Part shown: positions 1 through 64,000 of the stretch, one piece after another
How positions within the stretch are numbered: the first letter of the stretch is position 1
Layout: the number at the start of each line of letters is the position of its first letter
The notes under the pieces: generated by a model
Told to the model about the DNA's origin: nothing
Seen by the model: the letters and a program-made list of their open reading frames with translations, nothing else
Databases searched by the model: none
IMG/VR virus record: IMGVR_UViG_3300023184_000024
Span: 62,001-126,000 of that record
Reading direction: 5' to 3' (one strand)
DNA: 64,000 nucleotides
Program-made: the position numbers and the translations under genes

Positions 1-414
1 TTTGATGCAGTGGCATCAGCACCTGGATTAACTCTAACTGTTACTTTTGATCAAGAAACAGTGTTTGATGGCCCAGTAGATGGCAATGTTGTGCATGTAA
101 AACATCAATTCAATGATGACAGTGACCTCGATCATCTGCTAGAAATTACCATGCAAGGCAAAACCGCCAGAGATACCCAAGTCGACGAGCATGGCAACAT
201 TGTCAGCGATGTTACATTAACTGTTTCAAATATTGCGCTAGACGACATTGTGCTCAGCAGTTCCTTGCTGGCAAACTGCAATTATCATCATAATTTCAAT
301 GGCAGTCAACCTGATATCATTGATGAATTTCATGGTATAATGGGCTGTAATGGCACAGTGAAAATACCATTCAAATCGCCAATCTACATTTGGCTGCTTG
401 AAAACATGGCCTGA
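1..414 (+). CDS. Hypothetical protein, 5'-truncated by window edge
   Basis: Frame is open from base 1; the stop overlaps the next ATG (TGATG at 412-416). Confidence 0.6.
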   Translation, partial: FDAVASAPGLTLTVTFDQETVFDGPVDGNVVHVKHQFNDDSDLDHLLEITMQGKTARDTQVDEHGNIVSDVTLTVSNIALDDIVLSSSLLANCNYHHNFNGSQPDIIDEFHGIMGCNGTVKIPFKSPIYIWLLENMA

Positions 415-1394
415 TGACAACAGTTGATCAACTACACGAAATAGTTTTTGAAGCCACAAGTCATTGTAATCTGCATTGTCCACAATGCGAGCGTTATGAT
501 CAAGATGGATACCTTCATCCAAAGTTAACCCCTCAACACATCGATTTTGATCTTGTCAAGCAAAACATCAATGTTGCCCAGCTTGTTGGATTAAAGAATG
601 TAACCTTTGAAGGCAACTACGGCGACATATTGATGCACCCACGTGCTCGAGAGTTGTTTGATTTATTTTCAACAGTGGAACGTGTTGCAGCCACCACCAA
701 CGGAAGTTTACGCAACAAAGCTTGGTGGGCCGACCTAGGGCGCAACAGCAAAGTTGATGTTATGTTCAGCATAGATGGACTTGAAGATACCAACCATGTT
801 TACCGCATCAATTCAAACTGGCAACGCATCATGGAAAATGCAGAAAGTTTTATTTCTGCTGGTGGACAAGCATACTGGAAATTTATAGTATTCAAGCACA
901 ACGAACACCAACTTGATCAAGCAAGAGAACTGAGCAAGACCATGGGCTTCCAAGATTTCCATTGGCAGTACAGTGATCGCAGTTGGTTTCAAGGAAGAGT
1001 TTGGCCTGTCAAAGTTGAAGGGCAGTATCTCTACGACCTAGAACCCGCAAAATCAGTCACTGCCAATACCTCTACTCCAGCTGTGATTACTTTGGACAAG
1101 ATTAAAAAGAAGAATTATACCAATCCTGTGCAGAAGTGTTTTTTGCCACAAGGCAGGCTCTACATCAACAGCAAAGGGCATGTTTTGCCCTGTTGTATGA
1201 CCAGTGGCAAAACCTGGGGGCACGATCTTGAAAGCCGTATGTGGCAACGTTTAATAGGCGACATAAACAGCATTGATCTACATCATCACACACTTGAAGA
1301 TATATTAAACAGTGACTTTTATCAGCATCGTTTGATCAACAGTTTTTCCGGCAGTCCCTACACGCATCCTTCGTGTGTGGCCTATTGCGGATAA
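414..1394 (+). CDS. Radical SAM protein with SPASM/twitch-like C-terminus
   Basis: CNLHCPQC (CX3CX2C); TNGSL and FSIDGLE motifs; C-terminal C..LYINSKGHVLPCC...C..C. Confidence 0.9.
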   Translation: MTTVDQLHEIVFEATSHCNLHCPQCERYDQDGYLHPKLTPQHIDFDLVKQNINVAQLVGLKNVTFEGNYGDILMHPRARELFDLFSTVERVAATTNGSLRNKAWWADLGRNSKVDVMFSIDGLEDTNHVYRINSNWQRIMENAESFISAGGQAYWKFIVFKHNEHQLDQARELSKTMGFQDFHWQYSDRSWFQGRVWPVKVEGQYLYDLEPAKSVTANTSTPAVITLDKIKKKNYTNPVQKCFLPQGRLYINSKGHVLPCCMTSGKTWGHDLESRMWQRLIGDINSIDLHHHTLEDILNSDFYQHRLINSFSGSPYTHPSCVAYCG

Positions 1395-1396
1395 CG

Positions 1397-1404
1397 TATA
1401 AATA
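1397..1404 (+). promoter_or_regulatory. T4 gp55-type late promoter TATAAATA
   Basis: Exact TATAAATA 6 nt before the ATG at 1411. Related (A)TAAATA precedes ORFs at 5023, 12117, 14316, 35098, 41690, 52052 and 59508. Confidence 0.55.
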
Positions 1405-1410
1405 CCATAT

Positions 1411-2469
1411 ATGAAAAAATTAGTGATTATTCCCGGTGGCTTTCACCCGTTCCATGCAGGACACAAGGCTTTGTATGACAAAGCAGTTGAAGCATTTCCT
1501 TCAGCTGATGTTTATATTGCAGCCACTGATGATCGTAGTGAGCGACCGTTTCCTTTTGCTATCAAGAAAAAACTAGCACAACTGGCCGGTGTGCCACCAC
1601 ATAGATTTATACAAGTCAAGAGTCCGTTTAAACCCGACGAAATTACCAGCCACTATCCTGACAATGATACACAGTTAATATTTGTCAAGAGTCAAAAGAA
1701 TGCCAAAAATGGACCTGATCCTGAAGGACCATTCCCGGCCGAAGTAGATCCCAAAACCGGGCAATTGCCCTTAGTCACTCGCGGTGCTAGAAAAGGGCAA
1801 CCTGTGAGTGATTGGTTGCAGTACTACAAGCGCAATGGCCTTGCCCCAATGAGTCAACACGGTTATTTGAAGTACCTACCTGTGCATGAATTCAATGGCA
1901 TGACATCAGGCAGTGAAATTCGTGCCAAGTGGGCCAACTATGATGATGCTACCAAAGCACAGTTGGTTAACATCATGTACCCAACCACAGTTAATAATCC
2001 GAGACTCACAGACGTCACAGTCAAGCTCATGGACAACGGCATGGGCACCAACAACAAAAAACCAGCAGCCAAGCCAGTTGACGAAGATCAAGGAGCTGGT
2101 CAAGTGTTGGCCAAAAGCATAGCATTGGCTCCAGTGGGTCCAGTAGACACTGAAGTTGACGAAGCCACATTGGTCAACGATCCCGAAGAAGGAATTCAAA
2201 TTCGTCCCAACGGCGGCCTAGGTTCCTGGAATGAAGCCAGTCTTAAAAATAACCTGGTAAAACAATTGGTTGAAATAGTAGAAATGCTCAAGGTTGGTAA
2301 TTACCGTGGCGTTGAGCACTTGTTGTACAAGGGCGGTGCCATGCAGGCCAAAGTGCAGGCTTTGGCACGATTAGAAGACTTTAGTACCAAACAAGGTCGT
2401 CGTCCTATTGCTCAAGGCAAAGAAATAAATATCGGCGAAGATTACGTCGAAGAAGGTAGTTTAAAATGA
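1411..2469 (+). CDS. Cytidyltransferase-like (HIGH-motif) nucleotidyltransferase with acidic-linker C-terminal module
   Basis: IIPGGFHPFHAGH HIGH-type motif at N-terminus; SGSEIR (KMSKS-equivalent); PVDE/EVDE linkers before a separate tail domain. Confidence 0.8.
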   Translation: MKKLVIIPGGFHPFHAGHKALYDKAVEAFPSADVYIAATDDRSERPFPFAIKKKLAQLAGVPPHRFIQVKSPFKPDEITSHYPDNDTQLIFVKSQKNAKNGPDPEGPFPAEVDPKTGQLPLVTRGARKGQPVSDWLQYYKRNGLAPMSQHGYLKYLPVHEFNGMTSGSEIRAKWANYDDATKAQLVNIMYPTTVNNPRLTDVTVKLMDNGMGTNNKKPAAKPVDEDQGAGQVLAKSIALAPVGPVDTEVDEATLVNDPEEGIQIRPNGGLGSWNEASLKNNLVKQLVEIVEMLKVGNYRGVEHLLYKGGAMQAKVQALARLEDFSTKQGRRPIAQGKEINIGEDYVEEGSLK

Positions 2470-4094
2470 AAGCACGTGAGTTTATTACAGAAGCTGTTGA
2501 GGATAGAACCAGCTATCAAGTTGCCAAAATATTGGCCGACAAAGGCATCAAGTATGACTCTTCTCTTGAGTCCAAGTTAATAAGTGCTATCGGGGCAGTG
2601 ATGGTAAAAGAGTTGGGCATGAATCCAACCACAGTAAGAAACATTATCAGCTACGATGACGATTTCCTTGCTGACACTCTAAGCGAACTACAACACATGA
2701 ATCAAGGTGTGACAGAAGGCTCCAGAAACGCATATTTGAAACACAACAATTTAGTTGACATAGAAAAGCCACTGGCCGGACTAAAAAGTGAGTTTGAGAA
2801 ATTTTTACAAACGCATGACCCTGAAGAAAAACAAAAATATCAACAAGGTATAAAAAAACGAATTAAATCAGAACCAATGTCAGGACCAAAAGGCGTATTA
2901 CCAGAGCAAGGTGAAGGCAACTTTGCAGGTGATGCCCCGGTCAACATCGGCGGAGCAACAGTCAAGCGACTAGGAGTTGGCGACGCAGTAACATACTTTG
3001 GGCAACCGGCAAAGATCCTTGCACAATCAACGGATCGTAAACATTCTCGCATTACAATTACAAAGGGCATGGGCGGCGTTACTCAAAATGTGCTAACAAG
3101 TGATTTAAAACGAGTGGGGCAAGGTGTGGCGGAAGGCTCCTTAAACGAAGGGCAATATGAAATGATGATGCGTAATGGACAAGTGAAGAAGTTCATTGCC
3201 AAAGACGATGCTGATGCCAAGCGTATTGCCGCCGGCCACGGTGCTAAAAGCGTAATCAAGTTAAGAGGTGGTGTTCCTGCTGGTAAAATAGCAGAGCAAG
3301 GTGTGGCGGAAGGCTATGACCCTGTAGAATCAGATTACCAACAGTGGGAAGATATTCTAGTCAAGGACGGCTACAGGATGGCTGACCCTTCCGGTGCTTA
3401 CGCATTAAAACTAGTGGTAGGACATCAGGGTTCAGATTCTGATTGGGTATCTGCCATTAGAAATATTTTGGCCTATGTCAAACAGAATCGTGCTGTGCTT
3501 GGTAAAGCAGTAGCAGACAGAACTACTGTGAAAGATGCTATCATTGATATTAAAAACAAGTTCCCTCAACAGTATCAAGCGGCCCAACAACAGCAAGGTG
3601 TAGCAGAAGGTAAACCAGAAGTTGATTCACTTGTTACCGACACATCAAACATAATGCAAGGTCCAGAATTCAGTGATGCTGAACTAGCAATAAAGACGGT
3701 GCTAGGAGATAGAGCATTTAATGAACGCCGCAGTTATTACAGTTTCTTTATTAACCAACTGGTCGATATGTATGGTAAGCCTGAAGGATCAAAAACAGTA
3801 GATTCACTGGTCACCAACGCACTAGGCGTAATGCGTGGTCCAACAAGAAATGATGCTATAGCCGCATTAAAAACTGCGCTTGGAAATGAAGAATATAAGA
3901 GCCGTAGTACTTTTTATAAGTTATGGGTCAACCAAGCAGTTGACAAGTATAGTAAAAAAGGTGTAACTGAAAGTTCTGTGACCAAGAAGCCGCAGCCTTA
4001 CAACGAGCCAAACTGGGCTAAAAATTTGCCCAAAGATAAGTTGGATGCCATAGCTGGCCCACGCTACAAAAAAGATAAAAAACAAAAAAGCTAG
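2466..4094 (+). CDS. Modular putative internal head protein (CTS-like N-terminus, repeated QGVAEG linkers)
   Basis: Starts MKAREFITE; five QGV[AT]E-type linkers; tandem ~58-aa duplication near the C-terminus. Confidence 0.6.
   Translation: MKAREFITEAVEDRTSYQVAKILADKGIKYDSSLESKLISAIGAVMVKELGMNPTTVRNIISYDDDFLADTLSELQHMNQGVTEGSRNAYLKHNNLVDIEKPLAGLKSEFEKFLQTHDPEEKQKYQQGIKKRIKSEPMSGPKGVLPEQGEGNFAGDAPVNIGGATVKRLGVGDAVTYFGQPAKILAQSTDRKHSRITITKGMGGVTQNVLTSDLKRVGQGVAEGSLNEGQYEMMMRNGQVKKFIAKDDADAKRIAAGHGAKSVIKLRGGVPAGKIAEQGVAEGYDPVESDYQQWEDILVKDGYRMADPSGAYALKLVVGHQGSDSDWVSAIRNILAYVKQNRAVLGKAVADRTTVKDAIIDIKNKFPQQYQAAQQQQGVAEGKPEVDSLVTDTSNIMQGPEFSDAELAIKTVLGDRAFNERRSYYSFFINQLVDMYGKPEGSKTVDSLVTNALGVMRGPTRNDAIAALKTALGNEEYKSRSTFYKLWVNQAVDKYSKKGVTESSVTKKPQPYNEPNWAKNLPKDKLDAIAGPRYKKDKKQKS
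2703..3611 (+). repeat. Dispersed in-frame 18-bp repeat CAAGGTGTRRCRGAAGGY (QGVAEG)
   Basis: Copies at 2703-2720, 3120-3137, 3297-3314 (identical to 3120) and 3594-3611. Variants occur at 3957, in the 8297 ORF (QGVEE, RGVAEG) and in the 9792 ORF (QDLAEG). Confidence 0.85.
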
Positions 4095-4155
4095 AAATTT
4101 TTTGACGCTGTATTCTTCTATTAAATATACACACATATTTTATTAAAGAGGTAAT

Positions 4156-5019
4156 ATGGCTGAACAACAAATCCAAGTAAACGTAGACTATCTCCGTACC
4201 ACTCGCGTACATATTTGTATGCCGTGTTATGGCGGTATGTTAACAGAATCAACATTCATGAGTTATATTAAATGGGCCAATACATGCCGACAACTGGGCA
4301 TTGATTGGACCATGGAAACAATGACCAATGAAAGTTTGATTTCCCGAGCTAGAAACACATTAGTTGCTAAATTTTTAAACAACCCAACATCAACACACCT
4401 TATGTTTATTGATGCAGACATTGGCTGGGAACCATGGCACTTGTTAGTGTTATTGAATCGCCAAGTTGATGTGATTGGGGGATTATACCCAATGAAAACC
4501 TTGCCAATTAAATGGGTGGTAAATGGGTTTGACGGGGCCGAAGAAGGTGAAGATGGCTTGCAAGAAGTCAGCAAAACTGGCACTGGATTTATGCTGGTCA
4601 AGCGTGATGTATTTGAAAAACTCAATGCACACCCTGCTGTAAAATCATTTGCCAACGACATTGGTCTGCCCAAAGAGTTGGATCAACACTTGAAAACCTA
4701 TTACGACACTGCTGTGCGTGAAAACCGTTACTACAGCGAAGACTGGACTTTCTGTGAAAACTGGCGTGACATCGGTGGTAAAGTTTGGGTCGACAAACGT
4801 GTGTTACTCAAGCACAGCGGTAGTTATGTGTTTGATTTTGCCGCACAAGAACCTTTATACCGGTCATTGCACGATATAGCAATGCAGACACAGGCAGCAA
4901 ATAATGCGCTTGAGCAATCAGCTGAAACAGTGTTGGTTACTCCCACAGTGTTGGACACTAACGAGCCGGAAGCAGAGCCAGTAACTGATAAAAAACAAAA
5001 GTCTGGTAAAAAAGCATAA
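4156..5019 (+). CDS. Putative GT-A fold glycosyltransferase-like protein
   Basis: ICMPCYGG, ESLISRARN, MFIDADIGW (DxD), GTGFMLVKR and SEDWTFC motifs. Confidence 0.65.
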   Translation: MAEQQIQVNVDYLRTTRVHICMPCYGGMLTESTFMSYIKWANTCRQLGIDWTMETMTNESLISRARNTLVAKFLNNPTSTHLMFIDADIGWEPWHLLVLLNRQVDVIGGLYPMKTLPIKWVVNGFDGAEEGEDGLQEVSKTGTGFMLVKRDVFEKLNAHPAVKSFANDIGLPKELDQHLKTYYDTAVRENRYYSEDWTFCENWRDIGGKVWVDKRVLLKHSGSYVFDFAAQEPLYRSLHDIAMQTQAANNALEQSAETVLVTPTVLDTNEPEAEPVTDKKQKSGKKA

Positions 5020-5036
5020 CGGTAAATACAGTTCGT

Positions 5037-8000
5037 ATGGACATCAACGAACTGGAAACGTACCGTTTATCGGACGCAATTAAATTTAACAGCAATCTTA
5101 ACCCCCGTTTGTGGGGTGAAGATGAACAGCTTAGACCTGAGGTGCGAGAGCACCTTTTGTCTATTGCTGATGATTTTCGAGAATCTCTTGGCGTCAACGA
5201 TCTCAACGTCAAAGACATTACCATCAGCGGAAGTAATGCCGCTTATACATATACCCCGCACAGCGACATAGACCTGCATCTTGTAGTAGACTTGGACAAT
5301 GTCTGCAACAACGAAGTCTACCGAGAGTTGTTTGATGCTAAAAAATATCAATACAACAACGAACACAACTACAAAATACATGGCTATGATGTTGAACTGT
5401 ATGTTCAAGACAGCAAACAACCACACCATAGTTCCGGCATTTACTCAATAGTCAACAACGATTGGATCAAAGTACCTAGCCGTAGAAAACCCACCATTGA
5501 TGATATCAGCGTCAAAGGCAAGTATGTGGATCTAGGCAACCGCATCGAAGCTGCCCTGGCCAGTGGGGATATTGAATTAATCAAAACCCTGTGGCAAAAA
5601 TTAAAGACCATGCGGCAAGCTGGATTGGATAAAACTGGAGAGTTTGGTCCTGAGAATCTAGCATTTAAATTGCTACGCAGAGCTGGTATAATTGAAAAAT
5701 TAAAAACTGCCATCACACAGGCCAAAGATCAAGAACTCAGCTTAACTGAACGTAAGAAAAAGAAAAAAAGAGTGCGCTACGGCTACGGTGGTCATTTTTA
5801 TCCTGGGTATTCATTCAATGATAACTCTGCCGACGGTGGCGAAGGCGGCGGTGAAAGTGTAATGGAAAACAAAGACGTCAAAGACATACTACAACCATTT
5901 ATTGACAGTTGCGTAGAATATCTTGGCATCGAAAACCGCCCAAAAATTATATTAAAACGTGATCCGGAGTGGACACGCAGAAACGGCACGTTTGGACGGT
6001 TTGATCATGACACACATTCAGTGACGTTGGCTGTAACCGGTCGGCACACACTGGACATTCTTCGCACGTTGGCACATGAACTCACTCATGCCAAGCAAGA
6101 TGAATTGGCAGCATTGCCTGTGGATGCAGGTCAAACAGGATCTCCCTACGAAGATGAAGCAAATGCCATGGCTGGTCGAATCATGCGACATTGGGTCGAC
6201 CAGCATCCTGAATTCTTCAAAGACGTACCAGTTGAAGAATCTGTTAAAAGTAAATTAGCGGCAGCCGGGGCGGCAGTGTGCATAGCTGGAACACCAGGAT
6301 GTGCTACCACCACTGGCGATGCTATCCGTGGTGTGCAGGCAGCAGGAACAGCGGCGCAGACCATCAAGCACATGGGCCGAGCCGGTGCCGAAGAAGAGGT
6401 AATGCAACGACTTAAAAATGAACTGCGTCGACATCGTGGGCAAAATGTGCCCGAAGAAGTCACTGACGAGGATTACGATCCCAACGGCAAGCCACCTGGT
6501 CCTGAGTTCAAGCCTACTATGCCAGCAGGCACAGTCAAAGTAGATGTTAGTGATGTTTACGATTGGTATAAGCTGGGACAACACATCAGTGATCTAGAAG
6601 GATTGGGCCAGCATGATTTTGGCAGTGGACCCCCTAGTACCATCATGGCATTTGGCAGTGAAAAAGAAGAACACAAATACATTGACGCACTAAAGAAAAC
6701 AGGACTGACAACAACTGATATTGATCCGGTTGATGTGAATCAACCCAAGGGTATGCCGCGCCAGAAAGTTGATCCTACCTATAACGTGGATGAAGATAAA
6801 CAAAGTATAGACGAAGCTCAGATTAGCAAAAACATTCAACCAATTCTTGTAAAAAAAGGCTATGCATTTTTGGGCAAAGGTCAGGACCAAGATGCCTATC
6901 TAGCACCCGACGGAACTGTTCTCAAAATATTTGGTTACGGTCCAGGCGGTAAGTTATCCCAAGGACAACAAAGTTTCAAAGACTTTGCCGATTACTGCAT
7001 GGCAAAGCCAAACAATCCATTTTTGCCACAGTTTGGCGGCTGGGAACCTTTTGACTTTGAAGGTAAACGATATCTGCAGATCAACTGTGAAAGAATGTTT
7101 GATCTTAGCAAGTCTGGGTTGATCCTGGTTGGTTCCAGACTAGGGCAATTGGCAAGTTTGATACAGTCCAATGGTGCAGACCGTGGAGTTAATAAATTCC
7201 TAAGACGCCACGGAGATAAAGAAACAGGAAAACTAATGTCATTGGTTGGTGGGCGGCAACAATTTCTGTTGTTGGCCAACACCATTGAGCAACTGGATAA
7301 GCTTGCTGACCGAAAGGGATACAGACTTGATTTGCATGGCGGTAACTTTATGCTTGGCAGTGATGGCGAGATAGTCATTAATGATCCATTTTTTACTGGT
7401 AATTGGCGATTTGATGAATCTATAAATGAATCATTGGACCAACCCTATAAAATACTTCGATGGGAAAAGGGTGACTACGGTGATGTAGACGCAATAGCAC
7501 GATTAGATGACGGAACTTTTCTAAGCATTATGTTCAACAAGGGATTTAGTCAAGATACAAAAGAGGAAGCATGGAGTGTTGAGTTTTATAGAAACAACAG
7601 TCAAGAAAAGACAGGTGAGGGTGATCAACAGCGTGTGTTTGCCACTGTGTTAAGTGCTGTTCAAACATTTGTTTCTGACAGGGTGCCTGGCGCCAAGGGA
7701 AAATACAAACCCAATAAAGTATACTTTTCGGCCTCAAAAGAAGTTAAACCAGATGAGGATCAAAGGAAAGCAATGACCAGGGCAAGACTGTATGACAGTT
7801 TGGTTCAGCGTTATGCACGAGCATTAGGCTTTAGAGCGTTCCGTGCTGACACCGGCAACAAAGTAATGTACGAATTGAGTAGAATAAAACCAATAGCGGA
7901 AGATATTGCAGATGAAAGTGTACTTGGATTTTTAACAAGTCCTAATACTCCTGGTGAAAAAAAATCTAAGATAAGTTCTGCAGAAATGCGAAAGTATTTT

Positions 8001-8300
8001 GAAAAAGAAAAATCCAAAGAGCCGGCAAAATATAATAACGATAACAAACAAAAGCCTCAATATGTGTATACTAGATCAAATGAAGAGAAACAAGAGGTAG
8101 TCGAGTCCACAGGCTATATTCCTGTTAATGATCAAGAAGCACGTGATCCAAGATACAGCATGGCTATCACACAAGATATCAAACCCGGGGAAGTTCAGCG
8201 TCAGGCAGCTAAAATGGGCTTTAAAACTGATGCTGCCGGTGTGCCACCGTTGTTGATGGCCAAACTACAAAATCAACTAAAAGAGATCAAAGCAAAATGA
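5037..8300 (+). CDS. Multidomain protein: Pol-beta-like nucleotidyltransferase + zincin metallopeptidase + protein-kinase-like domain + unknown modules
   Basis: GSNA-x7-SDIDLH (5229-5279); LAHELTH HExxH (6075-6089); GKGQ loop (6873), VLKIF, DLHGGN (7329-7346), INDP; domains separated by E-rich linkers. Confidence 0.8.
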   Translation: MDINELETYRLSDAIKFNSNLNPRLWGEDEQLRPEVREHLLSIADDFRESLGVNDLNVKDITISGSNAAYTYTPHSDIDLHLVVDLDNVCNNEVYRELFDAKKYQYNNEHNYKIHGYDVELYVQDSKQPHHSSGIYSIVNNDWIKVPSRRKPTIDDISVKGKYVDLGNRIEAALASGDIELIKTLWQKLKTMRQAGLDKTGEFGPENLAFKLLRRAGIIEKLKTAITQAKDQELSLTERKKKKKRVRYGYGGHFYPGYSFNDNSADGGEGGGESVMENKDVKDILQPFIDSCVEYLGIENRPKIILKRDPEWTRRNGTFGRFDHDTHSVTLAVTGRHTLDILRTLAHELTHAKQDELAALPVDAGQTGSPYEDEANAMAGRIMRHWVDQHPEFFKDVPVEESVKSKLAAAGAAVCIAGTPGCATTTGDAIRGVQAAGTAAQTIKHMGRAGAEEEVMQRLKNELRRHRGQNVPEEVTDEDYDPNGKPPGPEFKPTMPAGTVKVDVSDVYDWYKLGQHISDLEGLGQHDFGSGPPSTIMAFGSEKEEHKYIDALKKTGLTTTDIDPVDVNQPKGMPRQKVDPTYNVDEDKQSIDEAQISKNIQPILVKKGYAFLGKGQDQDAYLAPDGTVLKIFGYGPGGKLSQGQQSFKDFADYCMAKPNNPFLPQFGGWEPFDFEGKRYLQINCERMFDLSKSGLILVGSRLGQLASLIQSNGADRGVNKFLRRHGDKETGKLMSLVGGRQQFLLLANTIEQLDKLADRKGYRLDLHGGNFMLGSDGEIVINDPFFTGNWRFDESINESLDQPYKILRWEKGDYGDVDAIARLDDGTFLSIMFNKGFSQDTKEEAWSVEFYRNNSQEKTGEGDQQRVFATVLSAVQTFVSDRVPGAKGKYKPNKVYFSASKEVKPDEDQRKAMTRARLYDSLVQRYARALGFRAFRADTGNKVMYELSRIKPIAEDIADESVLGFLTSPNTPGEKKSKISSAEMRKYFEKEKSKEPAKYNNDNKQKPQYVYTRSNEEKQEVVESTGYIPVNDQEARDPRYSMAITQDIKPGEVQRQAAKMGFKTDAAGVPPLLMAKLQNQLKEIKAK

Positions 8301-9790
8301 AAATTAAAGATCTAATATTAAAAGAAACAACTTTGGGTGGATTTCCAGTCAAGGTATTGAACATCCAAGATCAAGGTGTTGAAGAAGCTGGCAATGCCAA
8401 TAGTGGACGTCGTGGGCCAATGTCACCGCCAGACAATGCTCCGGTTACACCCGGACGAGTAGAAAAAACTGCCACAGGTATAAAACATCATGCTGACCCA
8501 AGTCGGTATGGTGGTCACAGTCCCAAACCTGAAGATGATCGTTTATTGGGCACACAACAAAGATGGAGATTGGATCGTGCTGTTCGTGGTGTGGCCGAAG
8601 GCACAGAAAAACGCTGTCTGCAATGTGGTATGAAGAACTGTAAATGCCCCGGAGACAGTTGCAAGTGCAAACCCGTTGCAGGATGGATTCCTGGTAAAGG
8701 TTTCAAGAAAGCCATAGAAGAAGCAATCAAGCTCAATGCACCACAGAAGTCATGGTCCAAGCAAGACATGCAGGATTACCTGACTCGCATTAAAACAGGT
8801 ACAAAAACCAAACAAGATAGATTCAAGCCTATTATTCACGGCAGCAATGTCAAAGCAATCACAAAAGACGATGGTACAGAAGAATGGGACCTGGAAGATC
8901 TAAAGCGTCAAATCACCACACCACCTAGAGCAATCCTTGGATCAAATGCCAAGATGAGCAAGAGTAAAAAAGAAGGTGCCATCACATACGACTTGACACT
9001 ACCAGCACTAAGCGGTATTGTTGTTGATGAAGACACTGGAGAGTTTGTAGAAATCACCACATGCCCAGGTGCCGGCGAATGTCAACTGTTCTGTTATGCT
9101 AGAAAAGGCGGCTATGTCATGTTCCCTGCCGCATCAATGAGTGCCGCACAAGCATTGAACTTCTTGGTCAATCACCCTGATGAATACATGGCAATGTTTG
9201 ACAGCGAAATCAAAAAAACAAAAGCACTGGCAGACAAAAATGGTATCAAGTTGTTGGTGCGTATTCATGATGCTGGCGACTTTTTCTCTAAAGAATACTG
9301 GGACCTAAGCAAGAAAGTGCAACTTAACAATCCAGATGTACGTTTTTACTTTTACAGCAAAATGGGAGAGCCAGTAACTGATCCAAATACGCCGTCTAAT
9401 ACATTGCCCAACTTCAGCGATGGTGGTGCCAAGAGTCGTGAAGTTAAGAAAGTTGAACTTTACAGAAATGCTGGCAAGAACTTAAAAGGTGCACCAACTA
9501 TTCCCAAAGACATGTTCCGCGAGTTGTTTGTTACTGATGCCAAAGGCAAATACGTCAAGGATGAACAAGGTCGCACACAGGTTAAAAGCCCAGAAGCATG
9601 GGAAAACTTTAAACAGAAGTTATCTACAAAATACAACATTGACCCTGGGTCAATTATCACATACGACCAAATGAATCGTATTCCCGAAGGACCCAAACCC
9701 AAATGGAACGTAGTTGTGTTCCCTGCAGGTCATGGTGACTTGGGTGCAACCCGACTTGATGTACAAAATCAATTTTTAATGTTCCACTGA
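8297..9790 (+). CDS. Gp88-like (radical-SAM-related) domain protein with N-terminal modules
   Basis: GSNAKMSKS, TCPGAGECQLFCYARKG, RIHDAGDF and FYFYSK motifs; Cys-rich CLQCGMKNCKC module; GVEE/GVAE/AIEE linkers. Confidence 0.65.
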   Translation: MKIKDLILKETTLGGFPVKVLNIQDQGVEEAGNANSGRRGPMSPPDNAPVTPGRVEKTATGIKHHADPSRYGGHSPKPEDDRLLGTQQRWRLDRAVRGVAEGTEKRCLQCGMKNCKCPGDSCKCKPVAGWIPGKGFKKAIEEAIKLNAPQKSWSKQDMQDYLTRIKTGTKTKQDRFKPIIHGSNVKAITKDDGTEEWDLEDLKRQITTPPRAILGSNAKMSKSKKEGAITYDLTLPALSGIVVDEDTGEFVEITTCPGAGECQLFCYARKGGYVMFPAASMSAAQALNFLVNHPDEYMAMFDSEIKKTKALADKNGIKLLVRIHDAGDFFSKEYWDLSKKVQLNNPDVRFYFYSKMGEPVTDPNTPSNTLPNFSDGGAKSREVKKVELYRNAGKNLKGAPTIPKDMFRELFVTDAKGKYVKDEQGRTQVKSPEAWENFKQKLSTKYNIDPGSIITYDQMNRIPEGPKPKWNVVVFPAGHGDLGATRLDVQNQFLMFH

Positions 9791-9791
9791 A

Positions 9792-10853
9792 ATGCGATCA
9801 CAAGAATTCATACGTGAGTACAAAGAAAAATTCAACCAGGCTGTGATGCAGCCGGGGTTCAAGTTCAGCCAGGAAATCAACGGTGTTGTTTATAAAGTAA
9901 TTAATAAAATAGGCATGCCCGAAATGCTGGCACTAGACAAACAAGGTCAAGTAATCGGCGCCGCAACATTTTGGAAACACCCTACTCAAACCGGATTAGA
10001 AAGCCTGAGCACACACGTAGACCAAGCATGGCAAGGCAAGGGCATTGCCGCAAACATGTATGCTGTGATGCGCATGCTGGGAGTAAACATATCGCCATCG
10101 TCTAATAGAACTAACATGGGCAAGGCCATGTGGGCCAAATGGAGCCGACAAGGTGATGCTAAACATCTAAAGAATTTAAATCCACGAACCAAAGAGCAAG
10201 ATCTAGCAGAAGGCCTGTCACATCCAGTTATCTGTGTTGATGTACAGCCAGAATACAACGGAGGACCATGGCCGCCTGCCAATCCAAAGTTTGTTCAAAT
10301 AATGAATTTTGTACAAAAACAAACTGGCCCTGTGCTGTTCTTTGTCAATGCCGAAGATCAAGGCTTGAGTGGAGATTCCGTTCAACAAATACAACAATTC
10401 TGGGACGAAACCTTGGGCACAGAAGGTGAAGAAGGTGAGGACGAGAATGGTGATTACTATTACAACGAGCCGGAGAGCCCGATTGACTGGCGCCGCTTTG
10501 AAATAGTAGACAAGGGCTACGGATACTTGCGTTCATGGATGGATCACGGAATTGAACCAAGTACCATCGTTGCAACCATACGTGAAATGTACGCACAACA
10601 AGTCTCAGACACTAGAGACCTAGAGTTCCCTGCCTTTAATCGTCGTACTACTACACAAAGTTTAATTCAAGGTGCCATAGAAGAAATGCAAGATGATCCA
10701 ATGACTGTGGGCTGGGCCAGTGTTGGTCAACTAAAGCGTTTTAACGGTGCCTACTTGGTTGGTGGTGGCAGAGAAGAATGCCTGCGTGAAGTAGAATTAT
10801 TAATGAATGCGTTTAATATTAAATATAAACGTATAGATAGCTTGGTGTATTAA
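9792..10853 (+). CDS. GNAT acetyltransferase domain fused to a cysteine-hydrolase-like domain; CTS-like N-terminus
   Basis: MRSQEFIRE; VDQAWQGKGIAANMY (acetyl-CoA motif A); second domain ICVDVQP...LVGGGREECL resembles the isochorismatase D/C motifs. Confidence 0.6.
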   Translation: MRSQEFIREYKEKFNQAVMQPGFKFSQEINGVVYKVINKIGMPEMLALDKQGQVIGAATFWKHPTQTGLESLSTHVDQAWQGKGIAANMYAVMRMLGVNISPSSNRTNMGKAMWAKWSRQGDAKHLKNLNPRTKEQDLAEGLSHPVICVDVQPEYNGGPWPPANPKFVQIMNFVQKQTGPVLFFVNAEDQGLSGDSVQQIQQFWDETLGTEGEEGEDENGDYYYNEPESPIDWRRFEIVDKGYGYLRSWMDHGIEPSTIVATIREMYAQQVSDTRDLEFPAFNRRTTTQSLIQGAIEEMQDDPMTVGWASVGQLKRFNGAYLVGGGREECLREVELLMNAFNIKYKRIDSLVY

Positions 10854-11339
10854 ATGAGAGCACAAGAGTTTATCACCGAAGGCAAGTTAAGTGTAGATGT
10901 GCCCAACGAAGCGTGGTTACAAGACAAGATTGACTATGCCAAAAGCAAAGGTCGTAACAGTTACGGTGTTCCATATATGGGTAGTACTACTGCTTCTGTT
11001 CAAGGAACTCCACCTAGAGTGCGTGTAATGAGATTAGCATCATTGCCGGGTATGCGCCATGAACAAACCAATGTGCGTCAAGATGACCTAAAGTGGTTGA
11101 TGGACTACATGGAACGCACAGGCAAGTTGCCACCCATGGGCAGTAACCCCGACCAAGAATACTTGCCCTACATCATGGTGGCATACAACGGTGAAGCATG
11201 GGTCAACGAAGGCAATCATCGTATCATGGCCGCTTATAGATTAAACTGGCAGGACATGCCCATTGAAATACGCTACTTTGATGGCGGCGAAAGAATTGCA
11301 ACAGGGCCAATGGCACCAGGCAAGATTGGACTAGCATGA
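10854..11339 (+). CDS. ParB/Srx N-terminal-like domain protein; CTS-like N-terminus
   Basis: MRAQEFITE; VNEGNHRIMAA matches the ParB GxxR motif. Confidence 0.65.
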   Translation: MRAQEFITEGKLSVDVPNEAWLQDKIDYAKSKGRNSYGVPYMGSTTASVQGTPPRVRVMRLASLPGMRHEQTNVRQDDLKWLMDYMERTGKLPPMGSNPDQEYLPYIMVAYNGEAWVNEGNHRIMAAYRLNWQDMPIEIRYFDGGERIATGPMAPGKIGLA

Positions 11340-11914
11340 GAGCCCAAGAGTTTGTTACTGAAACAATAAATCCAGATATTCTCAACAAGAGATTCCGGCA
11401 CAAACAAGTAATTGGTGATTACACTTACACAGCGTCAGTTGAGATGTTTATAGGTGAGCCGTTGTTGAACATCAAGGTTTATAATGGTGACACCGAAATA
11501 GGGCATGCCATGTTTGAAGTATTTCACTGGGAAGACCAACCATCTAAAAGCCACATAGAAAGCGGTGGCACCGAAGTTGATCCAAAATACAGAAACAAAG
11601 GTGTTGCTTCTACAATGTATGCCTATGCAAAAATGTTGGGCAATGATATTAGAGCCAGTTCTAATAGAACACCTCAAGGTAAGGCAATGTGGGCAGCCTG
11701 GGAAAAGTCGGGCGATGCGCAACACATAACTAGACCAGTTGAAGAAAACTTTGCAGATGGCAAAAAGCCTGGACGCAAAGGACTAGCCAAACGCTCAGGT
11801 GTTGACTGTAAACAAAGCGTGACCAAACTGCGTAACATTGCTGCCAACAGTTCTGGCGAACGACAAAGAATGGCACACTGGTGCGCCAACATGAAATCAG
11901 GCAAGAAAAAATGA
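11336..11914 (+). CDS. GNAT acetyltransferase domain plus basic C-terminal module; CTS-like N-terminus
   Basis: MRAQEFVTE; VDPKYRNKGVASTMY; PVEE linker, then NFADGKKPGRKG...HWCANMK module. Confidence 0.7.
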   Translation: MRAQEFVTETINPDILNKRFRHKQVIGDYTYTASVEMFIGEPLLNIKVYNGDTEIGHAMFEVFHWEDQPSKSHIESGGTEVDPKYRNKGVASTMYAYAKMLGNDIRASSNRTPQGKAMWAAWEKSGDAQHITRPVEENFADGKKPGRKGLAKRSGVDCKQSVTKLRNIAANSSGERQRMAHWCANMKSGKKK

Positions 11915-12108
11915 AAGCACAAGAGTTTATAACCAGGCCCAAACTCAAAGTTTATGCGGTAAAGATAAAACTACCACAGGGCGGATATAATAACATTGTT
12001 GACACAACTGTGATGGCAAAAAACCCTGAAATGGCTCGTCGTATTTTGCGTACCCAATATAATAATGCCAACATAATTGTGGGCCAGCCCAAAGAAATCA
12101 AACAATAA
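11911..12108 (+). CDS. Small hypothetical protein with CTS-like N-terminus
   Basis: True start is ATG 11911 (ATGA overlap with the previous stop): MKAQEFITRP. Confidence 0.7.
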   Translation: MKAQEFITRPKLKVYAVKIKLPQGGYNNIVDTTVMAKNPEMARRILRTQYNNANIIVGQPKEIKQ

Positions 12109-12126
12109 ATTCACGCTAAATACTGC

Positions 12127-12432
12127 GTGGATAATATATTTGTACAAGCTTGTTTTGACCTGCACTGTGAGTGGAAGGAAACTCCCCCATCGTATCGTGT
12201 TTTTGTAAACAACGAATTGTTTACAGAGCGAACGTATGTATGGACTGACTACTACTTAACAGAAATGTTGCAAATTGAAGCTCCTGCAGGACATTATCAA
12301 ATAACAATAGTTCCAATGGGGCCCGAAGCCGATACATTGATTGTCAACAATTGGGACATAGAATACGGAACTGCTCGATGGCTTACAAAAGAGTCTGAGT
12401 CATTTAAAAACACCTTGGAAATACACCCATGA
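12127..12432 (+). CDS. Hypothetical protein
   Basis: ORF in the operon, preceded by TAAATA at 12117. Confidence 0.55.
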   Translation: MDNIFVQACFDLHCEWKETPPSYRVFVNNELFTERTYVWTDYYLTEMLQIEAPAGHYQITIVPMGPEADTLIVNNWDIEYGTARWLTKESESFKNTLEIHP

Positions 12433-12599
12433 GATGGCGAGAAATAATGGAAAATATCAGCTCAGGGACCACTGGGGCCGGGTCAATTTCTGTGGTCAGC
12501 AATCCCATTGGGAAAGTAATTACCAGAACAGAGAATAAAAAAATAGGTAAATATTCTAATAGTCCAAACCCAACACCGTACAGTAAGAAAAAGGAATAA
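12429..12599 (+). CDS. 56-aa hypothetical protein (below ORF-track cutoff), CTS-like start
   Basis: MRWREIMENISSGTTGAGSISVVSNPIG...KKKE; fills the gap exactly, with ATGA overlap. Confidence 0.65.
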   Translation: MRWREIMENISSGTTGAGSISVVSNPIGKVITRTENKKIGKYSNSPNPTPYSKKKE

Positions 12600-12601
12600 G
12601 A

Positions 12602-13042
12602 ATGCTTGCCGAAGATTTAAAAACGTTATTAGCTACCCAATATGCATTGAGCATCAAAGCTCAGAATTTTCACTGGAATGTTGAAGGTCCGGACTTTGCT
12701 GAATACCATGACTTCTTTGCCAACTTCTACGAAGAAGTGTACGGCGCTGTTGATCGCATTGCCGAATATATTCGCACATTGGACGAGTACAGCCCCGGCA
12801 GTTTTGAACGTTTTCAAGAATTGTCAGCTATCCAGGGACAAATAAAAATTCCACGTGCCAGATTAATGATAGAAGAATTACTAAGTGATAACCAGACCAT
12901 GACTGATTTGTTAAACCAATGCTTTTCATCGGCCACGCAAGAAAACAATCAAGGTATTGCCAATTTCATAGCTGAACGGCTAGATGCACACGGCAAACAT
13001 GGCTGGATGTTGAGAAGTTTCCTCAAGGATAACCGGGCATGA
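12602..13042 (+). CDS. dps: Dps family ferritin-like DNA protection protein
   Basis: QNFHWNVEGPDF..YHDFF..FYEE...VDRIAEYIRTL; H/WML C-terminal motif. Confidence 0.92.
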   Translation: MLAEDLKTLLATQYALSIKAQNFHWNVEGPDFAEYHDFFANFYEEVYGAVDRIAEYIRTLDEYSPGSFERFQELSAIQGQIKIPRARLMIEELLSDNQTMTDLLNQCFSSATQENNQGIANFIAERLDAHGKHGWMLRSFLKDNRA

Positions 13043-13524
13043 GCAACGACATTTATAAAATTCTACAAAAGTTTGACGAGGCAGAAACTCCCAAACAACT
13101 TCCAGCTTTGTTTAAACCCAAAAATATTAGTCCTGTGTTAGGCGCCAACAAGGATAAAAAAGATCCCATGGACGGATATCTAGTTGGTGAAGATATTATT
13201 AGCACAGTTAAGAAAAAACTGGGAGATTATCTCAGCAACATCGAAGATGAAATTAAAAAAGATCCAGGACTGATAAAGCAGGAACTTAGTTCGCAGATTG
13301 ATCAGCCGGGACCAGCAGTAAAAACTATAACCACAGATGACGGGAATGAAATTAAAATTCACGGCAACGAAGACGATGGGTTTAGAATAACAATTAAAAA
13401 CAAACCATCTACTGCACACTTTGAAAACTTAGACCATGCTGTCATGGCCTGCGAGATGTTCTGCAATCGTAGAAGAACTCAGAATTTAAATGCAGACTAT
13501 GTGGAAGAAAAAAGCAACATTTAA
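13039..13524 (+). CDS. Hypothetical protein
   Basis: Overlapping operon ORF. Confidence 0.6.
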   Translation: MSNDIYKILQKFDEAETPKQLPALFKPKNISPVLGANKDKKDPMDGYLVGEDIISTVKKKLGDYLSNIEDEIKKDPGLIKQELSSQIDQPGPAVKTITTDDGNEIKIHGNEDDGFRITIKNKPSTAHFENLDHAVMACEMFCNRRRTQNLNADYVEEKSNI

Positions 13525-13554
13525 TTCCACAGCGGTTGACATTTTCTTGTTACG

Positions 13555-14319
13555 TTGATAATAATAAACTTTTTGCCTGGTGCTCTTGGGTTTTTAACTC
13601 TCAAGACTATTCATGCGCATTGGCCTACCCACTTTTTCTACGACAAGATTCACGACAATAGTACGTCAAACAATCACTCTGTACAGCCTAATTTATTTCT
13701 ATCAAACCAATCAGAAATAACCACTGGTCAATTGTCATTGTTGGATCAATTGTCCAAAACTCCGTCAATTGTGTTGGTACACAATCTAAAACTAATTCCC
13801 AGCAACATCATTGACAAATCTAATGTCTTTACAATTTCCTGCGATGTAGGCGCAGTTCGACAAGCTAATTTTTTATATTGGTTTAAAAATACAAAGTCTA
13901 CTTTTGAGTGGGTGCAACGTCAGAAACAATTTGATTTTTACCAGGCCGCATACCAAGAATTAGTGCGAATGTATCAACAACCGGACACTGTAGATCTAGG
14001 AACCTGCGTTGATTTTTGGAAGTTAAATCAGGTTGATTCGTTGATTCCTTTGCTGGATGCTGTTAAAAATGAGTACCAAATAGACCCGTATATTTTAAAG
14101 CATAAATGGTATGTTGATAATTACAATAGATCAGTTTCGCCAATGCATGAGAACTTGAAGATTTACAATTATTTCATAGAACTATTGCATGAATTAGATG
14201 AAAACCCAACTGAACTTCTAGGGCATCCTTACCAGGAAATATTAACTGCTGAATCCAGAGAAAAGTTAAAAACATGTATTGACTTTTTTCATCAGCTGTA
14301 TAAAAATCAAACTACATAA
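13555..14319 (+). CDS. Hypothetical protein (start uncertain)
   Basis: 254-aa ORF; N-terminus INFLPGALG resembles the 27370 ORF. Confidence 0.5.
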   Translation: MIIINFLPGALGFLTLKTIHAHWPTHFFYDKIHDNSTSNNHSVQPNLFLSNQSEITTGQLSLLDQLSKTPSIVLVHNLKLIPSNIIDKSNVFTISCDVGAVRQANFLYWFKNTKSTFEWVQRQKQFDFYQAAYQELVRMYQQPDTVDLGTCVDFWKLNQVDSLIPLLDAVKNEYQIDPYILKHKWYVDNYNRSVSPMHENLKIYNYFIELLHELDENPTELLGHPYQEILTAESREKLKTCIDFFHQLYKNQTT

Positions 14320-14346
14320 ATACAACGTTACTGGAGATAACAAAAA

Positions 14347-14946
14347 ATGACTAATCGAACTCTTGCAATTAAAGGTGTAGGCTTTCACGCTACACAAGCC
14401 TCTGTACGTGTAAAAATAGATGGAAATATAGTGTATGAAGGGCCTGTGCTCACTGATACCACAAACCCTTACAATCTACAAGGATCCCCGTTGATGACTG
14501 CCTTGGAAAACGGCGTACCAGTGCTTACACCAGTTTACTCCTGGGAAGAATCCATGGAATTTGCTGGTACGCACCAGTTGGAAATCATGGCCACAGCTGG
14601 AGACTTTTTGTACACTCATGCGCAATCAAATTTCATGCCAGTTGCTTTGAAAACTAACCCCACTGAGATGTTTTCCACTAGAAAAGCTATATGGATCAGT
14701 TGTTTTGCACAAGAGCAATCACCGGGCAACATTTATAGAGACCCAAACAGCAATGTTGTCATTGATGGCATTGAACAAGGAAGAACTGTGATTAGCTCCA
14801 ATCAGCACTACGGTCAATTTTATCGTGGTATCCAAGAAGGCAAGACTTTGACCTGCACTCTCAATATTTCTGCGGGTCTTGAAGAGCCATTATTTGCCCC
14901 ACCATGGGATTATACTATGGGTAGTTACTACGGATTTGAAGTTTAA
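14347..14946 (+). CDS. Hypothetical protein
   Basis: GGAG RBS and ATAAATA (14316) upstream. Confidence 0.65.
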   Translation: MTNRTLAIKGVGFHATQASVRVKIDGNIVYEGPVLTDTTNPYNLQGSPLMTALENGVPVLTPVYSWEESMEFAGTHQLEIMATAGDFLYTHAQSNFMPVALKTNPTEMFSTRKAIWISCFAQEQSPGNIYRDPNSNVVIDGIEQGRTVISSNQHYGQFYRGIQEGKTLTCTLNISAGLEEPLFAPPWDYTMGSYYGFEV

Positions 14947-14964
14947 TCAACCTTAAACTACAAT

Positions 14965-15016
14965 GGCGGCTGCTGCCAGGAGTCATAGGTCGCTACCTTG
15001 TGACGCCAAGTGAGCA
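14965..15016 (+). ncRNA. Candidate structured cis-regulatory RNA (hairpin/pseudoknot, SAM-SAH-riboswitch-like)
   Basis: GC-rich island in an AT-rich spacer; GUCAUA(14982)/UGUGAC(15004) stem; loop GCU can pair with AGC in GAGCA (15012-15016). Confidence 0.35.
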
Positions 15017-15028
15017 CAAACAACATCA

Positions 15029-15493
15029 ATGAATATCTGCCAGGTTCCATATCGAGCTCTCACCATAGACTTCGACGGTAATTGTTTTATTTGTCATCAT
15101 GCCAAATGGCTGCCCATGCCGGTTGGAAGAATCGAAAATATCACCGATTTACGCAATGTTTGGTCAAGCCCAATTGCACGTATGCTCCAACAAGACATCG
15201 AATTAAACCGATTCACTTGGTGTGCTACCAAACATTGTGGCATATTAAAACAACATCAGCAACTCGACCACTATCAAATCACAGTGATGTTAGATGGTTT
15301 AGCAGAGGATTCAGAATTAAATTGCACCATTGATCGGTTAAACAAACTGTTCTATCTACTTGACCAATTTACAGAATCGTGTATAATTAAAATCATAGGA
15401 ACAACATCAACTTTGGATTCTACAATTGTATCGTTGATCAACACTTATACTCCAACCAACCCCAAGCAAATTTTAAATATTCAATTAACCTAA
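15029..15493 (+). CDS. SPASM/twitch-like Fe-S domain protein
   Basis: CQVPY..LTIDFDGNCFIC...VG.I....VWSS...F..C...C pattern; no radical SAM core. Confidence 0.55.
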   Translation: MNICQVPYRALTIDFDGNCFICHHAKWLPMPVGRIENITDLRNVWSSPIARMLQQDIELNRFTWCATKHCGILKQHQQLDHYQITVMLDGLAEDSELNCTIDRLNKLFYLLDQFTESCIIKIIGTTSTLDSTIVSLINTYTPTNPKQILNIQLT

Positions 15494-15497
15494 ATAA

Positions 15498-15526
15498 TTG
15501 ACTTTTGTTTGGCCACACTGTATACT
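15498..15526 (+). promoter_or_regulatory. sigma70-type promoter
   Basis: TTGACT-N17-TATACT, then AAGGAG RBS and ATG 15545. Confidence 0.7.
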
Positions 15527-15544
15527 AGAACACAAGGAGAAATT

Positions 15545-15805
15545 ATGTTAGAAAAAACTTTTAATGGTGAACAAAAAATCAAGCTCACTCAACTGATCAA
15601 TGAAGGTATGCAGGTCATGCACGAAGTGGAAACACTCAATGCTGGTCTCAGTGATACCATCAAAGCAATAGCCGAAGAACTTGAAGTCAAACCCAGTGTG
15701 CTTAAAAAAGCCATCAGGGTAGCACACAAAGCAGAGTTTGGCAAGACGCAACAGGAACAGGTTCTTCTTGAAACAATTTTGACCACAGTCGGCAAAACTT
15801 TGTAA
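15545..15805 (+). CDS. Small DNA-binding protein (T4 DsbA/GapR-like)
   Basis: Helical L..LI.E......V......L.D.IK.IAEELEV pattern; AAGGAGA RBS supports start 15545. Confidence 0.5.
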   Translation: MLEKTFNGEQKIKLTQLINEGMQVMHEVETLNAGLSDTIKAIAEELEVKPSVLKKAIRVAHKAEFGKTQQEQVLLETILTTVGKTL

Positions 15806-15880
15806 ATAATTTATCAATGTATCGCCTACAGTACAGGCATGTAGAATGGTATGTGTGGGCCATAAGCCACCAGGAGCACA

Positions 15881-18538
15881 ATGAGTTACGTCGACGCACT
15901 TTTTGATCGTGAACACGATCGCATTCATGTTGTAGAAAGAAAAAATGGCATACGGGAATATCGAGAATATCCTGCCAGCTATATTTTTTACTATGACGAC
16001 CCACGTGGTAAATTTCGTAGTATTTTTGGCGGGTCTGTTTCAAGATTCAGCACACGCAACAACAAAGAGTTTCGCAAAGAAATACGTATTCAGAGCAGCC
16101 GCCAAATCTATGAAAGTGATATTAATCCTGTTTTTAGATGCTTTGAAGAAAACTACAAAGGCCAAGATGCTCCAAAATTGCACACAGCATTTTTTGACAT
16201 TGAAGTAGACTTTGATCCAGAGCGAGGCTTTAGTCCACCCAGTGACCCGTTCAACCCAATTACTGCAATTTCAGTTTACCTAGACTGGCTAGACCAACTG
16301 GTCACACTAGTGGTGCCACCTCGACACATGAGTCAAGAGACTGCTCAAGAAATTGCCAAAGAATTTGAAAATACCATTATCTTTGCCAACGAAGGTGAAC
16401 TGTTAAACACTTTTTTGGATCTCATTGATGATGCCGACGTACTAAGTGGATGGAACAGTGAAGGTTTTGATATTCCGTACACTGTGCAACGTATAACTCG
16501 AGTTCTTAGCAAAGACGATACTCGTAGATTTTGTTTATGGGGGCAATTACCTAAACAACGCACATTTGAAAGATTCGGTGCAGAAAATATCACATTTGAC
16601 TTGATTGGTCGTGTTCACATGGATTACATGCAGTTATATCGCAAATACACCTATGAAGAACGTCACAGTTATTCATTGGATGCAATCGGCGAGCACGAAC
16701 TAAACGAACGTAAGACTGCGTTCGAAGGCACATTGGATCAGTTGTACAATCAAAACTTTAAAACATTTATCGAGTACAACAGACAAGATACAATGTTACT
16801 GGCCAGATTAGATAAGAAATTACGTTTCTTAGATCTGGCCAACGAATTGGCACATGCCAACACTGTATTGCTACAAACCACCATGGGTGCAGTAGCAGTA
16901 ACCGAGCAAGCGATTATAAATGAAGCGCACGAAAGAGGCGTCGTAGTTCCTAACCGTAAAGAAAGATTCACAGATGAAGATACACAAGCCGCAGGTGCCT
17001 ATGTTGCTTATCCCAAAAAAGGCATCCACGAATGGGTCGGTGCAATTGACATTAACTCGCTCTACCCCTCAGCGATCCGCGCTCTTAACATGGCGCCCGA
17101 AACAATTATTGGACAACTCCGTCCGATAATGACCAATCGGATTATCAAAGAAAAAATTGATAAAGGTGCCAGTTTTGCGGCAGCCTGGGAAGGCCTGTTT
17201 GCCAGCTTGGAATATACCGCTGTGATGGAACAACAACGTGGCACAGAAATTACCATAGATTGGCAAAATGGTGAAGAGAGTGTTCACAGTGCCGCTGAAA
17301 TTTGGCAAATAGTTTTTAACAGTAATAACCCTTGGATTCTCAGTGCAAATGGCACCATCTTCAACTATGACCAGGAAGGCATCATTCCGGGCCTGCTTGC
17401 ACGATGGTACAGAGAACGTAAAGAACTACAAGTCAAGTTAAAAGAGTCAACAACCAAACAAGATCAAGAATTTTGGGACAAGAGACAGCTGGTCAAGAAG
17501 ATTAACTTGAACAGTTTGTATGGTGCTATTCTTAATCCCGGTTGTAGGTTCTTTGACAAACGCATTGGACAGAGTACTACGCTAACTGGTCGTAGTATTG
17601 CCAAGCACATGGACAGTTTTGTCAACGAGTGCATCACTGGCAAGTACGATCACACTGGTGACTCTATTATCTACGGGGACACTGACTCTGTTTATTTTAG
17701 TGCATGGCCGGTCCTTAAACAAGAAGTTGCCGAAGGACGAATGGAATGGAGCAAAGAAACTTGCATTGCTTTGTACGATTCCATTGCTGATCAAGTCAAT
17801 CAAAGTTTTCCTGGATTTATGGAACAAGCATTTCATTGTCCGAGAGATATGGGATCCATCATCAAAGGCGGTCGAGAGTTGATTGCTGATCGTAGCCTGT
17901 TTATTACTAAAAAACGATATGCTGTCAACATCTTTGACAAAGAGGGCAAACGAAAAGACGTTGACGGAAAAACTGGCTCTATCAAAGCAATGGGGCTTGA
18001 TTTAAAACGTTCCGACACTCCTAAAATTATTCAAGACTTCTTGTGGGAAATTCTAAATAATGTACTTGCTGGTTCTACTCGAGTAGACATCATTGAACGT
18101 ATACGAAAATTCAAGTACGAGTTCATGGAACGTCCTGGTTGGGAAAAAGGTAGTCCCAAGCGTGTTAACAATTTGACCAAGTACGGCAAAGAAGAAGAAC
18201 GACTTGGAAGAGCAAACATGCCAGGGCATGTGAGAGCGGCAATTAACTGGAATAATATGCGCAGGATGAATGGAGATAATTATTCAATGCAGATAGTAGA
18301 TGGTATGAAAACTATTGTGTGTAAACTTAAATCAAATGCGCTTGGTTGGACCAGCATTGGTTATCCCACAGATGAGATACATCTTCCACAATGGTTCAAA
18401 GAATTGCCATTTGACGATGCAGAAATGGAAGCCACTGTGGTTGATCAAAAGATCAGCAACCTACTTGGTGTTCTTGACTGGGACCTGAGCAGTGCAACTA
18501 ATACAGAAAACACTTTCCAAAATTTATTTGAATTCTAA
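15881..18538 (+). CDS. Family B DNA polymerase with 3'-5' exonuclease
   Basis: ExoI FFDIEV, ExoII GWNSEGFDIPY, ExoIII YNRQD; pol motifs DINSLYPS, KINLNSLYG, YGDTDS, KKRYA. Confidence 0.97.
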   Translation: MSYVDALFDREHDRIHVVERKNGIREYREYPASYIFYYDDPRGKFRSIFGGSVSRFSTRNNKEFRKEIRIQSSRQIYESDINPVFRCFEENYKGQDAPKLHTAFFDIEVDFDPERGFSPPSDPFNPITAISVYLDWLDQLVTLVVPPRHMSQETAQEIAKEFENTIIFANEGELLNTFLDLIDDADVLSGWNSEGFDIPYTVQRITRVLSKDDTRRFCLWGQLPKQRTFERFGAENITFDLIGRVHMDYMQLYRKYTYEERHSYSLDAIGEHELNERKTAFEGTLDQLYNQNFKTFIEYNRQDTMLLARLDKKLRFLDLANELAHANTVLLQTTMGAVAVTEQAIINEAHERGVVVPNRKERFTDEDTQAAGAYVAYPKKGIHEWVGAIDINSLYPSAIRALNMAPETIIGQLRPIMTNRIIKEKIDKGASFAAAWEGLFASLEYTAVMEQQRGTEITIDWQNGEESVHSAAEIWQIVFNSNNPWILSANGTIFNYDQEGIIPGLLARWYRERKELQVKLKESTTKQDQEFWDKRQLVKKINLNSLYGAILNPGCRFFDKRIGQSTTLTGRSIAKHMDSFVNECITGKYDHTGDSIIYGDTDSVYFSAWPVLKQEVAEGRMEWSKETCIALYDSIADQVNQSFPGFMEQAFHCPRDMGSIIKGGRELIADRSLFITKKRYAVNIFDKEGKRKDVDGKTGSIKAMGLDLKRSDTPKIIQDFLWEILNNVLAGSTRVDIIERIRKFKYEFMERPGWEKGSPKRVNNLTKYGKEEERLGRANMPGHVRAAINWNNMRRMNGDNYSMQIVDGMKTIVCKLKSNALGWTSIGYPTDEIHLPQWFKELPFDDAEMEATVVDQKISNLLGVLDWDLSSATNTENTFQNLFEF

Positions 18539-19479
18539 TGAAACTCAGTGACATTGTCGGATATAAGAACTTGCTAAACAGTCTTACTTGTTTAGAGAGC
18601 AAAGCTATGATCAATAAAGAGCTTGGACCATCGTTGCATGCAGTGTTAACTGGCTTGTTGACCAGCCCTGAAAAAGGCCAACTTTTGTGCAAGAACCTAG
18701 CAGACATTCATTCACAGATTGATGTTTATATACAAACCCTTGACAGTATCAAGGATGATGTTCAACAGTTAATCAACAACGCAGAACCAGACTATCTAAA
18801 TGAAAGCTTTAGATTATACTCTGAAGAAATGGTCAATGATTCGACCGTACATATTTTAAATCGCAGGTTGGCTATAACGCCTGAAACTGATGAGTTTATT
18901 AAAAATCGAATCTCAATTTACAGTGACTGGCAGCACCCAGGTATCATTCTACGTCCCGGCATCGAAAGCTGGATTACTAATCTAGTCGGGCTAGATCCTC
19001 TGTATCTAGTAGATGAACGAGAAGAGTTGGTTAGTCCTGCTCTGCGAAGATTCAATGCTGAATATCAACGACGACTACGGACTTACGAAGTCAACGAACA
19101 AGACAAGGCCCCAATTTTCAAAGATTTGCCCGATGGTCAGTTTAGCTTTTGTTTTGCGTATAACTTTTTTCATTACAAACCAATAAGCATATTTTCCCGG
19201 TATATTGAAGAAGCGTTTACTAAACTTAAACCAGGTGGCGTATTTGCATTGACCTTCAATGACGGTGATCGCGCTGGCGGAGTGGAATTGGCTGAACGCA
19301 ATTTTATGGTTTACACGCCATGGCATATGATTAAAAGCATTGCCGAAAAAACTGGCTATGAAATTTTACGCTATGATCAATTAGATCACGCTACCACATG
19401 GGTTGAAATCAAAAAACCCGGAGAACTAACCAGCCTTAGAGGGGGCCAATCTTTAGCCAGACTGGTTGCAAAACCCTAA
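18538..19479 (+). CDS. Hypothetical protein with class I methyltransferase-like C-terminus
   Basis: LPDGQFSFCFAYNFF and LKPGGVFALTF resemble Rossmann MTase strands; the SAM-binding GxG motif is not clear. Confidence 0.45.
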   Translation: MKLSDIVGYKNLLNSLTCLESKAMINKELGPSLHAVLTGLLTSPEKGQLLCKNLADIHSQIDVYIQTLDSIKDDVQQLINNAEPDYLNESFRLYSEEMVNDSTVHILNRRLAITPETDEFIKNRISIYSDWQHPGIILRPGIESWITNLVGLDPLYLVDEREELVSPALRRFNAEYQRRLRTYEVNEQDKAPIFKDLPDGQFSFCFAYNFFHYKPISIFSRYIEEAFTKLKPGGVFALTFNDGDRAGGVELAERNFMVYTPWHMIKSIAEKTGYEILRYDQLDHATTWVEIKKPGELTSLRGGQSLARLVAKP

Positions 19480-19518
19480 CAGACATGCTATAATTTTTAA
19501 CACAGGAGAATATTTAAT

Positions 19519-20250
19519 ATGAGAGACCACCTTCTAGATCTAGTAGAACACACATTTGACTTGGGTTGTATTGACCTAGTCAAAATTACTGGCAATGACC
19601 AGGAAACACTGATTGACGGCATTGCCGAGGATCGTAGTGTTGTAGTACAGGGACGTTTTTTAGCACCAGTATCTGAGTTTGTTGGCGTTTTTGGTATGCC
19701 AAACTTAAGCAAACTCAAGATTCTTTTAAACTTAGAAGCATACCGAGAAAATGCAAAAATCACAGTGTCGCGACAAACTCGCAACGGAGTTGATGCACCA
19801 GTGGGGTTGCACTTTGTGAATGAACACAACGATTTCAAGAACGACTATCGTTTTATGACTTCGGAAATTGTTGCTGAAAAACTTAAAACTGTAAAATTCA
19901 AAGGAGCAACCTGGCACATTGAATTTGAACCAACTGTGGCAGGAATTCAGCGTCTACGAATGCAGGCACAGGCCAATGCCGAGGAAGCCACATTCCAGGC
20001 ACGCACAGACAACGGAGATTTGAAGTTTATGTTTGGTGATCACAGCACACACGCCGGCGAGTTTGTGTTCCAACCCAGCATAAACGGTGAACTCAAACGT
20101 GCGTGGAGTTGGCCCAAGGTACAAATTATGTCAATTATGAGTTTGACCGGTGACAAGCTAATGAAAATCAGCGATGACGGCGCCGCACAAATTACTGTTA
20201 ACTCAGGCATTGCTGAATACAACTATATCTTGCCTGCACAAAGCAAATAA
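19519..20250 (+). CDS. Probable DNA polymerase sliding clamp (gp45-like)
   Basis: 243 aa, next to PolB, two-domain beta-rich pattern, C-terminal YNYILPA; AGGAG RBS. Inferred from size and synteny. Confidence 0.55.
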   Translation: MRDHLLDLVEHTFDLGCIDLVKITGNDQETLIDGIAEDRSVVVQGRFLAPVSEFVGVFGMPNLSKLKILLNLEAYRENAKITVSRQTRNGVDAPVGLHFVNEHNDFKNDYRFMTSEIVAEKLKTVKFKGATWHIEFEPTVAGIQRLRMQAQANAEEATFQARTDNGDLKFMFGDHSTHAGEFVFQPSINGELKRAWSWPKVQIMSIMSLTGDKLMKISDDGAAQITVNSGIAEYNYILPAQSK

Positions 20251-21101
20251 TGAAAACTGCCCACGATCCCATTGTTGATCCCAAAGTACAGGCCAGTATT
20301 CAACACATTGTCAACAACATTGACTGTGCTGACTTGTCGTTGGAGCAATGGGACTTGCAGGCATATCTAGATCAATTTGATCATTGGATAAAGTCCAGTT
20401 CTTATAATGCAATACAAGGACTAGATAGTTTTCCGGTAAGAGCATACAGTTGCGGCTCGTTAGAATCTATTGTGTCATTTGTTCATCGGCATGCTACAAA
20501 ACGTAGAATTAGATTTAGTCGTGCCGAATTCGTTGCCAGCAAGATTGCCGCAAACCATTGTCAATGTAATTGGTGTTTTCTTGAAGATGATGTTATCATG
20601 CCCAATGATGCTGTCATTATCAGTGCACCATTTTCTGGCAATGGGGGATACTATCCCGGCTTTAATAATCTGATTGACTTGTGTAACATCAACAATGTTC
20701 CGGTGTTGCTGGATATTTCTTATTATGGCATCAGTCATGGCATTGCTATAGATGTTGACCAACCATGCATCACCGATGTTGTGTGTAGTTTGAGCAAACC
20801 AATGAATGTGCAATTTAGACTTGGTATAAGGTTTTGTAAAACTGACCATGACGATCTTGTGCAAGTAAATTCAGATTTGAAATTGTTCAATCGATTCAGT
20901 GCCACAGTTGGCATTGAACTTATGAAGAATTACACGCACAATTGGTTTGTTGAAAAATATTTGCCCAAGCATAAAAATATTTGTAAACAACATAATTTAG
21001 AATCCACCAACACATTTACGTTGGCCATTGGTTCATCGCCCGAGTTTATGCGTAACGGGTTTTGTAGGGTTTGCATCACAGAAGAACTATTAAATGATTG
21101 A
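20250..21101 (+). CDS. Short PLP-dependent (fold type I) enzyme-like protein
   Basis: LLDISYYG (DxxY) and CSLSKPM..RLGIRF (SxSK lysine motif); paralog of 33463. Confidence 0.65.
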   Translation: MKTAHDPIVDPKVQASIQHIVNNIDCADLSLEQWDLQAYLDQFDHWIKSSSYNAIQGLDSFPVRAYSCGSLESIVSFVHRHATKRRIRFSRAEFVASKIAANHCQCNWCFLEDDVIMPNDAVIISAPFSGNGGYYPGFNNLIDLCNINNVPVLLDISYYGISHGIAIDVDQPCITDVVCSLSKPMNVQFRLGIRFCKTDHDDLVQVNSDLKLFNRFSATVGIELMKNYTHNWFVEKYLPKHKNICKQHNLESTNTFTLAIGSSPEFMRNGFCRVCITEELLND

Positions 21102-21675
21102 ATTTACAAAAAACTATCCCGGTGACTATCTGCATTGCGGGCAAATGGATTTGCCGTGGGAACAAATACACCGGGACTTGCAAACGGTTGCAGACGAACA
21201 AACTAAAAATTGGTCAATCATTGACAACGGTGCTTACCAGGATAATGCCAGTGTTCTACAAAATGAATACAAAAAATACGGTTACAATCAACACAACACA
21301 CAAAGTTGGAAAACCACAAACTTTGACCCTAAAATTAACTTCGAATGGGAAAATTTAATTGCTGAAGTATTGCCCTTGGACAATGCTGTTGTTACAATAC
21401 ACAGACAAGATCCAGGACAGGTGTTGCCTTGGCACATTGATCGATTTTTCATGCACAAGCGTTTGTATCCCAACGACGAAAGACCAATTTGGAGATTTCT
21501 GGTATTCTTGGAAGAATGGCAGAATGGACATGTATTGCAGGTAGGCAACTCCGTGTTGCATCACTGGCAACAAGGTGACACTGTAGTATGGACACCAGGA
21601 ACATGGCACTTGGCTGCCAACGTAGGTCTAAATAAAAAGTGGACTGCTAACATCACAGGATTTTTAAAAGTTTAA
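21094..21675 (+). CDS. 2OG-Fe(II) oxygenase / cupin-fold protein
   Basis: LPWHID (HxD) and distal WHLAAN His; double-stranded beta-helix pattern. Confidence 0.7.
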   Translation: MIEFTKNYPGDYLHCGQMDLPWEQIHRDLQTVADEQTKNWSIIDNGAYQDNASVLQNEYKKYGYNQHNTQSWKTTNFDPKINFEWENLIAEVLPLDNAVVTIHRQDPGQVLPWHIDRFFMHKRLYPNDERPIWRFLVFLEEWQNGHVLQVGNSVLHHWQQGDTVVWTPGTWHLAANVGLNKKWTANITGFLKV

Positions 21676-23240
21676 TGACGCAAGATAATTTAACCTCTAA
21701 GCAAAACGATTACGCTGTGTTTCTACCAGCAATATCGGGCTTCTATGCCACGTTCATAGGTAAACAGCGTGATCCTATGAACGGACCATATGTGGAGCCT
21801 GCACGTATGCCACAGGGCATGCCTGACATGGAACAGATGAATTGGCTCAACAGTCAACAGGCATTGTTTCCATACAAGTGGTCATTGTACTCAGGTGGTC
21901 ACGCCAACCTAGACTTGAACAAACAAGACTGGTCAGAAGACATGGTTCGTAATCGTGAACCTGGCACTGTAATCTTAGGCGACTCGGGTGGTTTCCAAAT
22001 TGCCAAAGGCCTATGGGAAGGTGACTGGAAAGCCAACTCGGGTTGCGGCAAGGCACAAAAGAAGCGCGATGCTGTGCTCAAGTGGTTAGACGGGGTTTCT
22101 GACTATGGCATGATCTTGGATATTCCCACATGGGTTATCCATGACAAGAAAGCATCAGCGGCTTGTCAAATTACCACACTGCAAGAAGCTGTGGATGCTA
22201 CCAAGTTCAACAATGAATACTTCATGGCTCATCGCAAGGGTGTTAAAAATGGTGGTGCCAAGTTCTTGAACGTGTTGCAGGGCGCCAATCATGCTGACGC
22301 AGATCGCTGGTACGACATGATGAAACACTACTGCGATCCTGCACAATACCCTGACACACATTTCAATGGGTGGTCAATGGGCGGACAAAACATGTGCGAT
22401 GTGCATTTGGTGCTACGACGACTAGTAGCACTGCGTCACGACAACCTGCTACAGCAAGGTGTTCATGATTGGATGCACTTCTTGGGCACATCAAAGTTGG
22501 AATGGGCTGTGTTACTCACCGTGATTCAAAGAGCAGTTAGAAAATACGTTAATCCGTCTTTTACTATCTCCTTTGATTGTGCCAGCCCATTCCTTGCCAC
22601 AGCCAATGGACAGGTCTACCATGAAATTGTGTTGCCGCACGATGGCAAGTGGTCATATAGAATGAATCCCATTGTAGATGACAAAAAGTATGCCGCAGAC
22701 ACAAGGCCCTTTGGGCAAGCAGTGGTAGCAGACGGTTTGGTTGATAAGTTTGATGAAAGCCCAATCAGTCTCAATTTGCAAATGAAAGACATTTGTTATT
22801 ACAAGCCTGGTGATTTGAACAAGATCGGTAAAGAAGGCAAGACTTCGTGGGATAGTTTTAGCTATGCCTTGCTGATGGGTCACAATGTTTGGTTGCATTT
22901 GGAATCTGTGCAACGTGCCAATCGTGAGTTTGATGCAGGCTCTAGACCCAGAATGATGTGGGATGTCAACGGCAGTCATGAAAAGTTTGAGGACATTGTT
23001 GAGGCCATATTTGCCACTCCAGATCGAGCCACAGCTGAGGCTATTATTGAGAACTATGATCGTTATTGGATGGATATTGTAGGTACACGTGGATTCAAAG
23101 GTAAAAAGGCAAAGAACGCACATACTCAATTCAATGCACTGTTTGAAATTGGAAAAGTTGAAGTTGACGGGGGATCCGATGATAGTGTACAATTAGATAC
23201 ACTGGCACTAGATCAACTTGAGCAGGAACAAAAAATATGA
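21675..23240 (+). CDS. tRNA-guanine transglycosylase superfamily protein, probable DNA 7-deazaguanine transglycosylase (DpdA-like)
   Basis: LGDSGGFQ, MILDIP, LNVLQG, HFLGTS and SFDCAS TGT-type motifs; lacks the tRNA-TGT zinc motif; co-occurs with folE/queD/queE. Confidence 0.75.
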   Translation: MTQDNLTSKQNDYAVFLPAISGFYATFIGKQRDPMNGPYVEPARMPQGMPDMEQMNWLNSQQALFPYKWSLYSGGHANLDLNKQDWSEDMVRNREPGTVILGDSGGFQIAKGLWEGDWKANSGCGKAQKKRDAVLKWLDGVSDYGMILDIPTWVIHDKKASAACQITTLQEAVDATKFNNEYFMAHRKGVKNGGAKFLNVLQGANHADADRWYDMMKHYCDPAQYPDTHFNGWSMGGQNMCDVHLVLRRLVALRHDNLLQQGVHDWMHFLGTSKLEWAVLLTVIQRAVRKYVNPSFTISFDCASPFLATANGQVYHEIVLPHDGKWSYRMNPIVDDKKYAADTRPFGQAVVADGLVDKFDESPISLNLQMKDICYYKPGDLNKIGKEGKTSWDSFSYALLMGHNVWLHLESVQRANREFDAGSRPRMMWDVNGSHEKFEDIVEAIFATPDRATAEAIIENYDRYWMDIVGTRGFKGKKAKNAHTQFNALFEIGKVEVDGGSDDSVQLDTLALDQLEQEQKI

Positions 23241-23746
23241 ATAGAGAAGGACACAACAATACCAAATTCTTTACCGGGGTAGAAGTAGAACATACTCCTG
23301 CGTTCGGTAAAAAAACATTGTTTGTAGTGGGGATACAACCAGTTGCTGACATTGCGTTAAATCTAAATGGGTGTGAGCACATTTATTTTGGTGCCAATAT
23401 GAGTTTCCCGTCAAGCATACGCACCAACGATGCTGTGTTCTGGAATCCATGGGAACATATGATTGAGCACTTTTTATCCAGAGGATATACGTGTACCTTA
23501 GACATCAATGTTTCTCAAGTAGAAGGCTTGCTAGAAACTGGATTATGCGAATACAACAATTTTATTCCCATGATATCTGTTAAGTTGCCGTATGCAAGAC
23601 AACTTGGATATAATGCCACAATCAAAATTGACGACAAAGATTTTGCCGCAACCAATCCAGGAGTTTGGTGTCATAGCGTACACGATTTGATGGCAAGAGA
23701 TAAATTCACAGACTGGAATCAATATAAAAAAGATGAGGTGTTATAA
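23237..23746 (+). CDS. Conserved hypothetical protein translationally coupled to the TGT-like gene
   Basis: ATGA overlap; FTGVEVEHTP..GKKTLFVVG and HIYFGAN motifs. Confidence 0.65.
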   Translation: MNREGHNNTKFFTGVEVEHTPAFGKKTLFVVGIQPVADIALNLNGCEHIYFGANMSFPSSIRTNDAVFWNPWEHMIEHFLSRGYTCTLDINVSQVEGLLETGLCEYNNFIPMISVKLPYARQLGYNATIKIDDKDFAATNPGVWCHSVHDLMARDKFTDWNQYKKDEVL

Positions 23747-23967
23747 TGAAAACGTTTGACACATTTGAAGAAGTACAAGGAATGATGCCTTGTGTTAAGA
23801 GACCTATTATTGTACATGCTAAGAAATTTGAATTTGACTTTCGTGTAAACACACTAGAAGGCAATTACAAACAGGGCAAAGCAGGCGATTATCTAATGCG
23901 TGGCATTGATGGCGAACTGTATATTTGCGATGGTCCTATCTTTGAACGAAGCTACGATTTTGTATGA
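23746..23967 (+). CDS. Small hypothetical protein (TLEG...GDYL type)
   Basis: Coupled ORF with a VNTLEG..GKAGDYLMRG..GELY..F..SY pattern. Confidence 0.6.
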   Translation: MKTFDTFEEVQGMMPCVKRPIIVHAKKFEFDFRVNTLEGNYKQGKAGDYLMRGIDGELYICDGPIFERSYDFV

Positions 23968-24152
23968 ACGAACGAATTAAAGAACTTGCCGAACAGGCCG
24001 GCTGGGACAATCATCACTCAAAATTTGATACTAGGATTGAAAAGTTCGCCGAGTTGATTGTGAAAGAAACTTTACAAATTGCTAGAGTGGGTATGGAGTT
24101 TGGACCCAGTATGGAAGAAGCAGTTTACACTTATTTCGGAGTTGAAGAATGA
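23964..24152 (+). CDS. MNERIKELA/EKFAELIV family small protein, copy 1
   Basis: Paralog of 24149 and 24740. Confidence 0.7.
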   Translation: MNERIKELAEQAGWDNHHSKFDTRIEKFAELIVKETLQIARVGMEFGPSMEEAVYTYFGVEE

Positions 24153-24439
24153 ACGAACGAATTAAAGAACTTGCTAGGCAAACTGGCATTATTGATGTAG
24201 AACTATTGAATGATTCACAGGCTAAGATGCTTGAAAAGTTCGCCGAGTTGATTGTTCGGGAATGTATCGGATGTTGTGAACAAGTTATTAGTGATCCTGT
24301 CCCTAAATCAGTTGACACTTGGCTTAACGGTGGTTCTCAATGTATTGACCAGATTAAACAACATTTCGGAGTTGATGGTATGTCAACGGAAGATAAAAAG
24401 ACCCTAATCAAAGAATTACTAGGAGTGAAGAATGATTGA
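24149..24439 (+). CDS. MNERIKELA/EKFAELIV family small protein, copy 2
   Basis: Shares N-terminal and EKFAELIV.EC blocks. Confidence 0.7.
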   Translation: MNERIKELARQTGIIDVELLNDSQAKMLEKFAELIVRECIGCCEQVISDPVPKSVDTWLNGGSQCIDQIKQHFGVDGMSTEDKKTLIKELLGVKND

Positions 24440-24743
24440 CTACTACGAAGCACTTAAAGAAATGCACCAGGGTAATGTGGTCAAATATGTTGGCACAGTG
24501 AATGGCAATGTGATGAGCGATAATGGTGCCAGTTTCTGTATGTGCCGTGGTTGTATCTTTCTTTTTGATGCGGGCGTAATCAAGTGGAACAAGTTGGGAT
24601 ATATGGTCTACGATCCAGACTTTCGTTATGAACTCACAGGTGAAACTGTGGATCCAAGAGCATGGAAACCAGAAAAGAAAACGGACCGTAAAGAGATTAA
24701 ATCAAAGTTAGGCTACAGCCGCATAGGAAGGAATAATGTATGA
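24432..24743 (+). CDS. Hypothetical protein
   Basis: Coupled ORF with GGAG RBS. Confidence 0.6.
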   Translation: MIDYYEALKEMHQGNVVKYVGTVNGNVMSDNGASFCMCRGCIFLFDAGVIKWNKLGYMVYDPDFRYELTGETVDPRAWKPEKKTDRKEIKSKLGYSRIGRNNV

Positions 24744-24943
24744 AAAAGATACCAATGTTAGAAAAGTTTGCCGCACAAAGTCTTGTTGAACACGACGGTG
24801 AGTTGATTTTTAGTAAAGAAAAGTTCGCCGAGTTGATTGTGGAAGAATGTGCCATGGTGATTGAGAAAAATTTATATAAAAATATTGGCTGGAACACTAG
24901 CAGGAAAGTTAAACAACATTTTGGAATTGAGGAAGAAGAATGA
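24740..24943 (+). CDS. EKFAELIV family small protein, copy 3
   Basis: EKFAELIVEECA...KQHFGIEE. Confidence 0.7.
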   Translation: MKKIPMLEKFAAQSLVEHDGELIFSKEKFAELIVEECAMVIEKNLYKNIGWNTSRKVKQHFGIEEEE

Positions 24944-25422
24944 GTCAAGTATACCTAATCAAACCGCTGAAAAAGAAAAGCATTGTCTACCACGTTGAGA
25001 TGTTCCGTGACAATCCTGACGGTAGCACTAGCTGGTTTAACATCGATGAAACATATCGTTGGGGCCAGGGCTTTATTGAAGCGGATATGGACTGCAATCT
25101 TCCTTGGCAAGGCGATACAGTTGCTTACGCTAAAATCGATGCAGGCTGGGGCTGTGAGTTTGACGACAGCATCAGCATTGAGTGGGAATTCAGCGATGAC
25201 ATCACCGAACTTGATCAACAAGAACTCAAAGAACTTTACTACGAAGGTGGTGCAGGTTGGCTTTATGATGGTGAACATGATTGGCAAGAAGAAGATGCCG
25301 CAGTACATATCATTGCACCATACCAAGTTGATTTATGCGAAGAAGATGGCACAGTCATTGAAGAAAACGTAAAATTAAAACCACGTCCTACTCCTAGTAA
25401 TGACTGGCCTTTCCCAAATTAA
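24940..25422 (+). CDS. Acidic hypothetical protein
   Basis: Coupled 160-aa ORF. Confidence 0.65.
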   Translation: MSQVYLIKPLKKKSIVYHVEMFRDNPDGSTSWFNIDETYRWGQGFIEADMDCNLPWQGDTVAYAKIDAGWGCEFDDSISIEWEFSDDITELDQQELKELYYEGGAGWLYDGEHDWQEEDAAVHIIAPYQVDLCEEDGTVIEENVKLKPRPTPSNDWPFPN

Positions 25423-25432
25423 AGGAATAATT

Positions 25433-25939
25433 ATGGCAACATGGACTATTAGAACACACTACAAAAAATCTTGTGAACAGATTGAGTATTTCTACAATCG
25501 CAAAAACGATGACAAAATTGTTGTGCATGACGGATTTCGACGTGCAGAGTTTACCATCGAAACCACTGATGATGAATTTCCGCAGATTGAGTTTACAGAA
25601 GTGCCAGGTGGCGATGGTAAAACAGACAGCATAGACTTATTCAGTTTGTCTGGTGACAATATTGAATCAACTGAAATGGTTGAAATGTACGATGGTGGTT
25701 GCTGGGGCGATGTCGAAATCGAAGTTGAGGATGAAGAAGAAGCAGAACGACTGCGTGAACTTATTCAAGAAGAAGGTGCGTGGGCACTAGAAGAAGACGG
25801 CGACGGCGATTGGTATCTAAGTGATACTGAATGTTGGGTCTGGGGACCACTAGAAATTGAAGACGAAGCAGGCAATGTGCGTATCATTTGCGCAGATGAG
25901 GATGGCAATGTCATCGACTTTGTAGAGGACAACGAATGA
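25433..25939 (+). CDS. Acidic hypothetical protein
   Basis: AAGGA RBS supports ATG 25433 (MATWTIRT). Confidence 0.65.
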   Translation: MATWTIRTHYKKSCEQIEYFYNRKNDDKIVVHDGFRRAEFTIETTDDEFPQIEFTEVPGGDGKTDSIDLFSLSGDNIESTEMVEMYDGGCWGDVEIEVEDEEEAERLRELIQEEGAWALEEDGDGDWYLSDTECWVWGPLEIEDEAGNVRIICADEDGNVIDFVEDNE

Positions 25940-26262
25940 AATGGTTTGATCGATGGTTTACCAACAAATGCAAACAAGCATTGGGCATTGAGGATGATAC
26001 TCGTGAAGAAGATGCGTATCAACCTATGACAAGTTCCAAGCAAAGACGTAACACTGTTATTAGTCGTCGGGATGATATGGACCTTCCCGACGGCGGCCTA
26101 AATATCCAAGTAAAGTCTGCACTTGGTGGCAAGATTGTCATCTTCCGTAACTACGATGAGCGCAATGATCGTAACTTGTACACCACCTATCTAATTCACG
26201 ACAGTGAAAACTTTGAGTCTAGCTTGGGCAAAATCATCACCATGGAAAGTATGAAGCTATGA
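25936..26262 (+). CDS. Hypothetical protein
   Basis: Coupled ORF. Confidence 0.6.
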   Translation: MKWFDRWFTNKCKQALGIEDDTREEDAYQPMTSSKQRRNTVISRRDDMDLPDGGLNIQVKSALGGKIVIFRNYDERNDRNLYTTYLIHDSENFESSLGKIITMESMKL

Positions 26263-26606
26263 TTAAAAATATTTCTTCGTCGGGCAAGTATCTTCAGGTG
26301 CAAGGTGGAAATAATGTATATCCTTACATCAGCCCCGGTGCTGCCAATGCCGGCCAATTAAGATTTAATACTAACACAAGCAATCTTGAAATATGGGACG
26401 GGGTTGCATGGAAAGACATCAATAACACCTACACCAGCATTGGCTTAACTGGCGAAGCCGAATTGTTGTTGGATTGGGCTCGTACCAAACGTGATGAAGA
26501 TATCAAGTTCCAAGCATTGGTAGAGTCACACCCTGGCGTCCAAGACCTAAAAGAAAAATTAGATATAATGGTTGCTTTGGTCAAGCAAGAAAAGTTCATT
26601 AAATGA
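26259..26606 (+). CDS. Hypothetical protein
   Basis: Coupled ORF. Confidence 0.6.
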   Translation: MIKNISSSGKYLQVQGGNNVYPYISPGAANAGQLRFNTNTSNLEIWDGVAWKDINNTYTSIGLTGEAELLLDWARTKRDEDIKFQALVESHPGVQDLKEKLDIMVALVKQEKFIK

Positions 26607-26623
26607 AACATGTGCGGCTCTGG

Positions 26624-26652
26624 TTGACTTTTATACAACAAAGCACTATAAT
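26624..26652 (+). promoter_or_regulatory. sigma70-type promoter
   Basis: GGTTGACT-N17-TATAAT upstream of the DpdL-like gene. Confidence 0.75.
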
Positions 26653-26678
26653 AACTTATACATTAACTGGAAAGAACT

Positions 26679-27122
26679 ATGAATCAAGAGCAACGAGATC
26701 GAATTGAAAGATGTAAACAATATGCAGATAGAAAAATCTGGGTTACCTTCCGCAAAGAAGGAATCCACAAATACCCCGCTGCCGCTAGTGATCCAATGCT
26801 GGCGACCGGTGATGAATATGATGTGTCTTTTCTTGGGGTGCCTCATCGACACATCTTTCATTTCCGAGTTTGGATCGATGTTTTTCATAATGATCGCGAT
26901 ATTGAATTCATCCAGTTCAAACGCTGGTTGGAAAAGCTCTATGCCGGCGGAACACTTGAACTCAACTTCAAAAGTTGCGAAATGATCTCAGATGATCTGT
27001 ACCTGCAGATTGCTCAAGGGTATCCTGACCGTTCGGTCTGGATTGAAGTGGCTGAAGATGGCGAGAACGGCGCTTTGATCAAATATGAAATTTCTCGCCC
27101 AAGTTTATCAATTGTAAATTAA
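26679..27122 (+). CDS. QueD-paralog T-fold protein, DpdL-like (putative 7-carboxy-7-deazaguanine decarboxylase)
   Basis: FLGVPHRHIF = LxxxHRHxF in place of QueD CxxxHGHxY; SCEMI and EVAEDGENG T-fold C-terminus. Confidence 0.65.
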   Translation: MNQEQRDRIERCKQYADRKIWVTFRKEGIHKYPAAASDPMLATGDEYDVSFLGVPHRHIFHFRVWIDVFHNDRDIEFIQFKRWLEKLYAGGTLELNFKSCEMISDDLYLQIAQGYPDRSVWIEVAEDGENGALIKYEISRPSLSIVN

Positions 27123-27133
27123 AAAGGAATAGT

Positions 27134-27373
27134 ATGGCCAAGCCTACAATCAAATCCAACCCACGTGTGGCCGAAATCCTCGAAGAGCTGGAAGGCTTTT
27201 TAGAATTCTGTCAAGACTATGGTTATCGGTATAACGAAGCCGACATGTATAACTTCAAGAGTTATGCATTCCAACAATACAGCAAATTCATGCAGGGCAA
27301 GAACGCTAAGAATATGTGGGACGAGGACACTCGAAGATTTGCTGGTTACACTAGTAGACCAACATATAGATGA
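27134..27373 (+). CDS. Hypothetical protein
   Basis: AAGGA RBS; 79 aa. Confidence 0.65.
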   Translation: MAKPTIKSNPRVAEILEELEGFLEFCQDYGYRYNEADMYNFKSYAFQQYSKFMQGKNAKNMWDEDTRRFAGYTSRPTYR

Positions 27374-28251
27374 TCAACATTATCTTTGTGCCTGGGACAT
27401 TTGGTACTACCGTTGAGTACGTACTAAGATCCCAGACTGTGCAAGGAACACCAATTGATACAAAAATTGCCAGTGATGGGTCAATGCACACAATAAACAA
27501 ATTGGCGCACTTTACCCATCCTGCAACAATTAAACAATTTTTCCAATCAGAGTACGATCCAACCACAATCACTACTCCTATATATGGATTTGCAGAAGTT
27601 ACCTTAGATCAAGTCTTGACAGTGTTCGAGGGGAAATCAACCCCGTTGGACAAGAATGTATTAATATATTGCTCGGACTTCAGCTGGGCAGAAATTAACA
27701 TTTTATTCAACTATCATAAAGTTGCAGTAGGAACTGAGTTTTGCAAAGGTTTACAAATCTTTGATGATCGAAGCTCGCCAGTTTTCAAGAACTATGACAC
27801 GTTTAGAGCTTGGCAATCTCAGCCCTTGTGGCAATGGAGGAACTGGTTCAGTGAGTACTATCCAAATTGGGTGTCTTCATGGATTTCCAGTGTCAATGAA
27901 GTGCCCGATTCGTTTTTAACAATTTCAAACCAAGAAATTTTATCAAACCCACACCAATCGTTGGAAAAAATTATTAGGCATTGCAATCTTGATTCTAAAT
28001 ATAGTCTCAATGAGTTTGCAACAGAATGGCAAGACAAACAACAATATGTCTTGCAAAATTATCAAACAATATGTACAATTAGAGATTGTATAGTTGACAA
28101 CCAGTATTTTGAATACAAACCGTTAAACATTGTAAGTGAAGCAATATTAAAACACAAGTTAAAAGATTCCGGATTTGTATTAAACGCAGATGGACTTGAT
28201 GTATTGCCACTTGACACTGTTGAATTGCGTAAATTACTATCATTGATATAA
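27370..28251 (+). CDS. Hypothetical protein (possible sulfotransferase/P-loop-like fold)
   Basis: IIFVPGTFGTTVEYVL N-terminal loop; assignment weak. Confidence 0.5.
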   Translation: MINIIFVPGTFGTTVEYVLRSQTVQGTPIDTKIASDGSMHTINKLAHFTHPATIKQFFQSEYDPTTITTPIYGFAEVTLDQVLTVFEGKSTPLDKNVLIYCSDFSWAEINILFNYHKVAVGTEFCKGLQIFDDRSSPVFKNYDTFRAWQSQPLWQWRNWFSEYYPNWVSSWISSVNEVPDSFLTISNQEILSNPHQSLEKIIRHCNLDSKYSLNEFATEWQDKQQYVLQNYQTICTIRDCIVDNQYFEYKPLNIVSEAILKHKLKDSGFVLNADGLDVLPLDTVELRKLLSLI

Positions 28252-28262
28252 AGGATGCTACA

Positions 28263-29462
28263 ATGAGAAAACTATTTTACATGGGCTTGGAAAGTTACGA
28301 AGCCCGTTACACACTACAGCTCACGGAATGGAACCGACGTGTGTTTGACCGTAGAGGTCTTGATGTCGTTTATGTTCCTGGAACCACTATTGACAATAGC
28401 CAAGCTATTTCAGTGGGGCAAGTGCTAGACGCACACGGACGCAGTTATTTCGGCATGAGCCAAATGATGAACTTAGTTCAACTAATGAAGAATGGAGAAG
28501 TTACCAATGCGGATGTTATCTACTTTGAAGACATGTTTCAACCCGGCATCGAGAGTCTTCCTTACATCCTTAATCAAGTTCCTGCTGATCAACGTCCTCG
28601 TGTGTATGTTCGTTGTCTTGCTCAGTCCATTGATCCTGATGACTTCGTACATGTATGGGGTATGGCGAAATGGATGGGCCTCTACGAACAAATGGTTAAC
28701 GAGTTCGTGGACGGGGTTCTTGCCACCAACGAGGAGATGGTTGCTCATATGCGCATTGCTGGATGGCGTGCTCCTATATATAATATTAGTGGCCTAGCAT
28801 TTGGCAAATCGGAAGTGCTAGAGCGCATTGGTGGTGTAGAGAATATCCGGCCTTTCCAGGATCGCAAGAGACGAGTTGGGTTTGCCGCAAGGTTTGATCA
28901 GGAAAAACAACCAGACTTTTACATGGACTTGATTGAGATGTATCACAATCAAGGACACCATAAGGACATCGAGTTTGCTATTTTCTCAGGCGGGCCGTTG
29001 CGTAGCAATAATCCAAAGTACTTGGAACGTGCTTACAAACTGGCAGGAGAGGGCAAACTCAACATTTATGAGGATCTAAAGAAGAACGATTACTATGATC
29101 TCCTCAACGATACTCGTGTGCTGTTTAATTGTGCTCTCCAAGATTGGGTCTCAAACACTGTCAGTGAAGCAGATACCCTCGGAGCCAACGTTCTATATCC
29201 TGCTTATCGCAGTTTCCCTGAAACTTTTGCAAATGACCCTAACAGGCTCTACATTCCCTGGAGTATAGATGATGCTTTCCATAAATTAGAAAATCTCCTT
29301 GACTCTCCACATCACAACATGGGCCTGATCAGTGACTGGAACGATGGCACAATTGATCGTGTTGTTGATATCATTGACGGTAATGGCGAGCAATGGAATC
29401 GTGCTGGTAATCGTTACCGGGACCATGTGGCTGGTGCTAAGTATCCTGTAAGGAAAATTTAA
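28263..29462 (+). CDS. GT-B fold glycosyltransferase
   Basis: FAARFDQEKQPD and LFNCALQDWVSNTVSEA..LGANVLYP (GT4-like E-x7-E region). Confidence 0.75.
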   Translation: MRKLFYMGLESYEARYTLQLTEWNRRVFDRRGLDVVYVPGTTIDNSQAISVGQVLDAHGRSYFGMSQMMNLVQLMKNGEVTNADVIYFEDMFQPGIESLPYILNQVPADQRPRVYVRCLAQSIDPDDFVHVWGMAKWMGLYEQMVNEFVDGVLATNEEMVAHMRIAGWRAPIYNISGLAFGKSEVLERIGGVENIRPFQDRKRRVGFAARFDQEKQPDFYMDLIEMYHNQGHHKDIEFAIFSGGPLRSNNPKYLERAYKLAGEGKLNIYEDLKKNDYYDLLNDTRVLFNCALQDWVSNTVSEADTLGANVLYPAYRSFPETFANDPNRLYIPWSIDDAFHKLENLLDSPHHNMGLISDWNDGTIDRVVDIIDGNGEQWNRAGNRYRDHVAGAKYPVRKI

Positions 29463-29465
29463 CCT

Positions 29466-30509
29466 ATGAATAAACAAACAGTTTTAGTCACTGGCGGCGC
29501 TGGATTTATCGGGCATCACATGATTCGGCGTTTGCTCAAGCATCCCGAGTACAATATTATTTCCCTGGATCGATTGGATTTTTCAGGTAACTTAAATCGC
29601 CTAGCTGAACTTGCACAAGAATTTGGCACAGACGAAATGCGTAGATTGCGTGTAATTCATCATGACCTTAAAGCAGAAATCAACCCACAACTAGCTGGAC
29701 AAATTGGCGACGTAGATTACATTGTTCACATGGCCGCTGGCAGTCATGTCACACGCAGTATTGAAAACCCTATGTTGTTTGTGCAAGACAATGTTGTAGG
29801 CACTTGTAACTTGTTGGACTATGCACGATTTTATTTGCCCAATCTAAAGAAGTTTATTAACTTTGGCACAGATGAAGTATTTGGATCAGCCCCCGAAGGT
29901 GTTGAGTATCAAGAGTATGATCGATACAACAGTCGCAGTCCATACTCAGCTACCAAAGCCGGCGCAGAAGAATTATGTGTGGCCTATGAAAACACATTTG
30001 GCATGCCCATCTACTGTACACATACCATGAATGTTTTTGGCGAGCGCCAGTCACCAGAAAAGTTTCTTGGGTTGGTCATGCGCAAGGTACTAGAAGATCA
30101 AGAAGTCACCATCCATTGTGACGAAAAGACCGGCACTGAAAGTGGGCTACGTCATTGGGTGCATGCCGCAGACGTTGCCGATGCTACTATGTTTATCATG
30201 AACTTGCCGCACAAAGAATTCCCCTTGCCCAATGACTTTGGTGGGGCCACTTGCCCCAAGTTTAACATTGTGGGACAGCGAGAAATCAGCAACCTCGAGG
30301 TGGCTCAACGTGTTGCTGACATAATGAAACGCAAGCTCAATTACACAATGGTAGGGTATGACACACAACGTCCCGGACATGACTTCCGGTACGCACTTAG
30401 TGGAGAATACATGAAGAGTCTAGGTTGGGAACCCAAATACGACTTTGACACTCGTCTTGAGCAAATGATAAACTGGACTCTTAAAAACTCTCGTTGGTTA
30501 AAGCTATGA
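29466..30509 (+). CDS. rmlB: dTDP-glucose 4,6-dehydratase (extended SDR)
   Basis: VTGGAGFIG, HMAAGSHV, TDEVFG, YSATK. Confidence 0.88.
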   Translation: MNKQTVLVTGGAGFIGHHMIRRLLKHPEYNIISLDRLDFSGNLNRLAELAQEFGTDEMRRLRVIHHDLKAEINPQLAGQIGDVDYIVHMAAGSHVTRSIENPMLFVQDNVVGTCNLLDYARFYLPNLKKFINFGTDEVFGSAPEGVEYQEYDRYNSRSPYSATKAGAEELCVAYENTFGMPIYCTHTMNVFGERQSPEKFLGLVMRKVLEDQEVTIHCDEKTGTESGLRHWVHAADVADATMFIMNLPHKEFPLPNDFGGATCPKFNIVGQREISNLEVAQRVADIMKRKLNYTMVGYDTQRPGHDFRYALSGEYMKSLGWEPKYDFDTRLEQMINWTLKNSRWLKL

Positions 30510-31714
30510 ATCACATACACGAAAATACAGAATGCCTTGCATGCGGCAGCACTAATATTCAAACGGCATTGGACCTTGGAGTTCAGCCGCTGGCAAACAG
30601 TTATAAGAAGTCTGTTGCTGATGCCGAAGAACGTTACCCATTAGCAGTGCGACTTTGCCAGGACTGCTATCATTTACAACTAAGCCACACAGTTGATCCT
30701 GAAATCATCTACAAAAACTATTTGTATGCCACAGGCACAAACAAAACCATTCGAGAATACTCCCAGTGGTTTGCTAATTTTTGTTTAGAATATCTTCCAG
30801 GGTCATCTAGTGTTCTTGACATTGGTTGCAACGATGGTACACAGCTAGATTACTTCAAGGAATTGGGGTTTAATACCTATGGTATTGATCCAGCTGAAAA
30901 CTTACACGAACGCAGTAGTGCAAATCACTTTGTGATATGTGACTTTTTTGGTCCCGATGCTGTGAGTCGTTTAGCCACAGCTGATTACAATATAATCACA
31001 GCACAAAATGTTTGTGCACACAATCCTGATCCTTTGAGATTTTTAAAATCATGCCGTGAGTTAATGCGTGAAGATACTTTGTTGTTTGTACAAACCAGCC
31101 AGGCCGATATGGTGTTGCACAATGAGTTTGACACCATTTATCATGAGCATGTCAACTTTTTTAATGCCAACAGTATGTTCAAATTGGCACAACGTGCTGG
31201 ACTACACCTAGTTGATGTTGTCAAGGCACCAATACATGGTAACAGTTATATCTTTGTACTGAGTTTAAAAAATAGTCGTCAGCATCACGTGCAAAATATC
31301 ATTGCCATGGAAGCACCATTGCTTGAAAAACGCACATATCAGCAATGGCGAGACATTGTAGAATTAAATGTAGATGCATTAAAATTCCATGTTGACCAAT
31401 ATCGCAGTCAAGGATACCGGTTAGTTGGATATGGTGCCGCAGCCAAAGGTAATACCTTGTTGAACTATGCCGAACTTGATTTAGATTTTATTGTTGACGA
31501 CAATCCGCTTAAACAAGGATTGTACACACCCGGACGTGCCATCCCAATTGTGGGCATTGAACGAGTAAAAAATTTAACTCAACAAGATCGTGTATTGTTT
31601 ATTCCGTTGGCTTGGAATTTCTTTGATGAGATTCGAGAACGCATTCTAGCTGTTCGTAAAAATGATCAAGATGAATTTCTTAGATATTTCCCCACAGTAG
31701 AATTGGTCAAATGA
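30506..31714 (+). CDS. NDP-hexose C-methyltransferase family protein
   Basis: N-terminal CLACG...CQDC zinc site; LDIGCNDG; IYHEHVNFF; GYGAAAKGNTLLNY. Confidence 0.88.
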   Translation: MNHIHENTECLACGSTNIQTALDLGVQPLANSYKKSVADAEERYPLAVRLCQDCYHLQLSHTVDPEIIYKNYLYATGTNKTIREYSQWFANFCLEYLPGSSSVLDIGCNDGTQLDYFKELGFNTYGIDPAENLHERSSANHFVICDFFGPDAVSRLATADYNIITAQNVCAHNPDPLRFLKSCRELMREDTLLFVQTSQADMVLHNEFDTIYHEHVNFFNANSMFKLAQRAGLHLVDVVKAPIHGNSYIFVLSLKNSRQHHVQNIIAMEAPLLEKRTYQQWRDIVELNVDALKFHVDQYRSQGYRLVGYGAAAKGNTLLNYAELDLDFIVDDNPLKQGLYTPGRAIPIVGIERVKNLTQQDRVLFIPLAWNFFDEIRERILAVRKNDQDEFLRYFPTVELVK

Positions 31715-32478
31715 AAAATTACCTAATCAAGGGTTTGCACAGAATTGGCAGTACCAAGTGGTGGCCCGGCAGCGATCGTAGCTGGGAAGGTGACTTATAT
31801 CCCATGTATGAAAAGATGAATGAATTAAGTAAACAAAGCTTTTTTCATTTTTTAGAAGGTGAATGGGAACTGATTAATCTTGTCAGCGAAGCAACGGATG
31901 TTAATCATGTGTTTAGACAACAGTTTCAAGCTATATGGGAAATTTGGCAACAGGAACCTTGTAACATTTTTTACTGCGGGTCTGACACACAAATGATCAA
32001 GCCCACCAAGGTGTTTGATCAATATCAGCATTTTCTACTGTTTAACTACACCGATCCAAAAAGTTTTGGTCCATGCACACACTTTCTCAATGCCGACGTT
32101 AGATATTACCCCAACACCATGAGTCGCGAAATGTGGAGTTGGGCATTGGCTCAAACCAAAGCACTTGACTGGTGGAACAGCGATCAGTTGTTATACAATC
32201 AGATGGTATGGAGCCAAGGGCTTGGAGCAGAAAAAGTAATTGATCCTCGTATGGCTTATCAAGGATTTATGTTGCCCGGTGATGAAGAAGTTCGAGCTAG
32301 ATCTGATCGCTGGAATGGATGTAAAATTGAAGACGCTCATCTCATACACTGGCATGGTAGTCGGGGAGCTCAAGCAAAACTACAACTAATGCAAGATATA
32401 AACAATCAATTGGGGGTACCAGTGGCGCCAGTGAGACCCATTACGCAACAGGTAATTGATATTTCACATATTAAATAA
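31711..32478 (+). CDS. Hypothetical protein, possible glycosyltransferase
   Basis: YCGSDTQM, FLNADVRY, IHWHGSRG; located in the sugar operon. Confidence 0.5.
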   Translation: MKNYLIKGLHRIGSTKWWPGSDRSWEGDLYPMYEKMNELSKQSFFHFLEGEWELINLVSEATDVNHVFRQQFQAIWEIWQQEPCNIFYCGSDTQMIKPTKVFDQYQHFLLFNYTDPKSFGPCTHFLNADVRYYPNTMSREMWSWALAQTKALDWWNSDQLLYNQMVWSQGLGAEKVIDPRMAYQGFMLPGDEEVRARSDRWNGCKIEDAHLIHWHGSRGAQAKLQLMQDINNQLGVPVAPVRPITQQVIDISHIK

Positions 32479-33466
32479 TAAACAGGTAATAAAATTGACC
32501 AATAAAAAAACTATAGTAGTAACTGGATCTTCGGGATACATCGGTGGTGAGATTGCACTTAAACTTCATGACCTAGGTCACAAAGTTATCGGCATCGACC
32601 GAGTTGTTGCACCCGACAGACTCAAGCCAGCGTTTCCCAACTTTGTTAATTTAAATTTTGGAGATCGGCAAACATTAGAGTATATTGCTAGCTGGAAACC
32701 AGATGCAATTATACACTGTGCAGGAAGTAGTCTAGTTGGATCTAGTGTGCGTGACCCATCTGAGTACTACAGTAACAATGTAGCACAAAGCATCAAACTT
32801 ATAGATATGATCAAAGAGCAGTTGCCAAACACCAGGATCATTTTTAGTTCTAGCGCATCTGTTTACGGAGTCCCATATTTAAATCCGTGCCACGAAGTTG
32901 ATCCCTGTGATCCGATCAGTCCCTACGGAGAAAGCAAACGTATGTTTGAGCAAATGCTTGGCAGTTATCACAAAGCATACGGGTTGGATTATGTATCATT
33001 TAGATTTTTTAATGCTTGTGGTGCCGACAGTCAAGGGAGACATGGTCAAAATCCTGGAGCAACACATATTATTAGTCGAGTGTTAGAAAGTATCTACCAC
33101 GATCAAGAGTTTACTCTCAACGGCGACCAATTCCCCACCGATGATGGCACATGCATCCGAGATTATGTGCATGTCGAAGATATTGCAAATGCTCACATAT
33201 CTGCACTAAATTTAGATATTCCGCCAGGAGTTTATAATTTAGGATCTGGAGTTGGCACAAGTAATAAACAAATTATCACTGCGGCAGAGAGAATCACAGG
33301 AAAAAAATTAAAACTAATCATAGGCCCAACTCGTGATGGTGATCCGGCAATGTTAACCGCAGACTCGGCCAAATTTGAAAGACTAGTTGGACCTTGGAGA
33401 ACATTTGACCTTGATGATATGATTACTCACGCATGGAATTGGCAACACACTAGGGAAAATGTATGA
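32456..33466 (+). CDS. galE: UDP-glucose 4-epimerase (start possibly TTG ~32495)
   Basis: TGSSGYIG, FSSSASVYG, YGESK, FRFFNACGA, CIRDYVHVED, YNLGSG. Confidence 0.9.
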   Translation: MIFHILNNKQVIKLTNKKTIVVTGSSGYIGGEIALKLHDLGHKVIGIDRVVAPDRLKPAFPNFVNLNFGDRQTLEYIASWKPDAIIHCAGSSLVGSSVRDPSEYYSNNVAQSIKLIDMIKEQLPNTRIIFSSSASVYGVPYLNPCHEVDPCDPISPYGESKRMFEQMLGSYHKAYGLDYVSFRFFNACGADSQGRHGQNPGATHIISRVLESIYHDQEFTLNGDQFPTDDGTCIRDYVHVEDIANAHISALNLDIPPGVYNLGSGVGTSNKQIITAAERITGKKLKLIIGPTRDGDPAMLTADSAKFERLVGPWRTFDLDDMITHAWNWQHTRENV

Positions 33467-34383
33467 CCGCAGTACCTACAATGAAAAATTTAAAAAAATT
33501 ACCTTACGGTGGTGCAAGTTATGTCAACGACCCCGAAATGCTTAAGTATGTCAATGATTTGCTGGCGCAAGGAGATGCCACTGAGTACTTGCAAGATTTA
33601 AACATACATCAAAAATTTGTAGAAAATTATCGTGCATGGATCAATTTATCTCGCCACAATAAATTTAAAAATCTAAATCAGTTTCCAATTAGTACTATTA
33701 GCCTTGGTACTTCAGAAAGTTTTGATAAGTTTTATCTAAAAAATTCTACTCGACGATTCAGATGCTTCAAAGGCGAATACATGTACCATGCTGCCAGCTG
33801 GAGAAACTATTTTCCAGGATGGTGCTATCTCGAAGAAGATTCTATTCAGGCAAATGATGCCTTGGTGATCAGCATGCCGTTTAGTGACACCGGTGATATA
33901 CATCCGGACATGGAAGGTGTATTAAGTATTTGCGATCGTCTAGGCGTTCCGGTACTAATTGACTGTGCATTTTTTGGTATTTGTAGAGACATAGAATTTG
34001 ACTTTGATCGTCCATGTATCACTGACATTGTGTTTAGTCTGAGTAAAACCTTTCCAGTCAGTCATGTTAGAATTGGTATGAGACTATCACGCAATGACGA
34101 TGATGACAGCCTGTTAGTACATCATAAAACCAATTACGTTAATCGTTTAGGCGCTTGGCTGGGAATCAAATTAATAGATCAGTATGGTCCAGATTGGAAT
34201 GTCAACAAATGGAGACCGGCACAAGAATTGTTTTGTCAACACTTGTCGGTTACCCCAAGCAAAACGGTGATATTTGGACTAGGAAAAAGTCATTGGTCGC
34301 AGTATAATAGAGGAACAAGTACAAATCGTTTGTGCTTTGCCAACTACTTAAGCAACGGATTATTGCCCAATGATAGATATTGA
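33463..34383 (+). CDS. Short PLP-dependent (fold type I) enzyme-like protein
   Basis: LIDCAFFG and FSLSKTF..SHVRIG motifs; paralog of 20250. Confidence 0.65.
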   Translation: MTAVPTMKNLKKLPYGGASYVNDPEMLKYVNDLLAQGDATEYLQDLNIHQKFVENYRAWINLSRHNKFKNLNQFPISTISLGTSESFDKFYLKNSTRRFRCFKGEYMYHAASWRNYFPGWCYLEEDSIQANDALVISMPFSDTGDIHPDMEGVLSICDRLGVPVLIDCAFFGICRDIEFDFDRPCITDIVFSLSKTFPVSHVRIGMRLSRNDDDDSLLVHHKTNYVNRLGAWLGIKLIDQYGPDWNVNKWRPAQELFCQHLSVTPSKTVIFGLGKSHWSQYNRGTSTNRLCFANYLSNGLLPNDRY

Positions 34384-35101
34384 GTTACTGACCAGTAAGT
34401 ATGATCCCAAAGATTATTCTATAGACTATGCTCACGGTCAACCAGTTCCTTGGATTGTATTTGATGACTTTTTACCCGAAGACATTTTACTTGCAGTCCA
34501 AGAAGAAATAGAATTAATCCCGAAACACATGTGGAGCAAATTTACACGCAACGGCAGTTTTATGTTAGAGTGTAATAATCTTAAGTATGCACCCAGGATA
34601 CGAGACTTGGTATTAAATTTTAACAGTGGAGAATTCATTCATTGGTTAGAAGCAATCACTGGGACTACAAAAGTGATACCAGACCCGCACTTGATTGGTG
34701 CTGGGTTAATGAGGTGTGGTGCAGGACACAATTTAAAACTTCACACCGACTTTAACTGGAATGAACAACTCCATCTCAATAGAAAACTCAGCATGATTTT
34801 ATACGTCAGCAAAGAATGGGAAACTGAATGGGGTGGGTCTTTGGAATTTTGGGATTTTGAAAAAACTCAGTGTCTACATCGAGTTGACCCCAAACCCAAT
34901 CGGCTGTTGATCTGGGATTATGATGAGCGTCTTATACACGGTCATCCTTTGCCCATCGACTGTCCAGATGATGCCAGCAGAGATGGGCTTAGATTATTCT
35001 ACTTCGGTAGTAACGCAACGCCGTTGAATGCGCCGCATCGTAGTCTTTATTGGTTCGATGATCAAAACAATAAATCGTATGATCGTAGAGAAAATCAATA
35101 A
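34370..35101 (+). CDS. 2OG-Fe(II) oxygenase (prolyl-4-hydroxylase-like)
   Basis: LKLHTDFN (HxD), WGGSLEFW, IHGH, R..LRLFY. Confidence 0.85.
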   Translation: MIDIELLTSKYDPKDYSIDYAHGQPVPWIVFDDFLPEDILLAVQEEIELIPKHMWSKFTRNGSFMLECNNLKYAPRIRDLVLNFNSGEFIHWLEAITGTTKVIPDPHLIGAGLMRCGAGHNLKLHTDFNWNEQLHLNRKLSMILYVSKEWETEWGGSLEFWDFEKTQCLHRVDPKPNRLLIWDYDERLIHGHPLPIDCPDDASRDGLRLFYFGSNATPLNAPHRSLYWFDDQNNKSYDRRENQ

Positions 35102-35106
35102 ATATC

Positions 35107-35128
35107 TTTGTCACACAAAGGTGACAAA
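35107..35128. promoter_or_regulatory. Perfect inverted repeat TTTGTCAC-N6-GTGACAAA upstream of folE
   Basis: 8-bp perfect palindrome between a late-promoter-like ATAAATA (35098) and the folE RBS. Confidence 0.45.
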
Positions 35129-35166
35129 CTTTTCAATTATTAATCCGTGTAAGGAAGGAAAACAAA

Positions 35167-35847
35167 ATGAGTTATAACAAAACTAAATGCGACCCCGAGT
35201 TGGGTCAACGTGTACATCAACATTTACTCAAATGTGGAGTCGAGACTCCAACATTTCAACACAGTGTTGATCGCAAAGACAAAATTGATCTAATAGAGCG
35301 TGACTTCAAACACATCATGGAAGTGTTGGGGTTAGATCTCAGTGACGATAGCCTCATGGACACTCCCAAACGTGTGGCCAAGATGTATGTCAATGAAATC
35401 TTTTGGGGGCTAGACTACGAAGCATTTCCCAAATGTACCACAGTAGACAACAAAATGAAGTACGATGAAATGGTGGTCGAGCGCAATGTCAACGTGCAAA
35501 GTAACTGCGAGCACCACTTTGTTGTCATCGATGGGGTGGCCACTGTGGGTTACATTCCCAAACAAAAAGTACTTGGCTTGTCCAAGATTAATCGTGTTGT
35601 TGAATACTTTAGCAAACGCCCTCAAATTCAAGAACGCTTGACCGAGCAAGTGTACTATGCTCTACAATATATTTTGGAAACAGACGACATTGCAGTTGTT
35701 GTAGATGCGCAACACTACTGTGTCAAGAGTCGTGGTGTTGAGGATGTGGGTAGCTCAACGGTTACCAGCAAGCTTGGTGGAGTATTTAAAAATGATCCAT
35801 CGGTGCGTGTAGAGTTTATGAACATTGTCAACAATTGTAATCGATAA
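35167..35847 (+). CDS. folE: GTP cyclohydrolase I
   Basis: TPKRVAK, SNCEHHF, GLSKINR, RPQIQERLT, HYCVKSRG. Confidence 0.96.
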   Translation: MSYNKTKCDPELGQRVHQHLLKCGVETPTFQHSVDRKDKIDLIERDFKHIMEVLGLDLSDDSLMDTPKRVAKMYVNEIFWGLDYEAFPKCTTVDNKMKYDEMVVERNVNVQSNCEHHFVVIDGVATVGYIPKQKVLGLSKINRVVEYFSKRPQIQERLTEQVYYALQYILETDDIAVVVDAQHYCVKSRGVEDVGSSTVTSKLGGVFKNDPSVRVEFMNIVNNCNR

Positions 35848-36479
35848 TGAATTATCAGGTATTACACGACCAAGGCAAGATTATGTGTTACATTGGCAAT
35901 ACTTTGCCAAACCAGATGTACCACAATCATTACTCTAAGCACCGTCCTAGTGAATTACTGAGATTTGAGGAAGTCTTAGAAAAAGACTCTCAGTGGTTCC
36001 GGGCACGGCAGTTTATGGTAGCCAACACAGATGTGTCATTCAGAAAGCAAGTGGTTGAAGGTCTTGCTAAATTTTCACCTCACTATTTTTCTTTGGTATC
36101 TAACAATACCACTGTTGGTGTTGACACAAAAATCGGGCATAACGTAGTAATCAATGACTTTAATTTTTTATGGGACAACGTGGTCATTGGTGACCATTGC
36201 ACAATCACAACCCACTGTACTATTAGCCATGGCACAGTGATTGGAAACTTTTGTTTTATTGCTCCTTACTCTTATATTTGTTTCACTACACTAGGGCAAG
36301 GGGTGATTGTTGGACTGCGTAGCTCGTTTATTGCCAAGCCTGAAGCTCTAGTACATGTAGCAGACTGGACAAACTTTGTCATGGATAGTCGAGTAAATAT
36401 GCCAATTGTAAAATCCGGCACTTATCGAGGCCACAAGTTGATTGCACAAGAAACTAGTTTAGATAAAAAAATACTATGA
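35847..36479 (+). CDS. Hexapeptide-repeat (LbH) acetyltransferase, PglD/NeuD-like
   Basis: Repeated [IV]GxxxxI hexapeptides (IGHNVVI, IGDHCTI, IGNFCFI, LGQGVIV). Confidence 0.75.
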   Translation: MNYQVLHDQGKIMCYIGNTLPNQMYHNHYSKHRPSELLRFEEVLEKDSQWFRARQFMVANTDVSFRKQVVEGLAKFSPHYFSLVSNNTTVGVDTKIGHNVVINDFNFLWDNVVIGDHCTITTHCTISHGTVIGNFCFIAPYSYICFTTLGQGVIVGLRSSFIAKPEALVHVADWTNFVMDSRVNMPIVKSGTYRGHKLIAQETSLDKKIL

Positions 36480-37714
36480 ACACATCTCAAAAACACATAT
36501 ATGCATCATGCGTACTAGGAAGTCTAATTGCCTGGTATGATTTTATCATTTTTGGAACTGCCACCGCATTGGTATTTTCGCAGTTGTTCTTTCCTGGCAT
36601 GGGGTATATCATTCCCATGTTGGTGTTTGCTGTAGGTTTTCTTAGCAGGCCTTTGGGAAGTTTTATCATAGGACATATCGGTGACAAGATTGGCCGCCGC
36701 AAAACATTGTTGGCAACGTTGTTGTTAACTGGTGCATCAAGTGTGTTAATTGGATTACTGCCAACTTATGCCGACATAGGTGTTACCGCCACAGTGCTTC
36801 TTGTTCTTTGCCGAATTCTGCAAACATTTGCGTTGGGCGGTGAATGGTCGGCTGCTAGTACAATGATGCTAGAGCACAATGTTGAAAAACCCAACAAGGG
36901 ATTTTTAGGTAGTACACTATCAAGCGGTCTGGCATTGGCATCGGCACTGTCAGCAGGGGCATGGGCATTGGCATCAGCTTGGGGCACTGAATTTTTAATG
37001 TCCTGGGGTTGGCGCATTCCGTTCTTGTTTAGCTTTGTGTTGGTTGGGCTTGGTGTGTACATGAGATACCGGGTTTTAGAAACTCCAGTTTTTGAATCAA
37101 CTCAGAAAGTAAAGAACCCAACCGCTAGCTTGCTAATCAATCATTGGCCAAAAGTATTACTGGGTGCGGCATCCACCCAAGTTGGTGCTGTATGGTGGTA
37201 TGGCATCACTGTGTTTGGATTTGCCTACATGGCTAACACACTCAAAATTGATCGGGCAGTAATTAATCAAACATGGTTTTATTTTACTCCGTTGTTGTTC
37301 TCAGCCCTGCTGTTCTTTGGATGGGTGGGTGATAAATTTTCAAGATTGTTGCTGTATAGAACCTGTGCAATACTTTCTATACTACTGGTCTATCCTATAT
37401 TTTTATTACTGGGCCAAGGAAATATTGTACTCCCGATATTTTTAGCAATTATTGTTATACAATCAATGTCGTTTGCATCTGACCCAACGTTTTTTACTGA
37501 ACTATTTCCAGCAGAACTCAGACAGGTTGGCAGCGGTGTTACAAAGAGCCTGTCAACTTTGCTGGCTGGAGGCATTGTACCATTGGTTGCACAACAATTA
37601 ATGGTTACCTACAATGACATCATGTATGTGGCTCACCTGTTTATTGCACTAAGCGTTGTACAAGTGCTGGCCACAGTGATGATAAAAAAGCATTATGAAC
37701 AACGTATCCAATAG
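36476..37714 (+). CDS. MFS transporter, metabolite:H+ symporter (ShiA/ProP-like)
   Basis: WYDFIIFG, RPLG..IIGHIGDKIGRRKTL, GLLPTYADIG, GGEW, WGWRIPF, ELFPAELRQVG; about 12 hydrophobic segments. Confidence 0.92.
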   Translation: MNTSQKHIYASCVLGSLIAWYDFIIFGTATALVFSQLFFPGMGYIIPMLVFAVGFLSRPLGSFIIGHIGDKIGRRKTLLATLLLTGASSVLIGLLPTYADIGVTATVLLVLCRILQTFALGGEWSAASTMMLEHNVEKPNKGFLGSTLSSGLALASALSAGAWALASAWGTEFLMSWGWRIPFLFSFVLVGLGVYMRYRVLETPVFESTQKVKNPTASLLINHWPKVLLGAASTQVGAVWWYGITVFGFAYMANTLKIDRAVINQTWFYFTPLLFSALLFFGWVGDKFSRLLLYRTCAILSILLVYPIFLLLGQGNIVLPIFLAIIVIQSMSFASDPTFFTELFPAELRQVGSGVTKSLSTLLAGGIVPLVAQQLMVTYNDIMYVAHLFIALSVVQVLATVMIKKHYEQRIQ

Positions 37715-39161
37715 TCTCACAGAAAAAAACAGATACAATGAAAAAACTGCTTACATTTGCGGCAACACTGAATTAACGTTTGCTGACGTTTACATTCGCA
37801 GTCGGGCTGCCGCAACTTACCTAGCTGAGCTGGGTGTAGTTTCCAGAGAAAAAGTTTTATTTGTAATGGAAGACTGCCTTGAATGGCCGTTGTTTTTCCA
37901 CGGGTGTGTTATGATAGGAGCAATACCAGTTGTGCTGAGTCCCAAGACTGACATTGACATGCTACAAAGAATTTGCGATGTCACTGGTGCAAAAAATATC
38001 ATAACAAACCACAACTTATCAACTTTGCTCGATAACCCAAACTTGGTCATCATTGAACCCAATGACAACTACAAATCATCCGATCCCTACACAAATTTCT
38101 ATGACTTCAGACCCACCGACGATGTTGTTTATTTCTCAACGTCAGGTACTACCGGATATCCAAAACTGGTAATGCATTGTCACCAGGTGGTCGAAAACTT
38201 TACCACTTCTGCATTTCCCTGGCACATAACTGACCATAGCATTGTTTGTTGTGGTGCAAAAATGTCATTTGGCTTTGGGTGGATTGTACAAGTTCTCGGT
38301 TGTCTTGTTTTTCAATCGACTCATATAATATTACCTTCTGATTTTGATTTAAGAAAAATTCCCAACAACATCAACGAACATTCTGCAACTCATTTGTTTA
38401 CAAACCCAACTGTGTTGCAAATGATGCTTAAGTTTGACCATGTGGTTTTAGGAAACCATTTAGAATATATATGGTGCGGTGGCGAGCCGTTGCCTCAGTC
38501 TGTGATACGAGCCTGCATAGAAAAGTTCAACAGGTACCCTGGCGACACCTACGGTCTCAGCGAGTCACCATGTAGCACTATTTTAAACGATCCAAACAAC
38601 TATCGCATAGGTTCAATTGGAAAACCAGCACTGGGAGTAGAATGTCGCATAGTAGATGATGAGTACAACGACTGCGAAATTAACACGCCCGGTAGACTAT
38701 TGATCAAGTCAAATTTATTGTCAACTGGCTACTACAATGACCAATTCAATACCGAAAAAACATTCCAGGACAACTGGTTACACACCAACGATGTTGTGTA
38801 CAAAGATCAAGATGAATATTTTTACTTTGTAGGAAGATTGGACCAATATGTTAAAATTCGTGGACGTTTTGTAAGTGCTCTAGAAATTGAAAACATACTG
38901 TTGGGATACTCAGACATACTTGAGGCCAGTGTCACTTTTGCCAAAAAAGGTGCCGATGACTTCATGGAAGCATTTGCTTTTGTGGTAATAGAAAACCCCA
39001 AGATAAGCATCACTGATATACGAGCAAGATTAACGTCTGAACGATACCCTAGTCATTTGATTCCTAGGAACATTTTTATAACAAATACCTTGCCAAAAAC
39101 GGTTACTAATAAAAAAATACGGGTGTTTTCAACACTGATGGATTGGAAAAATACCGGTTGA
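37695..39161 (+). CDS. ANL-superfamily acyl-adenylating enzyme (benzoate-CoA-ligase-like)
   Basis: FSTSGTTGYPK (A3), YGLSE (A5), HTND..YFYFVGRLD..KIRG (A7/A8), LPKTVTNKK (A10). Confidence 0.88.
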   Translation: MNNVSNSLTEKNRYNEKTAYICGNTELTFADVYIRSRAAATYLAELGVVSREKVLFVMEDCLEWPLFFHGCVMIGAIPVVLSPKTDIDMLQRICDVTGAKNIITNHNLSTLLDNPNLVIIEPNDNYKSSDPYTNFYDFRPTDDVVYFSTSGTTGYPKLVMHCHQVVENFTTSAFPWHITDHSIVCCGAKMSFGFGWIVQVLGCLVFQSTHIILPSDFDLRKIPNNINEHSATHLFTNPTVLQMMLKFDHVVLGNHLEYIWCGGEPLPQSVIRACIEKFNRYPGDTYGLSESPCSTILNDPNNYRIGSIGKPALGVECRIVDDEYNDCEINTPGRLLIKSNLLSTGYYNDQFNTEKTFQDNWLHTNDVVYKDQDEYFYFVGRLDQYVKIRGRFVSALEIENILLGYSDILEASVTFAKKGADDFMEAFAFVVIENPKISITDIRARLTSERYPSHLIPRNIFITNTLPKTVTNKKIRVFSTLMDWKNTG

Positions 39162-39186
39162 CACCAAATTCTATTACTGCTATACT
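39158..39186 (+). promoter_or_regulatory. sigma70-type promoter
   Basis: GGTTGACA-N17-TATACT upstream of the S8 protease gene. Confidence 0.75.
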
Positions 39187-39211
39187 AACAGTTCTTTAAT
39201 TAGGAGTCTAC

Positions 39212-41173
39212 ATGAAAGTAAAACCTTTAGCACTAGCCATTACACAGCTATTGTCCTATCCAGTATTTGCACAATCGTTTATGGGCACACCCACTCCGGT
39301 GTTTAGTACCAACCCAAATCAATGGTTAAACAGCACAACAATTAATAAAGCCAACGAAACAATCAAGGCAAACTATGCTTGGAGTCGCGGATGGACCGGC
39401 AAAGGCAGTACCATTCTAATCATGGACACCGGTATCGATGTCAACAATGTTGACTTTGCCGGCAAAATCAAATATCAACTTGATATCAGCAAAACTGGTA
39501 TCCAGGACACTGTCGGGCACGGTACTCACACTGCTGGAATTGCTGCCGCGGCCTTCAACAATGTTGGTATCACCGGCGTGGCCTTTGATGCCAATCTTGC
39601 CATTGCTAAATTAAGCAATACTTCCAATGTCACCAGCGGCCAAGCACTACAGGCCCTGAATTGGGCACGTCAATATTCGGATATAACTGTGGCCAACTTT
39701 AGTGCCAACACTGCATATTCGTCTGCATACACCAAAAGTGTGACACAGTTTGCACCAGGTGTTTATTCCAGTAGCGACAAAAACTACGGTGGCGTCAACT
39801 ATTATAATTTAGAGAAACCTGAATCTTGGGCGTCAGCACTGAGCCCAAACATGGTTCTCACCGTCAGTGCTGGTAACTCTGCAAATCCATATCCACAGAA
39901 TCCAGCTACATTTGCCGCGGCCACTGACCGGTCGGGAAAATTAGTGTTGAACGGCCAAATGATAATTGTGGGCAATTGGAATACACTAGCAGGACGGGTA
40001 GAAGGTGCACAGGCAGGACACGTCTGCAAAAACATTGTCGGTACAACTTGCAAAGACACATTCCGAACTTCCGACTTTTATATTTTAGCACCAGGCATGT
40101 CTGTAGTCAGCGATGCCATTGGCGGCGGAGTTAAAGCAATGAGCGGAACCAGTCAGGCCGCACCACAGGTTGCAGGAGCAGTGGCAGTTATTGGCCAAAT
40201 GTGGCCATACATGACTCCTGCCAATCAAGTTCAGTTGTTGCTAAAAACAGCCAACAAGAACTTGCCTAACTACAATGTCAATGTCATGGGACAAGGTTTA
40301 CTAGATCTCGAAGCCGCAACAAGGCCGGTTGGTCCATTGGGGATTTCAATGACTGGGCGTACTGGCGTTGTTGTTCCTATTTCCGGGGCAATTGCACTCA
40401 GCAATACCGGCACACAAACAGTGTCTAAATTAAGTTCAATTTCAGCAGTTGATTCGTTTCAAAGAGATTTCACTGTGAATTTATCACCAATGGTGGTAAA
40501 GAATTCGCTGATGGCTGATTCCATTACCATGGATGCAGACCCAGGATTCAGCTGGAGTGGACGGTGGACTGGATTGGTAGCTGGACAAAATCAGTCTGCG
40601 CCACTATCGGGCGTTCAATCTTCCAATGGCGACAGCACTGTCACCATCGACTCGAAAGCCTTTGACCCCAAAGCTGAAAGGTCGCATCAACTCACATTGA
40701 CCAACAGCAAATTCAATCCTTTTGTAAACTTTTCTGGAGCATGGGGACAAACAACTGGATCTACCACTTTAGAATACAGCATGTCACAACAGTTTGATTC
40801 TGGGTGGTGGGCACAAGTTGGTGCAATGCAAACATCAGTAAATCACACCGCAGGCTTGGTTAGTAGTGTAACTCCTGTTAGTGCGCTACATGCTGTGGGT
40901 GGCCGACAAATTGGAGATTTAAATGTGTTTGCTGGCATTAAGCCTACAGTGGTGCACGGCTATGTAAATATGCTGGCACCAACCAGTGTAGATGCCGATG
41001 GTGTTATGTCTTATACTCAAATTAAAAATAATCTAGCAGGCTCTGCAACTGTGGGCTATGCTGGATTTAAATGGACGCATAGTGTCAGTCGAGAAGGTAA
41101 GTTGACTTTCCGAGGACAGGTAGCACAAGACGGTAGTGCCAATGCCAAACTATATTACATACATCAACTATGA
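39212..41173 (+). CDS. Secreted subtilisin (S8) serine protease with beta-rich C-terminal domain (autotransporter-like)
   Basis: Signal peptide MKVKPLALA...VFA; triad IMDTGID, GHGTH, SGTSQAAP; VSAGN oxyanion residue. Confidence 0.9.
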   Translation: MKVKPLALAITQLLSYPVFAQSFMGTPTPVFSTNPNQWLNSTTINKANETIKANYAWSRGWTGKGSTILIMDTGIDVNNVDFAGKIKYQLDISKTGIQDTVGHGTHTAGIAAAAFNNVGITGVAFDANLAIAKLSNTSNVTSGQALQALNWARQYSDITVANFSANTAYSSAYTKSVTQFAPGVYSSSDKNYGGVNYYNLEKPESWASALSPNMVLTVSAGNSANPYPQNPATFAAATDRSGKLVLNGQMIIVGNWNTLAGRVEGAQAGHVCKNIVGTTCKDTFRTSDFYILAPGMSVVSDAIGGGVKAMSGTSQAAPQVAGAVAVIGQMWPYMTPANQVQLLLKTANKNLPNYNVNVMGQGLLDLEAATRPVGPLGISMTGRTGVVVPISGAIALSNTGTQTVSKLSSISAVDSFQRDFTVNLSPMVVKNSLMADSITMDADPGFSWSGRWTGLVAGQNQSAPLSGVQSSNGDSTVTIDSKAFDPKAERSHQLTLTNSKFNPFVNFSGAWGQTTGSTTLEYSMSQQFDSGWWAQVGAMQTSVNHTAGLVSSVTPVSALHAVGGRQIGDLNVFAGIKPTVVHGYVNMLAPTSVDADGVMSYTQIKNNLAGSATVGYAGFKWTHSVSREGKLTFRGQVAQDGSANAKLYYIHQL

Positions 41174-41580
41174 CCTACAACATAATCACAGATCTCGAAC
41201 AAGCACAAGAAAACAAAATTGCGCCATGGGATGATCTCAACGAGGATCTCACAGATTATCACGTAGCTGTATTCCGAGACCGATTTCCGGTTACCAATGG
41301 ACACTTGTTGTTCGTGCCTAAATACAATGTTCATGCCGTGATCATGGATTGTTTTGAAATGGCTCTTAAAAAAGGGCAGGACATGGTAGCACAAGGTGAA
41401 TGTGATGCGTTCAATGTTGGTATCAACATGGGCCAGGCTGCTGGTCAGACTGTGATGTATCCACATGTGCATTTAATTCCTAGACGGGTAGGCGATTGTG
41501 CAGATCCTGTAGGCGGTGTGCGTGGCGTAGTTTCTGGTCAAGCGAACTACAAAACCCACAGTTACCAGGAACCAAAATGA
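41170..41580 (+). CDS. HIT family hydrolase
   Basis: FPVTNGHLLFVP; GQTVMYPHVHLIPR histidine triad. Confidence 0.92.
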   Translation: MTYNIITDLEQAQENKIAPWDDLNEDLTDYHVAVFRDRFPVTNGHLLFVPKYNVHAVIMDCFEMALKKGQDMVAQGECDAFNVGINMGQAAGQTVMYPHVHLIPRRVGDCADPVGGVRGVVSGQANYKTHSYQEPK

Positions 41581-41693
41581 TTATAATAACAAACTATACC
41601 AGAGATATTCAACTGCCATATGAAGAAGGATTACTGGAATGGCTACAGCAACAGTATCCTGCTTCTAAATATCAGTTAGTCGAATTAGAATAA
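41577..41693 (+). CDS. 38-aa hypothetical protein
   Basis: ATGA overlap with the HIT stop; MIIITNYTRDIQLPY... Confidence 0.5.
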   Translation: MIIITNYTRDIQLPYEEGLLEWLQQQYPASKYQLVELE

Positions 41694-41703
41694 ATATTCT
41701 TTT

Positions 41704-41768
41704 AAGCGGTCTTTGGCTTCATCCCGCTTTACAAACTCTGCCAGCCTATGCTACAATTAACATAGGAG
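41704..41768 (+). ncRNA. Candidate riboswitch-like leader of queD (H-type pseudoknot plus SD-sequestering hairpin)
   Basis: AAGCGG(41704)/CCGCTT(41729); loop TGGC(41714)/GCCA(41743); CCTATG(41745)/CATAGG(41766) overlaps SD AGGAG. Confidence 0.5.
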
Positions 41769-41775
41769 AAACAGC

Positions 41776-42327
41776 ATGCAATCATCAACACAAGAATTAA
41801 TCAACCACATGGAAGATAACTTCTCAAACACTAGACCGGTAGTTTACAAATATACTAGTACCAAAGAGTATCACGACGCATTTCCATGTGCGTACAGACA
41901 ATGGAGGGCCGACAGTCATTGTAACTTGATACACGGTTATTCGTTTAGTATGAAATTTTACTTTGGCACCAACGACCTAGATGTTCGCAACTGGGCGGCC
42001 GACTATGGTGGTTTAAAAGAACTAAAAAAGACACTAGAAGATCAATTTGACCACACTCTAATTGTGGCACAAGATGATCCAGAGATGGCAACATACAACT
42101 TGTTGGTAGAGAAAAAAATGGCCAAGGTAGTTGTACTGCCTAAATTGGGATGTGAAGGCTTGAGTGACATGCTGTACAAGTATGTGAATGGTGTTTACAT
42201 TCCAGAGATGTGGGGACCAGGAGAGGCTGCTAGACTTTGGTGTTATCGTGTGGAAGTGCGCGAAACGCAAGCAAACATGGCTTTCCGTGAAGGTCACCGC
42301 GAGTGGAATGAAGACCTATTTGCATAA
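41776..42327 (+). CDS. queD: 6-carboxy-5,6,7,8-tetrahydropterin synthase
   Basis: SHCNLIHGYS (CxxxHG), LEDQFDHTLI, GCEGL, EVRETQAN. Confidence 0.88.
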   Translation: MQSSTQELINHMEDNFSNTRPVVYKYTSTKEYHDAFPCAYRQWRADSHCNLIHGYSFSMKFYFGTNDLDVRNWAADYGGLKELKKTLEDQFDHTLIVAQDDPEMATYNLLVEKKMAKVVVLPKLGCEGLSDMLYKYVNGVYIPEMWGPGEAARLWCYRVEVRETQANMAFREGHREWNEDLFA

Positions 42328-42354
42328 TACTTAATTTAATAAAGGAAACATAAC

Positions 42355-42873
42355 ATGAAAAATATACCCAACGTAACATTTGCCTTCCGCGAAGGCGACG
42401 AAACTCCCAAAGATGGCGGCTGCCCAATCGGAGGAGAATTTGTTTTTAAAACCACAGCAGATTTGTTTGCCAACAAACGTGTGGTAGTGTTCAGCTTGCC
42501 AGGTGCATTCACACCAACTTGCAGTACCTACCAATTGCCAGGATTTGAGCAACAGTATGCTGAGTTCAAAGCCAAAGGCATTGATGAAATTTACTGCATC
42601 AGTGTCAACGACGCATTTGTCATGAATGCTTGGGCACAAGCATTAAACATCAAAAATGTCAAAGTCATTCCTGACGGTGCGGCTGGATTTACATCAGGCA
42701 TGAACATGCTGGTTGATCTGAGTGCTATTGGATTTGCCTGGCGCAGTCGACGTTATGCGGCCATTATCAACAACGGTGTGGTGGAACACATGTTCGAGGA
42801 ACCAGCATCAAGTGACAACGACCCTGATCCATACGGCGTTTCCAGTCCTGAGAATGTGATGAAGCATCTGTAA
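42355..42873 (+). CDS. Peroxiredoxin (Prx5-like redoxin)
   Basis: SLPGAFTPTCS, SVNDAFVM, RSRRYA. Confidence 0.93.
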   Translation: MKNIPNVTFAFREGDETPKDGGCPIGGEFVFKTTADLFANKRVVVFSLPGAFTPTCSTYQLPGFEQQYAEFKAKGIDEIYCISVNDAFVMNAWAQALNIKNVKVIPDGAAGFTSGMNMLVDLSAIGFAWRSRRYAAIINNGVVEHMFEEPASSDNDPDPYGVSSPENVMKHL

Positions 42874-42881
42874 GAAAAATT

Positions 42882-43247
42882 ATGTTTAGTGTTTTAAAGT
42901 TTATATACATACTGTTTAAGGCTTTTAGAGACGGAATCAATCCCAATCTTAACAGTCTACGTTATGCGCCAACTTATGTAAAATATCTAACTAGCATTTT
43001 GTTGGCCTGTTTCTGGTGTTTGGCTTTTGGAATTTACATTGGTGAATTACTGACCATTGGTTATAACATGATTGGACACATTGCTCTCATCAGCATGGCC
43101 TTTGCCACAGGTATTGTCATGCAGGTGTTTAAACGCACATACGGCCCTAGACAGGGCTCAGTGGATTATTTACGTATGCCTGACAGAAGCAGCCGGTGCG
43201 ATGAACTTACAGATGAACAGCGCAGAGAATTGGCCACAAGAATATGA
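42882..43247 (+). CDS. Small membrane protein
   Basis: Two hydrophobic segments. Confidence 0.6.
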   Translation: MFSVLKFIYILFKAFRDGINPNLNSLRYAPTYVKYLTSILLACFWCLAFGIYIGELLTIGYNMIGHIALISMAFATGIVMQVFKRTYGPRQGSVDYLRMPDRSSRCDELTDEQRRELATRI

Positions 43248-43408
43248 ACGATTTAAAATTTACCACAGCCGGCGAATACATGACAGATGACAAGTGTGAC
43301 GGTACTTGCATCATAAATGCAGAAGATGAATGCTGGTGTGGTCGCAAGTGGGACGGAGAGAAAATGTGTGCATCAATGGCAGATGACAATGTGTACTACG
43401 GAGCATAA
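43244..43408 (+). CDS. 54-aa Cys-containing hypothetical protein (below ORF-track cutoff)
   Basis: MNDLKFTTAGEY...CDGTC...CWCG; fills the gap with ATGA overlap. Confidence 0.55.
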   Translation: MNDLKFTTAGEYMTDDKCDGTCIINAEDECWCGRKWDGEKMCASMADDNVYYGA

Positions 43409-43410
43409 TC

Positions 43411-44061
43411 ATGTTAGAAACAATTTGCGATACATTAGTTGAAGCATATAGACGCAACTGGATTACCAGTCGTGATGGCAATGTCTCAATTCGTCATCAC
43501 GACCGTGATCACTTTTACATCACGCCCAGTGGTGTGCGTAAACAGACAATGCAACCGGATCAGTTTAAGAAGATTGGGATTGAACAAGGCTACTATGACC
43601 AACCTCCTAGACCATACTATTCTTGGAAAGAATTGGCATATACAGACATTAGTGAGAAGCTAAAACCTAGTGGAGAAATACCACTACACTTTGGATTACA
43701 ACGAGAAATGGGTCAACATAGAGACGATGTTAGAGTTGTAGTTCATTTACACCCCACTTACTGCATTGCCGCAATGCATGCCGGTATTGATTTAAGCACT
43801 ATCAGCAAAGCGTTTCCAGAACTTAATCGTTATACCAAGGTAGCACCCAATGTGGGAGATGTGCCACCTATCAGCCAAGAGCTTGCGGATCAATGCCATA
43901 AAAATCTTGGATTAGATAATGCAGGTAACATTGAGTATGATATAGTAGGTATCAAAGGTCACGGTGTTGTTGCCATTGACACAAGCCCATGGCGTGCATT
44001 TGAACACATTGAACGATTAGAACATATTTGTCAAATCGTATTAGCATCAGGTAAATTTTAA
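43411..44061 (+). CDS. Class II aldolase/adducin family protein
   Basis: SRDGNVS, YITPSG, PSGEIPLH, VVHLHP, IKGHGVVA. Confidence 0.88.
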   Translation: MLETICDTLVEAYRRNWITSRDGNVSIRHHDRDHFYITPSGVRKQTMQPDQFKKIGIEQGYYDQPPRPYYSWKELAYTDISEKLKPSGEIPLHFGLQREMGQHRDDVRVVVHLHPTYCIAAMHAGIDLSTISKAFPELNRYTKVAPNVGDVPPISQELADQCHKNLGLDNAGNIEYDIVGIKGHGVVAIDTSPWRAFEHIERLEHICQIVLASGKF

Positions 44062-44071
44062 GGAGAAAATT

Positions 44072-44761
44072 ATGTTTGGAACAACTTATACCGGTGGAAT
44101 TGCATATCGTTCTGCCAGCGAAATCAACTCAGCAATGGGCCGTGTCTATGGACATATGAGTCTTGCTGTTATTGTATCAATGATTGTTAGTTACTTTGTA
44201 GGCACTAGCCCAGAGTTATTAGCATTCTTTTTTACTGGCATGCTAAAGTGGATTGTGATCTTTGCACCATTGGTAGCAATCTTTGGTATCACTATTTTGC
44301 TAAACGCAAGTCCAACTAAACAGATGGCACAGTTATGCTTACACGGCTTCGCGGCGCTGATGGGACTGAGTTTTGCCACAATATTTGCTGTGTTCACTAT
44401 GGGCAGTATTGTGTCAGCATTTATGGGTGCGGCAATACTGTTTAGTGTTATGAGTGGCTATGGGTACTTTACCAAACAGAGCCTAGATAGTGTTGGTAAG
44501 TTTATGTTTGTGGGATTGATTGCTATCATCATTGCCAGCATTGTCAATATCTTTATTGGTAGCACAGTTATGCAAATGGTAATCAGTGCGTTGGCAATCA
44601 TCATCTTTCTTGGATTGACTGCATATGATACTCAAAAGATTCGAGAAGAAGTCAGCTTAGATACCAGCGATGTTGTGGAGATTCGCGGAGCACTAACACT
44701 TTACATGGATTTTATCAACCTGTTTATCAATCTCTTAAATCTGTTTGGTGATAGAAAATAA
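44072..44761 (+). CDS. Bax inhibitor-1/YccA family membrane protein
   Basis: Seven hydrophobic segments; GLTAYDTQKI and ALTLYMDFINLF. Confidence 0.9.
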   Translation: MFGTTYTGGIAYRSASEINSAMGRVYGHMSLAVIVSMIVSYFVGTSPELLAFFFTGMLKWIVIFAPLVAIFGITILLNASPTKQMAQLCLHGFAALMGLSFATIFAVFTMGSIVSAFMGAAILFSVMSGYGYFTKQSLDSVGKFMFVGLIAIIIASIVNIFIGSTVMQMVISALAIIIFLGLTAYDTQKIREEVSLDTSDVVEIRGALTLYMDFINLFINLLNLFGDRK

Positions 44762-44778
44762 TATATCACTGACAAAAT

Positions 44779-44970
44779 ATGAATAGTTTAGAAAAAATTT
44801 GGGCAAGAGCAACTGGTCATTTGATGGGGTCTTCGGATTCTGATAGACCAGACGTTCCTATTCTCACATTGAGAGAAGCCAGGATTGCACTGTTTTTAAA
44901 AACTTTCTGGGTCATACTACATGTAATAACATGTGGTTTTATCATAGCAAATGTGATACATAATTGGTAG
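44779..44970 (+). CDS. Small hypothetical membrane protein
   Basis: WARATGHLMG..D.D.PDVP pattern with a hydrophobic tail. Confidence 0.6.
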   Translation: MNSLEKIWARATGHLMGSSDSDRPDVPILTLREARIALFLKTFWVILHVITCGFIIANVIHNW

Positions 44971-44973
44971 AAG

Positions 44974-45783
44974 ATGACAAATACTAACATAACTTTATTA
45001 TTACCGACAAGAGGTCGGCCCGACGCACTGGATCGAAGCATTACTAGTTTACTTGACAATGCCGAGCACCCTGAGTCTATTCAATGGTTGTTGGCATTTG
45101 ACAACGATGACCGTGAGTCTTATCAACATTTCAAAGACAATGTTTTGAAAAAAATCAAAGATTCCGGCGGTACATACAGTTGCATGGAGTTTCCTCCACT
45201 GGGGTATGGTCGCTTGCACGAATATCTAAATGCACTTGCCAAACACGGCACCGGAGATTGGTTTGTGTTTTGGAATGATGATGCAGTCATGATAGACAAA
45301 GGTTGGGACACTGTTATTACCAGCCATACTGGGACATTTTGTGTGCAAGCATTTAATACACACAACATGCATCCTTACAGTATATTTCCTATTATTCCAA
45401 AAGAATGGTATGCGTTGTTGGGGCATCTTAGCCAACACTCGCTCAACGATGCTTGGATCAGTCAGATTGCTTGGATGTTAGATATCATGGTAAGAATTCC
45501 TGTCAAAGTAGAACATGACAGATTTGATCTCACAGGAAAGAACGAAGACGCTACTTATAAAAATAGAGAAGTGTTTGAAGGCAACCCCCGTGATCCTAGA
45601 GATTTTAATCATGTGTTGAATCGAAAAAAACGATATGATGAAGGTCAAATCATTGCAACCTATCTTGAATCCAAAGGGTTAGACATGACCCACTGGCACC
45701 AAATAAAGTCAGGAAAAAAAGATCCTTGGAGTAAAATGTTGGCCAGTGATGTCAACCATCAGATGGTAAGAGTTGAGCCTTAG
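44974..45783 (+). CDS. GT-A (family 2-like) glycosyltransferase
   Basis: LLLPTRGRP; FWNDDAVM DxD; FPIIPKEW; DAWISQ. Confidence 0.7.
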   Translation: MTNTNITLLLPTRGRPDALDRSITSLLDNAEHPESIQWLLAFDNDDRESYQHFKDNVLKKIKDSGGTYSCMEFPPLGYGRLHEYLNALAKHGTGDWFVFWNDDAVMIDKGWDTVITSHTGTFCVQAFNTHNMHPYSIFPIIPKEWYALLGHLSQHSLNDAWISQIAWMLDIMVRIPVKVEHDRFDLTGKNEDATYKNREVFEGNPRDPRDFNHVLNRKKRYDEGQIIATYLESKGLDMTHWHQIKSGKKDPWSKMLASDVNHQMVRVEP

Positions 45784-45794
45784 AAACACACGCA

Positions 45795-46541
45795 ATGATT
45801 GCAACAAACGAAGCGCAAGAGATACAGTTTCCGCAAAACGATAAAATATTAGATCAAGTAATTGATTCAATTCGGCATGAGAGAAAAGAGCACTTACAAG
45901 ATCCATATTATCTTGAATATAAACTACTTCCTAAACTAGGGTTAAGTGATCGATTGATACAACATTATCCAGATCATCTACATCAATATTGTGGGACAGG
46001 AGTTGATAGTTTGCAGTATCCCAATCAATTTTCAAAATATCTTGCACACTTGGCAACTAAAAAAATCAAGTCCTACGCAGAAATAGGTTGTTATAAAGGT
46101 GGTGCATTTATCATTGCTTGCGAATATCTAAGTAGATTTCACGAATTAGAAATGTGCATTGCCTGTGATCCGTGGCCCAGATACATCATGATGCAGTACG
46201 CCGAACGCAGGCCCAACGTGGTCTACATCACAGACAGCAGTCATAACCCAAAATTTAAAGATCTATACCTGTCTAGAAAATGGGATATGACGTTTATAGA
46301 TGGTAACCAATCCTATCAAAGTGTTGTGCAGGACTACAACATGGTGAGTTCTAATACAAAAATGTTTGCTGTAAATAATATAAAAAATGTATTTTATCCC
46401 GGACCTCAACAATGTTGGGATGAGATTAAAACCTTGCATAAAAAAGATCAACTCATTGAATGGACTGATCAATACGACGATGTGCTGTTGCGCATGCGTG
46501 GGTCAGTCATGGGAATTGGATTTGTAGAGCATTCTGGTTAA
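45795..46541 (+). CDS. Methyltransferase-like protein
   Basis: YAEIGCYKGG, ACDPWP, FIDGNQSY..V..DY. Confidence 0.65.
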   Translation: MIATNEAQEIQFPQNDKILDQVIDSIRHERKEHLQDPYYLEYKLLPKLGLSDRLIQHYPDHLHQYCGTGVDSLQYPNQFSKYLAHLATKKIKSYAEIGCYKGGAFIIACEYLSRFHELEMCIACDPWPRYIMMQYAERRPNVVYITDSSHNPKFKDLYLSRKWDMTFIDGNQSYQSVVQDYNMVSSNTKMFAVNNIKNVFYPGPQQCWDEIKTLHKKDQLIEWTDQYDDVLLRMRGSVMGIGFVEHSG

Positions 46542-46587
46542 ACATGTTAATTTAATCTATTGCTTTTTCTTTGTAAACCTGTTATAA

Positions 46588-47715
46588 TTGTTAATGACTA
46601 GCCTGTTAGACACCGAGCAACATTGGGATAATAAAAATTGCGAATACGATTTGCAGACTTATAACTGGCCTGCGTGGACTCTGAAAGTCATACAAGAAAT
46701 TGTACCCGAAGTCACAGAGTTAGAAAAATTACACACATTCCTTGACCCTGCTGGCGTTGTCAAGGTCACACAACATGTGCAAAATGCATGTAGTCGACAA
46801 GAATTTATGACAATGTTTGATCAATTTGCCAATGACATTGTACCTCAAAGGATTGACAACAAGCAATACCTAGTGCAAAGACAAGGCACACTTAGAGTTG
46901 TTGTCCCAAATCAATCTTCTTACCATCGACGCTTGCCATTTCACAATGATTTTTTTGCTGGTAACGGTCGTGGATTAAGAACCGTTTGGATCCCGTTGAC
47001 CAAATCATATTATTCTAATACCATGTGGATGGTTGATCTGCCCACATCTAGGCGACTGGCACGACAGTTGGTTCAAGAAAAATGGAAACTGGAACGGTTT
47101 GAAAAAGAATGCATGAAGTATGCCTTTCCAGTTAACCTAAGCCCTGGACAATGCCATTTGTTTTTACAAGAGCACTTACATGGCAATGTCAACAATGAAG
47201 AAAACTATACCAGGGTGAGTTTAGATATGCGAATAATGGTCAGAGGCGAAGAGTACGGCCGCAAGACACCCGGGGGCTATCTACGGTTACCCGGTGATTA
47301 CGGCACCCCCAACAAAGATTATTCAGGCAAAACTTTTTTAACCTACGCTAGTTGGAATTCAGAATACTCAAGGCACATTCCGTTGCCCATGCAAAGATCT
47401 ATAATAGAACGATACTGTTCATCAAACAACATTAGATACAACGAGTATGCAGCCGATTTTGATCATTTGGATTATCAACCAGCATTGGAACAATGCATAC
47501 AACACAAGCCAGACGGTATAGTACTAACTAGTATGTTTTCATTGACAGATGATAAAACACGCAGAGACGAACTACTTGACTTGGCACTAGACTTGGGTGT
47601 ACAATTACATTTTGCCAACGAATGTTGTGCATTATGCAATCGGGTAGATCTCGAGAAAGTACAAACTTATTTAAACTTTGGGTTGGTCAAAAGCCGACCA
47701 TATGAATGGGAATAA
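46588..47715 (+). CDS. Fusion of 2OG-Fe(II) oxygenase and sporadic-carbohydrate-cluster-like domain
   Basis: LPFHND (HxD), HLHGNVNN.E..TRVSLDMR; C-terminal IPLPMQR.II..YC...DGIVL.S.FSL...LHFANE. Confidence 0.6.
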   Translation: MLMTSLLDTEQHWDNKNCEYDLQTYNWPAWTLKVIQEIVPEVTELEKLHTFLDPAGVVKVTQHVQNACSRQEFMTMFDQFANDIVPQRIDNKQYLVQRQGTLRVVVPNQSSYHRRLPFHNDFFAGNGRGLRTVWIPLTKSYYSNTMWMVDLPTSRRLARQLVQEKWKLERFEKECMKYAFPVNLSPGQCHLFLQEHLHGNVNNEENYTRVSLDMRIMVRGEEYGRKTPGGYLRLPGDYGTPNKDYSGKTFLTYASWNSEYSRHIPLPMQRSIIERYCSSNNIRYNEYAADFDHLDYQPALEQCIQHKPDGIVLTSMFSLTDDKTRRDELLDLALDLGVQLHFANECCALCNRVDLEKVQTYLNFGLVKSRPYEWE

Positions 47716-47729
47716 CACAGGAAGCGCAC

Positions 47730-48614
47730 ATGGAAAAAATTACATACACAGAAATCTTTTACAGTTTGCAAGGCGAGGGACGTTGGGCAGGAGTGCCCAG
47801 TGTTTTCTTCCGCACATTTGGCTGTAATCTTCGTTGCAAGAAATTCGGCAGGGATCGCAATGAAGTCATCGACGGGCCTAACCCCGAAGTTGTTGAGATC
47901 ATTCGCAACATTGACAAGTACAACAAGTTTGAAGAATTGCCATTGGTGACTTCGGGCTGTGACACTTATGCCAGTATCTATCCAGAATTTAAAAAGTTCA
48001 ACGAGCAGGGCACAGTTGAAGAAATTGTGGGCAAGATGCATGACATGATCCCGGGACAGCAATGGAGTGGAGTCAACGGGCTAGATGACGTACACTTGGT
48101 GATCACAGGTGGTGAACCGTTTTTGGCATATCAACAACTGTACCCAGAAATGATTCAACAGTGTCGGGATCGTGGACTGAGGAATCTAACATTCGAAACC
48201 AACGGTACTCAACCATTGTACGACAATGTTCGTGAATACTTGTTTGAAGAGTTTACTCGCCATGGCAGGGATTATGACCGGTTGACATTCAGTGTCAGTC
48301 CCAAGCTTCCGTGTTCAGGTGAGTCTTGGGACAAGGCCATCAATCCCAAGATCATCAAAGAGTATGAAAGTGTGGGCATGACTTACTTGAAGTTTGTTGT
48401 GGGCACTGAGCAGGACTTGCGTGATGTAGACCGTGCTGTGGAAGAGTTCCGTAGTGCAGGGTTTGGTGGGCCTGTGTATTTGATGCCCATTGGTGGTGTG
48501 CCGGGTGTATACAATCTAAATACACAACAAGTTGCCACCTTGGCCATGCGCCGTGGCTATCGCTACAGTCCAAGACTGCAAGTTGATATCTGGCGCAATG
48601 CCTGGGGTACATAA
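47730..48614 (+). CDS. queE: 7-carboxy-7-deazaguanine synthase (radical SAM)
   Basis: EIFYSLQGEG, FFRTFGCNLRC..(40 aa)..GCDT, ITGGEP, ETNGT, SVSPKL, PRLQVDIW. Confidence 0.9.
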   Translation: MEKITYTEIFYSLQGEGRWAGVPSVFFRTFGCNLRCKKFGRDRNEVIDGPNPEVVEIIRNIDKYNKFEELPLVTSGCDTYASIYPEFKKFNEQGTVEEIVGKMHDMIPGQQWSGVNGLDDVHLVITGGEPFLAYQQLYPEMIQQCRDRGLRNLTFETNGTQPLYDNVREYLFEEFTRHGRDYDRLTFSVSPKLPCSGESWDKAINPKIIKEYESVGMTYLKFVVGTEQDLRDVDRAVEEFRSAGFGGPVYLMPIGGVPGVYNLNTQQVATLAMRRGYRYSPRLQVDIWRNAWGT

Positions 48615-48615
48615 T

Positions 48616-49011
48616 ATGAAATTTTTAGATAACATAAAAAAGAAGTTTAAAAAACCTGCGCCAGCGCCGGTAGAAAAACCACATCCAGAAAAAAAGAAAA
48701 GCGAAAAAGATCGTGCCAGTGAAAAGGGAGAACCATATGTGGCTATCTTAAGCCTCGAAGTGGACCCAGATAATTTACATGCCGGAGCCTTTGAGCTAGA
48801 TTGGAATGACAAGTTTGTAGCAAACTTGGTAAGGGCAGGCTACCGGATGGGCCCAAAAGATGCTGATTCAGACATAGTCGATCGGTGGTTTCAAAATGTA
48901 TGCAGACACGTTGTAATGGAAACATGGGAACAAGAACAAGCAATGAATCCTCCAATACAACGATATACCAAGAGTAAAGACCTTGGCGATGGACGTCGGG
49001 AGGTTTCATGA
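48616..49011 (+). CDS. Hypothetical protein
   Basis: Start ATG 48616 (MKFLDNIKK); GAFELDWN..F motif. Confidence 0.6.
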   Translation: MKFLDNIKKKFKKPAPAPVEKPHPEKKKSEKDRASEKGEPYVAILSLEVDPDNLHAGAFELDWNDKFVANLVRAGYRMGPKDADSDIVDRWFQNVCRHVVMETWEQEQAMNPPIQRYTKSKDLGDGRREVS

Positions 49012-49196
49012 ATAAACAAAGTATTAATGAACGCATGACAGAACTGGCAATGCCAATTGAGCAACAAATTTTAATGTGTGACAGCAGAGAAGAGTTGCTG
49101 ATGATGGCCTGTGTTATGTTGCAACGCACACGAGAAATATTTGATCTAGAACTTGGCGAGCCAGGTAGAAAAGAAATGTTCAAGGAGTATGTATGA
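49008..49196 (+). CDS. Hypothetical protein
   Basis: GGAGG RBS, ATGA overlap. Confidence 0.6.
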   Translation: MNKQSINERMTELAMPIEQQILMCDSREELLMMACVMLQRTREIFDLELGEPGRKEMFKEYV

Positions 49197-49669
49197 TTTT
49201 TAACCACATCAAAGACCTCAAAGCCGAAGGCAAACGAATCGGCATCACATTCAGTCAATTTGATTTATTGCATGCTGGACACATAGCAATGTTGGCCGAA
49301 GCAAAGAATCACTGCGATTATTTGATTGCGGGATTACAAACAGATGCCAGCGTTGATCGTCCAGATTCAAAAAATCCCCCTGTGCAAAGCATTGTGGAAC
49401 GACAAATACAACTGAGTGCTTGTCGCTTTGTAGATGAAATTGTTGTTTACACCACAGAACGAGATTTAGTAGACTTGATACTCACACTGCCAATTGATGT
49501 GCGCATCCTGGGAAAAGAGTACGAAGACACCAACTTCACAGGTCGTAACGAAGGTGCGGCGTTGCAAATTGAACATGTGTTTAACAGCAGAGACCATTCG
49601 TTCTCTTCAAGTAGCTTGAGAAAACGTGTATACAATGCAGAAGCAGAAAAACTACTGCCAAAGATATGA
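49193..49669 (+). CDS. Cytidylyltransferase (TagD-like)
   Basis: FSQFDLLHAGH, ERQIQL.AC.FVDE, FSSSSLRKR. Confidence 0.88.
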   Translation: MIFNHIKDLKAEGKRIGITFSQFDLLHAGHIAMLAEAKNHCDYLIAGLQTDASVDRPDSKNPPVQSIVERQIQLSACRFVDEIVVYTTERDLVDLILTLPIDVRILGKEYEDTNFTGRNEGAALQIEHVFNSRDHSFSSSSLRKRVYNAEAEKLLPKI

Positions 49670-50373
49670 TTTTATATGTAAACGGTGATAGTCATGCTGC
49701 CGCGGCCGAAGCAGTTAACCAACATGCATTTGCCGAGGACGACGGCCAGTATTTTTACATGGGCAGGTCTCCGCACCCTGATAACATAGCAGTTAGTTGG
49801 GGCAAACGTCTGTCAGAAATTGTCAAAGCAGTTTTTCATTGCCAAGCGGAATCTGCCAGCAGTAATCAACGTATTATTCGCACTGCCCGCGAGTGGGTTG
49901 CCAATCATCAATTAGATCATCCTCGTACAGTGATGATCATTCAATGGAGCACCTGGGAACGACAAGAATGGTTGATTGATGGTACATACTATCAAATTAA
50001 CGCATCGGGCATAGACACAGTACCCGACAGTCACAAAGAAAAATACAAACAGTTTGTAGCTGACATTGATTGGGAACAGGTAACAATACAAGCCCACAAC
50101 GAAATTTGGGAATTCCACAAAGAACTGGAATCTCAAAACATCAAACATGTATTTTTCAACGGGAATAATTGTTTTGACAAGTATGTCACAGATCGTCGAG
50201 ACTGGAAAGAATCATATATTGGACCATATGATCCTGCCCAGACCTTTGATGGGTGGTTAAAAAACAACGGGTTTGACACAGTTTCGCCCAATTCCTGGCA
50301 TTACGACAAAGAAGCTCATACAGCCTGGAGTCGTTTTATGTTACAATACTGTATAGCCAACAAACTAATATAA
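49666..50373 (+). CDS. SGNH-hydrolase-like hypothetical protein
   Basis: YVNGDSH (GDS); C-terminal WHY..EAH. Confidence 0.5.
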   Translation: MILYVNGDSHAAAAEAVNQHAFAEDDGQYFYMGRSPHPDNIAVSWGKRLSEIVKAVFHCQAESASSNQRIIRTAREWVANHQLDHPRTVMIIQWSTWERQEWLIDGTYYQINASGIDTVPDSHKEKYKQFVADIDWEQVTIQAHNEIWEFHKELESQNIKHVFFNGNNCFDKYVTDRRDWKESYIGPYDPAQTFDGWLKNNGFDTVSPNSWHYDKEAHTAWSRFMLQYCIANKLI

Positions 50374-50378
50374 CCTCA

Positions 50379-51401
50379 ATGAACTACCTACTGATAGACA
50401 CTGCTAACATGTTTTTCCGGGCACGGCACGTGGCCTTTCGAGCCGCTGATCCCTGGGAAAAAGTAGGCTCAGCATTGCATATCACATTGAGTGCAATTAA
50501 CAAAGTCTACAAAAAATTCAATGTAGACCATGTAATTTTTGCACTGGAAGGTCGAAGCTGGCGCAAAGACTTTTACACTCCGTACAAGCGCAATCGCAGT
50601 GATGCTAGAGCCGCACACACCGAATCTGAACAAGAAGAAGATAAACTGTTTTGGGAAACGTTCGACAGCTTCACTAAATACTTGAGTGAACAAACAAATT
50701 GTTCTGTTATTAGACATGAGCAAGCAGAAGCCGATGATATCATAGCCCGGTGGATCGCACTACATCCTGAAGATCAACACACAATTGTGTCAAGCGACAC
50801 AGATTTTGTTCAGCTTTTGGCAAACAATGTACAACAGTACAATGGCATTTCGGATGAGCTATTGACCATTGATGGTATATTTGATGCCAAGGGCAAGCCG
50901 GTGATTGATAAGAAAACCAAAGCACCCAAGACGATTCCTGATCCTTCTTGGCTGTTGTTTGAAAAAATCATGCGTGGCGACACCAGTGACAATGTGTTTT
51001 CGGCTTTTCCGGGTGTGCGTGAAAAAGGTACCAAGAACAAAGTGGGTCTAAGAGAAGCATTTGCTGACAAAGATAAAAAAGGCTATTCTTGGAATAATAT
51101 GATGCTTCAGCGTTGGGTTGACCACAATGGTGACGAACATAGGGTATTAGACGATTATGAACGCAATCAAATTCTCATTGACTTGACTGCGCAACCCGAA
51201 CACATCAAAGAAAAAGTCGATGTTGCCATCAAAGAACAAGTTAGTCACAAAGACACCGGACAGGTTGGTGTGAGATTTATGAAATTCTGCGGTCGTTACG
51301 AACTTAACCGTGCCAGTGAGTCAGCTGAACAATACAGTCAATGGCTCAATCAAACTTATAAAGGAGTATTAAATGATTATAGCGAAACCAGTGATACCTA
51401 A
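50379..51401 (+). CDS. rnh: RNase H / 5'-3' exonuclease (T4 Rnh-like, FEN family)
   Basis: LIDTANMFFR, EADDIIA, SSDTDFVQL, GDTSDNV. Confidence 0.9.
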   Translation: MNYLLIDTANMFFRARHVAFRAADPWEKVGSALHITLSAINKVYKKFNVDHVIFALEGRSWRKDFYTPYKRNRSDARAAHTESEQEEDKLFWETFDSFTKYLSEQTNCSVIRHEQAEADDIIARWIALHPEDQHTIVSSDTDFVQLLANNVQQYNGISDELLTIDGIFDAKGKPVIDKKTKAPKTIPDPSWLLFEKIMRGDTSDNVFSAFPGVREKGTKNKVGLREAFADKDKKGYSWNNMMLQRWVDHNGDEHRVLDDYERNQILIDLTAQPEHIKEKVDVAIKEQVSHKDTGQVGVRFMKFCGRYELNRASESAEQYSQWLNQTYKGVLNDYSETSDT

Positions 51402-51816
51402 TCAGTATTGGATACTCAAAAAAGACAACCAAAAAGTTGGAAATATTGAAGCAGTGGATGATGGGTTTTCTGTTAAAATCAACAACAACATCACAAGATT
51501 TAAAACCATTAACATGGTTGAGCAACGGGTGGGAGTCAATTTTGAAACATTGAACCGCTGTCCATTAAATGAAAATCCAAATCAAGTGCATGATTATCCC
51601 ACTAATGGAAAACCTCATAATTCGTTGTTTGATGTACAACATCAATTGCCATTATGGACCAAAGATGGAAAATCCAAGTCTTGGTATGCGGCAGGATGGT
51701 ACCGTGTGCGAATAGAACGCCATTGGAAAACTGTGCAATGCCCAAAGCTGATTACTCTTAAAAGATACGAGTACAAAGGTCCTTTCTACACACAAGACGA
51801 AGCGGCCAGATCATGA
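51373..51816 (+). CDS. Hypothetical protein
   Basis: AAGGAG RBS; overlaps the rnh end. Confidence 0.65.
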   Translation: MIIAKPVIPNQYWILKKDNQKVGNIEAVDDGFSVKINNNITRFKTINMVEQRVGVNFETLNRCPLNENPNQVHDYPTNGKPHNSLFDVQHQLPLWTKDGKSKSWYAAGWYRVRIERHWKTVQCPKLITLKRYEYKGPFYTQDEAARS

Positions 51817-52034
51817 GTTTACACATCAATAGATTCATTGACAAACTCAAGGCCTCGGACAGTCGCGGCCAAAGAGACTTCATCATGACCATGTCAGAAG
51901 CCAAAGACCTTCATGCTGACATCACCAAGTTGCTGTTGGGACTTCATGTGCTACATGAACAAACACAGGCAAAAGCCGCATCAATGGCTCAAACAGACGA
52001 CATCGAAGTTGAAATACAAGGATCTTCATTTTAA
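51813..52034 (+). CDS. Hypothetical protein
   Basis: Coupled ORF. Confidence 0.6.
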   Translation: MSLHINRFIDKLKASDSRGQRDFIMTMSEAKDLHADITKLLLGLHVLHEQTQAKAASMAQTDDIEVEIQGSSF

Positions 52035-52076
52035 AACTACCCACATTAAGCATAAATAAAATGTAGGGAGTTTTCA

Positions 52077-52382
52077 ATGAGTAGACCAAAACCCAAAGTC
52101 CTATTAGACTTAACTAATAAGACCAGTTATAAAACCGAACAAGTTCTGGCAGCCGAAGGCATTTGGGCAGTATTCTTTGACGGCCAGCCAATCAACCTTA
52201 AAACCAGTAACCTGTTGGTGCAGTATCCTGGACCAAAGTATAAAAAGGTAAGTTTTTCAAACCAAGGTCACGCCATTAATTTGGCCAAAAAATTAAACAC
52301 ACAATTTCGGTCAGATAAATTTTCAGTGGTGTTGTTGACATCTGGTCAACAAATCTTTCCCAATGAAAACAGTAAAGCGTGA
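52077..52382 (+). CDS. Hypothetical protein
   Basis: ATAAATA (52052) and GGGAG RBS upstream; YKKVSFSN.GHA motif. Confidence 0.7.
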   Translation: MSRPKPKVLLDLTNKTSYKTEQVLAAEGIWAVFFDGQPINLKTSNLLVQYPGPKYKKVSFSNQGHAINLAKKLNTQFRSDKFSVVLLTSGQQIFPNENSKA

Positions 52383-52725
52383 TCTCACTGAGCACATCTT
52401 AAATTTGTTGCCCGAGGGTAACCAAATTACAATAGACCAAGCACTTAAAACATGGTATCAAAATATTAGACCCAATGGCGGTCTGCGATTAACCAGTGCT
52501 GGTTATCAGGTCCTGCAGTTATTGAATATCGAATCTTGGACGATAGAATTTGATAATATTAAAAAACATATTTCTCAACGAGAATTGCTGAGCTTAGACC
52601 ATAAAATCAAATACCCTTATTACATTGATTTTAAAGGCAAACGTCTTATTCTATTTTCCAGTAAAGAAGCAATGTTGGCTACACTCTACGGGGACCTAAA
52701 AAAATTCCTTGAAAATTACAGTTGA
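52363..52725 (+). CDS. Hypothetical protein
   Basis: Overlapping operon ORF. Confidence 0.6.
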   Translation: MKTVKRDLTEHILNLLPEGNQITIDQALKTWYQNIRPNGGLRLTSAGYQVLQLLNIESWTIEFDNIKKHISQRELLSLDHKIKYPYYIDFKGKRLILFSSKEAMLATLYGDLKKFLENYS

Positions 52726-52750
52726 CCAGAAATTCAACTTCGGTTATACT
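52722..52750 (+). promoter_or_regulatory. sigma70 early promoter (cassette 1)
   Basis: TTGACC-N17-TATACT. Confidence 0.8.
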
Positions 52751-52777
52751 GTAAGTACAGTAAAAGAAAGGGAATAT

Positions 52778-52945
52778 ATGTCAAAATATACATTTATTGT
52801 TAACCCTAAAGTTAAAGAGATATTGGAATTATCCGATAAACTCCGTGAATGTTTAGAGTATCCCAACAGCGAAAACTCAAGGGATGAGCGACACTACTCA
52901 GAGCATTTTGAAGCTGAGATTATCAAGGTTATCAAGAGAAAATAA
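52778..52945 (+). CDS. 55-aa hypothetical early protein
   Basis: True start is ATG 52778 downstream of the promoter and a GGGA RBS. Confidence 0.6.
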   Translation: MSKYTFIVNPKVKEILELSDKLRECLEYPNSENSRDERHYSEHFEAEIIKVIKRK

Positions 52946-52948
52946 CCA

Positions 52949-53015
52949 ATAATATTATCGATAATCCCGATAATATTATCGATAATCCAGCTTAATCCAG
53001 CTTATATTCCAGCTT
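52949..53015. repeat. Tandem palindromic repeats in intergenic DNA
   Basis: ATAATATTATCGATAATCC at 52949 and 52970, each containing the palindrome ATTATCGATAAT; then three TCCAGCTT units. Confidence 0.8.
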
Positions 53016-53071
53016 GTTGTTAAAAAACAACACAGATTTTGGTTGACCAGAATTGCAAGATCGGTTATAAT
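53016..53071 (+). promoter_or_regulatory. GTTG-N8-CAAC operator plus sigma70 promoter (cassette 2)
   Basis: GTTG(53016)-N8-CAAC(53031); TTGACC(53043)-N17-TATAAT(53071). Confidence 0.8.
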
Positions 53072-53077
53072 ACTAGT

Positions 53078-53416
53078 ATGGAAATTAAAAAAGCAACCCG
53101 CAAAAAACGTGCAGATCGCACTCACATCATTTACCGCATTGAGAGCGGTGCAGACTTCTACATTGGTGTCACAGCCAAAACAGAAAGCACTGTTTTGAAG
53201 AGTGTAAAAACACGCATCAACAAGCACATCTATCGCTCACGTAGCGAAGACAAAAGCTGGGCCTTGTACGAAGCAATTCGTGCTCGCGGCACTGGTGCTT
53301 TCCAGTTCCGTATCGTTGCAGTTGTGCGTGGCAAAACAGAAGCTCACACCGCAGAACGTGCTCTGATCCGTGAACTCAAGCCCAACTTGAACACCGATGT
53401 ACGTGGTGTTGTTTAA
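53078..53416 (+). CDS. GIY-YIG-like nuclease domain protein
   Basis: IIYRIE...FYIGVT; R...H; HxAE..LI..LKPNLN; start ATG 53078. Confidence 0.7.
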
Positions 53417-53464
53417 ACGCAACACTACATTTTGGTTGACCAGAATTCGCCAATTTCGTATAAT
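53408..53464 (+). promoter_or_regulatory. GTTG-N8-CAAC operator plus sigma70 promoter (cassette 3)
   Basis: GTTG(53408)-N8-CAAC(53423); TTGACC(53436)-N17-TATAAT(53464); AAGGAG RBS. Confidence 0.85.
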
Positions 53465-53494
53465 ACGAGTATAGTAAACAAAAAGGAGTCAAAT

Positions 53495-53779
53495 ATGTCA
53501 TACGTAATCGTTGCAAAAGGTACCGGTTTAATTGTCACAGACGGTCCCAACAAAACCCGTGCCTACAAAACATTTGGTGCCGCTAAAGCAACTCGTACCC
53601 GTCTCTGCACCAAAGCAGGGTGGACAGAAGACCAACTCAACATTGTGGATCGCATCACTTACACCGCTCCCCAGAGACGGATGACTGTACTCAACTTGAT
53701 GACAGGCAAGCCTGTTGAGATTGATGCTGACACACCTTGGGCTTGCCGTGTAGACAGCGAAACATACTGGAGCAATTAA
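53495..53779 (+). CDS. Hypothetical early protein
   Basis: True start ATG 53495 after AAGGAG; C-terminal TPW.C.VDSETYW motif. Confidence 0.7.
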   Translation: MSYVIVAKGTGLIVTDGPNKTRAYKTFGAAKATRTRLCTKAGWTEDQLNIVDRITYTAPQRRMTVLNLMTGKPVEIDADTPWACRVDSETYWSN

Positions 53780-53780
53780 T

Positions 53781-54011
53781 ATGACAAATATCGCACCACG
53801 TTCTTTTACATTTGATGTCGTAGTAAGAGAAACTGCCGATGGTCGTGTCACCCGGTCCTCCACAGGCGGACCATGGCTACGATTGGCCAGAAAAATGGCC
53901 AAAGCTGGCACAGCCCGACTTGCAGTACAAGGCGGCGGCGTTATGGGGTACGGACGCTCATATGATGTTGGTTATTCTAAGTTGATTTATACAGTAACGG
54001 AGATTGTATAA
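53781..54011 (+). CDS. Hypothetical protein
   Basis: Coupled ORF. Confidence 0.55.
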   Translation: MTNIAPRSFTFDVVVRETADGRVTRSSTGGPWLRLARKMAKAGTARLAVQGGGVMGYGRSYDVGYSKLIYTVTEIV

Positions 54012-54154
54012 TGAAAGTCATTTACAACGGTTTGCTGGCAGGTTGGTACATTGTGCGTGGCGCACATCAAACACCCATTTCGGGCAGATTTGACAGTAAA
54101 GAATTGGCACTGGCCCATTTGCGTAGACGCAATCCTTTTCACACAGGAATTTAA
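54011..54154 (+). CDS. 47-aa hypothetical protein (below ORF-track cutoff)
   Basis: TAATG overlap; MKVIYNGLLAGWYIVRGAHQTPISGRF. Confidence 0.6.
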   Translation: MKVIYNGLLAGWYIVRGAHQTPISGRFDSKELALAHLRRRNPFHTGI

Positions 54155-54155
54155 A

Positions 54156-54557
54156 ATGGAAGTCTATATTGAAGGTCGTACAAAGGCCTGTAAATTTGTA
54201 GAGTCATTGATTCCCTCCATGCTGGAACAATTGAAGCTGACCAAAAGCCGAAAACTCTTGCACATCATTCTTGACCCCGATATCGACGAGCTTGGCAGTA
54301 CCATTCCATTGGATGGCATAGACACTTACTTGGTGGTTCTCAAGCCCACCCGAGACTTGTTTGCCTTGGGTGCTACCTTGGCGCACGAGCTCACCCATGT
54401 GTCACAATTTGCCAAAGGCACTCTACAGGTCACACCCAAAGGAAAGAAATGGCGTGGCAAGTTCTACGGCCGCAACGTCCCGTATCTAAATCAACCTTGG
54501 GAAATACAAGCATTTTCCAAGCAAGAAATTGTAATGCGCAGGGCCATAGAGCTTTGA
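54156..54557 (+). CDS. Zincin-like HExxH protein
   Basis: TLAHELTHVSQ; PWEIQA; AGGA RBS supports ATG 54156. Confidence 0.75.
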   Translation: MEVYIEGRTKACKFVESLIPSMLEQLKLTKSRKLLHIILDPDIDELGSTIPLDGIDTYLVVLKPTRDLFALGATLAHELTHVSQFAKGTLQVTPKGKKWRGKFYGRNVPYLNQPWEIQAFSKQEIVMRRAIEL

Positions 54558-54723
54558 TGTTGTGCAAAACCAGCCCCAAATCAGTGGCTAAAAGTAGTAC
54601 TTGAGTTTGCAGTTTTAACCCCTAAAACTAGTACTAAAGTACACATTTTTCTCTGTCAGGGTGTTTAATTTCCCTAGATGTTGTGCAAACGCATCTTAGC
54701 ACACAAAAACAGCGTAAAACCGC

Positions 54724-54755
54724 GGTTGACCAGAAATACCCATTTTGCTATAATA
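54724..54755 (+). promoter_or_regulatory. sigma70 promoter (cassette 4), 32 bp identical to 55029-55060
   Basis: GGTTGACCAGAAATACCCATTTTGCTATAATA. Confidence 0.85.
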
Positions 54756-54783
54756 CGAGTATAGTAAGAAAAAGGAGCTAAAA

Positions 54784-55011
54784 ATGATTCATCAAAACAT
54801 ACAAAAACTCATCAATGATTACCAGGAAATTCTGGACCGAGATCCCATGGATCAGAAGGAAGACACTCAAAGCATTCTCACTCGCTTTGCCCAAGTATTG
54901 GCCACAGAGCTAGGCGAAATCGTAGTAGCAAGTCCTTACATGGAAGGCGTTCACATGTACTTTGACGAGAAGATTGCTCGCTATGAAATTAAGCAAGCAG
55001 TAGGGTTGTAA
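54784..55011 (+). CDS. Hypothetical early protein
   Basis: AAGGAG RBS after the promoter. Confidence 0.7.
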   Translation: MIHQNIQKLINDYQEILDRDPMDQKEDTQSILTRFAQVLATELGEIVVASPYMEGVHMYFDEKIARYEIKQAVGL

Positions 55012-55060
55012 AAAAACAACGGTATTTTGGTTGACCAGAAATACCCATTTTGCTATAATA
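55005..55060 (+). promoter_or_regulatory. GTTG-N8-CAAC operator plus sigma70 promoter (cassette 5)
   Basis: GTTG(55005)-N8-CAAC(55020); TTGACC(55031)-N17-TATAAT(55059). Confidence 0.85.
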
Positions 55061-55089
55061 GAAGTATAGTAAGAAACAAGGAGCACTAA

Positions 55090-55467
55090 ATGACTACAGA
55101 CTTCAAAAGTTGGGACGAGTTAAGCGATTTGGAACAAGCCCAAGCCACTTTTTGGGACATGTATAAGGACGCCTACGGTGTTCGTCCCCGTGGTGTTGAT
55201 ACCTCTGCTTGGACTCTTGATGATTTTACATCTGAGTTTGTGATCCTTGGTCAAGCCATTGACCGTGAAGAGACAGCTCGCAAGGCGTCAGAAGCTCAGG
55301 CTGTCACAGCCTTTGAGCGCCGTATTGCTGAATTGATCAGCACAGGCGCCCGGGACTATGAAATGGCTCTGCGCTGGATTCACGAAGCCGAAGAGACTCG
55401 TGGCGACGATGACTATCTTGCCTGGACTCTGGGCTTGCCCTATCAATACTTCCGCAAAGCGGCTTAA
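55090..55467 (+). CDS. Hypothetical early protein
   Basis: AAGGAG RBS; YKDAYGVRPRG motif. Confidence 0.72.
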   Translation: MTTDFKSWDELSDLEQAQATFWDMYKDAYGVRPRGVDTSAWTLDDFTSEFVILGQAIDREETARKASEAQAVTAFERRIAELISTGARDYEMALRWIHEAEETRGDDDYLAWTLGLPYQYFRKAA

Positions 55468-55476
55468 GGAGCAACA

Positions 55477-55899
55477 ATGAAACACACTATTCTACTAGAA
55501 AATGGTACATATCTGCAGGTCAATGACCTGGGCTGGACTGAGCGTAAGACGCCCCGGCAGTACAAAAACCTGGCAGAAGCCCAACATCATTTACAATGGG
55601 GCATTGCCATGTGCCACACCAATGTCAAACTCAGAACAGACTACATTGCGGCCTATCATCGAGACAAAACTAGATTTGAAAAGGCTGTTGCCAAAGAACA
55701 GTCTCTAATCAAAAAGCTAGAGACACAACCTTATAACAAGGTAGCAGATCAGATTAAGAAAGCACTATTCAACATTGATCAACTCACTGTTAAGTTTTAT
55801 CCCAAAAGCCGTCTTGAGGACTTCAAGCGTGACACCAAGTTTTTGGCGAGTGCCAAAAGAGTACTGGCCAACAACCCCAGAGTTGTTGCTTTAGGTTGA
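55477..55899 (+). CDS. Hypothetical protein
   Basis: AAGGAG RBS. Confidence 0.68.
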   Translation: MKHTILLENGTYLQVNDLGWTERKTPRQYKNLAEAQHHLQWGIAMCHTNVKLRTDYIAAYHRDKTRFEKAVAKEQSLIKKLETQPYNKVADQIKKALFNIDQLTVKFYPKSRLEDFKRDTKFLASAKRVLANNPRVVALG

Positions 55900-55924
55900 C
55901 CAAAAAGGTCCAATTTAGTATAAT
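55896..55924 (+). promoter_or_regulatory. sigma70 promoter (cassette 6)
   Basis: TTGACC-N17-TATAAT, then CATAGTAAGAAAAAGGAG. Confidence 0.85.
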
Positions 55925-55953
55925 ACAAGCATAGTAAGAAAAAGGAGAACACA

Positions 55954-56265
55954 ATGATTGCAGAACTAAATCGATTAAAAGCATTAAAAGAAAGCCCCAG
56001 CCGTGGCGTCAGGGATGAGATTGAGATTTCTCAACTGGAAACTATGCTGGGCCAGAGTGCCTATTATGATCAACGACATGGCGGTCCTTACGATCGCGGT
56101 CAGGCAGACAGCTACTACGGTCGCGACTATATGCCGCATTACTTTGTGAGAGACACTCACCGTAGTCCTAGAATTGACATGGCGCAGATGACTGAGCATG
56201 AGATTGTGGCCTATACCGCAGGCTATCGCGACAACGAAGCCAATGGCGATAAGAAGGAGTGGTAA
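55954..56265 (+). CDS. Hypothetical early protein
   Basis: RHGGPYDRG.ADSYY motif; AAGGAG RBS. Confidence 0.7.
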   Translation: MIAELNRLKALKESPSRGVRDEIEISQLETMLGQSAYYDQRHGGPYDRGQADSYYGRDYMPHYFVRDTHRSPRIDMAQMTEHEIVAYTAGYRDNEANGDKKEW

Positions 56266-56266
56266 G

Positions 56267-56452
56267 ATGAGTAAGATGAGCGATTTATCAATTGAAATTG
56301 ACAGCATGCTAGAAGCAGGTTACTTGCCTGTGACCATTGCTAGAAATCTAGAAATCCCAGTGACCTGGGTCTACGAAACCGCCGACGTAGATACCGATGC
56401 GGACGAGGACATCACCGATGAACTCAGCCCATTTGAAACCATCAACAGTTAA
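56267..56452 (+). CDS. Hypothetical protein
   Basis: Start ATG 56267 after AAGGAG. Confidence 0.55.
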   Translation: MSKMSDLSIEIDSMLEAGYLPVTIARNLEIPVTWVYETADVDTDADEDITDELSPFETINS

Positions 56453-56461
56453 GGAACTGCC

Positions 56462-56863
56462 ATGACCATGCCTGCTGGAAAGTATTACATTGGTGACTTG
56501 TGCTATGTCATGCATGACGAATGGGACGAGTGTTGTAGCCTTTTCTTTCCCACTAACCAAAGTGGCCGTGGCGTAGAAGGTGAGTTCCAACTACGTGACG
56601 GGCGACAATTTGCCAGCTTTGGTACTGCCTACGGCGATGGCGAATACTACGACAACATGGGCGACAGTCATTGCGTGGACTCGGGGTCAATTGGTTGTAT
56701 CCGTGTGGCGGACATTCGCGATGAAACCTACGGCAACATTGAATCTTTGGGTTCCGTTGTGGAATTTAAAGAACCCTTTGAAGTTGAAAAAGTAGGCAGA
56801 GGCCTGCTGAAATTTGGACACGTGGAAATTGATACAGATCCTGTCTATGACGAAACCTATTAA
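56462..56863 (+). CDS. Hypothetical protein
   Basis: YYIGDLCYV, TAYGDGEY, VDSGSIGC motifs; AAGGA RBS. Confidence 0.7.
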   Translation: MTMPAGKYYIGDLCYVMHDEWDECCSLFFPTNQSGRGVEGEFQLRDGRQFASFGTAYGDGEYYDNMGDSHCVDSGSIGCIRVADIRDETYGNIESLGSVVEFKEPFEVEKVGRGLLKFGHVEIDTDPVYDETY

Positions 56864-57167
56864 CAAGTTAGTTGACAATGGCCGGGTGGCGGTGTTATAC
56901 TCGCCGGGCTTTGGCGCAGGTTGGTCAACTTGGAATCAAGGAGTGCCAGATCTCATGTTTGATCCTGCTATTGTAAAATTTGTAGAGGATGACCAATGGG
57001 CAGAGTTAAACACCTATGTCACACTCAAGTACCCGGGTATCTACACAGGCGGCATGAGAGACTTGGCTGTAGCCTGGCTACCTGTGGGTACTGAGTTTCG
57101 AATCGGCGAACACGACGGTGCAGAAAACATTGAGGTAAAAGACAACCAACTTTGGTTTGTTGCCTAA
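56847..57167 (+). CDS. Hypothetical protein
   Basis: VAVLYSPGFGAGWSTW motif; start approximate. Confidence 0.65.
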   Translation: MTKPINKLVDNGRVAVLYSPGFGAGWSTWNQGVPDLMFDPAIVKFVEDDQWAELNTYVTLKYPGIYTGGMRDLAVAWLPVGTEFRIGEHDGAENIEVKDNQLWFVA

Positions 57168-57227
57168 TTGCATTGACTTGTAATTGGATTTGCTGTAAAA
57201 TTTGACTTTAAACAAAGGGTATTAACT

Positions 57228-57749
57228 ATGATCACTCTCAAAGAATGGATGGAAACCGTTGACTATCGTATCACAGAAGGCAGTGAATACACTTGGAATT
57301 GTTTTGGCAACAATTCCTACAGTCTAGATTCATGGAATGGTGAACAAGATGGTCACGCATTCCATATTATTTTTGATACTCGCACACAGGAAGTTTATCA
57401 AGTTGATGCTCACGACTACAAGAACCGTCGTAGTTATCGAATGACCAATCCCGACTATCTTGACGCCTACAACAAGTCAGTTAAACATCATAGCATCAAT
57501 GATGTTGCCTATGATGATGTTAAATTTATTGACTTGGAAGTTGAGGAAGATTGGCTTGAAAAAGCTCGTTGTATCTTCCTTGGCAACGATTACGACACGC
57601 GAGTACAATTGCCCATAGATTTTTCAGATGAGGAACTGTTGACTCACATGAAGGCCGCACATGACATGGATATTACATTTAATCAATACGTTGTGCAGGC
57701 CCTGACAGCGGCCATAGACAATCATCGTACAACGCAGGAGTCAAAATGA
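57228..57749 (+). CDS. Hypothetical protein
   Basis: 173-aa ORF after a TTGACT..TAAAAT promoter-like site. Confidence 0.7.
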   Translation: MITLKEWMETVDYRITEGSEYTWNCFGNNSYSLDSWNGEQDGHAFHIIFDTRTQEVYQVDAHDYKNRRSYRMTNPDYLDAYNKSVKHHSINDVAYDDVKFIDLEVEEDWLEKARCIFLGNDYDTRVQLPIDFSDEELLTHMKAAHDMDITFNQYVVQALTAAIDNHRTTQESK

Positions 57750-58054
57750 ATATTGTAAAACCACACCCAAATGTTTATATACGCACCACAGTGAACATTG
57801 ACTTGAGTGCCGAACAATGGGGACTGCACACAAGTTCGTTTTCTCGAACAATGGTTGAGAAGGTTGCTACATTCCTTAACAAAAAAGTCACACATACCTT
57901 TAACATTGGGTGTGATAGAAAAACTGTGGAAGAACACTTTAATTGTCTAGCAGATCATTTTAAATTATACGGTGCCACTAACAAGAATACTCAAGCTATT
58001 CTTAAAGGCTTGCTGGATGAACTGTTTAGTAGCCGTGCTATTAACAAAAAATGA
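57746..58054 (+). CDS. Hypothetical protein
   Basis: AGGAG RBS, coupled. Confidence 0.6.
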   Translation: MNIVKPHPNVYIRTTVNIDLSAEQWGLHTSSFSRTMVEKVATFLNKKVTHTFNIGCDRKTVEEHFNCLADHFKLYGATNKNTQAILKGLLDELFSSRAINKK

Positions 58055-58377
58055 CCGATGACCAGCAATTGTTTTGGGACATTATTTCCTGCAATTATTC
58101 TCGCATCAGCCATGTCTGGGGGCGAGAAATGCAGGACTTGGTCATGAGAAACAAGATGAAAAAGTTTCACCGTATGGCTGACAACTGTGTTTCTGCTGTG
58201 TTGTTGTGGCCCGCTGATGCCAGAGCTCGGGCAGTAAAAACTTGGTTGAGCAGTTATCGGTTACCATTTGATCCCAGGCGAATGGACTCATTTGATGATT
58301 TTCATAAAACAACTGCTTCGTACATTTTTAACAATGCTAAACATATCCACAGCTACGATGAGAATTTGACTACATAA
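58051..58377 (+). CDS. Hypothetical protein
   Basis: Coupled ORF. Confidence 0.55.
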   Translation: MTDDQQLFWDIISCNYSRISHVWGREMQDLVMRNKMKKFHRMADNCVSAVLLWPADARARAVKTWLSSYRLPFDPRRMDSFDDFHKTTASYIFNNAKHIHSYDENLTT

Positions 58378-58385
58378 AAGATCAC

Positions 58386-58462
58386 GGGCCGTTAGCTCAT
58401 TAGGTTAGAGCAGTGGACTCATAATCCATTGGTGGAGTGTTCGAATCACTCACGGCCCACCA
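58386..58462 (+). tRNA. tRNA with CAT anticodon, probably Ile2 (lysidine type)
   Basis: GGGCCGT/ACGGCCC acceptor, CUCAUAA loop, encoded CCA; D/anticodon arms resemble E. coli ileX. Confidence 0.85.
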
Positions 58463-58481
58463 AATATATTGAAAGACTAAA

Positions 58482-58730
58482 ATGAAAACAACAGATAAAA
58501 AAATCAAAGTTGAATTTGCACCAGGTGCGTTTGATGATTTCGAAGGCACACAAGAAGAGCTGGATCAACTGCAAGAAGAACTGTTGACATTGTTTTCTGA
58601 GTTGACTCCTGAAGAATTGTCGTTGAGAAGTATGCCAGTTGATCTTGATGCGTTGAGTGCCGAAGATCCTGATGTTGCTGAAAAGATTGCAAACTTTTTA
58701 GGCGATGATGCTACACGAGTACTGCAATAA
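58482..58730 (+). CDS. Acidic hypothetical protein
   Basis: 82-aa ORF. Confidence 0.6.
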   Translation: MKTTDKKIKVEFAPGAFDDFEGTQEELDQLQEELLTLFSELTPEELSLRSMPVDLDALSAEDPDVAEKIANFLGDDATRVLQ

Positions 58731-59290
58731 TGGCCAAGATTGCTAAAAGTCCTGACCGACATACCTTTCAAAAAGAAGGTTATATTAAACGCATGAAAGA
58801 ACAGGGCAAAGAGCCAAATCCCGACTACGTTGAAATGTATAAAACTTGGCGTGTGCAGGATGAGGCTAACGTAGTAGATCCTGCTTGGCAAAAAGACAAC
58901 ATGGAGTACGACTTGCGTGTTGCAACTTGGATCTGCGACAAAGCCAAGGCCAGCGAGGCATACGCTCAAAACTTGTATGCGGCCATGTGCAACAGAGACT
59001 TCATGAAAAACGACGTTATGCCAATACTCAAAGATCAGCGTTGGAGTGCCAGTTGGCGTCATGCAGGAGGCATTGTTGCTGACATGCGGGAAGAAGGTGA
59101 CTATATTGATTGGTACTGCTCGGGCATTGGCGGTACGATGGCTGGCGGCAATGAGTCTGATCCTGCAATAGAAGAGGCCATACTGGCTAGAAAAAATTAC
59201 GTGCCAGAGGGCACCATCACTGACGAGATACGAGAAGATTTATTCCGACTGGGTTGGATTGTGTTGGAAGAAGACGACAACGACCAGTGA
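58730..59290 (+). CDS. Hypothetical protein
   Basis: YAQNLYAAMCN, WRHAGGIVAD, DYIDWYCSG motifs. Confidence 0.7.
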   Translation: MAKIAKSPDRHTFQKEGYIKRMKEQGKEPNPDYVEMYKTWRVQDEANVVDPAWQKDNMEYDLRVATWICDKAKASEAYAQNLYAAMCNRDFMKNDVMPILKDQRWSASWRHAGGIVADMREEGDYIDWYCSGIGGTMAGGNESDPAIEEAILARKNYVPEGTITDEIREDLFRLGWIVLEEDDNDQ

Positions 59291-59499
59291 CGCAGGTAAC
59301 ACTTTTACATATCAATGTTGACAAGGTATTTCAAATAGTTGGCACCTTGAAATCACAGGGCTATCAACTTGGCATTGATTTTGATTTTGCTTACTATCAA
59401 AGCCGATGGGACGAAATGATCGGGGAAATCCCTAGATCAACAATCTTTACTTTTTATTCTGACAGCGTGGCGCTATGGTTTAGTTTAAAGTACCGTTGA
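59287..59499 (+). CDS. Hypothetical protein
   Basis: GTGA overlap start at 59287. Confidence 0.55.
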   Translation: MTQVTLLHINVDKVFQIVGTLKSQGYQLGIDFDFAYYQSRWDEMIGEIPRSTIFTFYSDSVALWFSLKYR

Positions 59500-59519
59500 T
59501 TGACGTGTAAATACTTTGA

Positions 59520-61274
59520 ATGACACACTCGATTGCACTAGTACAAGCCAATGATATAATAGGTAACAATGTTAGGTTACCATTGGCCATCGGTGTACTT
59601 TGGCAGCAGGCAATGACTAGTACACTTAATTCTAACAAGTGGGAATTAGAAAAAATAGTTCACGCTAAATTACCCGTAAACGAAACAGCACAACAATTGT
59701 CGCACTGCGATGTTGTTGCATTTAGTTGCTATGTGTGGAACTTTGAATACCACATGCAACTGGCACAAGCTATTAAAAAAATAAACCCAACTTGCTTTGT
59801 AGTAGTTGGTGGTCCTCAAATACACACAGGGTTTGTGGACTTTTGGCCAGCATGGGGACACTGCATAGACTTTGCATTACTGGGCGAAGGTGACAACAGT
59901 TTTTGCCAATTGTTGGAACAGTGGCCCGCCCAACAAAGCAGTGCCATTCCGGGTGCCTGGACCAAAGACTGGTGTCAAGGCGAAGCACCAAGAACTGAAA
60001 ACCTAACTACATTACCCAGTCCGTACTTGAACGGATTCTACGATTCAATCATCCAAGAAGAAACAGCCAAGGGCCATTATATTGAAGCTGTGCTCCAGAC
60101 CAATCGAGGATGCCCATACCATTGTACTTTTTGTGAAGAAGGCAAAGAGTACAAAAATAAAATGTTCTTCTACGACGAAAAACAAATACGCCAAGAAATA
60201 GAATGGTTTGGTATCAACAAAATTGAAATGGTGGACATTGCCGATGACAATTGGGGAATTGCTGACAGAGATGTTGACCTCATGCAGTATATCTGTGAAA
60301 CAAAACTCAAATACGGATACCCCAACGTGCTCGATGCCACGTATGCCAAGAATGCTCCTGATCGATTATGGGCAATTGCCAAGATAGATCATCGATTCGG
60401 AACCAAGTTGATCAGAGGTATAACATTTGCATATCAAAGCAACAACACAGAAACACTGTCTGCAATTAAAAGATTCAATCTTGTGCCAGACAAGCAGTAC
60501 CAACTGATCAAAAAGCTAAAAAGTATCGGAACTCCTACCTACGTAGAAATGATCTGGCCACTGCCGTATGAAACATATCAAACATTTTGTCAGGGCATTG
60601 ACGACACAATCGACCTAGGACTTGATACTTGGTTACAAGTGTACACCTTGGGTATGAGTCCTTCCACTGATTTATATGATGATTTCGTCAACAGCTACGA
60701 CTTGGCTGCTAGTAAAAGTAATCAAAGTTTTATACCTGCGTTTGCAACCCCTGTCAGTAATAAGTGGGTGACCAACGAAACAATGATACAAGGGCAGGTA
60801 TTTTATACGTGGCTAGCGGTGCTGTATTATTTTGGGTTTGCAAGGCCTGTACTTGAATGGTTTAAATTATCAAAGGGACAAACAATCACTCAAACTGTTG
60901 ATAAATTCATTGAGTTTGCCGGCTCAGACACAACGTTGTGTGCATACAAAGAAAAAATCAACAACTACTGGCAACAAAGTATTTTAAAACAACCATTGCC
61001 TGACATTGGTATGTTTAAAAATTCCACAGACTTTTGGCAACCATACACGCATCTGGCCAGCTGGTTACAACACGATCATGACAATTTTATAGTCAGCGTC
61101 GGCGAATTTTTAGAATCACAACAGTTAGATACATCGGACATATCAAGGTTGACAGAGAAACTCAAACACTGTATAGTTAAGTTTTCCCACAGTGATGCTG
61201 ACAAGTTTTTTAATTTTTGCCAGCAATACTATTTCTACAAACGAAAATCTGGTGCATCTTATGTGTCGCCATAA
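59520..61274 (+). CDS. Cobalamin-binding radical SAM protein
   Basis: N-terminal LPLAIGVL, AFSCYVWN and VVGGPQ (B12-binding domain); TNRGCPYHCTFC. Confidence 0.88.
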   Translation: MTHSIALVQANDIIGNNVRLPLAIGVLWQQAMTSTLNSNKWELEKIVHAKLPVNETAQQLSHCDVVAFSCYVWNFEYHMQLAQAIKKINPTCFVVVGGPQIHTGFVDFWPAWGHCIDFALLGEGDNSFCQLLEQWPAQQSSAIPGAWTKDWCQGEAPRTENLTTLPSPYLNGFYDSIIQEETAKGHYIEAVLQTNRGCPYHCTFCEEGKEYKNKMFFYDEKQIRQEIEWFGINKIEMVDIADDNWGIADRDVDLMQYICETKLKYGYPNVLDATYAKNAPDRLWAIAKIDHRFGTKLIRGITFAYQSNNTETLSAIKRFNLVPDKQYQLIKKLKSIGTPTYVEMIWPLPYETYQTFCQGIDDTIDLGLDTWLQVYTLGMSPSTDLYDDFVNSYDLAASKSNQSFIPAFATPVSNKWVTNETMIQGQVFYTWLAVLYYFGFARPVLEWFKLSKGQTITQTVDKFIEFAGSDTTLCAYKEKINNYWQQSILKQPLPDIGMFKNSTDFWQPYTHLASWLQHDHDNFIVSVGEFLESQQLDTSDISRLTEKLKHCIVKFSHSDADKFFNFCQQYYFYKRKSGASYVSP

Positions 61275-61327
61275 TGTTGTTTTTTGACAACATACTGGTT
61301 GACAAGGTATAAATAAACACATATAAT
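61275..61327 (+). promoter_or_regulatory. TGTTG-N8-CAACA operator plus sigma70 promoter of the attenuator/tRNA region
   Basis: GTTG(61276)-N8-CAAC(61291); TTGACA(61299)-N17-TATAAT(61327). Confidence 0.8.
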
Positions 61328-61337
61328 AGAGACTATA

Positions 61338-61448
61338 ATGAACTCCGCTCATTTAAACGCACTGTCAGGACAGCAGAAAACTACAAGTTATTTGTGGTCA
61401 CCTGTCTGCCCACGTACAATTGATAATGAGATACCGGGTTCTGAGTAG
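61338..61448 (+). CDS. Putative 36-aa leader peptide
   Basis: MNSAHLNALSGQQKTTSYLWSPVCPRTIDNEIPGSE*; begins near the predicted TSS; the stop lies in the 5' arm of the antiterminator. Confidence 0.45.
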   Translation: MNSAHLNALSGQQKTTSYLWSPVCPRTIDNEIPGSE

Positions 61449-61513
61449 AATCAAATTTAACACATTTTTTACTCAGAACCCCGGGAATTAAAACTTCCGG
61501 GGTTTTGTTTTTT
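61436..61513 (+). terminator. Intrinsic terminator with overlapping antiterminator hairpin (attenuator)
   Basis: GGGTTCTGAGTA(61436)/TACTCAGAACCC(61481) 12-bp stem overlaps terminator AACCCCGG(61477)...CCGGGGTT(61504) plus T-tract. Confidence 0.75.
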
Positions 61514-61521
61514 AGGACAAC

Positions 61522-61689
61522 ATGAAAACAGAAAACGATTTATATAAAAGAATTGAAGAGAAGAACAACATCTTGTGCAAAGATCTGTACAAACAGCTCA
61601 TTGACGGTAAAATGCAACGAGCTTCTATTCAGCATCGAGCACATCAGAAATTAAAAGATACTACAAAATCTTCTCAGAAATCAATGTAG
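61522..61689 (+). CDS. 55-aa basic hypothetical protein (below ORF-track cutoff)
   Basis: AGGA RBS; first ORF after the terminator. Confidence 0.5.
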   Translation: MKTENDLYKRIEEKNNILCKDLYKQLIDGKMQRASIQHRAHQKLKDTTKSSQKSM

Positions 61690-61793
61690 TATCAAAGTGT
61701 TGACAGGAAACGAGGTCCTGTGCTACACTCAAAACAAGCACAAACGGGCGGTAACGAGGATGGCTTATCTTTTTGTAGATAAAAAAATTCGTT

Positions 61794-61858
61794 ATATTGA
61801 AGCATTCTTGTCCATGGAGTTGGGAACGGGAAGATAAACCGTGAGAGTGTTTCAATAT
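61794..61858 (+). other. Long hairpin in tRNA-cluster spacer
   Basis: ATATTGAAGCATTCT / AGAGTGTTTCAATAT, 15-bp stem with GU pairs. Confidence 0.6.
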
Positions 61859-61888
61859 GCACATTCCTCAGAGTGTGTTATTGAATTT

Positions 61889-61963
61889 ATCGCTGTCGTT
61901 CAACGAACAGGACACCATGCTACGAACGTGGGAATGGAGGTTTGATTCCTTCCAGCGATACCA
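61889..61963 (+). tRNA. tRNA-Arg(ACG), non-canonical elbow
   Basis: ATCGCTG/CAGCGAT acceptor, CUACGAA loop, CCA; D-loop G18A19 and T-loop U56. Confidence 0.8.
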
Positions 61964-61965
61964 GG

Positions 61966-61994
61966 TTGACCAATAATTGGTTTGGTAGTATAAT
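61966..61994 (+). promoter_or_regulatory. sigma70-type promoter
   Basis: GGTTGACC-N17-TATAAT directly after tRNA-Arg. Confidence 0.8.
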
Positions 61995-62015
61995 TTGTTT
62001 TTTAAGGAGAAGTGT

Positions 62016-62210
62016 ATGAAGCACAAGATGATCGTGCCACAACGTAACCCCTTCGTTGTGTTGGCACTAAAACGCAAAGCGGGTAGTCATCGCAAGAGCA
62101 ACAAAGCTCTGCGTCGATGCGAAAAATCTAGGGATCGTGGTGAAGCGGTATCACAGCAGACTTTTAATCTGCCAATCCCGAGTTCGAATCTCGGCGGTCC
62201 CACCATATAA
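62016..62210 (+). CDS. Small basic protein whose 3' end overlaps tRNA-Lys
   Basis: AAGGAG RBS; QRNPFVVLALKRKAGSHRKSNKALRR; the frame continues through the tRNA. Confidence 0.5.
   Translation: MKHKMIVPQRNPFVVLALKRKAGSHRKSNKALRRCEKSRDRGEAVSQQTFNLPIPSSNLGGPTI
62131..62205 (+). tRNA. tRNA-Lys(TTT)
   Basis: GCAGA-CTTTTAA-TCTGC anticodon arm; TTCGAAT; CCA. Confidence 0.92.
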
Positions 62211-62271
62211 AAACACATTGGTGTTGGTTTAACAAATAAGTAAACCTAGTTATAGTGTGTTTCTATATGGT
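62202..62271 (+). other. Long hairpin in tRNA-cluster spacer
   Basis: ACCATATA/TATATGGT plus AAACACAT/GTGTGTTT and inner GGTTTA/TAAACC. Confidence 0.6.
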
Positions 62272-62277
62272 AGAGTT

Positions 62278-62367
62278 GGAACGGTCCCATAATGGTATTG
62301 GAGCGGATTGCTAATCCGTCGAGTGGTGAAAGCCGCTTTCTGGGTTCAAGTCCCAGTCGTTCCGCCA
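62278..62367 (+). tRNA. tRNA-Ser(GCT)
   Basis: TTGCTAA loop, long variable arm, G73, CCA. Confidence 0.93.
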
Positions 62368-62374
62368 ACATTTT

Positions 62375-62450
<76 letters not shown>

Positions 62451-62457
62451 AACATAT

Positions 62458-62533
<76 letters not shown>

Positions 62534-62541
62534 ATTTCTTA

Positions 62542-62633
62542 ACCTCGGTAGTTTAACGGTAAAACAGCGGATTTATATCCCGTGCGCAACAGATAATTGG
62601 CCAATGTGGGTTCAACTCCCGCCCGAGGTACCA
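62542..62633 (+). tRNA. tRNA with TAT anticodon (nominal Ile-AUA) and a 22-nt variable arm
   Basis: ACCTCGG/CCGAGGT acceptor, TTTATAT loop (anticodon 62574-62576), 7/5 fold, A73, CCA. Confidence 0.75.
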
Positions 62634-62641
62634 TCAAGTTT

Positions 62642-62715
62642 GTATCCATAGTGTAATGGCAGCATCGCGGTCTCCAAAACCGTCAGTCTAGGTTCGAGTC
62701 CTAGTGGGTACGCCA
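62642..62715 (+). tRNA. tRNA-Trp(CCA)
   Basis: GCGGT-CTCCAAA-ACCGT; G73, CCA. Confidence 0.94.
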
Positions 62716-62731
62716 AATAAAGGAGCATAGT

Positions 62732-63337
62732 ATGCCAGCAGTATTTTTAGTCAGTGATACACACTTCGGACACGCTGGTGTGTGTCGCTTCATGCACCCC
62801 GATGATCCTGAAGTAAAATTACGGCCGTGGACTGATCCCGATGAGATGGATGAGGAAATGGTGCGACGATGGAACGACCGTGTGCGACCCAACGACAAGG
62901 TCTACCATTTGGGCGATGTTGTCATCAACCGTAAGGCCATGAAAACCTTGCATCGCTTGAATGGTGACAAGGTGTTGATACGCGGCAACCATGACATCTT
63001 CCGTGACGAGGAGTACAGAGAACACTTTCGTGAGTTGCGAGCATACCATGTCATGAACGGAATGATCTTGAGTCATATTCCTGTGCACGAAGCCAGCTTG
63101 GGCAGGTTTGGTACAAACATTCACGGACACTTGCACGCCAGTCGTGTAAAGAAAGTGCGTGGCTACGATGTCGAAACAGGTACCATGTTGTACAGCAACG
63201 AGATTGATCCACGCTACCATTGTGTCTGCGTAGAACAAACCGACTACACGCCCATCTTGTTTGAAGATGTGATCAAACGCATTGAAGCAGAAGGCGGTAG
63301 TGTGGGATTTAAAAACGGCAACGGACCAACTATGTAA
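62732..63337 (+). CDS. Calcineurin-like metallophosphoesterase
   Basis: SDTHFGH, HLGDV, RGNHD, LSHIP, HGHLH. Confidence 0.92.
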   Translation: MPAVFLVSDTHFGHAGVCRFMHPDDPEVKLRPWTDPDEMDEEMVRRWNDRVRPNDKVYHLGDVVINRKAMKTLHRLNGDKVLIRGNHDIFRDEEYREHFRELRAYHVMNGMILSHIPVHEASLGRFGTNIHGHLHASRVKKVRGYDVETGTMLYSNEIDPRYHCVCVEQTDYTPILFEDVIKRIEAEGGSVGFKNGNGPTM

Positions 63338-63342
63338 TACAT

Positions 63343-63417
63343 CGCGGGGTGGAGAAGTGGTAACTCATCGGGCTCATAACCCGAAGATCGACGGTTCGAA
63401 TCCGTCCCCCGCAACCA
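63343..63417 (+). tRNA. Initiator tRNA-fMet(CAT)
   Basis: C1:A72 mismatch, GGG/CCC anticodon stem, CCA. Confidence 0.94.
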
Positions 63418-63418
63418 A

Positions 63419-63883
63419 TTACTGAGTAATTTGCCCTGTTACAGCATCCACATGCACAGGTTGGCGATCAGCAAATGTAAAATCATAAAAAGGATTGCCT
63501 CGATAATCAACAGTTTGGCGTAATCTACAGAACAACCAAACATTTGTGATACCTGCTTTGGTCATAGCCTGTTGTGCTTGAGCACAACTCAGTGTAGGTG
63601 GATATACAAATGCCTGACACTCAGCCACACGAGAGTCATCAAAAGTGGGACCAGTGGCATTGCCCGTAATGTCAACAGTTATAGCATAAGGCTTGGTATC
63701 TTCGGATCCTTGCCAGCAGGTATACATAGTGCCATTATGGTCAGCCTCAGCAAGATAAAATTTAGATCCGTTTTGATGTAGATCCATAAGGCTTTTGGCT
63801 CCCCAGATCTGTTGATCAAAACTCAAGGGAGACAACAACCTTAGTCGTCGTAAATACTGTTTTATACGTGTTATTATTGACAT
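63419..63883 (-). CDS. Hypothetical protein with PepSY-like C-terminus (only minus-strand gene)
   Basis: AAGGA RBS upstream on the minus strand; LSCAQAQQAM...YDFTF...VHVDAVTGQI. Confidence 0.6.
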   Translation of the reverse strand: MSIITRIKQYLRRLRLLSPLSFDQQIWGAKSLMDLHQNGSKFYLAEADHNGTMYTCWQGSEDTKPYAITVDITGNATGPTFDDSRVAECQAFVYPPTLSCAQAQQAMTKAGITNVWLFCRLRQTVDYRGNPFYDFTFADRQPVHVDAVTGQITQ

Positions 63884-63936
63884 AATTACATTTCCTTTTG
63901 TTGATAATACTTATTTAATTAATGTTAAACATCAAT

Positions 63937-64000
63937 GCCTGGTTAGTTCAGCGGTAGAACTCCGTCTTTACACGGCGGCTGTCGGCGGTTCGATCCCGTC
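63937..64000 (+). tRNA. tRNA-Val(TAC), truncated by window end
   Basis: CCGTC-TTTACAC-GGCGG anticodon arm; GGTTCGATCCC T-arm. Confidence 0.88.

Follow-up and report, generated by a model that had tools for sequence, protein, structure and literature searches.

Why should a run of neighbouring and otherwise unrelated genes in a jumbo phage begin with almost the same nine residues? The question is raised by a cluster at positions 1411-12599 of the window (the whole 64,000-nucleotide stretch of DNA analysed) in a 353-kb uncultured freshwater phage, which is known from sequence and whose DNA polymerase is ~42-50% identical to that of any cultured phage. The first-pass annotation had likened these N-termini to the capsid-targeting sequence (CTS) of bacteriophage T4. 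The tagged proteins are probably capsid-targeted, protease-processed cargo, partly polyproteins, delivered into the host, and every computationally testable part of the packaged-cargo reading came out as predicted. The genes and elements of the cluster are listed below (↓ marks a putative cleavage position).

1397..1404, +: TATAAATA, a copy of the late-promoter-like NATAAATA, 14 nt ahead of the 1411 start codon
1411..2469, +: untagged 352-aa ORF, weak cytidylyltransferase-like N-terminus (HxGH; PF01467, E = 0.0033, short of the cut-off)
2424..2431, +: AATAAATA, late-promoter-like, 42 nt ahead of the 2466 start codon
2466..4094, +: 542-aa mosaic candidate cargo and polyprotein, from its tag MKAREFITE↓A (2466-2492) and linkers
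2706-2720, 3123-3137, 3300-3314, 3597-3611 and 3960-3974, +: five GV[AT]E↓[GS] linkers in the 2466 ORF
4156..5019, +: untagged 287-aa ORF, phrog_1574
5037..8300, +: 1087-aa multidomain protein, no canonical tag (MDINELE...)
8297..9790, +: 497-aa Gp88-family protein (PF17338, E = 1.4e-25)
8297-8326, +: T4-gp24-like alternative leader MKIKDLILKE↓T of the Gp88-family protein
8588-8602, +: single GVAE↓G linker of the Gp88-family protein
9792..10853, +: 353-aa two-module candidate cargo (GNAT and isochorismatase-like), tag MRSQEFIRE↓Y (9792-9818)
10203-10211, +: junction L-A-E↓G between the modules of the 353-aa protein
10854..11339, +: 161-aa ParB/sulfiredoxin (Srx)-fold candidate cargo (pLDDT 92), tag MRAQEFITE↓G (10854-10880), E9 invariant
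11336..11914, +: 192-aa probable GNAT (PF00583), tag MRAQEFVTE↓T (11336-11362), basic C-terminal tail
11911..12108, +: 65-aa basic protein, pI 10.2, tag MKAQEFITR, Arg replacing the terminal Glu
12127..12432, +: untagged 101-aa acidic ORF
12429..12599, +: 56-aa basic protein, pI 10.1, shorter tag variant MRWREIME↓N (12429-12452)

The tagged genes would encode cargo; the ORFs at 1411, 4156, 5037 and 12127 carry no canonical tag, and therefore the whole stretch is not established as cargo. The 1411 ORF shows translational coupling with the gene after it and is not claimed as cargo. The 1087-aa protein resembles a nucleotidyltransferase at its N-terminus and also contains an HExxH motif and a region similar to kinases, and its homolog in a relative contains two GVTEG linkers.

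All seven N-termini quoted in the first-pass annotation (2466, 8297, 9792, 10854, 11336, 11911 and 12429) were found in place. Across the genome (352,754 bp), M-[RK]-x-x-E-F-[IV]-x-E begins nine genes, six of them at 2466-12599 of the window (six tags inside 10.1 kb, P = 4e-8) and three elsewhere (G000 54208, 263121 and 263489). The genome-wide search that the annotation proposed, run as a six-frame scan, gave seven strict matches to M[KR]xxEF[IV]xE and two by a looser form; all nine lie on the + strand, 0-25 codons past an in-frame stop, and are ORF N-termini, with no internal match in any frame. The motif is far from equally frequent elsewhere, given that 0.004 strict matches are expected from composition, and 20 shuffles of the sequence contained none. 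With a position-specific scoring matrix (PSSM), the nine tags score at least 23.8 bits, every other N-terminus at most 14.3 and 2,118 internal Met-anchored 9-mers at most 10.3. The start codons of most cluster ORFs overlap or adjoin the previous stop (ATGA-type coupling), and thus those of the tagged ORFs are well defined. The leader at 8297, MKIKDLILKE, falls outside the PSSM; it resembles the T4 gp24 propeptide MAKINELLRE↓S and the leaders MKITDIKVLKE↓G and MKISDIKQLKE↓G found ahead of the ParB-like module in homologs.

The T4 sequence invoked for comparison, MKTYQEFIAE, was confirmed in the T4 genome and the literature. In T4, the N-terminus is MKTYQEFIAE↓A for IPII and IPIII, and MKTFKEF...ITE↓A for IPI (NC_000866), and both the function of the CTS and the L/I-X-E cleavage rule have been described (PMC9026906, PMC8442874). 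The likeness extends to length, placement at the N-terminus, a common QEFI.E core and a final [LI]-x-E with a small residue after it. Furthermore, the T4 residues for targeting (F7) and processing (I8, E10) are conserved in the tag, although it has 9 aa, with Ala in place of the targeting Tyr4 of the 10-aa T4 CTS. The 65-aa protein may be targeted but left uncut because its tag ends in Arg rather than Glu, and T4 offers a precedent for separating targeting from cutting. The phage also encodes a T4-like head module (portal, core, gp22-like scaffold and gp23 major capsid protein, MCP) and an S77 (gp21-type) prohead protease (PF03420, E = 4.5e-27). The MCP propeptide is homologous to that of T4, and a conserved L-K-E precedes the mature core.

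Beyond this genome, the exact tag MRAQEFITE occurs on 67 IMG/VR contigs, and 107 of 118 tag-like matches are N-terminal. Relatives carry 1-5 tags each, compared with none for a reversed-pattern control; the tag carriers all scale to ~350 kb genomes, and the three near-complete ones all have the protease. Phosso, Atu_ph07, Vibrio 2.275.O and 121Q, the phage's four closest cultured jumbo relatives, lack the tag. To judge from their sequences, other T4-like lineages have these modules too, each behind a tag variant of its own. A T4-like contig, L086, has a run of MK[ST]YKEY[LI]xE genes among which the isochorismatase-like hydrolase module recurs, and cyanophage SynMITS9220M01 has MKTFKQFQE↓G on a Cys-rich module also found at G000 54208.

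The first-pass annotation overlooked internal QGVAEG-type linkers. In hundreds of metagenomic homologs, [LIVM]-x-E nearly always directly precedes the ParB/Srx, isochorismatase-like and probable GNAT modules, and the junction rule is the same in N-terminal tags and in the internal linkers of shuffled multi-domain proteins. Of 112 ParB-like homologs, 103 have the Glu at a constant offset and 105 have I/L/V/M at P3, with ~30 of the sites internal. Of 87 isochorismatase-like homologs, 61 have [LI]-x-E exactly at -1 and 77 have L/I/V at P3, and the site is at -1 in 29 of 41 GNAT homologs. The Val at P3 of GVAE lies outside the classical T4 L/I-X-E rule. In the 542-aa protein, HSP boundaries match the linkers, which thus bound shuffled modules, and one ortholog lacks exactly module 224-282, from linker to linker. 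Cuts at these linkers would yield pieces of 40-139 aa, and the QGVAEG-type linkers point to several cargos being polyproteins that would be cleaved to pieces the size of T4 internal proteins (IPs).

The proposed identities of the cargos were largely upheld. PF17338 bears out the Gp88-like label, and the ParB-like label stands at the level of fold: the AF2 model of the ParB/Srx protein is confident, with a disordered tag (pLDDT <50, residues 1-6), and the module keeps a GNHR motif. What had been called hydrolase-like can be narrowed to an isochorismatase-like cysteine hydrolase (residues 141-353 of the 353-aa protein, behind a probable GNAT at 10-140), in which D10, K101 and C190 form an invariant Asp-Lys-Cys triad and structural matches reach Z 8.4-10 against 26 isochorismatase-family chains. 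The GNAT label is weakly backed; PF00583 matches the 192-aa protein just short of the cut-off (E = 8.7e-4). No homologs in cultured phages with virion annotation were found among the cargo modules tested.

Promoter-like elements do stand at the head of the cluster (1397 and 2424), as the annotation had remarked, but their consensus is NATAAATA and not TATAAATA; strict TATAAATA is scarce (4 on the + strand versus ~19 expected). NATAAATA has 30 copies on the + and 8 on the - strand, and 21 of the 30 lie at most 60 nt upstream of + gene starts (P = 3e-19), with head and tail genes among those downstream; it is a genuine promoter-like element. No early-type TGCTATAAT was found within the cluster. 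The genome encodes a gp55 homolog (E = 3.8e-7), which together with the motif suggests late timing of the cluster.

Could the shared peptides have arisen without any role in delivery? One account takes the N-termini and linkers as functionless by-products of DNA-level events (recent duplication, or recombination of cassettes where short sequences are conserved). Module shuffling is indeed extensive, and the two linkers that flank the module lost in the ortholog share 18 identical nt, so part of the linker conservation could reflect recombination and not cleavage. However, the other four linkers differ synonymously, codons within the tag show synonymous differences at nearly all positions, and the flanking and upstream DNA is unrelated between tagged genes. 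Tag positions 1, 2, 5, 6, 7 and 9 are conserved over hundreds of homologs, to ~35% identity, while 3, 4 and 8 drift, and the motif is absent internally and out of frame. Selection on the tag acts at the peptide level and the tag is portable across unrelated cargo folds, and a DNA-level origin is highly improbable. It is also quite improbable that the tag is a lineage-specific signal for a non-capsid process, such as recognition by the phage's own DnaJ/ClpB-like chaperone system, degradation (as a degron) or the inactivation of toxic enzymes by a zymogen-type pro-peptide in the cytoplasm. Phage genes for DnaJ and a ClpA/B-type AAA+ protein do lie a few kb upstream, yet such a signal would leave unexplained both the specific likeness to the experimentally defined T4 CTS and the [LIV]-x-E↓small-residue grammar of gp21-type proteases, which recurs at the MCP maturation site; tag variants also follow T4-like head lineages.

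A further alternative accepts the tags and linkers as prohead-protease substrates but regards the proteins as assembly-phase core or scaffold accessories, either degraded and expelled in maturation like T4 gp22, gp67 and gp68 or active only in the producing cell until sequestered. T4 gp22 (MLKEQLIAE), gp67 (MEGLIE) and gp21 (MNEPQLLIE) likewise have short [LI]-x-E N-termini, several cut sites per protein recall scaffold degradation, and the most conserved tagged genes of the clade, a tandem 123-aa and 129-aa pair, adjoin a 'head and packaging' structural gene. Nevertheless, this account is unlikely: the enzyme folds are confident and keep their catalytic residues (the Asp-Lys-Cys triad and GNHR motif), the cut sites lie between folded modules and not inside them, and the repertoire is hypervariable among relatives, as in T-even IP loci and unlike scaffolds.

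Delivered cargo has precedents in two kinds of phage. As with T4 internal proteins, the tag sits on otherwise unrelated proteins encoded by clustered, hypervariable genes, and the S77 protease, gp22-like scaffold, gp23 MCP and gp55-like sigma are shared. T4 internal cargos, however, are small basic inhibitor proteins, whereas those here are mostly enzymes or multi-domain proteins, many of them candidate polyproteins with conserved internal QGVAE↓G linkers. T4 Alt is an ADP-ribosyltransferase packaged in the head, processed by gp21 at both termini and injected to modify host targets; the candidate cargos are also enzymes, but of other folds (GNAT-like, isochorismatase-like, ParB/Srx and Gp88). 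No ADP-ribosyltransferase was detected in this window, and genes resembling one are present in the L086 lineage, within its counterpart of the tagged cluster. In phiKZ-like giant phages (phiKZ, 201phi2-1 and SPN3US), inner-body/ejection proteins are cut by a gp21-related protease, several times each, after the Glu of a short motif, and these also represent large cargo in a jumbo capsid (PMC9026906). Their motif is S/A-x-E rather than [LIV]-x-E, no short portable T4-type N-terminal tag has been described for them, and they belong to an unrelated lineage that forms a nucleus and carries RNA polymerases in the virion, whereas the head module here is plainly T4-like.

M-[RK]-A-x-E-F-[IV]-x-E would thus be the counterpart of the T4 CTS in this clade of jumbo phages, and from these features we infer a sequence of targeting, cleavage, head retention, ejection and host-directed function. 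Cargo genes would be expressed late from NATAAATA promoters via the gp55-type sigma, and the tag would direct its proteins to the scaffolding core inside the forming prohead. The S77 protease would then cleave after the Glu of [LIV]-x-E to remove the tag, and divide cargos with several domains at their internal [LIVM]-x-E sites, as a rule QGVAE↓G, to give IP-sized pieces of ~40-210 aa. These may remain in the DNA-filled head and be ejected with the genome; folded modules of up to 213 aa would have to unfold or be elongated to pass the portal and tail. The putative cargos, namely two probable GNATs, the isochorismatase-like Asp-Lys-Cys hydrolase, the ParB/Srx-fold protein, the Gp88-family protein and small basic proteins, would act on host targets ahead of phage gene expression.

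A nine-residue N-terminal peptide, M-[RK]-x-x-E-F-[IV]-x-E (the tag), is carried by neighbouring, otherwise unrelated genes of the cluster at window 1411-12599, and the first-pass annotation had likened it to the capsid-targeting sequence (CTS) of the T4 internal proteins (IPs). The seven N-termini which it quoted were all found where it had placed them, and the genome-wide search that it proposed showed M[KR]xxEF[IV]xE to be concentrated at ORF starts in the cluster. Six-frame scanning of the whole genome (G000 coordinates) recovered seven copies, and a slightly looser form added two. All nine are on the + strand and 0-25 codons downstream of an in-frame stop, and are thus ORF starts; no reading frame of the six holds an internal copy. 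From composition, 0.004 copies would be expected, and the motif was not seen in 20 shuffled genomes. With a PSSM derived from the nine tags, these scored 23.8 bits or above, whilst other predicted N-termini reached at most 14.3 bits and 2,118 internal Met-anchored 9-mers at most 10.3. Six of the nine tags fall inside 10.1 kb of the window (P = 4e-8), and the six-frame scan placed the others as follows.

Tags outside the cluster
G000 54208, + strand: single tag
G000 263121 and 263489, + strand: tandem pair of tags, immediately preceding a gene labelled 'virion structural protein, head and packaging'

The DNA upstream of the tags is unrelated and mostly consists of the 3' end of a translationally coupled gene that precedes the tag, and the nine tag codons vary synonymously (AGA/CGA/AAA; GCA/GCC/GCT; GAA/GAG; TTT/TTC; ATT/ATC/ATA/GTT/GTC, and others). 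Selection has therefore acted on the peptide and not on the DNA. Tags end in [IV]-x-E in seven of nine cases, in I-M-E in one and in ITR in one. Of 237 distinct N-termini resembling the tag, 85% have I/L/V at position 7, 76% have E at position 9 and 48% have G/S/A at position 10. The start of the Gp88-like protein, MKIKDLILKE/T (a slash marks the putative cut), had been counted with the tags; it fails the PSSM but resembles the gp24 propeptide and alternative leaders on homologs. A 199-aa protein at L071 1444-2043 (G000 260443-261042) starts with MKTFAQYLTE/S, a T4-IPI-like leader variant missed by the PSSM. Its gene lies 2.7 kb upstream of the tandem pair of tags and of the head structural gene, and tag variants beyond the nine counted may be present in the genome.

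In T4 (read from NC_000866), IPII and IPIII start with MKTYQEFIAE/A and IPI with MKTFKEFTSTTTPVSTITE/A. The T-even IPs are diverse, with the CTS as their sole common part; the first 10 residues of IPIII are enough for encapsidation, targeting depends mainly on CTS residues 4 and 7 and processing on residues 8 and 10, and the T4 prohead protease gp21 cleaves after L/I-X-E (PMC9026906, PMC8442874, PMC3012670). The tag MRAQEFITE/G has Q-E-F-I-x-E in common with MKTYQEFIAE at a one-residue shift, as well as the N-terminal M, and retains the equivalents of F7, I8 and E10. However, it has Ala at the T4 Tyr4 position. Across the 237 tag-like N-termini, the Phe7 equivalent is F in 73% and I/L in 25%, and the Tyr4 equivalent is Ala in 66%. 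Co-evolution of the tag with a divergent scaffold is possible. Tagged proteins of 65 and 56 aa resemble the T4 IPs in being small and basic (pI about 10). The tag of the 65-aa protein ends in Arg instead of Glu; given the T4 precedent that Asp at CTS position 10 stops processing and not targeting, this protein may be targeted and left uncut.

The genome encodes the machinery on which such a signal would depend. The 352,754-bp contig, of which the window covers bases 62,001-126,000, has direct terminal repeats and 42% G+C, and is estimated to be complete. Its DNA polymerase shares 47-50% identity with the polymerases of Sinorhizobium phage Phosso and Agrobacterium phage Atu_ph07, and about 42% with those from 121Q/RaK2-like jumbo myoviruses. 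The head module is arranged as in T4, with portal, then two small core proteins, a gp21-type prohead protease of the Peptidase_S77 family (G000 224562-225188; PF03420, 92.5 bits, cut-off 27), scaffold and a gp23-type major capsid protein (PF07068, 330.8 bits). Genes of this module start with the short peptides MNKFEQLIE/Y, MALYLRE/N, MILNE/L and MSQELLE/S, much as T4 head proteins start with short [LI]-x-E peptides (gp24 MAKINELLRE/S, gp22 MLKEQLIAE/A, gp21 MNEPQLLIE/T, gp67 MEGLIE/A). The propeptide of the major capsid protein is recognisably homologous to that of T4, with a conserved L-K-E right before the mature core. When the S77 protease was modelled in complex with residues 1-30 of the ParB-like cargo, the score was 0.00, which weighs neither way. 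DnaJ (J domain and C-terminal domain) and a ClpA/ClpB-type double-AAA+ chaperone are encoded just upstream of the window, at L072 5625-8747 (G000 57624-60746).

The tag occurs on ParB/Srx, isochorismatase-like, GNAT-like, Cys-rich/DUF6321, mosaic and small basic proteins. The modules assigned in the cluster are listed below.

Cargo modules of the cluster
Window 8297-9790: Gp88 family (PF17338, 90.9 bits against a cut-off of 24.4, E = 1.4e-25, residues 216-383)
Window 9819-10211 and 11363-11740: putative GNAT modules (PF00583, E = 0.019 and 8.7e-4 respectively, both below cut-off)
Window 10212-10850: isochorismatase-like cysteine hydrolase module, residues 141-353 of the 353-aa protein (AF2 pLDDT 94)
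Window 10854-11339: cargo of 161 aa with ParB/sulfiredoxin (Srx) fold (AF2 pLDDT 92)

The cargo classes named by the first-pass annotation held to differing degrees. The Gp88-like assignment is borne out by a PF17338 match above the gathering threshold. The ParB-like assignment gains fold-level support, since the top Foldseek matches of the 161-aa protein are Noc, Srx, ParB, SbnI and Osa (probability up to 0.97, E about 0.06) and G120-N-H-R123 is invariant; the protein lacks the DNA-binding HTH and the dimerisation domain, and was rejected as a partition ParB. For the hydrolase-like cargo, an isochorismatase-like fold with invariant Asp-Lys-Cys agrees with the claim: the top 26 VIA-align matches of the predicted structure are all isochorismatase, nicotinamidase or cysteine-hydrolase chains (Z 8.4-10.0), and D10, K101 and C190 are invariant in 54 sequences, in the triad order of the isochorismatase family. 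This module matches no Pfam model, and it is therefore a divergent member of the isochorismatase-like family. Both GNAT assignments are tentative: a 'WQGKGIA' motif is present and a profile search against the PDB gives two GNAT-fold chains (E about 0.2), with no PF00583 match above cut-off. Searches of the 161-aa, 353-aa and 1087-aa proteins against the PDB by phmmer gave nothing useful, and a protein-atlas search with the 353-aa and 542-aa proteins was uninformative.

As a cargo cluster, the full span 1411-12599 stands for its tagged genes; those at 1411, 4156, 5037 and 12127 have no canonical tag and are not claimed as cargo. One of these, the 1087-aa protein (window 5037-8300), has an N-terminus like that of a nucleotidyltransferase (phrog_36119), the HExxH motif LAHELTH and a stretch similar to the T7 gp0.7-type protein kinase (phrog_15752, E = 3e-6). 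It may be a large multifunctional takeover protein; GVTEG linkers are found in the homolog from a relative. A basic C-terminal tail, ENFADGK.PGRKGLAKR.GV.CK.SV..LR..A.NSSGE.QRMAHWCANMK.G.KK, is encoded at window 11740-11914 (homologs P0058, P0066, P0087 and P0116, metagenomic proteins); it is appended to different cargos, GNAT in this phage and ParB-like elsewhere, and might serve in DNA binding or in retention. The cluster is immediately preceded by a radical SAM and SPASM enzyme (PF04055, PF13186; window 414-1394), with a second SPASM-domain ORF downstream (window 15029-15493); the two could form a system that flanks the cargo genes and modifies peptides or nucleic acids. An untagged ferritin/Dps-like protein (PF00210, E = 1.1e-23; window 12602-13042) begins 3 nt past the stop of the last tagged gene.

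The strongest new evidence in this analysis is a rule at module junctions: a shared processing site predicts [LIVM]-x-E and a small residue before unrelated folds, whatever lies upstream, and this is found before three. Among 199 metagenomic homologs of the ParB-like protein, M1, R/K2, E5, F/I/L6, I/L/V7 and E9 are kept (E9 invariantly) and positions 3, 4 and 8 drift. The same module is also found behind GNAT modules, Gly/Tyr-rich inserts and other domains; in 103 of 112 homologs the nearest upstream Glu sits at a fixed offset from the anchor, P3 is I/L/V/M in 105 of 112, and the site is internal (residues 12-135) in about 30 of the 112. In the AF2 model the tag is disordered and a confident fold follows it. 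Exhaustive representative search showed that the 353-aa protein splits at residue ~140-143 into two independently shuffled modules. Its isochorismatase-like module has [LI]-x-E exactly at -1 in 61 of 87 representatives, with identity down to about 35%, and P3 is L/I/V in 77 of the 87. The GNAT-like module has the site at -1 in 29 of 41, most exceptions being register offsets such as HL-VAE/TINPDIL. The single candidate internal site of the 353-aa protein, EQDLAE/G, is at residue 140, and relatives fuse its GNAT module to the ParB-like module at that site via EQTV[AT]E/G.

Similar strings punctuate the larger cargos. Internal sites (linkers), often QGVAE/G, occur as GV[AT]E[GS] five times in the 542-aa mosaic protein (window 2466) and once in the Gp88-like protein, are otherwise nearly absent from the genome, and recur across relatives in tagged and other large multi-domain proteins. 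Only 12-44% of the 542-aa protein is matched by each of 746 metagenomic proteins, at 80-98% identity, and the BLAST segments start (80, 219, 277, 376-380) and end (282-285, 381-382, 502-504) in clusters at its linkers; 106 of 120 proteins sharing segments with it have 1-7 linkers. Predicted cuts at the tag and linkers would yield IP-sized pieces of 75, 139, 59, 99, 121 and 40 aa. One ortholog differs only in lacking 59 aa, cleanly removed between one QGVAEG and the following one. The linkers bounding this segment are identical over 18 nt and the other four differ synonymously; linkers are therefore probably both cut sites and recombination points.

Searching with degenerate DNA for MRAQEFITE (a pattern of about 41 bits) matched 67 IMG/VR contigs, in whose loci 107 of 118 tag-like peptides are N-terminal; the tagged proteins are 60-600 aa long and many are mutually unrelated. 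Strict tags number 1-5 per relative, always on the coding strand, and the reversed-pattern control gave none. By CheckV completeness, all tag-carrying contigs scale to genomes of about 350 kb, and an S77 protease is encoded in all three near-complete carriers and three partial ones. Near-identical sequence is present in lake and freshwater metagenomes from independent studies, as seen in a search across sequencing runs of any kind; the runs listed were all DNA metagenomes. The pattern was absent from the four nearest cultured jumbo phages (Phosso, Atu_ph07, Vibrio phage 2.275.O and 121Q), and the tag as a general trait of Atu_ph07-/RaK2-like jumbo phages was rejected. No near DNA match to the cluster turned up in 50,697 phage records; with the cargos, tblastn of these records returned nothing or only hypothetical proteins, and tblastn of a tandem-pair protein and the hydrolase module against cultured phages gave no match. 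A literature search for CTS-like tags in this clade found no paper.

Other T4-like lineages carry some of the same modules behind different leaders. The hydrolase module also follows leaders nearly identical to that of T4. On a T4-like contig of 61 kb (L086), which carries a T4 neck-protein gene, it lies within a run of adjacent genes that start with MKSYKEYLIE, MKTYKEYLKS, MKTYKEYLTE, MKTYKEYLVE and MKTYKEYILE. Its tagged cluster also gave faint or weak ART-PolyVal and DUF3990 (ADP-ribosyltransferase-like) matches at 10613-11573, recalling T4 Alt. The Cys-rich module behind the tag at G000 54208 (MRANEFVTE/GWSQKYKNSINCSHPKGFSQRAHCAG...) is found in the T4-like cyanophage SynMITS9220M01 as MKTFKQFQE/GWSNKYKKSIDCSNPKGFSQRAHCAG..., in a gene that adjoins the terminase gene. 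Tags are therefore lineage-specific and cargo modules travel between lineages, as expected if a tag must fit the scaffold and protease of its own lineage.

The late-promoter elements that the first-pass annotation had placed over the cluster were upheld in part: NATAAATA is present, and the strict T4 late promoter TATAAATA is not the consensus here, being under-represented (4 copies against about 19 expected) and rejected as such. NATAAATA is strand-biased (30 + versus 8 -), and 21 of the 30 copies lie at most 60 nt upstream of + strand starts, head and tail genes included (P = 3e-19). A gp55-like late sigma homolog is encoded.

Promoter-like motifs
Window 1397 and 2424, + strand: NATAAATA copies at the cluster (motif scan)
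G000 2119, 2569, 116746, 117051, 284291, 319956, 320287 and others: early-type promoter block

The sigma-70-like early motif TGCTATAAT (18 copies genome-wide) is absent from the cluster, and a generic sigma-70 promoter and terminator scan of the cluster gave nothing above shuffles. The sequence is consistent with the cluster being a long, translationally coupled late unit. NATAAATA often begins just 12-15 nt before the ATG (e.g., window 1397 to 1411, G000 223374 to 223387), which leaves no Shine-Dalgarno room and suggests near-leaderless late mRNAs or a second role of the motif. The early-type block, TTGCTATAATACTTGTATAGTAA...AAAGGA with the core TGCTATAAT, is highly conserved and fixed 38-41 nt before start codons.

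Capsid targeting and prohead-protease processing of the tagged proteins is, in our judgement, probable, and the interpretation of the first-pass annotation is the best-supported explanation. Injection and early action would be the next steps, in which our confidence is lower; ejection into the host with the DNA is extrapolated from T4 only. The tagged proteins might instead be core proteins serving assembly only, the tag might belong to another process, or tags and linkers might be DNA-level by-products. These readings agree less well with active-site conservation in the enzymes, with a site grammar of gp21 type, with co-variation by lineage and with the synonymous variation.

Beyond targeting and processing, we tentatively propose a cargo toolkit for this freshwater jumbo-phage clade, and apparently for other T4-like lineages, a reading that may or may not hold in full. 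Arbitrary enzyme modules would be strung into a polyprotein and loaded via a single lineage-specific tag; the prohead protease would cut it at QGVAE/G linkers into IP-sized effectors, which would be injected; and the linkers would double as recombination sites at which modules are added, deleted or swapped, giving a combinatorial, fast-evolving arsenal. In T-even phages the CTS, gp21 and diverse internal proteins are already known; what is new is the lineage, its tag variant and its enzymatic cargo, together with the evidence for polyprotein cargo that is delimited by linkers and has shuffled modules.

To our knowledge, the CTS principle has so far been demonstrated experimentally only in T-even phages, and the present reading, if true, would extend it to distant T4-like lineages. 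A [MRK]-tag ending in [LIV]-x-E together with QGVAEG linkers would then allow candidate injected effectors to be read directly from metagenomic phage genomes, where hundreds of tagged or linked modules have been seen, and would offer new natural tags and linkers for protein encapsidation in phage engineering. Injected proteins are prime candidates for anti-defence and host takeover because they are active before any phage gene expression; the candidates would include an isochorismatase/nicotinamidase-like hydrolase, enzymes resembling acetyltransferases and a protein of ParB/Srx fold, and as far as we know none of these has been studied as an injected effector. The findings suggest polyprotein cargo as a packaging strategy, and if the toolkit reading is true, the injected arsenal would be far larger and more enzymatic than the three IPs and Alt of T4.

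Follow-up and report, generated by a model that had tools for sequence, protein, structure and literature searches.

A candidate polyprotein of internal head proteins in a T4-related jumbo phage from lake water

Introduction

Among the closest described relatives of the system discussed here are the proteins that phage T4 carries in its head. Their capsid targeting sequence (CTS), MKTYQEFIAE, combines two functions, with residues 4 and 7 serving targeting and residues 8 and 10 serving processing, while the enzyme Alt is processed at ITE-6 (PMC5694885). In the phiKZ-like giant phages phiKZ, 201phi2-1 and SPN3US, a protease related to gp21 cleaves many proteins of the head interior behind a Glu, some of them more than once, and these proteins are ejected into the host. 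Proteins carried in the head are at work before the first phage gene is read, which makes them leading candidates for counter-defence and for taking over the host; to our knowledge, head-delivered proteins are nevertheless poorly known outside T4, P1, N4 and the phiKZ group.

Two other lines of work bear on the subject. “Polyvalent proteins,” in which unrelated catalytic domains, often including a zincin, share one phage or mobile-element polypeptide, were predicted to be delivered with the DNA and released by proteolysis (Iyer, Burroughs, Anand, de Souza and Aravind, 2017; PMC5512222). Early in T7 infection, the kinase gp0.7 phosphorylates host proteins of transcription and translation (T7 record note; PMC5512222). 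This article concerns a window of 64,000 nucleotides (positions 62,001 to 126,000 of IMG/VR record IMGVR_UViG_3300023184_000024), one gene of which, P0001, probably encodes a polyprotein of internal head proteins of a T4-related jumbo phage, cut in the capsid and delivered into the host, as judged from comparative sequence analysis.

The Polyprotein Gene

P0001 occupies positions 5037..8300 of the plus strand, which also carries the five neighbouring genes described below. Its 1087 codons remain open up to a TGA stop, and the full-length product has a mass of 123 kDa. The original prediction had placed nucleotidyltransferase (NTase), zincin and kinase motifs in this reading frame, and all of them are present where it put them: G65-S66...D77-I-D79 at nt 5229-5273, H347-E-L-T-H351 at nt 6075-6089, and a kinase-like stretch (about residues 594-798) with a GKGQ loop, VLK with K630, D765-L-H-G-G-N770, and I-N-D783-P. 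So are the seven linkers that it quoted (SVME-277, PVEE-401, VTDE-477, SIDE-593, SINE-798, PIAE-955 and VVE-1023/S, the slash here and below following the Glu of a site), to which four more sites can be added (INE-5, LTE-238, VPE-473 and VDE-586). The source genome is that of a T4-related jumbo phage from lake water and measures 352.8 kb.

Given the metagenomic source, and a modular mosaic that resembles mis-assembled strain mixtures, one might suspect an assembly chimera or a fused pseudo-ORF of no biological reality. This is extremely improbable. In the probable source run the ORF is tiled by contigs without a single difference, and exact pieces of it recur in two independent runs of another study, so that the ORF is not an assembly artefact; near-identical proteins, such as P0002 and P0003, are found at full length on other contigs, and the frame is open throughout with its catalytic residues conserved.

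The N-Terminus and the Nucleotidyltransferase

The protein opens with the pentapeptide MDINE (INE-5; 5037..5051), a possible short propeptide or targeting end. Among 70 homologues of P0001, E5 is at least 90% conserved and L6 is invariant, and in the predicted structure the pLDDT is below 50 at residues 1-6. This end resembles the ITE-6 site of T4 Alt (PMC5694885), and by that analogy a cut after INE-5 is possible. MDINE/L shares the pattern M-x-x-x-E-[LF] with the leaders described below, but the full MRAxEF leader is absent, which makes the targeting signal of P0001 a matter of conjecture.

Module NT (residues 6-238; 5052..5750) is a Pol-beta-fold nucleotidyltransferase with a C-terminal helical domain, ending at LTE-238. 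The excised domain scores 22.0 bits against Pfam NTP_transf_2 (cut-off 21; 19.2 with the whole protein); phrog_36119 is matched with an E-value of 8e-43. G65, S66, D77, D79 and E120 are invariant in the 70 homologues, the last of these being the third carboxylate, on strand 117-125 of the model. Foldseek/AFDB matches to CdnE, CdnC, AAD(9), LinB and ANT(4') are weak (E 3e-3 to 0.2), and VIA gives a Z of 6.2 to the NTase 2rff. With its hG[GS] and [DE]x[DE] motifs, its third carboxylate and its profile and fold matches, the module falls within the Pol-beta superfamily, and the NTase first recognized here is confirmed by the NTP_transf_2 score, by the invariant catalytic G-S, DxD and E120, and by folds of the ANT(9), LinB and CD-NTase kinds. 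Stand-alone homologues from cyanophage S-CRM01 and Maribacter phage Molly have the same end point. A basic, Gly-rich, disordered spacer follows (residues 239-277; 5751..5867), bounded by LTE-238 and VME-277; the pLDDT is below 50 at residues 243-278, which, like the low values at residues 1-6, supports flexible borders.

The Zincin

Module ZN (residues 278-401; 5868..6239) is a minimal gluzincin metallopeptidase, in which HELTH is complemented by a third ligand, E372 (nt 6150-6152). H347, E348, H351 and E372 are invariant in 70 sequences, and the model (pLDDT about 90 or more) consists of a helix, three strands and two helices. Foldseek matches include abylysin, jannalysin, selecase, Wss1 and IrrE; VIA Z scores over residues 272-400 are 8.5 for ERAP1 and Wss1, 7.6 for lethal factor and 6.7 for ArdC; and the Swiss-Prot models matched are ATP23, MJ0123 and SprT-like. 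HExxH, a Glu ligand on the next helix and a three-stranded sheet place the module among the gluzincins or minigluzincins, and the zincin originally proposed is well founded on its invariant residues and on folds such as selecase, abylysin, Wss1, lethal factor and ArdC. In a Pfam scan of residues 270-410 with E up to 10, no match to MPTase-PolyVal was found, and only DUF6055, DUF6782 (a putative metallopeptidase, E 0.07) and chance matches were returned. Nearly all members of the family have the zincin, placed immediately after the NTase.

The Kinase

Module KIN (residues 594-798; 6816..7430) is assigned by profile and fold to the reduced protein kinases of the T7 gp0.7 type. Its catalytic positions are K630 (nt 6924-6926), D765-N770 (nt 7329-7346) and D783 (nt 7383-7385), and G615 (G22 of the segment), K630, D765, H767, N770 and D783 are invariant in 70 sequences. 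It matches phrog_15752 (T7 0.7 kinase) at E 3e-6 and, by hhalign, T7 gp0.7 itself with a probability of 79% and an E-value of 1.6e-5, in the N-lobe only. The AF2 model (pLDDT 93.9) has 220 PDB matches at E<=1e-3, and all 50 of those listed are kinase-like; their TM scores of 0.34-0.48 are low because the C-lobe is reduced. The best named viral matches, in BFVD, are T7-like phage kinases (E 1e-8 to 1e-6, TM 0.53-0.68). A Gly-rich loop, VxK, DxHxxN and a DFG-like Asp complete the T7 gp0.7-type signature. The kinase call was therefore sound, since the confident model matches protein-kinase folds and above all T7-like phage kinases, and the predicted structures support separate kinase and NTase domains in P0001.

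The Remaining Modules

Between zincin and kinase lie two smaller modules. TM (residues 402-477; 6240..6467), delimited by alignment, is an Ala/Gly-rich hydrophobic segment with two conserved Cys. In homologues its start lies at [VIL]xE/G in 34-37 of 41 unique contexts (P1 Glu in 37/41, a P3 motif residue in 34/41). D4 (residues 478-586), with the heptapeptide DKQSIDE (587-593), spans 6468..6815 and is a clean insertion relative to P0003; it occurs in 155 of the 380 collected proteins, has no Pfam or Atlas match, and the site before it is weak at P3, mostly Ala or Thr.

Behind the kinase comes D6 (residues 799-955; 7431..7901), a DUF6934-like viral domain related to phrog_16075 and phrog_6387; its match to DUF6934 is weak, and its nearest Atlas clusters are viral, some of them DUF6934. 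It begins after [VILM]xE/ in 45-47 of 48 unique contexts (P1 Glu in 45/48, P3 V/I/L/M in 47/48), and is also found in ORF252 of Vibrio phage nt-1, after ..NLTE/. The spacer module SP (residues 956-1023; 7902..8105) is rare (3/380 proteins). The near-universal C-terminal module CT (residues 1024-1087 and the stop; 8106..8300), with its 'SGYIP...DPRY' motif, has no match in Pfam or the Atlas; it is found in 232/380 proteins, is internal in 171 of the 243 long ones, and is preceded by [VIL]xE in 154 of 187 unique flanks.

Linker Sites and Module Shuffling

With 13 [ILV]xE tripeptides against about 14 expected from composition, P0001 as a whole is not enriched in the motif. Seven of the 13 lie within three residues of one of its eight module borders (0.67 expected, binomial P ~1e-6), a figure to be read knowing that these borders were drawn partly with the motif in mind; the stronger evidence is therefore family-wide conservation, together with the leader alignments described below. 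Across hundreds of homologues, unrelated modules begin after [VIL]xE, and residues farther upstream are not conserved. Such conservation could in principle be part of each fold.

The family is large (6488 clusters at 50% identity) and its module order is shuffled, with at least 156 architectures among the 243 long proteins. Cassette gain and loss, both between relatives and between co-occurring strains, breaks at [VIL]xE sites: relative to P0003, D4 is inserted between ..TDE/ and DKQSIDE/, in a mosaic of 65% and 91% identity, and a co-occurring strain variant diverges exactly at nt 7902, one nucleotide after the codon of Glu-955. The cargo of relatives includes LysM with GH19, a zeta-toxin-like kinase, amidoligase, deaminase, GNAT and GP88 domains, a range that is as expected for delivered effectors. 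No counterpart of the polyprotein was found in the deposited phage genomes searched.

Leaders on the Neighbouring Genes

Parts of the genes around P0001 recur inside related polyproteins. Upstream, a 542-residue product (2466..4094) is a second polyprotein of small modules, with the leader MKAREFITE/ and five internal QGV[AT]E/GVTE sites; one portion shares 71% identity with a stretch inside polyprotein P0018. Downstream, a 497-residue product (8297..9790) contains a GP88 domain (Pfam E 1.4e-25), a leader-like MKIKDLILKE and the sites GVEE/A and IEE/A. Its gene overlaps the polyprotein stop by ATGA, and homologues are fused in frame behind CT with their Met kept (P0011, residues 811-1358; P0014, 98% identity). 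Next comes a 353-residue product (9792..10853) consisting of the leader MRSQEFIRE/, a GNAT-like module, LAE/G and a second domain; it is 49% identical to GNAT modules inside polyprotein P0008, and leader and linker are in register in the alignment. The 161-residue product of 10854..11339 (leader MRAQEFITE/) shares 84% identity with a module that is internal or C-terminal in P0257 and P0050, its mature start aligning with the residue after ..IDE/ or ..LDE/. Finally, a GNAT-like product of 192 residues (11336..11914; leader MRAQEFVTE/, weak Acetyltransf_1 match) is 74% identical to residues 775-915 of P0008.

In these comparisons the residue after the leader Glu aligns exactly with the residue after the linker Glu of the fused forms: MRAQEFITE/GKLSVDVPNE with ..EEDIDE/GTLSVDVPNE, and MRAQEFVTE/TINPDILNKRF with ..KSVAE/TINTDILNKRF of P0008. 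Stand-alone kinase homologues (~215 residues) likewise bear the leader MRAxEF[ILV]xE, with MKAHEFITE/A set against ..KQSIDE/A of P0001. This leader nearly matches the T4 CTS. The start M[RK]AxEF[IV]xE is common to seven genes of the genome, of which five are neighbours of the polyprotein gene. Among 80 related loci, 61 have leader-bearing ORFs, 118 of 119 of which are on the strand of the polyprotein, and the leader occurs ~19 times more often at ORF starts than at internal Met.

Would an intact multi-enzyme protein, acting in the infected cell and never packaged, account for these patterns? In that case [VIL]xE would be flexible linker or domain-cap sequence, as might be argued from the overall motif count, which is not above chance, from neighbouring genes not known to be structural (radical SAM, DNA polymerase B), and from polyvalent proteins of the N4 vRNAP type, known to stay uncut. 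Yet this would leave unexplained the shared P3 and P1 before the first residues of unrelated modules, the T4-CTS-like leaders in exact register on stand-alone copies, and the free shuffling of order with breakpoints at the sites, and we consider it quite unlikely.

The Head Protease

The genome itself encodes a T4-like head module, with a T4-type prohead protease (Peptidase_S77, E 4.5e-27), a Gp23 capsid protein (E 1.4e-99) and a scaffold-like gene between them. The protease starts with MALYLRE/N, like LIE-9 of T4 gp21, and the capsid protein has YLKE/N about 40 residues before its conserved GVQPM block. Peptidase_S77 is present in all five near-complete relatives that have the polyprotein. 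A distance of ~157 kb separates the polyprotein gene from the head genes, and its surroundings are functionally mixed (radical SAM, DNA polymerase B); the T4 IP and alt genes are likewise scattered. The T4 late-promoter motif was not enriched. Enzyme modules strung together by sites that match the head protease are most likely cut inside the capsid, and the original suggestion of head-protease processing thus gains comparative support from the Peptidase_S77 and Gp23 genes of the same genome, the motif at module starts and the leaders in register.

The linkers might instead be cut by the embedded zincin, in the head or after injection, without the head protease. Its catalytic residues are invariant, its place behind the NTase is near-constant, its fold resembles ArdC and lethal factor, and this very role was proposed for zincins as the hub domain of polyvalent proteins (Iyer et al., 2017; PMC5512222). 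However, T4-type prohead proteases are known to be specific for [VIL]xE, which recurs here in the capsid protein and the protease, while leader-bearing stand-alone modules have no zincin in cis. Gluzincins, moreover, usually select hydrophobic residues at P1' rather than Glu at P1. The stand-alone zincin of the T4-like cyanophage B3 starts with MNYKQFLRE/S, a CTS-like leader that marks the zincin as cargo. Self-processing is accordingly an unlikely explanation.

A Model for Processing and Delivery

If P0001 is a precursor of internal head proteins, it would enter the prohead core late in infection, targeting probably being supplied by the constant N-terminal NTase-zincin unit with its Alt-like or CTS-like N-terminus. 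The gp21-type prohead protease would then cut after the Glu of [VIL]-x-Glu at each module border, freeing some ten pieces, among them a 27-kDa nucleotidyltransferase, a 14-kDa zinc peptidase, a hydrophobic Cys-bearing peptide, a 23-kDa Ser/Thr-type kinase of the T7 gp0.7 kind, and DUF6934-like and other small modules. Retained in the head, these would accompany the DNA into the next host cell, where proteins or nucleotides of the host would be their targets ahead of any phage gene expression. Cargo cassettes would be exchanged by recombination at the linkers: when fused they would need only the P3/P1 processing site, while separate small cargo genes would carry their own 9-residue targeting-and-cleavage leader, MRAxEF[ILV]xE.

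A bolder version, for which we see a chance just short of even, has the constant NTase-zincin unit as a carrier that targets interchangeable effector cassettes, which ride piggy-back until the head protease frees them. Cassettes would keep only the P3 hydrophobic residue and the P1 Glu, and would move between the train and free-standing genes by gain or loss of the 9-residue leader; the locus would be a phage counterpart of polymorphic toxin loci; and in the piece formed by residues 402-477 a lipoprotein-signal-like N-terminus would be exposed only once the precursor is cut.

To judge from this locus, T4-related jumbo phages in lakes may deliver entire sets of enzymes. It offers a simple criterion by which delivered proteins can be sought in metagenomic sequence (the leader MRAxEF[ILV]xE, or [VIL]xE at a module start) and predicts exact mature N-termini, checkable by mass spectrometry, while natural variation here separates the targeting from the processing residues of the capsid targeting sequence. 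Compact enzymes such as the 205-residue kinase and the 124-residue zincin, with their cleavable linkers, may also suit T4-based protein packaging.

Comparison with Known Systems

T7 gp0.7 is the nearest named relative of the kinase module in both sequence and fold. It is an early-gene product, made after DNA entry, with a C-terminal host shut-off domain, whereas the 205-residue kinase core of P0001 would be pre-made and delivered. The phiKZ-like proteases prefer a small P3 residue (S/A/G-x-E), unlike the [VIL]xE found here; what is processed there is a long propeptide, not a string of independent enzymes, and lineage and capsid protein also differ.

With an NTase, a zincin and a kinase in one ORF, P0001 fits the definition of polyvalent proteins and is a lineage-specific form of this class, described in 2017 (PMC5512222). 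The original statement that no characterised protein has this combination accordingly holds for experiment but not for the class, since zincin hub, NTases and kinases had already been described computationally (PMC5512222). The zincin hub and the cargo of Pol-beta NTases, GNATs and reduced kinases without the usual C-lobe are common to both. The P0001 family differs in its fixed NTase-zincin N-terminus, in its occurrence in T4-related freshwater jumbo phages, and in linkers that fit a head protease of the T4 type instead of pointing to autoprocessing by the zincin. The polyvalent NTases of 2017 are minimal, belong to firmicute conjugative elements and are fused to ArdC-N, whereas the NTase here is a two-domain, ANT/CD-NTase-like protein of 233 residues.

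Finally, P0001 is probably a polyprotein version of the T4 internal proteins. As with IPI-III and Alt, the prohead protease and the capsid protein are of T4 type, and cleavage, predicted in the present case, follows a Glu with Leu/Ile/Val at P3; T4 and the genes beside P0001 have nearly the same 9-10-residue leader, and both systems have a hypervariable set of small cargo. Like Alt, P0001 would be enzyme cargo with a short N-terminal site (ITE-6 against INE-5) and a second internal site. The T4 cargo comes from separate genes, each product being cut once or twice, while here up to about ten modules share one 123-kDa precursor, with a constant NTase-zincin head unit, internal linkers that keep only the processing residues, and enzymes (kinase, NTase, zincin, amidoligase and others) that are not those of T4.

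The Gene and Its Genome

The polyprotein P0001 is made of 1087 residues and is encoded by the plus-strand ORF 5037-8300 of the window. The window spans bases 62001-126000 of the source virus record, which is 352,754 bp long and carries direct terminal repeats, and the phage originates from lake and freshwater metagenomes, having been seen again in several independent studies. Zero-difference contigs from the probable source run tile the entire ORF, and exact pieces of it are also found in two runs from a second study. These matches establish the ORF as real; an assembly artefact, now extremely improbable, was rejected. The motifs and the seven linkers named in the original prediction are all found where it placed them. 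In the freshwater metatranscriptome run X20, contigs are only 90-99% similar to the kinase and DUF6934-like region (window 6792-7903); they may stem from transcripts of related phages or from carried-over DNA, and are not counted as transcription of the P0001 gene. The T4 late-promoter motif TATAAATA occurs twice, against 2.7 expected, and so shows no enrichment. The effector array is flanked by genes for a radical SAM/SPASM enzyme (window 414-1394) and a family B DNA polymerase (window 15881-18538), and thus lies among genes of mixed function, outside the head gene cluster.

The Modules of the Polyprotein

From the N-terminus, P0001 consists of a nucleotidyltransferase (NT), a zincin (ZN), a hydrophobic module (TM), an unnamed fold (D4), a kinase (KIN), a DUF6934-like module (D6), a spacer (SP), and a C-terminal module (CT). 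NCBIfam assigns no family to the whole protein. When the full-length protein was aligned with module fragments in MAFFT (A4), the fragments were misplaced, showing an apparent identity of 14-24%; this alignment was discarded, so there is no full-length model; the structure models cover NT, ZN, and KIN. The three enzymatic domains originally proposed are borne out by these data.

NT (residues 6-238) matches phrog_36119 (E 8e-43), and once excised it scores 22.0 bits against Pfam NTP_transf_2, just above the cut-off of 21. Its residues G65, S66, D77, D79, and E120 are invariant in homologues. The predicted model (pLDDT mostly 70-93) gives weak yet uniform fold matches to nucleotidyltransferases, namely CdnE, CdnC, CdnD, AAD(9), LinB, ANT(4'), and OAS1, with a VIA Z of 6.2 against the nucleotidyltransferase 2rff. 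PDB-sequence searches made with whole P0001 and with the NT, ZN, and KIN profiles gave no clear match, the best hit being 2rff at E 0.19.

In ZN (residues 278-401), no curated peptidase family is matched by sequence. The HExxH residues H347, E348, and H351 are invariant in homologues, as is E372, and the model (pLDDT about 90 or more) displays a helix, three strands, and two helices, in agreement with the definition of the zincin fold (PMC5512222). Its fold matches include the minigluzincins selecase, abylysin, and jannalysin, as well as Wss1, IrrE, ATP23, and SprT-like proteins, with Z scores of 8.5 for ERAP1 and Wss1, 7.6 for lethal factor, and 6.7 for ArdC. Elsewhere in the window, a small ORF without leader (54051-54557) carries a zincin-like AHELTH and is weakly similar to ZN (E 0.0013).

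KIN (residues 594-798) matches phrog_15752, the T7 0.7 kinase family (E 3e-6), and aligns with T7 gp0.7 itself in hhalign (E 1.6e-5), the alignment being confined to the N-lobe. K630, D765, H767, N770, and D783 are invariant in homologues. The model (pLDDT 93.9) has 220 PDB fold matches at E<=1e-3, and each of the 50 listed is protein-kinase-like. The reduced C-lobe keeps TM scores against PDB matches down to 0.34-0.48. Among named viral proteins, T7-like phage protein kinases match best (TM up to 0.68). The last N-lobe strand bears an invariant glutamine, Q681, which fits the published description of the reduced kinases in polyvalent proteins (PMC5512222); KIN is a candidate member of that clade.

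D6 resembles DUF6934 and viral clusters without assigned function. For D4, SP, and CT no family match was found, and an Atlas feature search gave nothing usable for CT or D4. Following its predicted cut, TM (window 6240-6467, residues 402-477) would begin with G-[WIL]-[KR]-[DE]-[KR], an Ala-rich stretch, a Cys, and IAGTPG-Cys-ATT, both Cys being at least 90% conserved. This start resembles the signal peptide of a lipoprotein, lipobox included, which would be exposed only after the cut.

Linkers as Putative Head-Protease Sites

The genome encodes a T4-like head module made of an acidic protein, a Peptidase_S77 (the gp21-like protease, genome 224562-225188; E 4.5e-27), a scaffold-like protein, and Gp23 (E 1.4e-99). 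The capsid protein carries YLKE/N (a slash marks a predicted cut) about 40 residues ahead of its conserved GVQPM block, and the protease begins with MALYLRE/N, comparable to LIE-9 of T4 gp21 (PMC9026906). All five near-complete relatives in which the polyprotein occurs also encode a Peptidase_S77. Could the embedded zincin, with its invariant active-site residues, instead perform autoprocessing? This is unlikely; the linkers fit the head protease.

Over P0001 as a whole, [ILV]xE occurs at chance level (13 vs. about 14 expected), and overall enrichment was accordingly rejected: only position matters. Seven of the 13 motifs lie at module borders, these borders having been drawn partly with the motif known. 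Stronger evidence comes from the motif at module starts throughout the family. Before D6, the residue preceding the cut (P1) is Glu in 45/48 unique contexts and P3 is hydrophobic (V/I/L/M) in 47/48; before TM the figures are 37/41 and 34/41. The motif precedes CT in 154 of 187 unique flanks. At the D4 start, P1 is Glu in 72/96 and P3 is weak, mostly Ala or Thr. There is no conservation upstream of P3 in these flanks, and the motif stands directly before the starts of unrelated modules, irrespective of the preceding module. The linkers of P0001 are thus best read as putative protease sites, with cuts predicted after E238, E277, E401, E593, E798, E955, and E1023. The chance-level count would suit an uncut multi-enzyme acting in the cytoplasm, a reading that the family-wide placement of the motif makes quite improbable.

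Putative Capsid-Targeting Leaders

In T4, the capsid targeting sequence is MKTYQEFIAE (PMC8442874), in which residues 4 and 7 serve targeting and residues 8 and 10 processing (PMC9026906). A similar leader, M[RK]AxEF[IV]xE, opens the genes at window positions 2466, 9792, 10854, and 11336, as well as one at genome position 54208, just upstream of the window; the gene at 8297 opens with the variant MKIKDLILKE. Other phages have these leader-bearing neighbours as modules within the polyprotein itself, and the register is kept: the residue after the leader Glu aligns with the residue after the linker Glu of the fused forms. Among stand-alone kinase homologues (about 215 residues), 73/120 have the leader by the strict pattern, the rest being mostly variants or truncated ORFs. 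The stand-alone zincin of cyanophage B3 starts with MNYKQFLRE/S, and in Vibrio phage nt-1 ORF252 the D6 module is preceded by NLTE/. Across 80 related loci, leader ORFs occur in 61, lie on the polyprotein's strand in 118 of 119 cases, and show the leader at ORF starts at about 19 times the internal-Met rate.

Fused linkers retain only P3 and P1, the processing residues, as would be expected if targeting were supplied once per precursor. The N-terminus of P0001, MDINE/L, has M-x-x-x-E-[LF] in common with the leader and is reminiscent of T4 Alt, with its cuts at ITE-6 and LTE-619 (PMC5694885). The model shows disorder at residues 1-6 and 243-278. As judged from sequence, the leaders would be the decisive link between the polyprotein and T4-type head processing.

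The product of window 2466-4094 (542 residues) combines the leader MKAREFITE/ with the sites NQGVTE/G, GQGVAE/G, EQGVAE/G, QQGVAE/G, and KKGVTE/S, and is apparently another polyprotein, built of small modules that a repeated linker joins. The leader is also seen on two adjacent small genes, genome 263121-263492 (MRAREFIAE) and 263489-263878 (MRAREFITE). Just upstream of the window, genome 54208-55248 and 53032-53730 encode modules common to other phages' polyproteins. Two short ORFs, window 11881-12108 and 12429-12599, have degenerate leader-like starts, MRQHEIRQEKMKAQEFITR (Arg replaces Glu) and MRWREIME/N, and may be decayed or variant cassettes. Among five neighbours scanned with NCBIfam, the sole match is a weak N-acetyltransferase, far below cut-off (window 11336-11914).

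A Large and Shuffled Family

In an exhaustive search, P0001 matches 6488 clusters (50% identity) at E<=1e-3, of which 1804 remain at the stricter E<=1e-30; alignments nearly always start from residue 1 in query and homologue alike. Homologues listed by word-indexed search range from 650 to 1850 residues, and their contigs reach about 350 kb. Counted over the 119 listed, residues 1-400 are covered by nearly all, 400-580 by about 95, the kinase block (600-790) by just 6-7, 800-950 by 55, and the last ~60 residues by about 110. NT-ZN is always N-terminal and the remaining blocks come in any order: 243 long family proteins display 156 distinct architectures, with CT internal in 171, and only 21 homologues are collinear with full-length P0001. 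Further cargo in relatives includes amidoligase_2, GP88, GNAT, a zeta-toxin/AAA_33-like kinase, cytidine deaminase, and LysM with GH19.

In deposited phages, megablast finds no match to the P0001 gene, and tblastn of its parts finds no polyprotein and no kinase, only single modules: NT in T4-like cyanophages, Maribacter phages, and Lak megaphages (stand-alone, about 240 residues), ZN in Synechococcus phages B3, B23, and S-SRM01, and D6 in KVP40-like vibriophages.

Cassette variation breaks at module borders. P0001 and the homologous polyprotein P0003 are 65% identical over residues 1-479 and 91% over 580-1036, and D4 is an exact insertion relative to P0003, between TDE/ and DKQSIDE/. Contigs of a co-occurring strain from two lake samples match up to nt 7902, a single nucleotide beyond the codon for Glu-955, where 208 other bases link to nt 10224, just after LAE/GLSH of the 9792 gene; this strain's cassette set therefore differs, with breakpoints at module borders. 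In P0011, P0014, P0020, and other homologues, the GP88-domain gene that lies downstream here (window 8297-9790) forms an in-frame fusion with the polyprotein, within which its start Met and leader (MKIAHILKE) are preserved. At this locus, genes seem commonly to fuse or split as a stop codon is lost or gained.

Comparison with Known Systems

We lean towards P0001 being a polyprotein of T4-type internal head proteins, which the gp21-like protease would cut into about ten pieces to be delivered along with the DNA; its packaging, cleavage, ejection, and targets are what we infer from these sequences. A literature search found no paper on such an arrangement. The locus is proposed to function in the manner of the T4 IP and Alt proteins, and P0001 also qualifies as a polyvalent protein under the published definition (PMC5512222). 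What distinguishes it from both is that IP-like cargo is concatenated, headed by a constant NTase-zincin unit, and joined by linkers that fit a head protease, in a family whose range is that of T4-related freshwater jumbo phages.

Follow-up and report, generated by a model that had tools for sequence, protein, structure and literature searches.

A predicted 7-deazaguanine DNA-modification module with a proposed new DpdA-like transglycosylase in an uncultured freshwater jumbo phage

Among the closest known systems is that of Cellulophaga phage phiST, which encodes FolE, QueD, QueE, DpdL and DpdA3 but no QueC, and in whose DNA all dG was shown by LC-MS to be replaced by 7-deazaguanine (dDG) (PMC10516641). 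DpdL, the predicted 7-carboxy-7-deazaguanine (CDG) decarboxylase, is reported only in phages that have FolE, QueD and QueE and lack QueC (PMC10516641). A second arrangement is found in Acidovorax phage ACP17, Xanthomonas phages X1/BUDD and Synechococcus phage BUCT-ZZ01, where a DpdA2 transglycosylase (34-37% identical to nt-1 DpdA2), a GT4-like glycosyltransferase and DpdL lie next to QueE, FolE and QueD; the DNA modification of these phages has not been determined. The DpdA2 enzymes of Vibrio phages nt-1 and VH7D were shown experimentally to insert preQ0/preQ1, and traces of CDG, into DNA (PMC6884629, PMC10516641). The nt-1 enzyme works with QueC and ArcS to give dPreQ0 and dG+ at low substitution levels, and its cluster has no DpdL, glycosyltransferase or 169-aa partner of the kind described below. 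Finally, the DNA of Pseudomonas jumbo phage PA5oct (Wroclawvirus) is experimentally resistant to restriction at G-containing sites. The only paper addressing this modification in the literature we searched names QueE and a PTPS but no transglycosylase, and the PA5oct genes concerned are annotated as hypothetical.

We analysed a 64-kb stretch (hereafter, the window; positions 62,001 to 126,000 of IMG/VR record IMGVR_UViG_3300023184_000024) of the approximately 353-kb genome of an uncultured freshwater jumbo phage distantly related to PA5oct. A first-pass annotation, made from the sequence alone, had proposed a 7-deazaguanine pathway consisting of FolE, QueD, QueE, a QueD paralog and a divergent 521-aa transglycosylase, dispersed over 27 kb and without QueC in the window. 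This observation is confirmed: all five genes exist at or near the positions given, all on the + strand, the only shift being the start of QueE, which we place at 47706 rather than 47730. The features of the region are as follows.

15881-18538, + strand: family B DNA polymerase (PolB), a neighbour of the module and not part of the pathway
19519-20250, + strand: conserved 243-aa protein, homolog of PA5oct gp314, which was detected in virions
21675-23240, + strand: 521-aa TGT-fold enzyme (fold from a predicted model), the proposed DNA guanine transglycosylase
23237-23746, + strand: 169-aa conserved partner of unknown function (nb169), overlapping the stop codon of the TGT-like gene
26679-27122, + strand: DpdL, the predicted CDG decarboxylase (the QueD paralog of the first-pass annotation)
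27134-27373, + strand: small conserved ORF (79 aa) of unknown function directly after DpdL
28263-29462, + strand: GT4-like (GT-B) glycosyltransferase, role in the pathway unknown
29466-41173, + strand: inserted cargo, a sugar-nucleotide-type gene set in which FolE is embedded
35167-35847, + strand: FolE, GTP cyclohydrolase I (step 1, GTP to H2NTP)
41170-41580, + strand: HIT-family protein, role unknown but nucleotide-related
41776-42327, + strand: QueD, 6-carboxytetrahydropterin synthase (step 2)
44974-45783, + strand: 269-aa GT2-like protein, role unknown
47706-48614, + strand: QueE, radical-SAM 7-carboxy-7-deazaguanine synthase (step 3)

The three base-making enzymes are identified as follows. 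FolE matches PF01227 (E 1.3e-61) and the NCBIfam FolE equivalog NF006824 (322.6 bits against a cutoff of 202) and is 63% identical to ACP17 FolE and 58% to PA5oct FolE. QueD matches PF01242 (E 5.4e-15) and PHROG 2389 'QueD-like' (1e-34), is 48% identical to ACP17 QueD and shares the CxxxHGY motif with the QueD proteins of phiST and ACP17. QueE matches PHROG 2076 'QueE-like' (1.1e-49), while NCBIfam QueE models match its N-terminus only and below their cutoffs; the protein contains the GGEP motif and a ~40-aa insert between the second and third cluster cysteines, and C40, C44 and C85 are invariant in an alignment with the QueE proteins of PA5oct, ACP17 and phiST.

The protein previously noted only as a QueD paralog is DpdL. 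It carries the LxxxHRHxF signature (LGVPHRHIF, nt 26832-26858), matches PHROG 17812 (7e-36) and in tblastn comparisons is 57% identical to ACP17 gp125 (2e-39), 55% to PA5oct gp318 and 35% to phiST CGPG_00067 (2e-9). Our own profile comparison did not recover the relationship between DpdL and QueD (7.7%).

No QueC was found in the window. The SGGxDS motif of the PP-loop does not occur in any of the six frames, tblastn with QueC of E. coli and nt-1 returned nothing at E<=1, and Pfam scans of most window ORFs of about 100 aa or more revealed no QueC, QueF, ArcS, DpdM or DpdN. A search for queC in the rest of the genome had been named in advance as a test of the proposal; the other ~289 kb of the source contig (Ga0214919_10000005) were not examined for queC or queF, but QueC is absent from all 80 related viral loci inspected and from the complete genome of PA5oct.

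The 521-aa protein matches no Pfam, PHROG, NCBIfam or PADLOC model, the only NCBIfam signal being arcTGT at E 0.18. Its predicted structure is nevertheless confident (AlphaFold pLDDT 89.1, pTM 0.88), except that the C-terminal ~50 aa form a disordered acidic tail. In a Foldseek search of the PDB the top 17 hits are all TGT or arcTGT (E 8e-7 to 2e-5), and the next fold appears at E>=1e-2. Alignment of the family profile with hhalign gives 92%/6e-7 for E. coli Tgt, 96.5%/9e-10 for ACP17 DpdA2 and 92%/6e-7 for nt-1 DpdA2; nt-1 DpdA2, the best-characterised structural neighbour, is also matched by Foldseek (E 1.4e-9). The three catalytic Asp of the TGT superfamily align with D103 (GDSGGFQ), D149 (LDIP) and D301 (SFDCASP), which are conserved in 58/58, 57/58 and 58/58 members of the family, as is H268 (58/58). 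The protein shares with bacterial Tgt (PF01702) the TIM-barrel fold and the aligned motifs DSGGFQ, LD, QG, GxxxGG, LG and FDC, but is only about 15% identical to it, has a different C-terminal half, gives no PF01702 hit and lacks the CxCxxC...H zinc site. The CxCxxC motif is likewise missing from phage DpdA1, DpdA2 and DpdA3, and nt-1/VH7D DpdA2 shares the TGT-fold core with DSGG and the (Y/F)D(S/C) nucleophile motif.

The suggestion that the long TGT-like protein may be a distinct DpdA clade had come with phylogeny against DpdA1-4 and tRNA TGTs as its stated test. In our comparisons the protein lies outside DpdA1, DpdA3, DpdA4 and bacterial DpdA and is a long-branch sister to DpdA2, placed on a separate branch of length ~3 in the tree. 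It is reached from DpdA2 only by profile methods (pairwise BLAST 8e-4; HMM E 1e-4 for ACP17 and 0.07 for nt-1). It is not the DpdA3 of phiST: CGPG_00065 is 259 aa long and lacks DSGG, hhalign gives only 68% over 83 columns, and the HMM E-value is 25. phiST also has a MazG-like protein and an AAA kinase-like protein but no GT4-like, nb169 or HIT partner. The biosynthetic logic is the same in both, with FolE, QueD of the CxxxHGY type, QueE, DpdL with the LxxxHRHxF signature and no QueC, and in both cases a distant TGT-superfamily protein lies beside replication genes.

The 27-kb dispersion is a local expansion and not a property of the system. In 80 related viral contigs, and in about 15 MAG-binned loci, the genes lie in one fixed order, PolB, virion protein, TGT-like gene, nb169, DpdL, GT4-like glycosyltransferase, FolE, HIT, QueD and QueE, which in the viral contigs occupies about 10 kb. 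PolB (PF00136, 2.7e-36; PF03104, 1.6e-19; 50% identical to the split PolB of PA5oct) is upstream of the TGT-like gene in 78/80 related loci, and so is the 243-aa protein, at a median of 0.9 kb upstream; the latter is 32% identical to PA5oct EST35_0314 ('structural protein, ESI-MS/MS'). Among the 43 loci with >=4 kb of downstream sequence, both nb169 and DpdL are present in 43/43. The small ORF after DpdL is 57% identical to a 73-aa ORF in the same position in L063 (related loci are designated L with a number), and a homolog occurs in 50/80 related loci. The cargo of the window, judged by Pfam hits, comprises a 4,6-dehydratase, C-methyltransferase, epimerase, aminotransferase, 2OG oxygenase, hexapeptide acyltransferase, MFS transporter, AMP-binding enzyme and S8 peptidase, and is mostly absent from the compact relatives L063 and L069, where the genes from the glycosyltransferase through FolE, HIT and QueD to QueE span about 7 kb.

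Three conserved partners, nb169, the GT4-like glycosyltransferase and the HIT protein, had been overlooked in the first-pass annotation, and they leave room for a product other than plain dDG. The nb169 protein is a homolog of ACP17 gp122, the gene directly upstream of ACP17 DpdA2 (32% identity, 7e-14), and of PA5oct EST35_0364 (44%), and among isolated phages it was found only in PA5oct-like phages and ACP17; it has no Pfam or PHROG hit, and its AlphaFold model (pLDDT 87.6) has no structural match in the PDB below E 0.09. The GT4-like protein gives weak PF00534/PF13524 matches, below the gathering thresholds, and is 22% identical (8e-12) to ACP17 gp124, which itself weakly matches PF20706, 'GT4 in conflict systems'; orthologs sit next to DpdL in relatives. 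Homologs of ACP17 gp124 lie beside DpdL and/or the transglycosylase in ACP17, PA5oct, Phosso, Xanthomonas X1/BUDD and BUCT-ZZ01, and about 3 kb from DpdL in BCSR5, but are absent from the QueC-type DpdA2 clusters of nt-1 and pf16. The HIT protein (PF01230, 5e-11) is 56% identical to the HIT ORF next to QueD in L063 and is present beside FolE or QueD in L100, L101, L103 and L107. The GT2-like protein (weak PF00535 hit), found between QueD and QueE in some relatives, is 47% identical to the 270-aa ORF in that position in L063.

PA5oct provides a syntenic counterpart, with PolB, gp314, gp316 (31% identical to the 521-aa protein over 98% of its length), DpdL gp318, QueE gp322 and RNase H gp325, while FolE, QueD and nb169 lie elsewhere in its genome. 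Its module is compact, with the glycosyltransferase directly between gp316 and DpdL, it has no sugar-nucleotide cargo, and its PolB is split by a homing endonuclease. In ACP17, X1 and BUCT-ZZ01, where DpdA2, the glycosyltransferase and DpdL are adjacent, DpdA2 occupies the same position as the TGT-like gene does here. An independent tie to deazaguanine metabolism is that members of the family from bacterial genomes sit next to QueC in L129, L171 and L173.

Taken together, the interpretation that the DNA carries a CDG-derived base rather than preQ0 or G+, and that the enzyme is a distinct DpdA clade, is supported, and the presence of DpdL with the absence of QueC from the window, the 80 related loci and the PA5oct genome favours dDG over dCDG. 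With moderate confidence, we propose that FolE, QueD and QueE convert GTP to CDG, that in the absence of QueC the pathway cannot proceed to preQ0, and that DpdL instead decarboxylates CDG to 7-deazaguanine (DG). The 521-aa enzyme would then exchange guanine in phage DNA for the deazaguanine base through a covalent Asp301-deoxyribose intermediate, with Asp103 as general acid/base and Asp149 reading the base. Our data establish the identities of the base-making enzymes as well as the fold and active-site residues of the transglycosylase, whereas the activities of the former are inferred from their families, and the decarboxylation step from the phiST precedent; the identity of the base is likewise inferred, and the DNA substrate, as opposed to tRNA, is inferred only from context and from the missing Zn/tRNA features. 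The activity of DpdL has never been reconstituted, co-expression of phiST or ACP17 DpdL with their DpdA in E. coli gave no dDG (PMC10516641), and no chemical data exist for this phage or for any phage with this enzyme family. The role of the conserved partners was not tested; phiST makes dDG without the GT4-like, nb169 or HIT proteins, and their strict conservation here is unexplained and may mean a different end product. Relatives, including PA5oct with gp321, carry a phosphoribosyltransferase next to QueE, which hints at nucleotide-level chemistry.

Alternatively, it is possible, though we consider it unlikely, that the same base-making genes and transglycosylase lead to a final base other than plain dDG, the GT4-like glycosyltransferase, nb169 and the HIT protein building a further-derivatised, for example sugar-bearing, 7-deazaguanine that has not been described. 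The GT4-like gene co-varies with DpdL in several unrelated phage lineages, the 12-kb sugar-nucleotide-type gene set follows it directly in the window and would also contribute, the authors of the unsuccessful co-expression experiment suggested that enzymes were missing, and the modification in PA5oct and in ACP17-type phages has never been identified. However, phiST reaches 100% dDG with DpdL and without a glycosyltransferase, nb169 or HIT protein, 7-deazaguanine offers no obvious acceptor group at C7 after decarboxylation, and the sugar genes, which compact relatives lack, could serve the host surface or virion glycosylation instead. Less likely still, the base may be turned into a nucleotide, for example by a phosphoribosyltransferase with HIT and kinase steps, and incorporated by the adjacent PolB, leaving the TGT-like protein an accessory or different role. 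Complete replacement of G, as in phiST and CP220, is easier to reach through the nucleotide pool, the ADG nucleoside was seen in CP220-infected cells (cited in PMC10516641), and phosphoribosyltransferase genes sit next to HIT, FolE or QueE in L063, L103, L107, L111 and L168, with PA5oct gp321, next to QueE, a weak match. Yet the window has no phosphoribosyltransferase (tblastn, E<=1e-3), only 6/80 close relatives have one within 10 kb, no dGTP-clearing enzyme was found in the window, and the TGT-like gene is universal in the clade and keeps all three catalytic Asp, which argues for an essential base-exchange step.

Two further readings appear very unlikely. A preQ0-derived base would be possible if QueC, with or without QueF or Gat-QueC, lay elsewhere in the genome, of which only 64 of 353 kb were examined, or were supplied by the host, and singleton DpdA phages are known to use host preQ0 (PMC6884629); the proximity of QueC to some bacterial-genome members of the family also fits this view. 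The absence of QueC from PA5oct and the 80 related loci and the restriction of DpdL to QueC-less phages speak against it, and carrying FolE, QueD, QueE and DpdL while borrowing QueC would be an odd combination. The enzyme could also modify phage-encoded or host tRNA, for example G34 of tRNA-Asn(GUU), since its fold is that of tRNA-guanine transglycosylases and the window encodes nine tRNAs, including tRNA-Asn(GTT) at 62458-62533. However, besides lacking the Zn-binding motif it gives no hit to a PUA or C-terminal tRNA-binding domain, its nearest characterised relatives act on DNA, it is linked to DpdL and PolB and not to the tRNA genes, which lie 35 kb away, PA5oct DNA is itself modified, and no QueC, QueF or QueA is present in the window to make a tRNA-type base.

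The 521-aa enzyme belongs to a large family, comprising at least 941 clusters at 50% identity, that no searched model library names, and as a sister group of phage DpdA2 this family amounts to a further DpdA subfamily. Its three conserved partners, nb169, the GT4-like glycosyltransferase and the HIT protein, probably take part in an unknown way. For the phage, the result of the proposed pathway would be dDG-substituted DNA that resists restriction at G-containing sites, and the module most likely serves to escape restriction enzymes.

The window is one coding strand of a phage genome (GC about 0.42) and derives from contig Ga0214919_10000005 (352,754 bp) of JGI metagenome 3300023184. A megablast search of 21 kb against 50,697 phage records found nothing, so there is no close cultured relative. 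The observation made in the first-pass annotation, i.e., a set of five genes for 7-deazaguanine DNA modification in the absence of QueC, is confirmed by our analysis, as all five genes exist. The genes and other features to which we refer are the following:
414-1394, rSAM-SPASM protein, unrelated to QueE
8297-9790, GP88-family protein (PF17338)
12602-13042, ferritin-like protein
15029-15493, free-standing SPASM-domain protein just upstream of PolB, unrelated to QueE
15881-18538, PolB, intact
23237-23746, conserved 169-aa protein of unknown function (nb169)
26679-27122, DpdL, 147 aa, predicted CDG decarboxylase
28263-29462, GT4-like glycosyltransferase
29466-41173 and 42355-47715, cargo block inserted inside the module
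35167-35847, FolE
41776-42327, QueD
47706-48614, QueE
58386-63417, cluster of nine tRNA genes: Met x2, Arg(ACG), Lys(TTT), Ser(GCT), Thr(TGT), Asn(GTT), Ile(TAT, 92 nt, long for a tRNA-Ile) and Trp(CCA)
59520-61274, B12-binding radical SAM enzyme, unrelated to QueE
The ferritin-like and GP88-family proteins lie upstream of the replication block; both look like auxiliary or structural genes, and neither is linked to the module.

FolE passes the NCBIfam equivalog cutoff (322 bits against 202) and matches PF01227 at 1e-61. QueD matches PF01242 (5e-15) and the PHROG "QueD-like" family (1e-34) and has the CxxxHGY variant of the motif, as do the QueD proteins of phages phiST and ACP17. QueE, the 7-carboxy-7-deazaguanine synthase, matches PHROG 2076 "QueE-like" over its full length (1.1e-49), although the NCBIfam equivalogs score below their cutoffs. 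Its radical-SAM cluster cysteines C40, C44 and C85 are invariant across four phage QueE proteins, and are arranged as C-x3-C followed by an insert of ~40 residues before the third Cys. The same layout is found in PA5oct QueE, while ACP17 has the canonical CxxxCxxC and phiST has Cx3Cx7C. No SGGxDS motif of the QueC PP-loop ATPase occurs in any frame of the window, tblastn with E. coli and nt-1 QueC gives no match at E<=1, and Pfam scans of most window ORFs of about 100 aa or more found no QueC, QueF, ArcS, DpdM or DpdN.

The gene that the first-pass annotation called a QueD paralog is identified here as DpdL. The protein carries LGVPHRHIF at residues 52-60, which is the LxxxHRHxF signature, in place of the QueD motif CxxxHGH, by which Cui et al. 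2023 (PMC10516641) defined DpdL, their predicted CDG decarboxylase. H56, H58 and F60 are invariant in an alignment with PA5oct, ACP17, phiST and L063 (one of the related IMG/VR loci described below). By tblastn the protein is 57% identical to ACP17 gp125 (2e-39), 55% to PA5oct gp318 and 35% to phiST CGPG_00067 (2e-9). It also co-occurs with FolE, QueD and QueE in the absence of QueC. Our own test of a T-fold relationship between DpdL and QueD left this point undecided, since there was no PF01242 hit and hhalign of shallow DpdL and QueD alignments gave only 7.7%; the relationship rests on the HHpred result in PMC10516641. Phage phiST encodes FolE, QueD, QueE, DpdL and DpdA3 but no QueC, and by LC-MS its DNA has dDG in place of all dG.

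The 521-aa protein belongs to a family that no searched model library names. It has no Pfam hit at E<=0.01 and no PHROG or PADLOC hit; NCBIfam gives only arcTGT at E 0.18 (10 bits against a cutoff of 350), and phmmer and a search of PDB sequences with the family HMM failed as well. Only structure and profile-profile comparison worked. With a 58-sequence alignment, AlphaFold gives a model with pLDDT 89.1 and pTM 0.88, in which only the last ~50 residues are disordered. The 17 best Foldseek matches of this model in the PDB are all tRNA-guanine or archaeosine transglycosylases (E 8e-7 to 2e-5, probability 1.0, TM normalised to target up to 0.56), while unrelated barrels begin at E 1e-2, which assigns the predicted fold to the (beta/alpha)8 barrel of TGT type. 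Comparison of the family profile with E. coli Tgt by hhalign (92%, E 6e-7, 177 columns) lines up GDSGGFQ, LD, QG, GWxxGG, HFLG and SFDCxSP with the corresponding Tgt motifs. The residues that correspond to the TGT general acid/base, base-recognition and nucleophile Asp (D102, D156 and D280 in Z. mobilis) are D103, D149 and D301, and they are conserved in 58/58, 57/58 and 58/58 family members, respectively. The protein is not, however, a tRNA-guanine transglycosylase of the PF01702/TIGR00430 type by model match, and the zinc site CxCxxC...H of these enzymes (CDCYTC in E. coli Tgt) is absent, with no Cys column conserved at >=60% except position 374. The CxCxxC motif is likewise absent from the phage DpdA1, DpdA2 and DpdA3 sequences that we examined. 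The family is very large: there are at least 7,894 clusters at 90% identity, with contigs up to 370 kb, and at least 941 representatives at 50% identity at E<=1e-3. Three distant representatives (P0136, P0146 and P0175) lie on short contigs or beside integrases, with no pathway genes.

Among the known DpdA groups, the family is closest to DpdA2. The profile aligns with DpdA2 of ACP17 (gp123, which is 34-37% identical to the validated nt-1 DpdA2) at 96.5%, E 9e-10, and with DpdA2 of Vibrio phage nt-1 at 92.3%, E 6e-7, and the Foldseek match to the latter has E 1.4e-9. In contrast, hhalign with DpdA1 of phage 9g gives a probability of 0.35%, and DpdA1-type mycobacteriophage models reach only E 1.7e-4 in Foldseek; tblastn of E. 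coli Tgt against phages found only true tgt genes and no DpdA, so it could not serve to retrieve DpdA1. Homology to DpdA3 of the phiST/Campylobacter phage type (phiST CGPG_00065) was not found either: BLASTP gives E 3.7, hhalign 68% over 83 columns only, the HMM E 25, and DpdA3 lacks the DSGG motif. There is no match to DpdA4 of the archaeal virus type (DUF6610, PF20314) among Pfam families at E<=0.01. The criteria for bacterial DpdA of the Dpd restriction-modification island (a match to the Dpd models of PADLOC-DB, assumed to be included in it although this was not verified, and DpdB/DpdC-type neighbours) were not fulfilled, with no PADLOC hit for the window protein, for two bacterial-genome members of the family or for their conserved upstream partner. 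Membership in DpdA2 itself is left undecided by our tests. Homology is clear by profile-profile comparison, but tblastn does not connect the two families in either direction, and the family HMM scores ACP17 DpdA2 at E 1e-4 and nt-1 at 0.07 for a nominal database of 1e6 sequences. A phylogeny had been proposed in the first-pass annotation as a check of its suggestion that the protein may be a distinct DpdA clade; in our maximum-likelihood tree, to which long-branch caveats apply, five DpdA2 form a 100/99 clade on a branch of 2.96 substitutions per site, and the 21 family members group apart from them (87/97). We therefore treat the family as a separate subfamily whose nearest named relative is DpdA2, although the authors of the nomenclature may or may not choose to fold it into DpdA2.

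The window is syntenic with Pseudomonas jumbo phage PA5oct, the shared genes being PolB, gp314, gp316 (31% identical over 98% of the 521-aa protein), DpdL gp318, QueE gp322 and RNase H. PolB of PA5oct (locus L001:1605-6831) is split into two ORFs by a Hef-like homing endonuclease. Eighty IMG/VR loci carry a 64-87% identical homolog of the 521-aa protein, and their gene order is fixed and co-directional: PolB, 243-aa protein, TGT-like, nb169, DpdL, small ORF, GT4-like, FolE, HIT, QueD, GT2-like, QueE. In loci L063 and L069 all of this fits in 10 kb. All 43 loci with at least 4 kb of downstream sequence have nb169 and DpdL, and none of the 80 has QueC. The same order recurs in more divergent contigs that are deposited as parts of MAGs of implausible hosts, named Haliscomenobacter, Neomarinimicrobiota, Pacearchaeota, Methanobacteriota and Legionellales (L100, L101, L103, L105, L107 and L108; one contig is 335 kb and one 183 kb, the relatives PBPT01000016.1 and NZ_JBBAKG010000001.1). 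These are most likely mis-binned phage genomes.

The 27-kb spread of the genes, which the first-pass annotation described as dispersion, is therefore caused by cargo inserted after the GT and around FolE. The cargo comprises an NDP-sugar 4,6-dehydratase, a C-methyltransferase, an epimerase, an aminotransferase, two 2OG oxygenases, a hexapeptide acyltransferase, an MFS transporter, an AMP-binding enzyme and an S8 subtilase, followed by a peroxiredoxin, a class II aldolase and a Bax-inhibitor-like membrane protein; a methyltransferase is also part of the block. It looks like a set for the synthesis of an unusual amino or methyl deoxysugar of unknown target (DNA, virion or host surface).

A queC or queF gene elsewhere in the genome that would explain a known product had been named in the first-pass annotation as an observation that would speak against its interpretation. 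While the remaining 289 kb of the source contig were not searched, the complete 286,783-bp genome of PA5oct was. It has the TGT-like gene, GT, DpdL, a weak phosphoribosyltransferase match (gp321), QueE, FolE, two QueD-like genes and the nb169 homolog, but no match to E. coli QueC, nt-1 QueC or 9g Gat-QueC at E<=0.01, and its only SGGxDS motif lies in a TilS-like gene. The paper that addresses the modification of PA5oct DNA names QueE and a PTPS but no transglycosylase. No paper that we searched, a set that did not extend to the supplementary tables of Cui et al. 2023 where PA5oct may be classified, names a DpdA for PA5oct or any DpdA subfamily beyond DpdA4.

Several conserved partners of the module are unexplained. 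The AlphaFold model of nb169 is confident (pLDDT 87.6) but has no structural neighbour in the PDB below E 0.09 by Foldseek, and the protein has no family hit; the ESM Atlas gave uninformative scores (<=0.51) and an HMM search against the PDB gave spurious hits to designed "Cake" repeat proteins. Among isolated phages nb169 occurs only in PA5oct-like phages and ACP17, where it is gp122 and lies directly upstream of DpdA2, and it may be a new pathway component. The GT4-like protein, whose role in deazaguanine chemistry is unknown, tracks DpdL rather than the transglycosylase type across unrelated phage lineages. It lies beside DpdL and/or the transglycosylase in ACP17 (gp124, L004:7996-9024), PA5oct (gp317, L001:9617-10678), Phosso, Xanthomonas X1/BUDD and BUCT-ZZ01, and about 3 kb from DpdL in BCSR5; two of the loci are L176:4156-5322 and L177:1306-2466. 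It is absent from the QueC-type DpdA2 clusters of nt-1 and pf16 that we examined, and phiST, which has proven dDG, has no such gene in its cluster and gave no hit. A HIT protein is a further regular neighbour. Several divergent relatives add a phosphoribosyltransferase (PF00156) next to HIT, FolE or QueE (L063:18921-19454, L103, L107, L111 and L168; weakly PA5oct gp321, 226936-227370), which is absent from this window and suggests that some members convert the deazapurine base into a nucleotide.

A search of genome contigs with a 10-sequence alignment showed that the family also occurs in bacterial chromosomes (loci L115-L175) at 25-34% identity without FolE, QueD, QueE or DpdL nearby, in hosts that include Limnohabitans, Polynucleobacter, Rhodobacteraceae, sphingomonads and Azospirillum. 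In about 41 such loci, a co-directional unknown ORF of 560-680 aa ends at the start of the TGT-like gene (e.g., L116:8293-9996 with L116:10001-11239). This partner has no Pfam or PADLOC hit and no phage tblastn hit, and the weak "sliding-clamp-like" lead given by the Atlas (score 0.62) was not accepted. Three loci (L129, L171 and L173) have QueC next door. This looks like the "singleton DpdA" situation already known for other subfamilies and is an independent link to deazaguanine metabolism.

The interpretation offered in the first-pass annotation, a CDG-derived base installed by what may be a distinct DpdA clade, is supported. The gene identities, the predicted TGT fold and its active-site residues, the absence of QueC locally and in PA5oct, and the fixed gene neighbourhood come directly from our analysis, whereas decarboxylation of CDG by DpdL, the action of the enzyme on DNA and dDG as the product are inferences. 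Base exchange in DNA was not assayed, and the evidence for DNA rather than tRNA as the substrate is indirect: the context next to PolB and DpdL, the absence of tRNA-TGT features and the modified DNA of PA5oct. We consider the full chain somewhat more likely than not. We are considerably more confident in the weaker claim that this is a 7-deazaguanine DNA-modification module, and it is likely that the 521-aa protein is its transglycosylase. The pathway is of a known kind, the phiST dDG type, while the transglycosylase family and its conserved partners are not described in the libraries or papers that we could search.

The conserved partners may be the "other unknown enzymes" that Cui et al. invoked when DpdA plus DpdL gave no dDG in E. 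coli. Alternatively, they may point to a different final base. It is possible, though we hold this only tentatively, that the fixed set of TGT-like enzyme, nb169, DpdL, GT4-like glycosyltransferase and HIT protein, shared by PA5oct, ACP17-type phages and a very abundant clade of freshwater jumbo phages, makes and installs a 7-deazaguanine derivative that has not been described and is possibly sugar-bearing. The 521-aa family would then be a fifth phage DpdA subfamily with a new base specificity, and the 169-aa protein of unknown fold would be a new pathway component. A pre-replicative nucleotide route appears unlikely, a QueC encoded elsewhere in the genome or supplied by the host less likely still, and tRNA as the substrate the least likely of these possibilities.

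7-Deazaguanine DNA modifications are a major phage counter-defence, and DpdA has been proposed as their signature gene. Since this family with a predicted TGT fold is invisible to Pfam, PHROGs, NCBIfam and PADLOC, surveys that use known DpdA models would miss a whole, environmentally abundant clade of modified jumbo phages. The family supplies a concrete candidate (gp316) for the unidentified transglycosylase of PA5oct, a P. aeruginosa phage studied for therapy, whose DNA is known to be G-modified, with unknown chemistry. The association of DpdL, GT4 and nb169 points to components that may explain why dDG synthesis could not be reconstituted in E. coli.
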